A DNA stretch of 28,114 nucleotides from the IMG/VR virus record IMGVR_UViG_3300005805_000359, positions 1 to 28,114 of that record, one strand, 5' to 3'. Positions 1 to 28,114 of the stretch are shown in pieces; the first letter of the stretch is position 1, and the number at the start of each line of letters is the position of its first letter. Source of the stretch: a virus. Taxonomy: Duplodnaviria; Caudoviricetes. The position numbers and the translations under genes were made by a program. The notes under the pieces are model-generated. The model was not told the DNA's origin. It searched no databases and saw only the letters and a program-made list of their open reading frames with translations.

Positions 1-332
1 CTGTAGCTACGATCCGGTGACACCAACTCGCGCCACGATATCTCTCTGCCGTCGATGATCTCATTCGTGATCTTTAGCCAGTCACGCTTGCGGAGCGCGA
101 GCTGCTGCTTTGTGATGGCGATCTGCTCCTCCCACTGCCGCTTCACTCTCTCGATCTGCTGCCGCGTGATGTGCTTGTTCTTCTCGGCCAACTCAGCCGC
201 AGCCCGAGCGTCCGCCTCTACCTTCGCCTTGGCTTCAGCGATCTTGTCCATCCTGTGCCGGTTGGCTGCGTCGGTCATGCGCTGACGCACGCCCTTGTAG
301 TGGTCGGCGAGTTCGTTCATCACCATGCTCAT
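1..332 (-). CDS. Partial phage protein running off the left edge; coiled-coil region followed by the possible start of a DnaA C-terminal-like HTH domain
   Basis: Hand-translated, not in the ORF track: MSMVMNELADHYKGVRQRM...ISWRELVSPDRSY, open to the window edge. Its ATG overlaps the upstream stop (ATGA at 329-332). The domain guess is weak. Confidence 0.6.
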   Translation of the reverse strand, partial: MSMVMNELADHYKGVRQRMTDAANRHRMDKIAEAKAKVEADARAAAELAEKNKHITRQQIERVKRQWEEQIAITKQQLALRKRDWLKITNEIIDGREISWRELVSPDRSY

Positions 333-733
333 CGGATCACCTTCACGCAGTAGTAGGGTGCGCTTGAGTGGTCCTGCGGCTTGAAGCGAGCCGTAAAGAT
401 GTCGCCCTCGACGTATCCCTTCTCATGCAATTCGCTGACGATATGCGGCGGCAGGAACACGCTCTCGCCCATGTTGTTCATAGCGTAGCCGTAGACCGAT
501 GCCGCTTCAGACGTCATCATGCGAGTGATCACGACGTCTTCCTCCGGCAGCGTTGACGACTTGCGCGTGGCGAAGCCGATGATCTTTTCAAGGATGCCGC
601 GCTGCGGTCGCGTCTTCATGTTGAGCCAGTTGTCGACGGACTGCTCCGACACGTCGAGTTCGTTCGCGAGAGCCTCGACCGATCCCGCCTTTCGGTAGGC
701 GTGGAACACGGCCTCTAAGGGTGAGTTATTCAT
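329..733 (-). CDS. XRE/Cro-like helix-turn-helix protein with an additional C-terminal beta-rich domain (134 aa)
   Basis: HTH pattern SVEALANELDVSEQSVDNWLNMKTRP. Start reassigned to ATG 733, preceded by AAACGGGAAACAAAA. Confidence 0.7.
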   Translation of the reverse strand: MNNSPLEAVFHAYRKAGSVEALANELDVSEQSVDNWLNMKTRPQRGILEKIIGFATRKSSTLPEEDVVITRMMTSEAASVYGYAMNNMGESVFLPPHIVSELHEKGYVEGDIFTARFKPQDHSSAPYYCVKVIR

Positions 734-747
734 TTTTGTTTCCCGTT

Positions 748-846
748 TCAGTTTGTGATTGCGTCGAGCACGATCATGGAGCCGCACACTGCGGCCATGA
801 ATAGCGCGAAGCCGATGCCCTCGACGATGAATGTGATGAGTTTCAT
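748..846 (-). CDS. Small hydrophobic single-TM peptide (32 aa)
   Basis: Hand-translated MKLITFIVEGIGFALFMAAVCGSMIVLDAITN; ATGA-coupled to the upstream ORF and fills the gap between two genes. Confidence 0.55.
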   Translation of the reverse strand: MKLITFIVEGIGFALFMAAVCGSMIVLDAITN

Positions 847-1028
847 AGTTCACCCATTTCCTTGAGCACGTCGAGAGCCACCAGTGCGCCATCGCGGAAC
901 TGCTCCGCAGTCTGCCAGTCAAGCGTCGAGTGGAACACGTCGTGGCGCATGCAGTCCTCAATCAGCTCGAGGTGCGCGATGTTGGTGATGCCAGTGATTT
1001 CCGATATTGATTTGATGTAGCCAGTCAT
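843..1028 (-). CDS. Hypothetical phage protein (61 aa), first gene after the sigma70-like promoter
   Basis: ATG preceded by GGGAGAAGAAA ribosome-binding sequence; coupled to the next ORF. Confidence 0.7.
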   Translation of the reverse strand: MTGYIKSISEITGITNIAHLELIEDCMRHDVFHSTLDWQTAEQFRDGALVALDVLKEMGEL

Positions 1029-1071
1029 TTTCTTCTCCCGTTTGTTTGCCGGTCAACTCGACCGTGAATCA

Positions 1072-1100
1072 GTTATAGGCATCTTCTCTAAAAGATACAA
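1072..1100 (-). promoter_or_regulatory. Sigma70-type promoter (-35 TTGTAT, 17-bp spacer, -10 TATAAC)
   Basis: Minus strand reads TTGTAT-cttttagagaagatgcc-TATAAC in an AT-rich intergenic gap just downstream of the terminator. Confidence 0.75.
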
Positions 1101-1140
1101 TAGGGAAAATGCACACAAACGAAAAATAATTCCGCGCACG

Positions 1141-1175
1141 AAAAAGCCCCACCGGCGGGAGGCACCAGTGGGGCT
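1141..1175 (-). terminator. Rho-independent terminator closing the structural operon
   Basis: Minus strand AGCCCCACTGG-loop-CCGGTGGGGCT followed by a T run; 11-bp stem with one G-U pair, about 65 nt after the stop at 1240. Confidence 0.85.
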
Positions 1176-1239
1176 GACGGAGACATCTCTCAACGCCCTC
1201 GCTTGAAACAGCGAGCAGCGCGATAGTAGCACGGTGAAG

Positions 1240-3378
1240 TTATCGCGCCAACAAGCCCTCGATGAGCGTCGGGTTCTGCCGCTCACGCTCTCCCACAGCC
1301 GCAGCAAACGGTGACGTAGGCAGGAACCGCGTCAAGTCGCCAGCGGTCTTGCGCTGCGCGGCATCAGCTGCGGATTGCAGGGTTCGTGACGCGGACGAAC
1401 CGGCCAGCATCCTCTGGGCTGCGGCCTGCTGCACCTGCTGCTTCAGCGCGTCTAGGCTTGGCTGCACGAGCGTACCGATGCCCGGCACGACAGAACCCTT
1501 CTGCATTAGGTTAAACAGTGCCGCGCCCGTGCCTGATCGGTTAATGAGAGGCACGCCACCAGACACCGGCTCCTTGAATAAGTTCTGGGATACACGCGAG
1601 ATCGTAAAAAGCATCCCCTTCTCCTCGGGCGTGAACAACTCGTCGACCATGTTGTTCTTGTTGAGCGCCTTCAGAGCATTGTTGAAGTTAGCCTGAGAGA
1701 AGCCCTCACCCATTGGCGCAGCCTTGTCCAAGAGATGCCGCACCGTAGCGCCTCGGATATCTTCCCACGCCTGCGCACCCTTCTGCGCCATCTCTGGGCT
1801 TACGTCCGTCCGCGTCAGCAAGCCCTTGAGCTTGACGACGTCGTCGACCTTGCCGCGCAGGACGTACTTGCCGAAGAAGTCTTCCGGCGCAATCTTGCCA
1901 GATACGACATCGGAGACAGGTTCAAACTCACGCGCCCTCTTCGCTGACAACTCAGCTCCGGCACGGAATTTCTGTATAGCTTCCGACCCAGCATCGCCAA
2001 CGGCGTCGGCTTGGTCAAGCATGAACGTGTCAAGCTCGCGCTTGATTTTTCCGAGCGCTAGAGCAGTACTGGGATCGCCGTCCTGTATTCTCGCATTGAG
2101 TAGCTCGCGCATTTTTGCGGCTTCCCTGATGCTAAAAGCTTTTTTTGGTTCAGCACCGGCAAAATCTCCAAGCCGTTGCAGTACCGGACCCGGTATCTTG
2201 TCGCTAAAGTCCCTAACCGTTTCAGAAATACGCGCCTCATACGACGAGAACGGAAGTACGTCATCCGCGCCGGTTGACCCTCTCGCTGCATTAAACGCAT
2301 CATCAATGGGCTTGCCAAGCTCGGCGTACATACCGGTTTTCATCTTGCGTTCACCGATGGCCCCGATAGCCGAACGACCGGCGGCGATTGGCGTATCAGC
2401 CTCCCCGACGATCATCCTCTCAAGCGCCGAACGTACTTGCTCAGGCTGCTGCCTGAAGCGGGTGAGCAAATCCTCACCCACGCCAGCGATGCCAGCCGTA
2501 TTCCGTTCTGTCGCATACTGACGCGGGTCACGCGTTGCTTGGCCCATAGTCGGCTCAACGCCGAGCGTCCTGTAGTCGCGCATACGGAGCAGCGCGGCAG
2601 GATCAAGTTGGCCAGTGACGGAGAGCTGCTGGCGTGCGTCCTGCAATAGGTTCTGCTGCATCTGTGCGGTCATGCGCGAGAAGTCGACCTCAGGCGCTGC
2701 GGCCTGTAGCCCGGTGATCAGGTCTTGCGTGATCTTGCTGGTGGGCGTGAGGACTGACGCGGCATCTCGCAGCCCAGCGCGGCCTACCTGCCCCAGTGCT
2801 GTAGCGCCGACTACTGCGGTTCTCGGTATCTCTGGGATAACTGCGCCAAGACCAGCGCCGATCAGTCCCTGCGCCGCCTTCTCAAGCCCCGTGCCGGACG
2901 GCGCAAACTGTGACACCCCAGCCAGACCGCCAGACGCGACACCGGAGAGCACACGCGGGATGATCGACGACTGACCGCCGGGTATAAACATGAGCGGTGC
3001 CGTTACCGCCGTCGAACCTAGAGCGCGGTTGAAGTCAAACGAAGCCGTATTCTGGGCCGTCCCCTTGTATCCCGTGTATGGCTTGCCTGCCGCCACCCGA
3101 CGAGCTTCGTAGTCGGCGATCTCTTTGTTGACGTCTGTTGTGTACGCCTGAGCCGCATTCGGATCAGTCGCCATGAGGTACATCTGCTTCAAGCCCTGAC
3201 CGACATCGAGAGCGCCACGCTTCAACCCCTCCATAGTCGTCGGTGCCGGGCCAAGGTTAGCTGAAGCCCCAAGTGCTGCCCTGAGCCGAACCACAGCCGC
3301 AGCGGCTTCCTTATCCCCAGCATCGGCTTTCGCTTGCGCGTTCTTCAGCGCCTGATTCATCTGATCAATGGTTGCCAT
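1240..3378 (-). CDS. Large DNA-ejection/internal virion protein (712 aa)
   Basis: Last gene of the tail/ejection cluster; Ala/Gly-rich hydrophobic segment near the N-terminus, helical body, NRSGT motif near the C-terminus; ends IEGLLAR. Confidence 0.65.
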   Translation of the reverse strand: MATIDQMNQALKNAQAKADAGDKEAAAAVVRLRAALGASANLGPAPTTMEGLKRGALDVGQGLKQMYLMATDPNAAQAYTTDVNKEIADYEARRVAAGKPYTGYKGTAQNTASFDFNRALGSTAVTAPLMFIPGGQSSIIPRVLSGVASGGLAGVSQFAPSGTGLEKAAQGLIGAGLGAVIPEIPRTAVVGATALGQVGRAGLRDAASVLTPTSKITQDLITGLQAAAPEVDFSRMTAQMQQNLLQDARQQLSVTGQLDPAALLRMRDYRTLGVEPTMGQATRDPRQYATERNTAGIAGVGEDLLTRFRQQPEQVRSALERMIVGEADTPIAAGRSAIGAIGERKMKTGMYAELGKPIDDAFNAARGSTGADDVLPFSSYEARISETVRDFSDKIPGPVLQRLGDFAGAEPKKAFSIREAAKMRELLNARIQDGDPSTALALGKIKRELDTFMLDQADAVGDAGSEAIQKFRAGAELSAKRAREFEPVSDVVSGKIAPEDFFGKYVLRGKVDDVVKLKGLLTRTDVSPEMAQKGAQAWEDIRGATVRHLLDKAAPMGEGFSQANFNNALKALNKNNMVDELFTPEEKGMLFTISRVSQNLFKEPVSGGVPLINRSGTGAALFNLMQKGSVVPGIGTLVQPSLDALKQQVQQAAAQRMLAGSSASRTLQSAADAAQRKTAGDLTRFLPTSPFAAAVGERERQNPTLIEGLLAR

Positions 3379-3387
3379 GCTGTCACC

Positions 3388-4767
3388 TTATTGGTTGAGG
3401 TATTTATTTACGTCGTCTGTAATTTCATCGACGGTTGGTGGTGCGTTGGTAGTCGAACTCTTACCTGAAGGCTTCTCTAAACGATCCAAGTAGGCTTTCG
3501 TTTCCGGTGAGATCAGCGGCATCTTTTTGAGTTTGCTTATCTCCTTAAACGCATCCTGACGGCTCAATTCGCCTGTGTAAACTCTTTCCGCAATCTGGCC
3601 ATACAGCATATTCATCTGGGCTTTGTTGCGCATAATTTGAAGCACAAGCCTATTACCTTCTGGGGTGTTCATGAGTTTTGGCAACGACTTCAACATACCA
3701 GCGTACTCAATATCAGACGTCGATCCTGAACCCTCAACTCTTAATGTCGGAGCGACCCTATTGATTATGGAAGTCAATGCTGTACCGGCATCAGACGTAA
3801 ACGGGAACATCTCAGCTATCGCGCCCTGTAGTGGGCCTTGTGGCCCCAACCCGATAAGCTCCTCCATTACCGCGAAGTCCTGCATAGCAGACGCAGCTAT
3901 ATTCCCAGCGCCATATATGTCATCTAGTCTTTTGGCTTGAAGTTTGTCCGATTCCTTATCCCCCATGTTTACAGTCGTGCCGCCAGCCGTAGACTGGCTG
4001 TATTCCGCAAAGCTCATTGGCGTTTCGCCAGCAGCTTGAGCGTCCGCGACATAGAACTTGTATTCTTCAATCTTAGACGTTTGCTTTACCGGCTCTTGAG
4101 TAATCTTCTTCGCTGCCTCGTAATACTTATTTGCGTTTTCTATATCCCCCGATGCAGCAAATATGTCCCCCGCAGCATTCAATCGCTGCACCTGCGTTGC
4201 GGGATTTTGTGGTTGCCCGACAGCCGCAGCCGCGTCCTGAGTTGGTCCACCGAAAGCACTAAGAGCCTGCGGCTGCGTCAGAGGTCCATTAGAGGCCATC
4301 ATTTCGCGTACTTGTTTAGCCGCAGGTGTCTCCGTAGCCGCAGCGATAGCCTTATTAGCGGCAATCGTCTGCAACTGTGTTGGCGTAAGGTTTTTGATCA
4401 CGTCAGCCGTCGTGCCAAGTTCTCTTGCAACACCTTCTGGGTCACGCTGAACACGTTCAGCAAACGCCCTCGTCTGCTGCATCTCGCCCATCTTCTGCTC
4501 GTTCTCCGCACCGAGCAGGCGACGCTGTGCCGCGTTGTAGATGTCCGTCTGCGCTCCACCAAATGCCGGGCCGAGCTGACCGAGCAACTGAGCACGCTGC
4601 GATCCGCTCATCGGCTGACCGGCAGCCAAGAGCAGCCCGGACACGTTGCCGAGAGTGTTCAGCGCAGCCTGACGCACGTCGCCCCTAGAGACGCCGTAGC
4701 GCTCGTCGATTGCGTTCGGGTCTGCGTACTCGCCGCCGCCAGTGAAGAAGTCGAGAAGCCCTACCAT
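3388..4767 (-). CDS. DNA-ejection/internal virion protein (459 aa)
   Basis: Position in the ejection cluster; Gln/Ala-rich helical sequence, GSGSTSDIE motif; begins MVGLLDFF; AAGGAGA RBS. Confidence 0.65.
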   Translation of the reverse strand: MVGLLDFFTGGGEYADPNAIDERYGVSRGDVRQAALNTLGNVSGLLLAAGQPMSGSQRAQLLGQLGPAFGGAQTDIYNAAQRRLLGAENEQKMGEMQQTRAFAERVQRDPEGVARELGTTADVIKNLTPTQLQTIAANKAIAAATETPAAKQVREMMASNGPLTQPQALSAFGGPTQDAAAAVGQPQNPATQVQRLNAAGDIFAASGDIENANKYYEAAKKITQEPVKQTSKIEEYKFYVADAQAAGETPMSFAEYSQSTAGGTTVNMGDKESDKLQAKRLDDIYGAGNIAASAMQDFAVMEELIGLGPQGPLQGAIAEMFPFTSDAGTALTSIINRVAPTLRVEGSGSTSDIEYAGMLKSLPKLMNTPEGNRLVLQIMRNKAQMNMLYGQIAERVYTGELSRQDAFKEISKLKKMPLISPETKAYLDRLEKPSGKSSTTNAPPTVDEITDDVNKYLNQ

Positions 4768-4778
4768 GTCGTGTCTCC

Positions 4779-5582
4779 TTAAAGCAGTCCGCGAGGGTAT
4801 TGTAGCACCGGAGGCTTACGCCTCTGGAAATCGAATTGCCGCAGCATCTCTACCGGGTCTTGCTGCGCCGACAGCGCCGCGAGCTGCGCGAACGACTTAC
4901 CGGCGTCCGCAAGGCGACCCTGCTGCACCTTAGACGCAGCCTGCTGCTCCGGCGTCATGGGCACGGGTGCGTCGATAGACCCCGGCGCAATCTTGTTGCC
5001 GATCAGGCGCATCGTCGTGGCGAGGTCTTGCGAGTAGACAGGTGCCGGTTGCGTTGCGGCTGTAGCGTTTGGCTGTGCTGACGCCATCATGGTCTGCGGT
5101 ATTACAGCGCGAGACGGGATCGACTGCTGGTAATACTCCGGCTTCTCGCCTGCGCTTGCATACGGCGACGCTGGGGCTGCGGCTTGGTATGCCGAGGTTG
5201 CCTTACTCGGGTTATCCTTCAACCCTGTCCATGTCGGTGAAAGCGCACCAAGTATGCGTGACGATAGACCCTCAGCCTGAAGGTCTGCCACCAAGTCCCT
5301 GTTTGTCCGCGCCTTGTAATCCTGCACCGCCAAGCGAGCGGCCATCTCGTCCTGCGCCTCTGGCGTGAACGAACCACCACCGAGCCTGTCGTATGTCGTA
5401 GCCGTGATCTGATACTTACCAGCAGCCGATGACGGGCCTGCTGGGCCGGGTTCGAATATGCGTGGGTGCTGGCCATAGCCCGAGAACTCAGCGCCGCCCT
5501 TCGGCGTGTAGCGCACGTTGTAGCGGCCACCGCTCTCCGGTGCTGCGATAGCTTCGAGAAGGCGCTTGAGTATTGGGTCCAT
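4779..5582 (-). CDS. Virion-associated muralytic enzyme (lambda-R/GH104-like lysozyme fold) with a low-complexity C-terminal tail
   Basis: IAAPESGGRYN (candidate catalytic Glu), SSAAGKYQI and FTPEAQD motifs; Pro/Gln/Ala-rich C-terminal half ending RGLL. Confidence 0.75.
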   Translation of the reverse strand: MDPILKRLLEAIAAPESGGRYNVRYTPKGGAEFSGYGQHPRIFEPGPAGPSSAAGKYQITATTYDRLGGGSFTPEAQDEMAARLAVQDYKARTNRDLVADLQAEGLSSRILGALSPTWTGLKDNPSKATSAYQAAAPASPYASAGEKPEYYQQSIPSRAVIPQTMMASAQPNATAATQPAPVYSQDLATTMRLIGNKIAPGSIDAPVPMTPEQQAASKVQQGRLADAGKSFAQLAALSAQQDPVEMLRQFDFQRRKPPVLQYPRGLL

Positions 5583-6115
5583 CAGACACCACCACGGTAG
5601 TAGCGCAGGAAGTCCTCATAGCTGATCGGTGCCGTGAGAGGCGTCTGCGACTGCATTGACGGGCCGAGGATACCTGAAGGCATAGACGGCTGCGGTGCCG
5701 CGAGGAGCGACTGCTGCACCATATTGCCGTAGTCCATCTGCGTCGCGGCAGACTGCGGCCCCGCGGTATTCGCGTAGTCCAGCGGGATTGCGTTGTAGAA
5801 TGGCATATAGCTTGTCGCCGGTGTCGTAGGAACATACTGCGACACGTCGAACTCTTTCATCAGTTCGTCGATGGTCTTCGGCTTTGCTTTACCGCCACCC
5901 TGACGGCCCCTGCGCTGTGCTGGGGCGTCACCATTACCGCCACCGCCATACTGCTGCCGGTATTCGGATTGGCTCAAGTTCCCGTACGGGCCATATGTGT
6001 TTTGGTTATTCCCTGAACCAGTATAGCCACCCATGTCTGAGCCGCCGATATAATCGGCATTATTACCACCAGAACTGCCGCCAAACAGTGACCCAATGTC
6101 GCTGAGTATACTCAT
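5582..6115 (-). CDS. Gly/Asn/Gln-rich low-complexity putative internal virion protein (177 aa)
   Basis: Start reassigned to ATG 6115 (MSILSDIGSLFGG) with an AAGGAG RBS; lies within the ejection cluster. Confidence 0.6.
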   Translation of the reverse strand: MSILSDIGSLFGGSSGGNNADYIGGSDMGGYTGSGNNQNTYGPYGNLSQSEYRQQYGGGGNGDAPAQRRGRQGGGKAKPKTIDELMKEFDVSQYVPTTPATSYMPFYNAIPLDYANTAGPQSAATQMDYGNMVQQSLLAAPQPSMPSGILGPSMQSQTPLTAPISYEDFLRYYRGGV

Positions 6116-6125
6116 TTCGCTCTCC

Positions 6126-7241
6126 TTATGCCGCAAACGCACGGCGCATTGGCCCGAACCCGAGGTTGACAGCCTTGCGACCGCCGATGTCTTTTACCTG
6201 ATCGGGAAATTTCTTCTCGATGTCCTGCGCCATAGGCCCGACGACCTTCGGGTAGGACTTCGGGTCACCCTTGTAGCGGTATGCGTACAGGTCGAGTCCC
6301 GTCTCTTTGTCTTTGCCCATCTTGGTGATGTCGGTCTTCATGCCCTCATCGGACGCTCCAAATAACATCGACCCAATATTAGCTAACCCAGTCCCGGCTG
6401 AACCAAGCCCACCGAGGAATGACAGCAATGAATTGCCACCGCCAGACGTTGACTGCGTCGTCGTACCGATATTTGGCACGGAAGACGTAGCCCCGATGCG
6501 CAAGTTGAGCATATCAATCGGGTAGTTCCGCTCAGCTTGGTATCTCTGATACGCGTCATTCAGAAGCGCCTGCTGCTGCGCCTGCTGCGACTTGCCAATG
6601 TTCTCCAGAGCCGCAGCGTCAGCGTAGAGTGCGCGTTGACCGGCACCGGCAATGTCGGACAACTGACCGCCAGCCCGAAGCCGAAGCTCCTGTCCTTGAA
6701 GTGCGCGGTTCATGTCGGACTGCATCAAGCCAGCCGCCGTATCGTAACCCTGAGAGCGTATCTTTGCGCTGAGATCGCCTGCCTGCCGCGCAGTCTCGAC
6801 GTTCGACAGTGCTTCAGCGATGCCCTGACGAGAACCGCCAAATGCACCGGCTGTTCGAGCACTCTGGGCGATGCCCTGCTGCGACCTGAGCCGCTGCGCT
6901 TCCAGACCGCCCAGAGCGTTGGCCTCGACGTTCTGGAGGTACGGGTTCATGTACGCCCCGATATCGCCTCCCGTGAACGTGCCGGGCTGGTATCCCGCGA
7001 CCGAAGCCGTAGTCCCGAGAGATGCGCCATACGCTGGCTGATACGCGCCAATGTTCTCGCGTGTCATGTTGTACGACGCGATCTGGTCTGGCGACAGACC
7101 GGCGACGGTCTGGCCACCGTACTGCTCGAACGGTCGCTTGGCGATTGCGTCCGCGATTGCGATGTTCTCACGCGTCGGCTGCTCCAGCCACTTCGGGAGT
7201 TCCTGCCTCGACGTCGTCACTTGAGGACTACCACCACCCAT
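6126..7241 (-). CDS. DNA-ejection (pilot-like) protein with a C-terminal peptidase S74-like intramolecular chaperone domain
   Basis: MGGGS start, YMNPY and GAFGGSRQ motifs, Gly-rich hydrophobic stretch, then SDEGMKTDI...YRYK...GPMAQDIE...VN. Confidence 0.75.
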   Translation of the reverse strand: MGGGSPQVTTSRQELPKWLEQPTRENIAIADAIAKRPFEQYGGQTVAGLSPDQIASYNMTRENIGAYQPAYGASLGTTASVAGYQPGTFTGGDIGAYMNPYLQNVEANALGGLEAQRLRSQQGIAQSARTAGAFGGSRQGIAEALSNVETARQAGDLSAKIRSQGYDTAAGLMQSDMNRALQGQELRLRAGGQLSDIAGAGQRALYADAAALENIGKSQQAQQQALLNDAYQRYQAERNYPIDMLNLRIGATSSVPNIGTTTQSTSGGGNSLLSFLGGLGSAGTGLANIGSMLFGASDEGMKTDITKMGKDKETGLDLYAYRYKGDPKSYPKVVGPMAQDIEKKFPDQVKDIGGRKAVNLGFGPMRRAFAA

Positions 7242-7246
7242 GTCTC

Positions 7247-7609
7247 TTACTCCATCTCAAACGTCATAACGGTCTGCACCGTCTTCCAACCCGCCTCCTG
7301 AAGAGGCTTAACCAATCCGTGTCTCACGTATGCCCGACCGTAGTCGCACCCGTGAGCCTTTGCCAGATCGAGCAGCTCAGGGCGCAGAGCCAAGACGCTG
7401 TCGAGATCACCGGCGCACAGAAACACGTCGATCACGCGCCTGCGTGGATATTCACCAATCTGGGTGACGATGACGGCACCGTCGTTCCAGATCGCCTGCA
7501 TCGTACCATCCCGCAGGCACTGGATCACGTCATCCAGATCGTGCGTCGATCCGCTCTTAACTAGGCCGCGCTCCATAAGCGCGATGATCTTGTCTTCACC
7601 GAATCCCAA
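7247..7609 (-). CDS. GNAT-fold-like virion assembly protein
   Basis: VIVTQIGEYP...FLCAGDL...AKAHGCD...RHG pattern; lies between the tail hub and ejection genes as in podoviruses. Start codon uncertain. Confidence 0.55.
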   Translation of the reverse strand: MGFGEDKIIALMERGLVKSGSTHDLDDVIQCLRDGTMQAIWNDGAVIVTQIGEYPRRRVIDVFLCAGDLDSVLALRPELLDLAKAHGCDYGRAYVRHGLVKPLQEAGWKTVQTVMTFEME

Positions 7610-7811
7610 GCGGCACCGCCGTTGACGTCAGCACCCCGGCGTTGCTGACTGTGATCCGATAAACAGAGCCATCCGGTGACTGCAACATGATACCACCAAC
7701 TGACTGCGTAGGCGAGATGGCCTCGCCCATGGCCTGCTTGATGCTCTCAAACGCTGAAGCCATGTTCGATGCGTTGTACTTCTCCGGTGGCGTGGGAATG
7801 TTGAACTTCAT
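7596..7811 (-). CDS. Small tail-associated protein (71 aa)
   Basis: LQSPDGSVYRITVSNAGVL motif; translationally coupled to the tail hub gene. Confidence 0.6.
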   Translation of the reverse strand: MKFNIPTPPEKYNASNMASAFESIKQAMGEAISPTQSVGGIMLQSPDGSVYRITVSNAGVLTSTAVPLGIR

Positions 7812-9763
7812 CTCTTACCCCTCGGTGTCAGGTCTAGGCGGATGTCTCCGACAGACCACGGTGCGTCCTCGGTCGCTTCTACCCGATATCGTATCTCTCT
7901 TCCAGTAACGCGGACGTCCGTGTAGCCGCTTGATCGTGGCGTGTACGGGCCAGCCGTAGTCTCTGCGGCTTCCGGTGTCATGGAGGCGAAGAACGTCAGC
8001 TCGGTCGATGCGTAGCCGTAGCCGGAATCTGTGATCGCCTGCTTCACCGTCATCAAATTCTCGCCGTTCGCCAAGTTCAACGATCCCGTCTCGGCGTATC
8101 GTGATCCGATCAGAGGTACACCGGCAGCGGTCCATCCGTTCTCGTGGTAGTATAGGTAATTGTCGCCGTCTGACGCTATCGGGTACGGGTAGATGCCCGA
8201 CGGAGACGCAGCCGTGCGCGTCATCGCTCCAAGACCCCACCAGCCCTCCATATAGTTGTAGCAGACGTACTGATCTGGGATCGAGTTGCCGGTGGACGGA
8301 TACCAGAACCACACCTCGTTGAACGTGCCGTTCTCCGATCCGTGCGTGTAGAGCAGGCCGGCTGCTGGGTCCATGTCCTGCAACACATACTCGCCCACGT
8401 CAGACGGAAGCGGCTTGACGTACCCGCCGTCGAATATCCAGAAGCCGTTCGACGACATCCAGATGCAGCGCCCTGAGAACGTCGCAAACGATTCTGGCGA
8501 CATCAAGCCGCAACCGAAGCCGATCCGTTCAAAGCCGTAGATGTACGGCAGGCCGATATACTTCATCAGCCAGACTTCTTCCTCGGTGAAGATCAGCGTT
8601 CCCTCGCGCACTGGCGCGGCCATGACGATCTTCGACTGCGTATCGAGATCATAGAACCCGGCTGTCGTGGTGGCCGACGCAAAGTTCCACTCCGTGTAGT
8701 CCTCCTGATTGGACCAGCCAACACGTCGCGATTCACCACCGCAACCGAACAGCACGGCGTGGCGCTCCGGCGTAATAAACACGCCGCGATTGTTTGTCGG
8801 CACACTCGGATGCGTCACGGTTCCGCCTGACGATGTAGCGTTTGGCATCGGGTTCGCGTAGGTAAATGTCGTCAGGGTTGGGACTGTGGTGACGGTGAAC
8901 GTGCCATTAAAGCGCGTATCGGTGACGCCTGCGACGATAACGGAATCGCCGACGCGGAAGTCGTGGTAGAGCGTCGTCGTTATCGTCGTCACGTTTGTCG
9001 CGCTGACGGCTGACGTGATATTCGAGAACCCAACCTGAGCCGCGTTAGCTTCGCCGTATGCCCAACGAAGCAGGCGACCGTCAGACGATGCTACGGCAAG
9101 GATTTCCTCCCCCCAGTTGTCTATCGTCCAAGAGAACGACGGCACGAAAAACGGATCGACTGGCCTGCGATCTGCGACCGGTAGAGATGCGGTCCCGCCA
9201 GATGATGATGCGTTAGCCGCCGTCTGTGCATACGTAAATGTCGTCGTGGTCGGGACAGACGCAATCGTGAACGTGCCATCGAATGTCGACGTGGTGACGC
9301 CAGCAATCAATACGCTCATGCCGACGGGATACGAGTGCGCCTCGGCTGTCGTGATTGTTACGACGTTTGTCGATCTCACGGCGCTGGTGATGACGTGCGA
9401 CGCTTCATCTAGCCCGTAGAGCAACTCTCCGAAGTCACCGGCACCATAGCCGCCATACAGGCCCGTCTCGGGGGCGATGTATGACGCAGGCGTGATCGCG
9501 GTGTAGCTTGAGCTTTCGAGGATGTTCAAGCTGTCGCTGCATCCGATAGCCGTCACCTTCAGGCCATTGTTCAGCGCCCACGAAAAAATCTTTCGCGCTT
9601 GGCTGTTGAGTGGCGTCGAGTTGATGCGCTGCCAACCGCCAACCGGCAGCAGCTTGTTGCTCTGCCAGCGGATGAGGTTGGAATCCCAATAGCGTCCCTT
9701 GGCCTGCAACGGTGTCGCTGGCTTGATTACTCCGGGAGGGACGGGTATCGGGACAAGCGCCAT
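7808..9763 (-). CDS. Tail hub/nozzle (packaged-DNA stabilisation, P22 gp10/T7 gp12-like) protein with two inserted Thr-rich beta domains
   Basis: 651 aa, beta-rich with a WSNQED..W motif; position before the GNAT-like and ejection genes; internal duplication visible. Confidence 0.7.
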   Translation of the reverse strand: MALVPIPVPPGVIKPATPLQAKGRYWDSNLIRWQSNKLLPVGGWQRINSTPLNSQARKIFSWALNNGLKVTAIGCSDSLNILESSSYTAITPASYIAPETGLYGGYGAGDFGELLYGLDEASHVITSAVRSTNVVTITTAEAHSYPVGMSVLIAGVTTSTFDGTFTIASVPTTTTFTYAQTAANASSSGGTASLPVADRRPVDPFFVPSFSWTIDNWGEEILAVASSDGRLLRWAYGEANAAQVGFSNITSAVSATNVTTITTTLYHDFRVGDSVIVAGVTDTRFNGTFTVTTVPTLTTFTYANPMPNATSSGGTVTHPSVPTNNRGVFITPERHAVLFGCGGESRRVGWSNQEDYTEWNFASATTTAGFYDLDTQSKIVMAAPVREGTLIFTEEEVWLMKYIGLPYIYGFERIGFGCGLMSPESFATFSGRCIWMSSNGFWIFDGGYVKPLPSDVGEYVLQDMDPAAGLLYTHGSENGTFNEVWFWYPSTGNSIPDQYVCYNYMEGWWGLGAMTRTAASPSGIYPYPIASDGDNYLYYHENGWTAAGVPLIGSRYAETGSLNLANGENLMTVKQAITDSGYGYASTELTFFASMTPEAAETTAGPYTPRSSGYTDVRVTGREIRYRVEATEDAPWSVGDIRLDLTPRGKR

Positions 9764-10287
9764 TATGCAACCCCTGATCGAGCAAGTTCTGATGCCGCTA
9801 CTTGTACCTCATTTACGCGTCTGGTCCAACCCTTGCCGAACGTGTCGAACGTCGATAGGCGCTGGAGGAAGTCGAGGCGTGCGTTCGAGATCAGATTGAC
9901 GATATGGTCCGGCGAGTGCTGGGCAATGGCCGCGAGCGTACCCTTGCCGATCATACCGTCAGCGGTCGCGCCAACGGCTTGCTGCAACATCTTGGACGCC
10001 CGGCCAACGCCTGAGTTCACCGCGAGATCGTAGACGGCGTAGTCGACGCCATCAGGCAGATCGTCGCCCTTGACCTTGTCCCAGTACTGACGCTTGTAGA
10101 AGGGCTTGACGATCTCCGGCGTCAGCGCTCGCATCTCTGCCTCGCCTACCGGCTTCTCGATATAGGCTTCCCATGCCTTCTTCGTTACACCGAGGTTCGT
10201 CATGCCCCCGGGGTCTTTGGGGTGATTCACGAATTTCCCCTCATGCTTCAGCACTGCGGCGAACGCCTTCTCCCAATTCGCAATCAT
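9763..10287 (-). CDS. Endolysin, glycoside hydrolase family 108 with C-terminal peptidoglycan-binding region
   Basis: LKHEGKFVNHPKDPGGMTNLGVT, YWD, DLAVNSG, LQQAVGATADGMIG and FGKGWTRR motifs. The usual EGGY motif reads EGKF, with Glu retained. Confidence 0.9.
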   Translation of the reverse strand: MIANWEKAFAAVLKHEGKFVNHPKDPGGMTNLGVTKKAWEAYIEKPVGEAEMRALTPEIVKPFYKRQYWDKVKGDDLPDGVDYAVYDLAVNSGVGRASKMLQQAVGATADGMIGKGTLAAIAQHSPDHIVNLISNARLDFLQRLSTFDTFGKGWTRRVNEVQVAASELARSGVA

Positions 10288-10820
10288 TTCTCTGCCTTTG
10301 GTGTCGAGTTATAGATCATCTTGTCCTTGGCCGTGTCCGAAGCCGAAGCCCCGAAGTAGAACGCCATCACGCCAGACCAACCGGCGGTTAGCGTGCCGAG
10401 AAGCATGAGAAGGATTTCGCTGCCGTTCATCGGCAAGCCGCCAACCAGAACCCAGCCGATGATCCCGAAATAGCCCATCGTAATTAGGATCGCCAACGCC
10501 CTTGGCAGCCAGTCGCGTGTCTCGCGCTGCATCTCACGAGCAGACTTGCGGTCGTCGACGGCGAGCTTCGCGAGATCGACATCGAGTGCCTTCATCTGCA
10601 CCTTGAAGTCAGCGTCGATCTTCTTGACCGCAGCCATCTGCTCCGGCGATGCTGTAGCCATAGCAGCCATCACGTCGGCCTCTGAGCCGTCCTCATTGCC
10701 GAGAAGTGCCTGCGATAGAGCCTTCACTCCGAGGCCAGCCAGTGGCCCTCCCAGAGCCGTGGCGATGCTTGGCGCAATAGAGCCGAGCAGCGGCCCGAAG
10801 TTTTTTAACAGATTATCCAT
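10284..10820 (-). CDS. Putative holin (3TM-type)
   Basis: IATALGGPLAG N-terminus, DRKSAREM motif, two C-terminal hydrophobic helices ending FYFG; coupled to the endolysin gene. Confidence 0.7.
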   Translation of the reverse strand: MDNLLKNFGPLLGSIAPSIATALGGPLAGLGVKALSQALLGNEDGSEADVMAAMATASPEQMAAVKKIDADFKVQMKALDVDLAKLAVDDRKSAREMQRETRDWLPRALAILITMGYFGIIGWVLVGGLPMNGSEILLMLLGTLTAGWSGVMAFYFGASASDTAKDKMIYNSTPKAEK

Positions 10821-10829
10821 CCCGATCTC

Positions 10830-11300
10830 CTACTTGTGTGTGAACAGTACCATGCCGATGCCAACGCAAACGGCGAACAATATAACGGCACCGATGAGCC
10901 ACGCGCCCATGATGAGGTCTTTGCGGTTCTCTTCAGCTTCGAGCTGCGCGGCAAGTATCTGCCGCTGGGCTTCCTTACGGGCCTCGATTATCTCTTTTTG
11001 AATGGCCGACCACGCTCCCACGCCGTATACAGAAACAAATAGATTGCGTGTGTCTAGTTGTAGTTTCTGCGCCTTCTGCTTCAGCGTGTACAGTTTTATC
11101 GCTTCGGCTTCGTACTCGGCTTGGCTCTGGAAGAGCTTTTTCTTGCGCTTGCCGGAAGTGAGCTGCGTGATCTGCGCGATTCTACCGAAGAGCGTCCCGA
11201 CGCGGTCTGCCACATCCATCATCTCGTGGCCGCTATCCACGGCGTTTTTAATCGTAGAGAATAACGCACTTGCCCCGGCGATAAGCGTAAAGGGGTCCAT
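10830..11300 (-). CDS. Membrane-anchored phage protein in the lysis region (156 aa)
   Basis: MDPFT start, coiled-coil body and a C-terminal TM helix. Confidence 0.65.
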   Translation of the reverse strand: MDPFTLIAGASALFSTIKNAVDSGHEMMDVADRVGTLFGRIAQITQLTSGKRKKKLFQSQAEYEAEAIKLYTLKQKAQKLQLDTRNLFVSVYGVGAWSAIQKEIIEARKEAQRQILAAQLEAEENRKDLIMGAWLIGAVILFAVCVGIGMVLFTHK

Positions 11301-11480
11301 TCACGAACCCCTATGCCAATCTCTTATGGCAAGAACAATGCGGATCACGACAAGCACCAAACCACCGACGGCAATGGCAAACCCGATCCAACCCTGCAAC
11401 TCCATCATCCATAGCGGCATCGTAATAGCACCCGTCGCTATGGTTGAATCAATCGCAAGTTTGGTTTCGTGGATGGCCAT
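11301..11480 (-). CDS. Small membrane protein, holin/antiholin-like (59 aa)
   Basis: Start reassigned to ATG 11480; hydrophobic helix WIGFAIAVGGLVLVVIRIVLAI. Confidence 0.6.
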   Translation of the reverse strand: MAIHETKLAIDSTIATGAITMPLWMMELQGWIGFAIAVGGLVLVVIRIVLAIRDWHRGS

Positions 11481-11481
11481 A

Positions 11482-11649
11482 TTACGCCTCGGGTGGCTGT
11501 TCTGGTGCTGCTGCGGCTTGTGCTTCAGCAAGTTGCGGCTCGGCCTGAGCGCGTATCTTTGCGACGATCTCATGCACCTGAGCGTATGGCGCATTGCCAA
11601 GCGCTCCCATGATCGTATTAATTTCTGCTATGGTAAACTCGAATTTCAT
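11482..11649 (-). CDS. Small hypothetical phage protein (55 aa)
   Basis: MKFEFTIAEINTIMGALGNAPYAQV; ATGA-coupled to the upstream gene with a GGAG RBS. Confidence 0.65.
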   Translation of the reverse strand: MKFEFTIAEINTIMGALGNAPYAQVHEIVAKIRAQAEPQLAEAQAAAAPEQPPEA

Positions 11650-11867
11650 ATTTGCACTCCCTTTAACTCTTCCACTGTCGCACACGCATCGACTAAGTTT
11701 GTGATGTCGCGGAGCCGCTGCTTCTCGGCGACGATGGCTGCGGTGTCTGCACTACTCTCAAGCGCACGTTGGAAGGCTACGTCCTGCGCGGCAAGTAGTG
11801 GCTCACGCTCTGCCCGTAGACGGTCTTTCGTGATGTCCTTGGCCTTAACGATGTTGATCGTGATCAT
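11646..11867 (-). CDS. Tail fibre assembly chaperone-like protein (73 aa)
   Basis: LRAEREPLLAAQD...KQRLRDIT pattern; ATGA-coupled start at 11867; downstream of the fibre gene. Confidence 0.65.
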   Translation of the reverse strand: MITINIVKAKDITKDRLRAEREPLLAAQDVAFQRALESSADTAAIVAEKQRLRDITNLVDACATVEELKGVQI

Positions 11868-12127
11868 GCTGCATCTCCGGTATTCTGTGCGGCGTACCAA
11901 GCATCATGTCCCATGCCCGTCCCGTCAGGCGATGACATATCTGCCTCCCACGCATTGCGGAACGTGCGGTCGGATGGGATATCCTCGGTGGCGACTATCT
12001 TGTATGGCTTACCGACAGGGACGCTCCTTGCAACAATTTCCTCAATGGTCATCGTCGCAACAGCAGATGGCGATGGGATAATGATTGAGACGCCACCGTC
12101 GTCGTTTGGGTATATGATGCGGTTCAT
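11864..12127 (-). CDS. Tail fibre-associated protein (87 aa)
   Basis: IIY...GVSIIIP...VPVGKPYKIV...DIPSDRTFRNAW; immediately follows the fibre gene. Confidence 0.65.
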   Translation of the reverse strand: MNRIIYPNDDGGVSIIIPSPSAVATMTIEEIVARSVPVGKPYKIVATEDIPSDRTFRNAWEADMSSPDGTGMGHDAWYAAQNTGDAA

Positions 12128-12139
12128 TTGGTGATCCTT

Positions 12140-13630
12140 TTAACGGAAGAAAGCTAGCGAGATATATCCAACATCAACTTGCGACCCGCCCGGACTAATT
12201 GTTGCTACTCTACACGCTGACGTAGTTGGAGCGGTTGTAAACGGAGAAGAAGCTAACCGTGCATTAGATGCCCCTGATCCACAAGTAGCTGATATTGCAT
12301 AATTAGCGTCTGGCAGTGCAGTCGTAAAATTAATCGTATAGTCACCCGTAGCATTATCCGTTATGTTTGTAACATTGCCGTCAGCACGGATATTTGGCGT
12401 TCCACCCCCATCGAATTGTACCCACGCACGGCAGCCGTATGCCACCGCTGCGGAGCCGTAGCCGGAGTTGAAGGAGAATAGCCCTGCTGAACTAATTTGT
12501 GCTTGAGTGACAACAGTTGCCGATCCATCTGGCGATACGCGAAATAACATATTCCCCGGCATATCGTTTGTTCCGGGGGTTGTGGCACATTGGACCAATA
12601 TTTGGCCCCCACTAACAAAATTGCTCCCGTCATACCCGTAGAAAGTAACTGCACCGATATTATCGCCAGTAGAAATTATTGTTGGGGACGCTTCAGTCCC
12701 GCGAGATTTTTTGAAAATTAGGATTGGAGTACTATTATCCGTTGAGTATCTAGTAATATTTACCGCCGTAGCCGTCCCAGACACCTCAAGATTAGCGTTT
12801 GGCGTAGTCGTCCCAATCCCGACATTGCCACCAAAATAGTTCACCGCAGTTCCGGCAGCGTAGAAGCCATACGTCGTGCCGCCGCCCGTGGCTGTGTTTA
12901 CTGCGGAGTAATAGCCGTATGCAGTCTTGCCAGCCGTTACTGCTGCGGTGTTGGCGGCGAAATGTCCGTAATTGTTAGTGGCCCCGGTTAAATTATTCTC
13001 TGAAACAAAACCATACTGGTTTGAAAATGTAGCAGTTCCAAATGAAGCCTGACTAGTCCTAAAGTGTTTTACATCAGCCAAAGTACCAGACACGGCACTG
13101 GCGTTTGTAGAAAAATATATTGCACTTGTAGTCACATCTGGTTGGATTGCCCCGTCAGCAAAAATATTAAACGCTGAAACAGCACCAGTAATAGTTTTTG
13201 ATACCCTCAACCCTTGATTTGTGAGCGTCGTCGTCCCGATCCCGACACTGCCCGACGTATTAATCGTCATCGCCGTGGTCGCACCGTTATTGCCGACCTG
13301 CATCACGATGCTGTCAGACGTGCCGACACCGGATGTTGACTTAAGCGTCAGCGTAGAACTTACCGCAGACCCGCCAGTGACGAGCGGCATCGTTCCGGTC
13401 AGCGTCAGCAAGCCAGACACGTTTACCGCACCCGTCGTTGTCAGCGTCCCTGCGACAGCTAGCGTCTTACCCGCGCCGACGTTTAGCCCGACCGAGGTGC
13501 CGGTCCCTGCGGCAGCGAACAGCGCGTCTACCGTGTCCCAGTCTGCGTTTGTCTTCGTCCCCCACGTATCCCGTGACGCACCGACCTCCGGCTTCGTCAG
13601 GTTGAGGTTTGCGGTATAGCTATCGGCCAT
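12140..13630 (-). CDS. Tail fibre / receptor-binding protein (496 aa)
   Basis: N-terminal anchor LNLTKPEVGASRDTWGTK, two G(S/N)VGIGTT motifs, C-terminal CRAWVQFDG...GDYTINF domain; Gly/Thr/Ser-rich. Confidence 0.8.
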   Translation of the reverse strand: MADSYTANLNLTKPEVGASRDTWGTKTNADWDTVDALFAAAGTGTSVGLNVGAGKTLAVAGTLTTTGAVNVSGLLTLTGTMPLVTGGSAVSSTLTLKSTSGVGTSDSIVMQVGNNGATTAMTINTSGSVGIGTTTLTNQGLRVSKTITGAVSAFNIFADGAIQPDVTTSAIYFSTNASAVSGTLADVKHFRTSQASFGTATFSNQYGFVSENNLTGATNNYGHFAANTAAVTAGKTAYGYYSAVNTATGGGTTYGFYAAGTAVNYFGGNVGIGTTTPNANLEVSGTATAVNITRYSTDNSTPILIFKKSRGTEASPTIISTGDNIGAVTFYGYDGSNFVSGGQILVQCATTPGTNDMPGNMLFRVSPDGSATVVTQAQISSAGLFSFNSGYGSAAVAYGCRAWVQFDGGGTPNIRADGNVTNITDNATGDYTINFTTALPDANYAISATCGSGASNARLASSPFTTAPTTSACRVATISPGGSQVDVGYISLAFFR

Positions 13631-13639
13631 CGTTATCTC

Positions 13640-14464
13640 CTACTGCCATGTCTGTGGCGATGTGCTCGCCGGTGTCCAAGTATCGCTCGCCACGTCCAGC
13701 ACCGCCCACGAACCACCAGAGTTGCCCACCGGTGTCCACATCTCGTCCGACACCGTCTCCGCTGACCACGTCTCTGCGGGTACCGCGTCTGGCTCCCACA
13801 GGTAGCGACCGTTGGCCGTCATGTCCGACACGACAATCGACGACGCGGTAACGAATTGTATCCGCACTGGGGCGGCCTCTGCCGCACTCTGTGCTTCGAT
13901 ATTCAATACACCAGAATACGTCGCAGTGCCACCCGCACTCGCGGAGCTGGTGGCTGCGGCTGTGAGATCGACGAACTTGACCCGCACTGCCGTAAACGTA
14001 GCCGAAGACGTCGCCGCACCGGTAGCCGCAGCGAGCTGCACGACATACGGATCAGCCGTGCCGCCGCTCTGTGCCGCGCCCGTAGCGGAGGCTGGCTGCA
14101 CGCGGATCGAAGTTGCCGCAGCACTACTCTGAGCCGCTGCCGTAATCGCCGCAGTGCGCACGCGCTGGGCTGCTGCTGAGGCGCTTGACGTTGCCGAGAT
14201 CGTCTCTGCGGCTGACTTGATCGTTACAGCCGCCGCCGACGCACTACTCGTGGCCGCAGCAGTCATCGCGGCAGCTTCAATGCGCACCACGGTCGCCGTG
14301 GCGTTACTCTGAACCGCAGCGGTCGCCGCTGCCGCTGATGTCTCTACGGCTGCGGCTGAAGCGCTGCTGGTCGCGGCCATAGTAGCTTCGGCGTCTACGA
14401 TCAGAGCCTGACCGTATACGCCTATGCCGTAGTCGAATGAGCCATAGTCGCGACCGTTCGCCAT
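13640..14464 (-). CDS. Ala/Ser/Thr-rich repeat virion protein (fibre/whisker-like, 274 aa)
   Basis: Ten 20-aa repeats, N-terminal YG repeats and six C-terminal Trp residues at 10-aa spacing. Confidence 0.7.
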   Translation of the reverse strand: MANGRDYGSFDYGIGVYGQALIVDAEATMAATSSASAAAVETSAAAATAAVQSNATATVVRIEAAAMTAAATSSASAAAVTIKSAAETISATSSASAAAQRVRTAAITAAAQSSAAATSIRVQPASATGAAQSGGTADPYVVQLAAATGAATSSATFTAVRVKFVDLTAAATSSASAGGTATYSGVLNIEAQSAAEAAPVRIQFVTASSIVVSDMTANGRYLWEPDAVPAETWSAETVSDEMWTPVGNSGGSWAVLDVASDTWTPASTSPQTWQ

Positions 14465-14465
14465 A

Positions 14466-14858
14466 TTAGTCCAGCGTTACGATGAGTGTGCCAGTGTTGA
14501 AGCGCAGGACGTCGCCCGTGTCGATGGTCTTCGAAATCGTCAGGTCGGCGTATGCGAGGAGGTTGCCGGAAGTCGAGGCGTCGAACACGCCTGCCGCTAC
14601 AATCGTACCCCACGAACCGCCAGCGGTCGGGAACTCGACTGCGGCACTGTTAGCCGCCTGAGACGGCGCTGTGCCTGACACGGTGAACGACGCGCTCTGG
14701 CGGACGTATGACGTGCCTGAGCACTCCGTACCACCACCGGCCTCGCCGGGGGCTACCGTGTAGAGTGCGACATACCACGCCGTCGGGCGAGTGGCTGTCG
14801 ATGCCGTGAAGAGAAAATCGAGGACCAAGTCCTCAGAGAAATTGGTAAAGCCGGGCAT
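14466..14858 (-). CDS. Conserved phage structural protein, fibre/collar-associated (130 aa)
   Basis: YVALYT..P...GTECSGTSYVRQ...FPTA...WGTI...FDA..GNLL pattern; AAGGAG RBS. Confidence 0.7.
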   Translation of the reverse strand: MPGFTNFSEDLVLDFLFTASTATRPTAWYVALYTVAPGEAGGGTECSGTSYVRQSASFTVSGTAPSQAANSAAVEFPTAGGSWGTIVAAGVFDASTSGNLLAYADLTISKTIDTGDVLRFNTGTLIVTLD

Positions 14859-14867
14859 GGTAGCTCC

Positions 14868-15488
14868 TTATCCGTAAGTGATGCGTGTACGGGCAACGAG
14901 AGGCCCACCGGAGTGTGTTGACGTCTTGCTCTCATCATTGAGAGCCTCGAAGCGCGTCGAGTACATAGACGCGAATGTCGGGATGCGCTGATCGTCCATC
15001 AGGAACGGTGAGGCGTGTACGAGAGAACCGTACAGGTACAGGTCTGGCGCTTTCGTCAGCAGCCAATTCGTTGTCACGGCATCGCTCAAAGCAGGCACCT
15101 TGCCGTAGTAGATCATCTCGATCTCGACGTTGTCACCGGGTGCCGGTACGAGTTCGATTGCGCCATTCATCAGCGAGTAGAACGTCGACGCGGTGTAGTT
15201 CTGCAACTTGTTGATGCGGTCTGCCTCATCGAGCGTCACGAAGCGCAGCGGCTGCTGGCCGTCGACGATGTGGAGGTTGATGGCCTCAAGCCAGTCTGCC
15301 GGTAGCTGTACGTACTCAGCCGAGCTGGTGGCGGTCGCACGGACAATCATCTCACGAGTGCGCAGGCGCGTATTGATGTCTGCCTCAACGAATTGGATGA
15401 ACACGGGTATCTGAGCCGTGAGGTCTTCCCGGTTGAGCCAAGCCGCGATCTGCGACTGGAGAGATGCGTAGTCCGTAATTGTGGTCAT
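14868..15488 (-). CDS. Head-to-tail adaptor protein (206 aa)
   Basis: ITDYASLQ..IAAWLNREDL...FIQFVEADINTRLR...LPADW...NWLL...PDLYLYGSL motifs; follows the capsid genes. Confidence 0.75.
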   Translation of the reverse strand: MTTITDYASLQSQIAAWLNREDLTAQIPVFIQFVEADINTRLRTREMIVRATATSSAEYVQLPADWLEAINLHIVDGQQPLRFVTLDEADRINKLQNYTASTFYSLMNGAIELVPAPGDNVEIEMIYYGKVPALSDAVTTNWLLTKAPDLYLYGSLVHASPFLMDDQRIPTFASMYSTRFEALNDESKTSTHSGGPLVARTRITYG

Positions 15489-15811
15489 CCGTTCATCCAG
15501 TGCGTCTTGTATGGTGCGGCTTCTTCAGACTTCAGCCAGCGGCGCATTGCGATTTTATCGCGCAGGATACCGCGCTGCAAAAGGTCAAGGTGTACGGCCA
15601 TCGGGATGCGAGCAACTCGCACCATGTCGCCTGATTTCGTAGTGCGTGAGACGTCGTTGCGGATTGTGATGTTCTCTTCAGCAATCGCGTCAATCTGCGT
15701 CTCGTTCGTGAAGTGCATCTTGCCGTCGGTGTCGACGTGCATCTTAGACATTTCGCCTGAGAATGAATCGTAACCGAGCGTGAAAACTCCGGGGGCAAAC
15801 TCTTCGGCCAT
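15485..15811 (-). CDS. Hypothetical protein between major capsid and adaptor (108 aa)
   Basis: AGGAAA RBS, VARIP...W motif; coupled to the adaptor gene. Confidence 0.7.
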   Translation of the reverse strand: MAEEFAPGVFTLGYDSFSGEMSKMHVDTDGKMHFTNETQIDAIAEENITIRNDVSRTTKSGDMVRVARIPMAVHLDLLQRGILRDKIAMRRWLKSEEAAPYKTHWMNG

Positions 15812-15832
15812 CTGTGTTTCCTATGTGTGAGG

Positions 15833-15854
15833 GGGGCCGGTGTTACCCGGCCCC
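15833..15854 (-). terminator. GC-rich hairpin after the major capsid gene (weak terminator or mRNA-stabilising stem)
   Basis: GGGGCCGG-gtaaca-CCGGCCCC perfect 8-bp stem 7 nt after the capsid stop codon; no U-tract follows. Confidence 0.55.
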
Positions 15855-15861
15855 GATCATA

Positions 15862-16842
15862 TTAAGCAGATGGCGTGAGGTTCGCAATCGCGGCAGCGGA
15901 CAGCTCGTTCTTCACGCGCAGGCCGTACTCCACGATGAGTTCCTTCTTCGTCGAATCGCCAACGGCGGCGATGTCGAGGGTTTCGTATGGGCGGAGGTAC
16001 GAGATAGATGCGTACTCTGGGTCCATGACGATAGCAAAGCGCTCGTCGAAGAAGCGGTTAGGCACAATCGCCACCTGACCGAAGTCCGAGAGGTAGATGT
16101 CAGCGGTCGCAACGATCTTCAGCGGTGACGCCGAGTCGTTGTACATACGCTGCTGCGCGAGGCCAGCGAAGCCCGAGGCTACGGTCTTGTTGTATGGACC
16201 GGTCATCAGGATCGACGGATCACCGCCCTGCGTCCAGACGCTCTGGATCGCGGTCTTCAACATCGTCTCGGTGAAGGCGACGTCAGTCGCAGTCGAGAGA
16301 GATGTCCAAGCGGCGTTTGGATAGCCGTTTGGCGAGGACGACAGCGTAGGTGCTACTGCGCTGTTGGCGATGCTGTTGGTGCGGAGCCACGCAGGCATAC
16401 CGGCAGTGGTACGCGCAGTTGACGTGTTACCAGCAGAAGCGGCTTGGTTCGAGCAGATGATCTTCTCGACGTCGCGCTTCAACTCCTTCGCCTTCTTAGC
16501 CGTTTCGTAGGCCAGGAGAGTGCGCATACCGGCCATGTTGACCGACTGTGCGGTGCCGGAGACGGCCACGATCTTCGTGGAAATCTGCGTGTAGTTCGCG
16601 ACGCGGTTGGTTGCGACGAAGTCAGCGTCACCGGCGGTTGCGCCTTCGACTGCTGCGTTCGAGCCGTCTGCGGCTGCGAGCTGGTCTGTTTGCCACTCGA
16701 AATATGTGTTGTCAGCCGTGTCACGACCGATATTCGAGGTCATCGGGGTGCTGGTTGGGCTGATGTCGTAGATGATGTTCGAGAGGTCTTCGCGCATCGA
16801 ATTAACGGCGTTGTACGTCTTTGCGTTGGTAACTGAAGCCAT
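15862..16842 (-). CDS. Major capsid protein (DUF5309/SU10-like family, 326 aa)
   Basis: REDLSNIIYDISPTSTP, FEWQTDQL, NYTQI, ELKRDVE, YLSDFG and EYGL motifs; follows the scaffold gene. Confidence 0.88.
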   Translation of the reverse strand: MASVTNAKTYNAVNSMREDLSNIIYDISPTSTPMTSNIGRDTADNTYFEWQTDQLAAADGSNAAVEGATAGDADFVATNRVANYTQISTKIVAVSGTAQSVNMAGMRTLLAYETAKKAKELKRDVEKIICSNQAASAGNTSTARTTAGMPAWLRTNSIANSAVAPTLSSSPNGYPNAAWTSLSTATDVAFTETMLKTAIQSVWTQGGDPSILMTGPYNKTVASGFAGLAQQRMYNDSASPLKIVATADIYLSDFGQVAIVPNRFFDERFAIVMDPEYASISYLRPYETLDIAAVGDSTKKELIVEYGLRVKNELSAAAIANLTPSA

Positions 16843-16844
16843 GA

Positions 16845-17870
16845 CTATTTTCTCCTGTCGAGAAGTCCAAAAAGTTTAGCAGCGTCATCGACGCTACCGG
16901 TTCTACTGAGACGATCCTTTGCACGAGAGACTTCCGTCGCTGCACGTGGAGTGTTGGCGATAGTGCCTGAACGCATTGGCTTCGGCCCGGCAGACTGGTC
17001 TGGCTTGGGACGATTGGCCATTATGGCGTCGTAGCGTCTCGCTTTATCAAGCACCAAGATCGCCCGTGGGTCATATGCGGCTCCGAGTTCCTCGTCCGTA
17101 TAGCCAACCTTCTGGCCATAGTCGCGAAGCCTGCTCCTTGCCTCGTTCCACTTCTCTGCGTCTTTCCACTCCGGCACCTTGTTGAACAGGTATTCCCTAC
17201 CACGCTCGACCATGTGCTGAAGCTGCGCCTGCTCCTGCTGAGAGGCCATGTGAGCCATACGTTCGCGCTCGGCTCCTGTCGCAGCCACGCGCTCCTTATA
17301 GTCTCGCCACTGCTTCTCGACGATTGGGAAGTTGAGCGGGTCATCACGATGCAGTTGTTCCCAGTTGGGTTCCTGCGGCGCGAATTGCTGTAGCTGTTGG
17401 TGCAGCGCATTAATGAGCTGCCCGTACTGCTGCCTCTCCACTTCCACTTGCTGGCGCTCCTGCGCGAAGGTCTGTACCTCCTGCTTTAGCGCCTGCGTCT
17501 TCCTCGTGTAATCGGAGTTCCGTTGGTAGCCTTCGAGAGCCTCCTTCAGCGTGATGTTCTCAGTCTTGCCGTTAATCTTAACGGTGACGAGTGCATCAAG
17601 CGGAAGCGGTTCTGTATCCGCGCCTTCGGTATCCTCGGAGTACTCCGGCTCTTCACCTTCCGGGGCAGCGTCATACGCTGGGTCGGCCCCATCCGATTCA
17701 GTCTCTTCGCCTTCGTACCCCGACGCCTCGGCCTCTGGAGCCTCGGCAGGGGCAATAGCTCTCTTGGGTGCTTCGGGTTGGCCATCTCTGGCTCCCAGTA
17801 GGGCATCCATTTTCGCTGCTGCTTCTGCAACACCGAGTTCCCCGCCTTGGGATTGTTCGGCTGATACCAT
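16845..17870 (-). CDS. Capsid scaffolding protein (341 aa)
   Basis: Acidic disordered N-terminus, VKINGK..ITLKE..GYQR..DYTRKTQ motif, Gln-rich coiled coil; directly upstream of the capsid gene. Confidence 0.82.
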   Translation of the reverse strand: MVSAEQSQGGELGVAEAAAKMDALLGARDGQPEAPKRAIAPAEAPEAEASGYEGEETESDGADPAYDAAPEGEEPEYSEDTEGADTEPLPLDALVTVKINGKTENITLKEALEGYQRNSDYTRKTQALKQEVQTFAQERQQVEVERQQYGQLINALHQQLQQFAPQEPNWEQLHRDDPLNFPIVEKQWRDYKERVAATGAERERMAHMASQQEQAQLQHMVERGREYLFNKVPEWKDAEKWNEARSRLRDYGQKVGYTDEELGAAYDPRAILVLDKARRYDAIMANRPKPDQSAGPKPMRSGTIANTPRAATEVSRAKDRLSRTGSVDDAAKLFGLLDRRK

Positions 17871-17883
17871 CTTAAATACTCCC

Positions 17884-18141
17884 TTATGGGCCGCGTTTCA
17901 AGCGGCGGTTGAAAGCAGTCACAGTCGGCTCTGCGGCCAGCGCAGTTAGCTCGTTTCTGAACTCGCCTATGGCACGCACCATCCTGTACGCATCATCCCT
18001 ATCGTCGCCCCGATCCGGGTGCGACATCTTCCATTTCTCGATGTACGACTGCTCCATGCGACGCAGCACTTCATCCGTCGCCTTGTCTCTCGCAAGGGAC
18101 GTGGCGGCGCGGTAGATGTCTTCGAGTTCGTGCGGGGTCAT
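17884..18141 (-). CDS. Small helical head-module protein (85 aa)
   Basis: Lies between portal and scaffold; ATGA-coupled; codon usage resembles the core genes. Confidence 0.7.
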   Translation of the reverse strand: MTPHELEDIYRAATSLARDKATDEVLRRMEQSYIEKWKMSHPDRGDDRDDAYRMVRAIGEFRNELTALAAEPTVTAFNRRLKRGP

Positions 18142-19406
18142 CGAGTTTCCTGTGCCTGAGCTTGGTCTTGAGCGCCCAATAAACCATATCCTGCCGCTCC
18201 AACTGCGGGGATTAAGCCATACTTGCGCAGTATTTCGATCATTGCGTCATCAAAAACAACGTAATTACTTTTTCCCTCACCCCGTGAGCGTGACATGGCG
18301 TCAAGATATTTTATTCCGGGAACCTCGTTTTTCAAAAGATATTCGCTGGCTTTCCTAGCAGCAGAATTGCGATACTGTGACCGCATTGCGGCATCTGCAT
18401 CTACAGGCCAATCAATAGCGCCCATTTTGTTTTTCAAATTCTCATAAATTTCTGCTCCTGTCGCAGACATAGGCAACGCGCCTTTAGGAGTAGGAAGTTT
18501 AGCTGGATTGTATTCCGAAGAACCTTCAAGCGCTGCTAAAAGGTTATCTGTGTCTTTGGCTTCCGCTGAACGATACGCATCTATAGTTTCAGGGGACCAT
18601 CCGCTAAGTTTTTTTATCACATCAGGTTGATCTCGAAGCGGTTTATCCCAATCTAAAAATTTTTCTGGGTTCGCTCTAATATTGACTTCATACATACTGC
18701 CTTCTTTAGACTTACGGTATACATCAATTAGATCAGCAAGTGCTTCTGGAGGATATTTCCTTGCTTCAATACTTGCATTTTGAAGCTGCTTTGCGGCTTG
18801 CAATGGTGGCACATTGCCACTTGCTTGACGCCTAATTTCAGTCATTGCCTCACGAGTCATAGGCATACCGCGTTGATTGACTTCATACTCAAGATCAATT
18901 TGATTTCTGTTAGGGGCTAAGGTGTCTCGATAATATTTAGCCGTTGGCTCGGCTTCAGCAAGATATAACCCATGACCGAACGCCTGTACGCCTTCTCCTG
19001 ACCCTATTTTCGATAAATCAAATTTGTCAAAGCTATACGGCGATCCATGATATGCCCGTATAACTTCTGGGGCTATTTCTGAAACTGCTTCGACTGCCTT
19101 CTTTGCCATAGTACGAGGCAAAGCAGCGGCTCCAAGAGTAGCCATATCAAGAATACCACTGCCATACCCTAACGCGGCATTGCCAGCACCAATAGCGGCT
19201 TCACCGTAGTTTCCGGTCTGAGCATTACGAGCTGCCTCAGTTAAATCCCGTTGGCCGGTAACAAAACCAGACCCCGGAAGATATTCGGCTGGTGATCCCA
19301 ATATACCACTTACCGTCGGCATATTTTCGCGAAACTGCTTCGCACCACGGGCAAGCATATAGCCTGACGTCTCAAGATATTTTTTGAGGTCTTCCATGCT
19401 TGCCAT
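18138..19406 (-). CDS. Putative ADP-ribosyltransferase-fold effector (ART-PolyVal-like), low GC (422 aa)
   Basis: AYHGSP..FDKFD...GSGEG.QAFGHGLYLAE...AKYY, MYEVNI, GIKY and NYVVFDD motifs after a Gly/Ala-rich N-terminal region. Confidence 0.65.
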   Translation of the reverse strand: MASMEDLKKYLETSGYMLARGAKQFRENMPTVSGILGSPAEYLPGSGFVTGQRDLTEAARNAQTGNYGEAAIGAGNAALGYGSGILDMATLGAAALPRTMAKKAVEAVSEIAPEVIRAYHGSPYSFDKFDLSKIGSGEGVQAFGHGLYLAEAEPTAKYYRDTLAPNRNQIDLEYEVNQRGMPMTREAMTEIRRQASGNVPPLQAAKQLQNASIEARKYPPEALADLIDVYRKSKEGSMYEVNIRANPEKFLDWDKPLRDQPDVIKKLSGWSPETIDAYRSAEAKDTDNLLAALEGSSEYNPAKLPTPKGALPMSATGAEIYENLKNKMGAIDWPVDADAAMRSQYRNSAARKASEYLLKNEVPGIKYLDAMSRSRGEGKSNYVVFDDAMIEILRKYGLIPAVGAAGYGLLGAQDQAQAQETR

Positions 19407-19416
19407 ATCTACACCC

Positions 19417-21684
19417 TCACATCATCTGCGGAGGCATTGGCGGCATCATCTGCGGTGCCGGTGCCTGTTGCGGTATCTGGTTCATATTCAGCATGGCCTG
19501 CTCGCGCTGCGCTTGGAGAGAGAACATCTCCTGTATCTCGGTGCGCTGGCGGTTCACTTCAGCGTTAATCACGGCCATGTTGACCTGTGACCCGTACTTG
19601 GCCTCGATCTCTGCCGCCTTGAGCATCGCGTCTACCATAAGCTGATCGCGCTTGAAGTCCGCGTCTGCCTGCGCCTTCTTCGTCTCCAGCTCCTGCTTCG
19701 CGGCAGCGATCAGGATGTCGGCCTCGATCTGCTTCGCCTGAACCTGAGCCAGCATCTCGGTCGGGTCCATCGGCTTCTGCTGCTGGGACATCTGCTGCAT
19801 ATACGCGTCGACCGCAGCCGGATCGACTTCCTTCACGAACTGTGACGGGTCTTGGAACCCGGACAACTGGATCACCTGCGCGAGCGTATTGCGGTACTGC
19901 TGGAGGTCTACGAGCGGGTTATTCGGGCCGTATTTCTCGATCACTTCCTTCTGCTGCGCGAGTATCTGCATCAGGAATGCCATGCGCTGATCGTCTGAAC
20001 CGCGACCGAGCGCGATGTTGACGACCATGTCCATATTCGCATCCCAACTGCGCGGGTCGATTGGCACGAACTTGTTGCGCAGGCGGATGATCTTTGGCTT
20101 GTCCTGATGCTGCACGACGAGCTTCAGCAAGCCTTGGAAGCAGCGCTTCAACCCGTCAGCGAACAGGCGAGCGATCATCTCGATGCGCTCCTGCGACGAC
20201 GAGAGCTGTGCCTGCACGGCTGACCGTGTGGTTGACTGCAACACGTCACCGTCAAGCCCCTGCGATGCGCGTGAGATGCCCGTGCGCTGCGTCTTCACGT
20301 CGTCTAGGTATGCAAGCACCCCGAGAGCCGGTTGCCCGACGAACGGCGTCGAGAGAGCCTGCACGGCACCCATGGAGCGCATACGGATAACTGCGCCCGT
20401 CTCGTTGTTCATCACGTCGTCCATGTTGACTTGTGATTCGACGACGGCTGTGCGCGGGTGGATCGACTGCGCGAGGCTGTCGAGCGTATTGCGGACAATG
20501 GCAGACTTGATGAGCTGCAAGTCCATCGTCTGATCGGCAATCGACTTGCCAAAAATCGTGTGGGGCGTCGGATCGGGCGACAGCAGCGCGAACGGTGCCT
20601 GCTGCACGATCTCGTCGTGGAGTACGACTGCGCCGTTCCCGACCGTGCAGACCTTGTGCAGCTCGGCGATACCGTCACCGTCCTTGTCGATGCGGATGTA
20701 CGCCTCGACGTAGTAGACCTTGTCCGTGCTCTCGTCAGCGCCCTGCGTAAGACCAAAGAACGACTGGTCTGCCGGGTTGCGTGCGAGCGTCTCCATGTTC
20801 ATCTCGAAGCCGCCAGAGCCTGCGTTCTCCTCGATGACTTCACGCGGGTAGCCCATCGCCACCAGCTCGGATACCGTCGCGAGCTTGCGCCGACCGACGA
20901 TGAGAGCCTCGTCGATTGTCGGTGCCTCGTTGTCGATCAGGAACTGCTCGGGCGGGATGCACTCGACGACATACTTCGGCGTCTTGTTAATGCGACGCAC
21001 GCGCATCGAGATCGTTGGCGGCTCCATGGACATCATCGGGTCCATCGGGATGACGTTGGTCTGCGTCTGCGTCATCGACATATGCTCGACCATCTCGATC
21101 ATCTCGACGCCCGGCTGCGACAAGATAAACGCGACCTCGTCCTGCGACAGGCCGGAGTAGTTGTACTCCTCGACCGTCTCGTCCGTCCGCACGTACCACG
21201 TCAACACGCCTTCCTTCAGGATCAGCGCGTCCTTCATGGCGTCGTGCAGGATGCGGAAGCCGTTATTCTCTTGGCTGAAGATGTAGTCGATGAGGTCCGT
21301 CATCTGCTCGGCGGCTTCGACATCTTCAGCGCCCTTAGGGACGAACTCAAGCGTCTTCGTGCCTCCGACAAAGATGCGCAGAAGGCTCGGCATCATGGCG
21401 AGAACGGTATCGCGCACCTCGGTCATCACGACCTGAGAGCGCCCAGCTTCCTCATTCCCGAACAAATTGCCGAGGTAGTAGTTCATCGCCGTCTCGCGAT
21501 CCGGCGCGATATAGCTGTCGATATAGGTTGCGCAGTCCTCGACCGCCTGCCGAACGCGGTATCGGAAATCTTCCTCGTCCATTGGCTGGTCGGGCGTAGG
21601 TACGAGCATACCGCTGTCGTCGTTCAGGACGCGCTGCGGGATCATCTCTGGATCGTACCCACCGAGTGCTGCTTCGTTAATCAT
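19417..21684 (-). CDS. Portal protein, P22-like, with a Gln/Met/Pro-rich C-terminal extension
   Basis: YYLG..FGNEE.GRSQVV..EVRDTV...PSLLRIF, DAL..K.G, IPPEQFLID and RTG motifs. ATG 21684 is preferred because it avoids overlap with the methyltransferase. Confidence 0.9.
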   Translation of the reverse strand: MINEAALGGYDPEMIPQRVLNDDSGMLVPTPDQPMDEEDFRYRVRQAVEDCATYIDSYIAPDRETAMNYYLGNLFGNEEAGRSQVVMTEVRDTVLAMMPSLLRIFVGGTKTLEFVPKGAEDVEAAEQMTDLIDYIFSQENNGFRILHDAMKDALILKEGVLTWYVRTDETVEEYNYSGLSQDEVAFILSQPGVEMIEMVEHMSMTQTQTNVIPMDPMMSMEPPTISMRVRRINKTPKYVVECIPPEQFLIDNEAPTIDEALIVGRRKLATVSELVAMGYPREVIEENAGSGGFEMNMETLARNPADQSFFGLTQGADESTDKVYYVEAYIRIDKDGDGIAELHKVCTVGNGAVVLHDEIVQQAPFALLSPDPTPHTIFGKSIADQTMDLQLIKSAIVRNTLDSLAQSIHPRTAVVESQVNMDDVMNNETGAVIRMRSMGAVQALSTPFVGQPALGVLAYLDDVKTQRTGISRASQGLDGDVLQSTTRSAVQAQLSSSQERIEMIARLFADGLKRCFQGLLKLVVQHQDKPKIIRLRNKFVPIDPRSWDANMDMVVNIALGRGSDDQRMAFLMQILAQQKEVIEKYGPNNPLVDLQQYRNTLAQVIQLSGFQDPSQFVKEVDPAAVDAYMQQMSQQQKPMDPTEMLAQVQAKQIEADILIAAAKQELETKKAQADADFKRDQLMVDAMLKAAEIEAKYGSQVNMAVINAEVNRQRTEIQEMFSLQAQREQAMLNMNQIPQQAPAPQMMPPMPPQMM

Positions 21685-21688
21685 GTGC

Positions 21689-22240
21689 CTATACCTTTCG
21701 GACGCGCCACCATGACCAGCCACGTTCTGTGCCGATCTCTGGTTTTGGGAATACTTCTCTCACAGCTTGCCCCACGCCGTCCATAGGGTAGTCGTCGCCA
21801 CCGATCACGCCACCGCGCTTCACCTTCGGGAGCCACGCATTAATATCCGCCAGAACAGAGGCGTAGTCGTGACCGGCGTCGATCCAGACGAAGTCGCAGC
21901 TCTCGTCGGCGAACTTCTCGGCTGCGGCTGGGCTTTCGCCCCGGTGGATGACGAGGTTCAGACCGTCGATGCGCTTCATGTTAGCGCGAAATATCTTCGC
22001 GACGTTCTTGATCTCGGGATCGGCGAGGTGGACGTCGTCGCTGCCCTTCCAGTGGTCGACACAGTTGAACTCGATAGCCTTGCCGGAGTTGACGATCTCG
22101 ACGCCCATAAAGGATGCGGATCGCCCCTTCCAGCAGCCAAGTTCGACGAACACGGCACCGTCGCGAGCTGACGCAACGGCTTCAAGGTACGGCTTTGAGA
22201 ACTGGAACCAGCCCTCGATCTCCTCGTAGAAGTGTTTCAC
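21689..22240 (-). CDS. Class I SAM-dependent methyltransferase (Methyltransf_24-like)
   Basis: VELGCWKGRS (motif I), CVDHW, DFVWIDAGHDY and GGVIGGDDY. Confidence 0.88.
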   Translation of the reverse strand: MKHFYEEIEGWFQFSKPYLEAVASARDGAVFVELGCWKGRSASFMGVEIVNSGKAIEFNCVDHWKGSDDVHLADPEIKNVAKIFRANMKRIDGLNLVIHRGESPAAAEKFADESCDFVWIDAGHDYASVLADINAWLPKVKRGGVIGGDDYPMDGVGQAVREVFPKPEIGTERGWSWWRVRKV

Positions 22241-22413
22241 TTGCGCTTCATCTTTCCGGCTTCGGACATCGCGATTGCGATTGCCTGCTTGCGGCTCTTG
22301 GCCATCGGTGCCTTGGCCGGGCCTTTCGGGTTCACGCCTGCCTTCAGCGTACCCTTCTTGTATTCGCCCATCACCTTGCCGATCTTGGCCTGCGCCTTGC
22401 TCATCTTCTTCAT
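22237..22413 (-). CDS. Small Lys-rich protein (58 aa, DUF6496-like)
   Basis: Hand-translated, absent from the ORF track: MKKMSKAQAKIGKVMGEYKKGTLKAG...KSRKQAIAIAMSEAGKMKRK; 4-nt overlaps with both neighbours. Confidence 0.75.
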   Translation of the reverse strand: MKKMSKAQAKIGKVMGEYKKGTLKAGVNPKGPAKAPMAKSRKQAIAIAMSEAGKMKRK

Positions 22414-23093
22414 GCTGCTGCCCCTTCGATCTCGGCCATTACCATGCTGTCCATGTCACGCTCGGCCTCTGCGTGCTCATGCGTAAACTCGAATACGCCT
22501 ATGTGTCGCACTTCTGCTGACACGGCATTGTCGATCATAACCTTGAGCCCGTGCCTCTGCGCCAGCTTGCAGAAGTAGATATCCTCGCCCACAAACGCCT
22601 CGCTCTTTGGCGCGTACCCGATCTGGAACCACGGCTGCGGGAGAGCCTTGAACACTTGCGCCTTGATCAGCATGACGCCCATGCCGACGGCGTCTACCTC
22701 TTGCAGGACTTGCGTTGCCTCGTCCCAGTAGATGCACTCCAGCTTCTCGAAGTTCGAGAACGCGACCGTCTTCGTCGGCATCCTGCGCGTCGCATAGTTC
22801 GCGGCGACGATGTCGAGATCGTTCGCCATCAGGCGCTGCACGACGTTCTTCGGGAAGCGCATATCGCTGTCGAGGAAGAGTATCCAGTCAGCGCCTGCCT
22901 TTAGCGCGATCTTGACGAGCTTCTGGCGCTGGTCAGCGATTAGCGTTCCGCTGACCATGTGTATGTTGAACTTGGAGCCGACGGGTGCTGCGCCGTACCA
23001 GTGCGCGGACAGCGTCGCGAGATCGTGAGCGAACCCGGCGTCTACGTGGTCGCGTGCCGGTATGCAGATGGATAAGTTGATGGGCTTGGTCAT
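22410..23093 (-). CDS. Glycosyltransferase, GT-A fold (family 2-like)
   Basis: ICIPARD, R..LV..AL, WILFLDSD (DxD), GMGVMLI..VF, PWF and GEDIYFC motifs. Confidence 0.82.
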   Translation of the reverse strand: MTKPINLSICIPARDHVDAGFAHDLATLSAHWYGAAPVGSKFNIHMVSGTLIADQRQKLVKIALKAGADWILFLDSDMRFPKNVVQRLMANDLDIVAANYATRRMPTKTVAFSNFEKLECIYWDEATQVLQEVDAVGMGVMLIKAQVFKALPQPWFQIGYAPKSEAFVGEDIYFCKLAQRHGLKVMIDNAVSAEVRHIGVFEFTHEHAEAERDMDSMVMAEIEGAAA

Positions 23094-23101
23094 GGGTTAG
23101 T

Positions 23102-24106
23102 TTAATCCTCTAGATATCTTGCATAGCCAGATTTGATATCGTCTAATAGGCCGGGAATACCTTTGCTCAATAGACTTCTATCAAGCACAAACTCCTCATC
23201 CCATCGTGGCCCCCGTTGCTCCCTTGAATATTCACGCTGCGGCGTGTCTGGCAAATAATGGTCAGATAACCTCACTTCATATTTTTTGTCTGGAGAAACA
23301 AGGTAACGGCTTGAAGCTCTTTTATTTTTGCCTTGTGATGTATGACGAACGCTCCACCCTTCTTGCTTTAACAAGCGCGGGACAGCTTCCATAGTTGCCT
23401 TTTTTGTCTCGTCAAACGCATCCCCCGGGGATATATCTGCAAATCTTTTTATGTAATCTGCTGCATCTGAACGCAATAAGTCAAATCCGGGCATACGCGT
23501 AAATTGTGTAACATCTTTATTTCTTTGAATAGCTTTGTTTAATTCGCTCCATTGAGCGTCTGGCCCTCTATACAGAGGGTCTCTGGATGGCTTGTTCAAG
23601 TAAGCGGCTGTCTGCCTCTGTTTTTGAATATCACGTATCTGGGCTATCAATTCTGGCAAGGCGTCAATTTCTTCAGGTACAGCTCCTCCTTCAAGTGCGT
23701 ACTTTGTTATTGATGCTGGGTTAGTGATGTTAACTCTCTTGGCCACTTGCGAAGCAGCCTTATACGTCTGCGGGGACAGTTGACGGGCGGCGGCTTCTGC
23801 TGCTGTCTCAACGACATTGCCGACCGCCTTCGCCTGCTTCATGCCGGGCACCATTGCCATTGCCGCGCTGCGGTAGTCACCGGCTGCGGCTTGCGTCTGG
23901 GCGTCAAGCAACCCGCCTAACCCAGTGAAGTCGACCAAGCTCATGCCGGTATCGCCCAACCCAGACGAGCCAAGCAAACCTTCAATGGAGCGGCGCTTGT
24001 CAAACGATGGCTGCTCGCCAAGCATCATCTTTGCCAAGCGGTCACGCCACGTCGGCTCATACGGTGATAGTGTTTGGCCAGCGTATGGGTTGTATGGTTC
24101 AGCCAT
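23102..24106 (-). CDS. Mosaic protein with a high-GC N-terminal region and a low-GC C-terminal domain of unknown function (334 aa)
   Basis: N-terminal PTWRDRLA...GLLG...DFT.LGGLL; C-terminal SSRYL...VRLSDH motif; GC shift near 23760. Confidence 0.7.
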   Translation of the reverse strand: MAEPYNPYAGQTLSPYEPTWRDRLAKMMLGEQPSFDKRRSIEGLLGSSGLGDTGMSLVDFTGLGGLLDAQTQAAAGDYRSAAMAMVPGMKQAKAVGNVVETAAEAAARQLSPQTYKAASQVAKRVNITNPASITKYALEGGAVPEEIDALPELIAQIRDIQKQRQTAAYLNKPSRDPLYRGPDAQWSELNKAIQRNKDVTQFTRMPGFDLLRSDAADYIKRFADISPGDAFDETKKATMEAVPRLLKQEGWSVRHTSQGKNKRASSRYLVSPDKKYEVRLSDHYLPDTPQREYSREQRGPRWDEEFVLDRSLLSKGIPGLLDDIKSGYARYLED

Positions 24107-24108
24107 AG

Positions 24109-24270
24109 CTATCCCTTCTTCTTACCGGCCACGCGCATATTGTCGATCAGGTTCGGGTATGGCCGACCCGCCTTCTTCGCCGCACTCTTCGCCGACGCCT
24201 TCTGCGATGGCGACAGCTTATCGCTCTTGCCGAGCGACTTTGGTCGCGCCTTGTCCCATACCTGCTTCAT
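24109..24270 (-). CDS. Small Lys-rich protein (53 aa)
   Basis: Hand-translated, absent from the ORF track: MKQVWDKARPKSLGKSDKLSPSQKASAKSAAKKAGRPYPNLIDNMRVAGKKKG; fills the gap with 2-nt spacing on each side. Confidence 0.75.
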   Translation of the reverse strand: MKQVWDKARPKSLGKSDKLSPSQKASAKSAAKKAGRPYPNLIDNMRVAGKKKG

Positions 24271-24272
24271 GG

Positions 24273-24575
24273 TCACCCCTTTGCCTTAATGCGCTTGCTC
24301 AATGATGCAGCCTTCTGCTTCGCGTCTGACGTTGACGACGCACCCCACGCCTTGAGCGCGAGCAGCTTGCGGGTCGGCTTGCCCTTCTCGTCAAAGTCCG
24401 GTCCCTTCACGCCAGCCATGCGTGCCAAGAAGCTCGCCTTGCGACCGAGCGCCTCGTCGGACTTCGGTGCGCCCTTCACGGGTGCCTTCAGGTTAGCACC
24501 TTCGGTGCGCTTGAAGAACGCACGACCGGCGGCGTTCAAGCCACCGGCTGGGTTTTGGTACTTCTTGGCAACCAT
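24273..24575 (-). CDS. Basic small phage protein (100 aa)
   Basis: NPAGGLNAAGR...NLKAPV...RKASFLARM...LALKAWG; Lys/Arg-rich; GAGGAGG RBS. Confidence 0.75.
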   Translation of the reverse strand: MVAKKYQNPAGGLNAAGRAFFKRTEGANLKAPVKGAPKSDEALGRKASFLARMAGVKGPDFDEKGKPTRKLLALKAWGASSTSDAKQKAASLSKRIKAKG

Positions 24576-25045
24576 CAGGCCGCCTCCTCATCCATCATCG
24601 CACCAGCAAGCTCATCGTCCTCGTCGTTATACTCGTACTCATCCTCGGCCTCGCCGCCCTCATCGCCCTCATCCTTGATCGGGCCACCGACGATCCAAGC
24701 GTCGCACGTACGGCTAGCAGCGCACTTGAAATCGAATATCTCGCAGTATCCCAAGTCGCCAGCTTCGATAACGTCCATCGAATCACGTTCCGTATCCTTC
24801 CCCTCAATGCCGGTGCGGATGCACTCCATCATCGCAGACGTCTGGTTAAACGCCGAGCAATTACCGCAGAGCTGCGTCTTTGCCTCGTCCGGCGTTACGT
24901 CCCACGACTGCGCCTTCATCGCCCAGAAGCGGTCATTGCGCTGCTCTGGGTCCATCGGGCCGTAGTTGGCCTTGTCGATAGCCTTGCCGCGATTGCGCAG
25001 GTTCGCCGTAATATCGTGTGTCTCAACGGGGCATGATTCAACCAT
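24575..25045 (-). CDS. Cys-rich putative metal- or Fe-S-binding protein with an acidic tail (156 aa)
   Basis: CGNCSAF...GYCEIFDFKCAASRTCDAW, followed by a Glu/Asp-rich C-terminus. Confidence 0.7.
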   Translation of the reverse strand: MVESCPVETHDITANLRNRGKAIDKANYGPMDPEQRNDRFWAMKAQSWDVTPDEAKTQLCGNCSAFNQTSAMMECIRTGIEGKDTERDSMDVIEAGDLGYCEIFDFKCAASRTCDAWIVGGPIKDEGDEGGEAEDEYEYNDEDDELAGAMMDEEAA

Positions 25046-25284
25046 TATCGCAATCCCACCATGTTGGTCGCTGTCGATGTCGCGAGAACCTTAATCGTGC
25101 GTATCGGCAAGATCGTGCCGACAGGAACTGCCACGAACGACACCGTCGTGCCTGCCTCTGTGACGACATCGACGTTACCGGCACCGCCGACGTAGATGCT
25201 GGAGAATGTGTTGTTCTCGGTAGCCGATGTCGTGATCGCTACGGCATCGCCTGCCGTGCGCCCGTTAAACAAGAATGAAGCCAT
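25045..25284 (-). CDS. Head spike base protein-like (RcGTA Rcc01079 family), 79 aa
   Basis: A.AIT.S...IYVGGAGNV.V...G..V.F..VPVGTILPIR..KVLAT.TAT..VGL matches the family pattern as recalled; not searched. Confidence 0.65.
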   Translation of the reverse strand: MASFLFNGRTAGDAVAITTSATENNTFSSIYVGGAGNVDVVTEAGTTVSFVAVPVGTILPIRTIKVLATSTATNMVGLR

Positions 25285-25335
25285 GTCGCGTCCCCTTTGT
25301 GGGTATGTAAATCAATGCGGCGCAAGTTACACCGT

Positions 25336-26736
25336 TCAGACAACGCCTGCAAGGTTTCGCCGCAGTGGCTTGCCCTTGAGCCACGACGACGCCCTGCCGC
25401 CCACCAGCGCAGCATTACCCGCAAACGTCAGGCACAGCGCGTCAGCAAGATCGGGCGACCTCATACCGCGCTTGCGCATCAGGTCTTTCGATTCCACGAC
25501 GATCTTGCCGGTACTGGTAAACGTATACCGCGGAGCGACAAGCTCGTGCCGCAGCGATGCGTCATTGGGTATCTTTACGCCCCGTGTTGACAGCCAGTCG
25601 CGGACCGACAGCCACAACTCGTCGCGCAGCCGGTTGGCGTTGGGGTTCATGGCTGACGTCTCAGCGACATTCACGTCGCGCACGTTGTAGCCCATCTCTC
25701 GCAGGCGATCAGCGACGCCCGAGCCTAATCCGATTGTGTCGACGCATATCTCGTCGGGCCGGTCGATGTTGGCCTCGTTCACGATTGCGCCCACGAGCTG
25801 CATCAGGTCAAGCCCACCCCACGACTTAACCTCGATCACGACATTTCCCCGGCGCTTGCACAATGCCGACCGGTCAGACCCGAAGCGTGCGACGTCTACG
25901 CCGTACACCATCACGTCCTGCTCAGTGCCTGACACGTCACGCGTCATCGCGCTGTCGACAATCTCAGACGCGATCAGCGTGTCGTCGTCGGCTACAGCAA
26001 ACTCGCCCAGGACGCGGATCCGGTAGGCGTTGCTCTCCTCGCCATACGTCGTCCTGATCTGGTCGACGAAGTCCGACGACACGAGAGCGTTATCGACGCA
26101 GCTCACGTGCATCGTCTCCCAGTCGCTCGCCAGCTCGTGGTGCGTCTTGTAGAACATACCGCTATTTCGCGTCGGGTTGCCGATCAGGATCGTGCAGGCC
26201 GAGTGGCCCGACATAGAACCGGCTGCGGCTTCGTACACGGCTTCAGGCACGGCGGAAGCCTCGTCGATGATCAGCAATACGTGCTCGCTGTGGATACCCG
26301 CGAGAGCCTCTGGCCGGTCGGACGACGACGTGCGTGCCGATGCGAACGAACTCTCGGGCGCACCCTTCAACGCAATCCTGTCGCTGAACACGTCGAAGCT
26401 ATCGCGCAGCACCGGGGGCAGGCGGTTGACCTGCGCCTTCAGCTCGGAGAACAGCGCGTCGAATAGCTGCCCCGCGGTGGGTGCCGTCATCACGGTCTTC
26501 TGCGGGAAGCGCGTGCACATGAACCAGACTACGGCCCACGCGCACACAGTCGACTTCCCGACACCGTGACCGGCGCGGATGCTGATGCGGCGGCGACCGG
26601 CTGCGACTTTGCGCAGCGCGTCCTCCTGCCACTTCGTCGGCGACTGGCCGAGCACGTCCCGCACGAAGCCGACGGGGTTGTCTCGGTAAAGAGATATGAA
26701 CTCGTCAAACGTCGTTGCTGCGTCAGTAGCGGCCAT
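25336..26736 (-). CDS. terL: Terminase large subunit
   Basis: Walker A AGHGVGKS, Walker B LLIIDEAS, coupling motif GNP, nuclease motifs GVDVARFGSD and SPDLADAL. Confidence 0.95.
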   Translation of the reverse strand: MAATDAATTFDEFISLYRDNPVGFVRDVLGQSPTKWQEDALRKVAAGRRRISIRAGHGVGKSTVCAWAVVWFMCTRFPQKTVMTAPTAGQLFDALFSELKAQVNRLPPVLRDSFDVFSDRIALKGAPESSFASARTSSSDRPEALAGIHSEHVLLIIDEASAVPEAVYEAAAGSMSGHSACTILIGNPTRNSGMFYKTHHELASDWETMHVSCVDNALVSSDFVDQIRTTYGEESNAYRIRVLGEFAVADDDTLIASEIVDSAMTRDVSGTEQDVMVYGVDVARFGSDRSALCKRRGNVVIEVKSWGGLDLMQLVGAIVNEANIDRPDEICVDTIGLGSGVADRLREMGYNVRDVNVAETSAMNPNANRLRDELWLSVRDWLSTRGVKIPNDASLRHELVAPRYTFTSTGKIVVESKDLMRKRGMRSPDLADALCLTFAGNAALVGGRASSWLKGKPLRRNLAGVV

Positions 26737-27211
26737 CGTTGCTCCCCTTCAGGCGTAGCTCCACGCCGACGTGTCTAGCCAATTCGCGTAGCTGAAGCAA
26801 TGGGATGCCGGTAATGCGCTGTATGTCGACCTGATACGCGCCGCGCTTCAGCATCTCTATCGCTACGGGCGACGCCTCGTAATTGTGCTCGTTTCTCGCC
26901 CTGCTCTTGCGCGACATATCACGCATATTCTCGGCCTGCGTCGCCGCAAACAGGTGGTCTGGGTTCACGCACAGCTTCACGTCGCAGCTGTGGCATACGT
27001 ACAACCCGTCAGGTATTTCGCCGTGCGCAATCTGATACGCGATGCGGTGAGCTCGGGCGCGTATCCGCTGACCGCTGTCGGTGATCACCATCACGCCATA
27101 CCCGCCCTGCGATATCGTGCCAGTCCACACGTGGCACCCATCCTCGCGCACGATGATCTTGCGCGTCAGGTGGTCGATCTGCTTCACGCGCAACGGTATC
27201 CGCTCAACCAT
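26723..27211 (-). CDS. HNH homing-type endonuclease
   Basis: CHVWTG...GYG...AHRIAY...VCHSCDVKLCVNPDHL...ENMRD. Start may be ATG 27211 or GTG 27250; overlaps the terL start by 14 nt. Confidence 0.85.
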   Translation of the reverse strand: MVERIPLRVKQIDHLTRKIIVREDGCHVWTGTISQGGYGVMVITDSGQRIRARAHRIAYQIAHGEIPDGLYVCHSCDVKLCVNPDHLFAATQAENMRDMSRKSRARNEHNYEASPVAIEMLKRGAYQVDIQRITGIPLLQLRELARHVGVELRLKGSNDGRY

Positions 27212-27255
27212 ATCGTGTCCCGCCACATGAAAACGCGCCACGTATACCACAACTT

Positions 27256-27310
27256 TGTGAATTTTCGTGACGCGCTGTGAAATATCGTGACGGGTAGGGG
27301 GGTGGGGGTG
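27256..27310. repeat. Two 17-bp direct repeats (four GTGA at 10-bp spacing) followed by a G-tract
   Basis: TGTGAATTTTCGTGACG at 27256 and TGTGAAATATCGTGACG at 27276, then GGGTAGGGGGGTGGGGGTG. Confidence 0.7.
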
Positions 27311-27312
27311 CG

Positions 27313-27870
27313 CTATGGCTGCAGCTTCGCCTCGATCACGCGGTACACAGACGATCTCGCGATGCCCAAGCGCTTGGCGATCTGCGTCGGGGCCATACCC
27401 TGCGCGATAAGCTCGACGACGGCGTCGCCCTTGGCCATGGCCGTCGGCTTGCGCCCGAGGTACTTCCCGTCGCGCTTCGCCTTCGCGATGCCCTCACGCT
27501 GGCGCTCCAGCATCATCTCACGCTCGAACTGCGCCACGCTGCCGATCACATTCAGCATCAGCTTGCCCGTGGGAGTGCGCGTGTCGAGGTTCATGGCGAG
27601 GATGCGTAGGGATGCGCCGCGCTTCTCGATGCGGTCGACGATGCCGACGAGGTCGCCGACGCTGCGTGCGAGCCGGTCGAGCTTCGTCACGATGAGCACG
27701 TCTCCATCTCGTAAGTAATCAAGCGCGGCGTCGAGCTGCTCGCGCTTGGCGACGCTTGACACTTGCTCGGCGAATATGCGCTCGGCTCCGGCTGCAGCTA
27801 AGTCGCGCTGCTGTGCCTCGTACCCGGCGACCTGTTCCGTGGTGCTTGTTCTCGTGTATCCGATTTCCAT
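27313..27870 (-). CDS. Small serine recombinase (resolvase/invertase family) with C-terminal HTH
   Basis: IGYTRTST (catalytic Ser), VTKLDRLARS, FEREMMLERQREGI, GRKP and an HTH IAKRLGIARSSVYR. Confidence 0.93.
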   Translation of the reverse strand: MEIGYTRTSTTEQVAGYEAQQRDLAAAGAERIFAEQVSSVAKREQLDAALDYLRDGDVLIVTKLDRLARSVGDLVGIVDRIEKRGASLRILAMNLDTRTPTGKLMLNVIGSVAQFEREMMLERQREGIAKAKRDGKYLGRKPTAMAKGDAVVELIAQGMAPTQIAKRLGIARSSVYRVIEAKLQP

Positions 27871-27932
27871 TTTCGTGTTCCTGTCGCGTTTGAGTGAGTG
27901 GTGTGCGGGGGGTCATTGCAGCAGCCGCCCCC

Positions 27933-28114
27933 GCCCGGGGCCTGCGGCCAGAGCGTGTCCAGCTCACCCTGGACCAGCTCGAAACGGCAGTTGCCGCAGG
28001 AGCCCACGTTGCACTCGTAGGGAAAGCCCAGGCCCGCCCGCTGCGCCGCCCGCAGCACCGTGTCTCCGGGCGCGCAGTCAAAGGCCTGATCGGAACCGGC
28101 CACCTGCAGCCGGC
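27933..28114 (-). pseudogene. Truncated 2Fe-2S ferredoxin domain of an aromatic monooxygenase reductase (TmoF/TbuC-like)
   Basis: DTVLRAAQRAGLGFPYECNVGSCGNCRFELVQGE...LWPQAPG carries C-x4-C-x2-C. Similarity stops at about 27933, before the fourth Cys. The frame is open to the right edge. Confidence 0.75.

Follow-up and report, generated by a model that had tools for sequence, protein, structure and literature searches.

A terminal Gly-Leu-Leu motif in ejection-cluster and portal-adjacent proteins of LUZ24/phiM5-type podoviruses, a candidate signal for loading the procapsid

Described systems for loading phage heads

Encapsulin cargo-loading peptides are short, Gly/Leu-rich and uncleaved, stand at either terminus and bring unrelated cargo into an HK97-fold shell. 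The likeness to the Gly-Leu-Leu (GLL) motif considered here is drawn from these general features, and encapsulins differ in being cellular compartments rather than virions and in having a longer consensus.

Phage T4 offers a comparable case in the CTS of IPI-IPIII, a short peptide common to unrelated internal head proteins and a proposed route for cargo swapping, which the accessible part of PMC9026906 describes as a cleaved 10-residue N-terminal propeptide, whereas GLL comprises 3-4 residues and is mostly C-terminal, although also N-terminal or repeated. Being densest in the last 10 residues and internally repeated, GLL does not have the form of a T4-type N-terminal propeptide of ~10 residues. 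The ejection proteins gp7, gp20 and gp16 of P22 share with the present system the head type, the gene order and recruitment during procapsid assembly, but the available sections of PMC8402733 and PMC12005531 name no shared motif and give each E-protein its own site, the N-terminal parts of gp7 and gp20 sufficing for loading. In SaPI1 CpmB and the 80alpha RIIK helix-and-hook, a non-scaffold protein reuses a scaffold end to bind the coat interior, according to the accessible text of PMC5644958; CpmB is a parasite's redirector of capsid size with a 16-residue homologous tail, whereas the proteins described below are the phage's own cargo with a minimal motif and putative coat binding.

Polyvalent and MuF toxins, whose ART-PolyVal and PBECR5 domains are specified next to the portal genes, are predicted to be packaged and injected and occur as MuF or portal fusions or as large multidomain chains, in the available parts of PMC5512222 and PMC9503650; the string 'GLL' has no occurrence in the available text of PMC5512222. 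Unlike these, the payloads in the window (the whole 28,114-nucleotide stretch of DNA analysed here) stand alone, with short tagged tails and a leader of ~90 aa. The accessory proteins of the window show neither a MuF or portal fusion nor several effector domains per chain, and Pfam and PHROG scans of them gave no match to MuF. No paper on the GLL motif was found in the literature.

Motif-bearing genes of the window and their cultured relatives

The window represents a podoviral late operon of LUZ24/phiM5 type, and all features given below lie on its minus strand, where every GLL or GIL peptide quoted in the earlier note was recovered. The layout of the ejection cluster fits the P22/LUZ24 type, with a gp7-like gene following the nozzle and small genes and then large unannotated genes, and is syntenic with phiM5 gp27-31. 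The anchor used for defining this cluster is a 371-aa gp7-like DNA ejection protein with a C-terminal peptidase S74 domain (6126..7241; phrog_4287, E=4e-40; PF13884), which itself contains no G[LI]L. It is followed by a 177-aa low-complexity protein (5582..6115), with a strong RBS at the gene start (6115) and SGILG (5666-5674) 29 residues before its C-terminus; a 267-aa transglycosylase/lysozyme-like protein (4779..5582; weak match to Pfam PF06737; phrog_90) ending PRGLL (4782-4790); a 459-aa protein in the gp20-like position (3388..4767), which starts MVGLLDF (4753-4761) and has a second GLL at residue 44; and, last in the cluster and in the gp16-like position, a 712-aa protein (1240..3378) without a Pfam or PHROG match, ending IEGLLAR (1249-1257).

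The head module includes a major capsid protein of SU10/Pa223 type (15862..16842; PF17236; PDB 9ny2, 7z45) and a scaffold (16845..17870; phrog_3927) ending FGLLDRRK (motif 16860-16868). A conserved 85-aa gene precedes the scaffold (17884..18141), at the position where the small gene phiGT1 gp6/LUZ24 gp64 is described, and forms the right border of a cargo slot. This slot holds a 422-aa ART-PolyVal-like gene (18138..19406) with YGLLG (18177-18185), SGILG at residue 34 and SGILD at residue 84. Beyond the portal (19417..21723; PF23899), in which GLL is internal only, a 334-aa accessory gene (23102..24106) occupies a second slot, with IEGLLG at residue 43 (23972-23980), GGLLD at residue 65 (23906-23914) and a C-terminal PGLLDD (23144-23152). 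The terminase large subunit (25336..26736) served as a motif-free control. The portal (residue 531), the nozzle (469), the fibre (73) and a 108-aa protein (81) likewise contain G[LI]L at internal positions.

A position at or near a terminus, as the earlier note had described it, thus holds for the 712-, 459- and 267-aa proteins and the scaffold, but not strictly for the sites in the 177-aa protein (29 from the end), the 422-aa protein (34, 84) or the 334-aa protein (43, 65); the accompanying statement that the termini of terminase, capsid, adaptor, fibre and lysis proteins are free of the motif was correct. Six of 38 hand-picked window genes encode G[LI]L no more than 25 residues from a terminus, against a shuffle mean of 1.2 (p=0.0008, a post hoc test).

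GLL-tagged proteins also occur in the cultured phages phiM5, LUZ24, PaP3 and MJing1. They include phiM5 gp28, which is syntenic with the 267-aa protein and ends PKGLL without significant similarity to it, and which GenBank notes as part of the particle proteome; LUZ24 gp52 and gp53, particle proteins according to GenBank; and PaP3 ORF16-18. The tagged proteins are probably internal virion proteins, judging from annotation or mass spectrometry of their homologues in cultured phages. The motif is nevertheless not universal, nor is it needed in every case. It is missing from phiM5 gp27, gp29 and gp31, LUZ24 gp50 and gp51 and the SU7 ejection cluster, and phiGT1 gp5, a homologue of the 422-aa protein that starts MAGMFDF and has no G[LI]L, was detected in virions at a modest level (SC/MW 0.29; phiGT1 Table S3). 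P22 gp7 ends GLLGSLF, P22 gp20 and gp16 are without GLL at their ends, and a gp7 fragment of residues 1-154, lacking the GLL end, is still packaged according to the accessible part of PMC8402733.

Distribution of the motif across related loci

The comparison set comprised 284 related loci, dereplicated at 60%, in which G[LI]L was scored at <=20 residues from an end. The enrichment proposed for internal-type over external proteins holds in these other genomes: the motif was terminal in 47/139 ejection-cluster proteins (4.5 expected) and in 13 of 27 post-portal accessory proteins (1.1 expected), against 2/301 core proteins (6.5 expected) and 4/204 other proteins of the tail/lysis region, or middle module (5.5 expected). 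With close relatives removed, the counts were 39/129 and 11/25 for cargo versus 4/203 and 2/284 for controls. The motif also recurs in non-homologous proteins, as had been claimed, being present in 23/52 unrelated cargo families versus 4/66 control families (Fisher p=1e-6); it is missing from both 20-residue ends of 92 of the 139 ejection-cluster proteins. In distant prophages, post-portal genes showed little enrichment (8/80 versus ~3, with noisy gene calls).

Among tripeptides in the C-terminal 20 residues of ejection-class proteins, GLL ranks first (34 versus 3.3), and motif density falls from 25 per 1000 over the final 10 residues to 7 in the first 10 and 1.5 in mid-protein, the motif lying within the final 3-5 residues at 27 C-terminal sites. 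In cargo, GLL reaches 3.1-4.1 times expectation, versus 0.7-1.2 times for LGL and 0.6-0.75 times for ALL, and in core proteins 0.59 times; this order specificity and the composition-matched expectations rule out an artefact of composition. A DNA-repeat origin is ruled out by varied codons, with 36 different codon strings among 56 motif sites. The following residue is G, D or A at 46/62 sites versus 23/87. One protein carries six spaced repeats, locus L262 has tandem GLLN repeats, and MJing1, in its two post-portal genes, and locus L563 encode proteins tagged at both ends. In a reverse scan, 80/120 MAG[LF]LD loci had a plausible gene start versus 2/59 for a permuted pattern (total counts 240 versus 59), numbers inflated because the pattern allows Phe and an unrelated MAGFLD family makes up many of the 80 loci, so that interpretation is limited to 26 MAGLLD starts among 80 full-flank loci. 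The GLL motif is thus real, order-specific, selected at the protein level and restricted by gene class, and stands at either end or in repeats. Candidate lineage dialects are RGL[TS]L in an OH-like clade and a V-P-V-D-H-x-P-F leader in Bradyrhizobium prophages.

Tagged ends outlast replacement of the gene body. In close relatives the 712-aa gene is replaced by genes for 566- and 657-aa proteins, which have no BLAST match to the 712-aa protein and carry GLL 15 and 12 residues before the end, respectively. Homologues of the 459-aa protein start MGILDF, MAGLLDF, MVGLMDF or MAGFFDY, and several close relatives retain only the first ~300 nt of this gene. Relatives whose flanks are 91-97% identical either leave the post-portal slot (18142-19402) vacant or have other content in it; a methyltransferase-like gene of ~215 aa without GLL also occupies this slot. 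Its 422-aa occupant in the window matches PF18760 (ART-PolyVal) below the cutoff (E=1.3e-4; 23.2 bits, cutoff 31.2), but PF18760 was found in most of its 120 homologues among the matches listed; a sequence comparison of the 422-aa protein with solved structures gave no match. In two sets of homologues picked by catalytic domain, GLL lay in unrelated N-termini (20/112 and 11/40), and part of the C-terminal signal of the ART homologues is a homologous domain end, KYGLL.

The second slot (23099-24113) holds the 334-aa gene, whose product consists of a leader of ~90 aa (23822..24106, from alignment and DNA matches) and a small alpha/beta C-terminal domain and has no ART-PolyVal match in Pfam and PHROG scans. 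In four local examples from close relatives this leader is reused with four different payloads, and it may matter as much to the accessory genes as the GLL motif. Structure prediction for the 334-aa protein from its single sequence gave a low-quality model (pLDDT 52), with no Foldseek match at E<=0.001 and no usable match in the ESM Atlas. Its C-terminal PGLLDD, counted among the tags in the earlier note, is probably structural, part of the last helix of the domain, and was dropped as a tag.

A proposed role in head loading and its alternatives

G-L-L-[G/D/A] is a candidate short docking motif for loading cargo into the procapsid, a reading to which we give a probability of roughly 0.55. The motif would dock ejection-cluster and portal-adjacent proteins inside the assembling procapsid, where they would be enclosed in the head and later ejected. 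Since a lysozyme acting in the periplasm and an ART domain of cytoplasmic type carry the same tag, the step common to tagged proteins may be head loading. Loading probably proceeds by other routes as well, with GLL not an absolute requirement.

The scaffold may suggest what the motif docks on. Its C-terminal hook ends DAAKLFGLLDRRK, with AF2 helices at 310-324 and 327-340, and shares with an amphipathic N-terminal helix (residues 14-26; 17793..17831, from pattern comparison and AF2) the pattern A-A-x-x-hydrophobic-x-small-L-L, present in 31/38 scaffold N-termini and 35/38 C-termini. In the N-terminal helices, a small residue precedes LL in 27/31 and A, G or D follows in 26/31. This similar helix at both ends makes the proposed scaffold link plausible and stronger than the earlier note knew, but GLL itself is not invariant: G[LI]L stands at either end in 16/38 aligned sequences, many of them related, terminal GLL in 6/32 dereplicated scaffolds, and MJing1 has tagged cargo yet a GLL-free scaffold tail. 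A scan with the MJing1 scaffold yielded only 3 loci. No solved structure matched the scaffold by sequence.

Because the motif resembles the ends of these two amphipathic helices, the coat is a likely partner and the major capsid protein a candidate receptor, with the portal as an alternative candidate. In the weakest step of the proposal, the tag would copy the last turn of both scaffold helices, [A/G/S]-L-L-[A/G/D], and occupy scaffold-binding pockets left free on the coat, several copies providing avidity; three residues alone would give little specificity. The hydrophobic residue at -2 expected of a helix mimic is weak at C-terminal sites (19/40 versus 31/87). P22 data in the accessible part of PMC12005531 favour the scaffold over the coat as docking site, and loading of P22 ejection proteins depends on scaffold in the available text of PMC8402733. 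The fuller reading, in which a minimal and multivalent Gly-Leu-Leu code, uncleaved and independent of position, mimics both scaffold ends, fills spare coat pockets and swaps effectors (ADP-ribosyltransferases, nucleases, methyltransferases and others) through cassette slots with lineage dialects, is tentative and rather doubtful.

An action after loading, through positioning at the portal, threading through portal and tail at ejection or a link to the ejection proteins, is unlikely, although such a step would likewise be common to the same proteins. It would agree with the packaging of P22 gp7 without its GLL end, with the GLL starts of the terminase and a small head-module protein in locus L352, and with Pa223 gp54, the orthologue of PaP3 ORF18, which wraps the portal in the available text of bioRxiv 2025.06.11.659172; the portal model there covers gp54 residues 174-319 only, excluding its C-terminus. 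The scaffold, which exits before ejection in P22 (accessible part of PMC8402733), has similar helix ends, and a protein with six spaced repeats is more easily reconciled with a lattice than with the start of threading.

An element directed at the membrane or the host, such as a short hydrophobic anchor that derives from a Gly-rich gp7-type C-terminus and crosses or lines the host envelope, is improbable as a general account and may be right for the gp7-type class, in which GLL lies in Gly-rich hydrophobic ends (P22 gp7, LUZ24 gp53, RHph_I1_23; 7/31 dereplicated). Most tags lie in tails that are polar or basic and lack the length to span or enter a membrane (ending RRRGLLD or PRGLL), the order specificity and the G/D/A preference argue for a defined pocket, and the tag is common to cargo proteins that probably end up in different places.

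A signal for proteolysis or degradation, or a site recognised by a host processing peptidase, is very improbable. Targeting is joined to cleavage in the T4 CTS (available part of PMC9026906), and host OpdA trims P22 gp7 in the source text accessible, but no prohead protease was found among the window proteins scanned (Pfam 30, PHROG 36), the window being less than a whole genome, and the motif often forms the final 3-5 residues, leaving nothing to remove, or stands at residues 2-3.

Chance or composition, in the form of Gly/Leu-rich disordered tails and shared ancestry, is largely refuted by the composition-matched expectations, permuted controls (including the reverse scan, within its limits), counts by family, the variety of codons and the exclusion of close relatives, even granting the post hoc test within the window, the KYGLL domain end and the probably structural site of the 334-aa protein.

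How podoviruses select the proteins that they enclose and deliver is a question even in P22, and a three-residue motif in the cultured phages phiM5, LUZ24, PaP3 and MJing1 makes it approachable by point mutants. If the docking reading is true, the motif would provide a short tag by which proteins could be brought into podovirus capsids and a sequence rule predicting injected anti-defence effectors among the unannotated genes of an abundant group of aquatic phages.

Motif sites in the window operon

The window holds a short-tailed phage's late operon, encoded on the minus strand. Its products are the terminase, portal (PF23899), scaffold (phrog_3927), capsid (PF17236), adaptor, fibre, lysis proteins and nozzle, together with an ejection cluster headed by a gp7-like protein (phrog_4287 plus peptidase S74). 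The closest cultured match of the capsid protein is phiM5 (49%), with 38-40% for the LUZ24/PaP3 group. An earlier note proposed G[LI]L at or near protein termini (the GLL motif) as a head-loading tag, and all the peptides it quoted were found in the window. The motif lies within 25 residues of an end in 6 of 38 hand-picked genes (shuffle mean 1.2, p=0.0008, post hoc), but several cited sites are not terminal: it lies 29 residues from the end in the 177-aa ejection-cluster protein, at residues 34 and 84 on the N side of the 422-aa ART-like protein (18138..19406, minus strand), and at residues 43 and 65 in the 334-aa accessory protein (23102..24106, minus strand). GLL also occurs internally in portal, nozzle and fibre.

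The C-terminal PGLLDD of the 334-aa protein, also put forward as a tag, aligns with the last helix of its domain and is probably not one. This domain (23150-23450) is a small alpha/beta unit in which an R-L-S-D-H motif is conserved. It has 43 homologues and gave neither a Pfam nor a fold match; its role might, at a guess, be nuclease-like.

Other features of the window include untagged methyltransferase and glycosyltransferase genes in the terminase-portal interval (21689-23093), which are kept in relatives, and an HNH endonuclease and resolvase/invertase upstream of terminase (26723-27870), with copies 99-100% identical in the related locus L003. A Cys-containing 156-aa head-module protein (24575-25045) has no GLL in the window; several other lineages (L016:4096, L352:4321, L575:3365) have GLL at one terminus of this protein, which suggests that it too is virion-internal.

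Terminal enrichment in cargo classes

Enrichment was assessed in 284 related loci from IMG/VR scans and six GenBank phages, using a custom ORF caller that leaves N-termini less certain than C-termini. Classes were assigned by position among contiguous genes of at least 100 aa and dereplicated at 60% identity, and G[LI]L was counted when no more than 20 residues from either end. The proposed enrichment was borne out: the motif was terminal in 47/139 ejection-cluster proteins after the gp7-like gene (expected 4.5) and 13/27 post-portal accessory proteins (expected 1.1), versus 2/301 core proteins (expected 6.5) and 4/204 of the remaining genes that lie between the capsid gene and the ejection cluster (expected 5.5). 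Pre-portal accessory proteins (2/17, expected 0.4), gp7-like proteins (7/31, expected 1.1) and scaffolds (6/32, expected 0.35) also carried it. Removal of close relatives of the window left 39/129 ejection, 11/25 post-portal, 2/284 core and 4/203 other middle genes, and counting by single-linkage family gave 23/52 cargo versus 4/66 control (p=1e-6).

In an unbiased count of tripeptides, GLL came first among the final 20 residues of ejection-class proteins (34 versus 3.3), with motif density highest in the last 10; it fell outside the top twelve of the pooled accessory class, which is dominated by one large family. Residue order matters, with GLL at 3.1 and 4.1 times expectation in the two cargo classes and LGL and ALL at about 1 or less, while SLL was likewise elevated (4.3) in the post-portal class and GLL was depleted in core proteins. 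The 56 motif sites use 36 codon strings, and selection therefore acts on the peptide; the next residue is G, D or A at 46/62 terminal versus 23/87 control sites.

Among the listed homologues picked by the ART domain, with the 8 closest left out, 49/112 had terminal G[LI]L (expected 4.9). A homologous KYGLL domain end accounts for part of the C-terminal signal; in 20/112 of those listed the motif lies within unrelated N-termini. With the 3 closest left out, 11/40 homologues of the 334-aa C-terminal domain had it N-terminally, against an expectation of 1.6 for either end.

Swappable slots, reused leaders and distant lineages

GLL is a class-restricted and portable short motif. The 422-aa and 334-aa genes each fill a precisely bounded slot (18142-19402 and 23099-24113, respectively); in relatives whose flanks are 91-97% identical, these slots are vacant or hold something else. 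A GLL-bearing leader of ~90 aa (23822-24106) is fused to four different payloads, two of which finish with the YGLLG tail seen on the window ART-like protein. Close relatives replace the 712-aa ejection-cluster gene with 566- and 657-aa proteins, which again have GLL near the end and gave no BLAST match to the 712-aa protein. Domains in tagged payloads include ART-PolyVal, PBECR5, DUF7178 and a methyltransferase; a ~215-aa methyltransferase-like gene in the post-portal slot is untagged. One post-portal protein (in L262) has six spaced GLL copies, most within a repeated unit, and an 803-aa pre-portal gene of one metagenome locus starts MAGLL and ends PRGLL.

The ~90-aa leader shifts between the two slots, and ART homologues have starts akin to it (MAELRPYEPTWRDR). 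Post-portal genes of L247-L284 (such as L262:6287, L256:7362 and L241:6418) encode low-complexity proteins of 450-960 aa with several GLL copies and a common C-terminal Y-x-P-L-I-type end; a Pfam search of two of them gave no match.

A reverse scan for MAG[LF]LD gene starts directly after a TAA stop returned ~240 stretches versus 59 for a permuted pattern, many of them from one unrelated MAGFLD family, and plausible true starts numbered 80/120 versus 2/59. Among 26 MAGLLD starts (80 full-flank loci), HMMs placed 12 next to genes for head, tail or ejection proteins of the LUZ24/phiM5-type group; ~6 were ejection-cluster-like on inspection, 6 were in siphovirus tail regions and 2 were unassigned. 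Distant prophages remained enriched in the ejection class (4/13 versus 0.6), hardly so in post-portal genes (8/80 versus 3, with noisy gene calls) and not in core (6/226 versus 6.2). RGL[TS]L-type ends replace GLL in 13/15 rows of the OH-like clade (quick nozzle tree).

In L111-L156 and in Ochrobactrum phage OH (L163), RGL[TS]L[TM]G stands in place of GLL at the end of the second gene of the ejection cluster. A recurrent L-V-P-V-[DE]-H-x-P-F leader opens post-portal genes of Bradyrhizobium-type prophages (L498:4044, L530:4616, L542:5073, L543:6621, L551:6524; proteins P0040 and P0113); two of them carry WHH/colicin-DNase domains, and this leader is possibly the cargo tag of another lineage. 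Adjacent ejection genes of L104, L108, L148, L161 and L493 have recurring end motifs: a gp20-like protein ending in, for example, YNPETGELE or GGNPADKNNWE precedes a gp16-like one that begins with, for example, IEVELPDG or GPWEDF. These motifs could be paired interfaces.

Proposed loading into the head and alternative roles

Among cultured phages, phiM5 gp28 ends PKGLL and occurs in particles, virion presence of phiM5 and LUZ24 proteins being taken from GenBank notes; it shares its position with the window lysozyme, with no significant similarity. GLL-type ends occur on PaP3 ORF16-18 and LUZ24 gp53 and gp52, and the orthologue of PaP3 ORF18, Pa223 gp54, is described as a virion ejection protein in bioRxiv 2025.06.11.659172. 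MJing1 carries the tag at both termini of two post-portal genes and on three genes of its ejection cluster, and the motif is present in Bradyrhizobium ppBeUSDA76-2 and Vibrio BA6. No terminal motif was found on ejection proteins phiM5 gp27, 29 and 31, LUZ24 gp50 and gp51, or those of SU7, Venkman, Lyrsu01 and phiGT1; some such proteins carry variants, such as GLFGS or MAGIFDY. The 422-aa homologue phiGT1 gp5 occupies the same slot without GLL and is listed in virions at SC/MW 0.29 (PMC10386132, Table S3), which supports the post-portal slot as a cargo slot and indicates that the strict motif is not needed. P22 gp7 ends GLLGSLF, but its 1-154 fragment is still packaged (PMC8402733).

We consider a role in loading into the head somewhat favoured (probability about 0.55). 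In a fuller version, tentative and clearly less probable, GLL would copy the scaffold ends and dock cargo on spare coat pockets, several copies giving avidity. Such docking is favoured by P22 loading, which requires scaffold and not portal (PMC8402733), by scaffolds fewer than coat subunits in P22 (PMC12005531), and by CpmB, where a copied scaffold tail can occupy the scaffold's site on coat (PMC5644958). A similar amphipathic helix aligns at both scaffold ends (31/38 N-terminal, 35/38 C-terminal), both modelled as helices by AlphaFold2, and the scaffold may grip coat with both. The scaffold tail does not always carry GLL. The residue before LL is A, G or S in 27/31 N-terminal helices and G in 15/35 C-terminal ones, and that after LL is A, G or D in 26/31 and D or stop in 32/35. 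Several scaffolds have EGLLD or EGILA here, resembling IEGLLAR of the 712-aa protein. The cargo motif fits the last turn of these helices, and the predicted hydrophobic -2 residue is weakly enriched. In the window scaffold, the near-duplicate helices lie at 17793-17831 (N-terminus) and 16848-16890 (C-terminus), with an acidic disordered linker between the N-side helix and the core.

Positioning of cargo at the portal, or a part in threading, is a less probable role. A membrane role is more doubtful still and likeliest for gp7-type ends. A proteolysis signal is improbable. The proposed tag would act like the T4 CTS (PMC9026906) but differs from it in position, and a scan of window proteins found no prohead protease. 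Chance, given the family-level counts, is very improbable.

The proposed head loading by GLL also has a parallel in CpmB mimicry (PMC5644958). Another is offered by the loading peptides of encapsulins. No Gly-Leu-Leu tag of this kind was found in the literature searched, which reached few subscription papers. The motif is real, widespread and apparently new to the literature; we infer that the tag bearers are internal virion proteins, and that the step common to them would be entry into the head.
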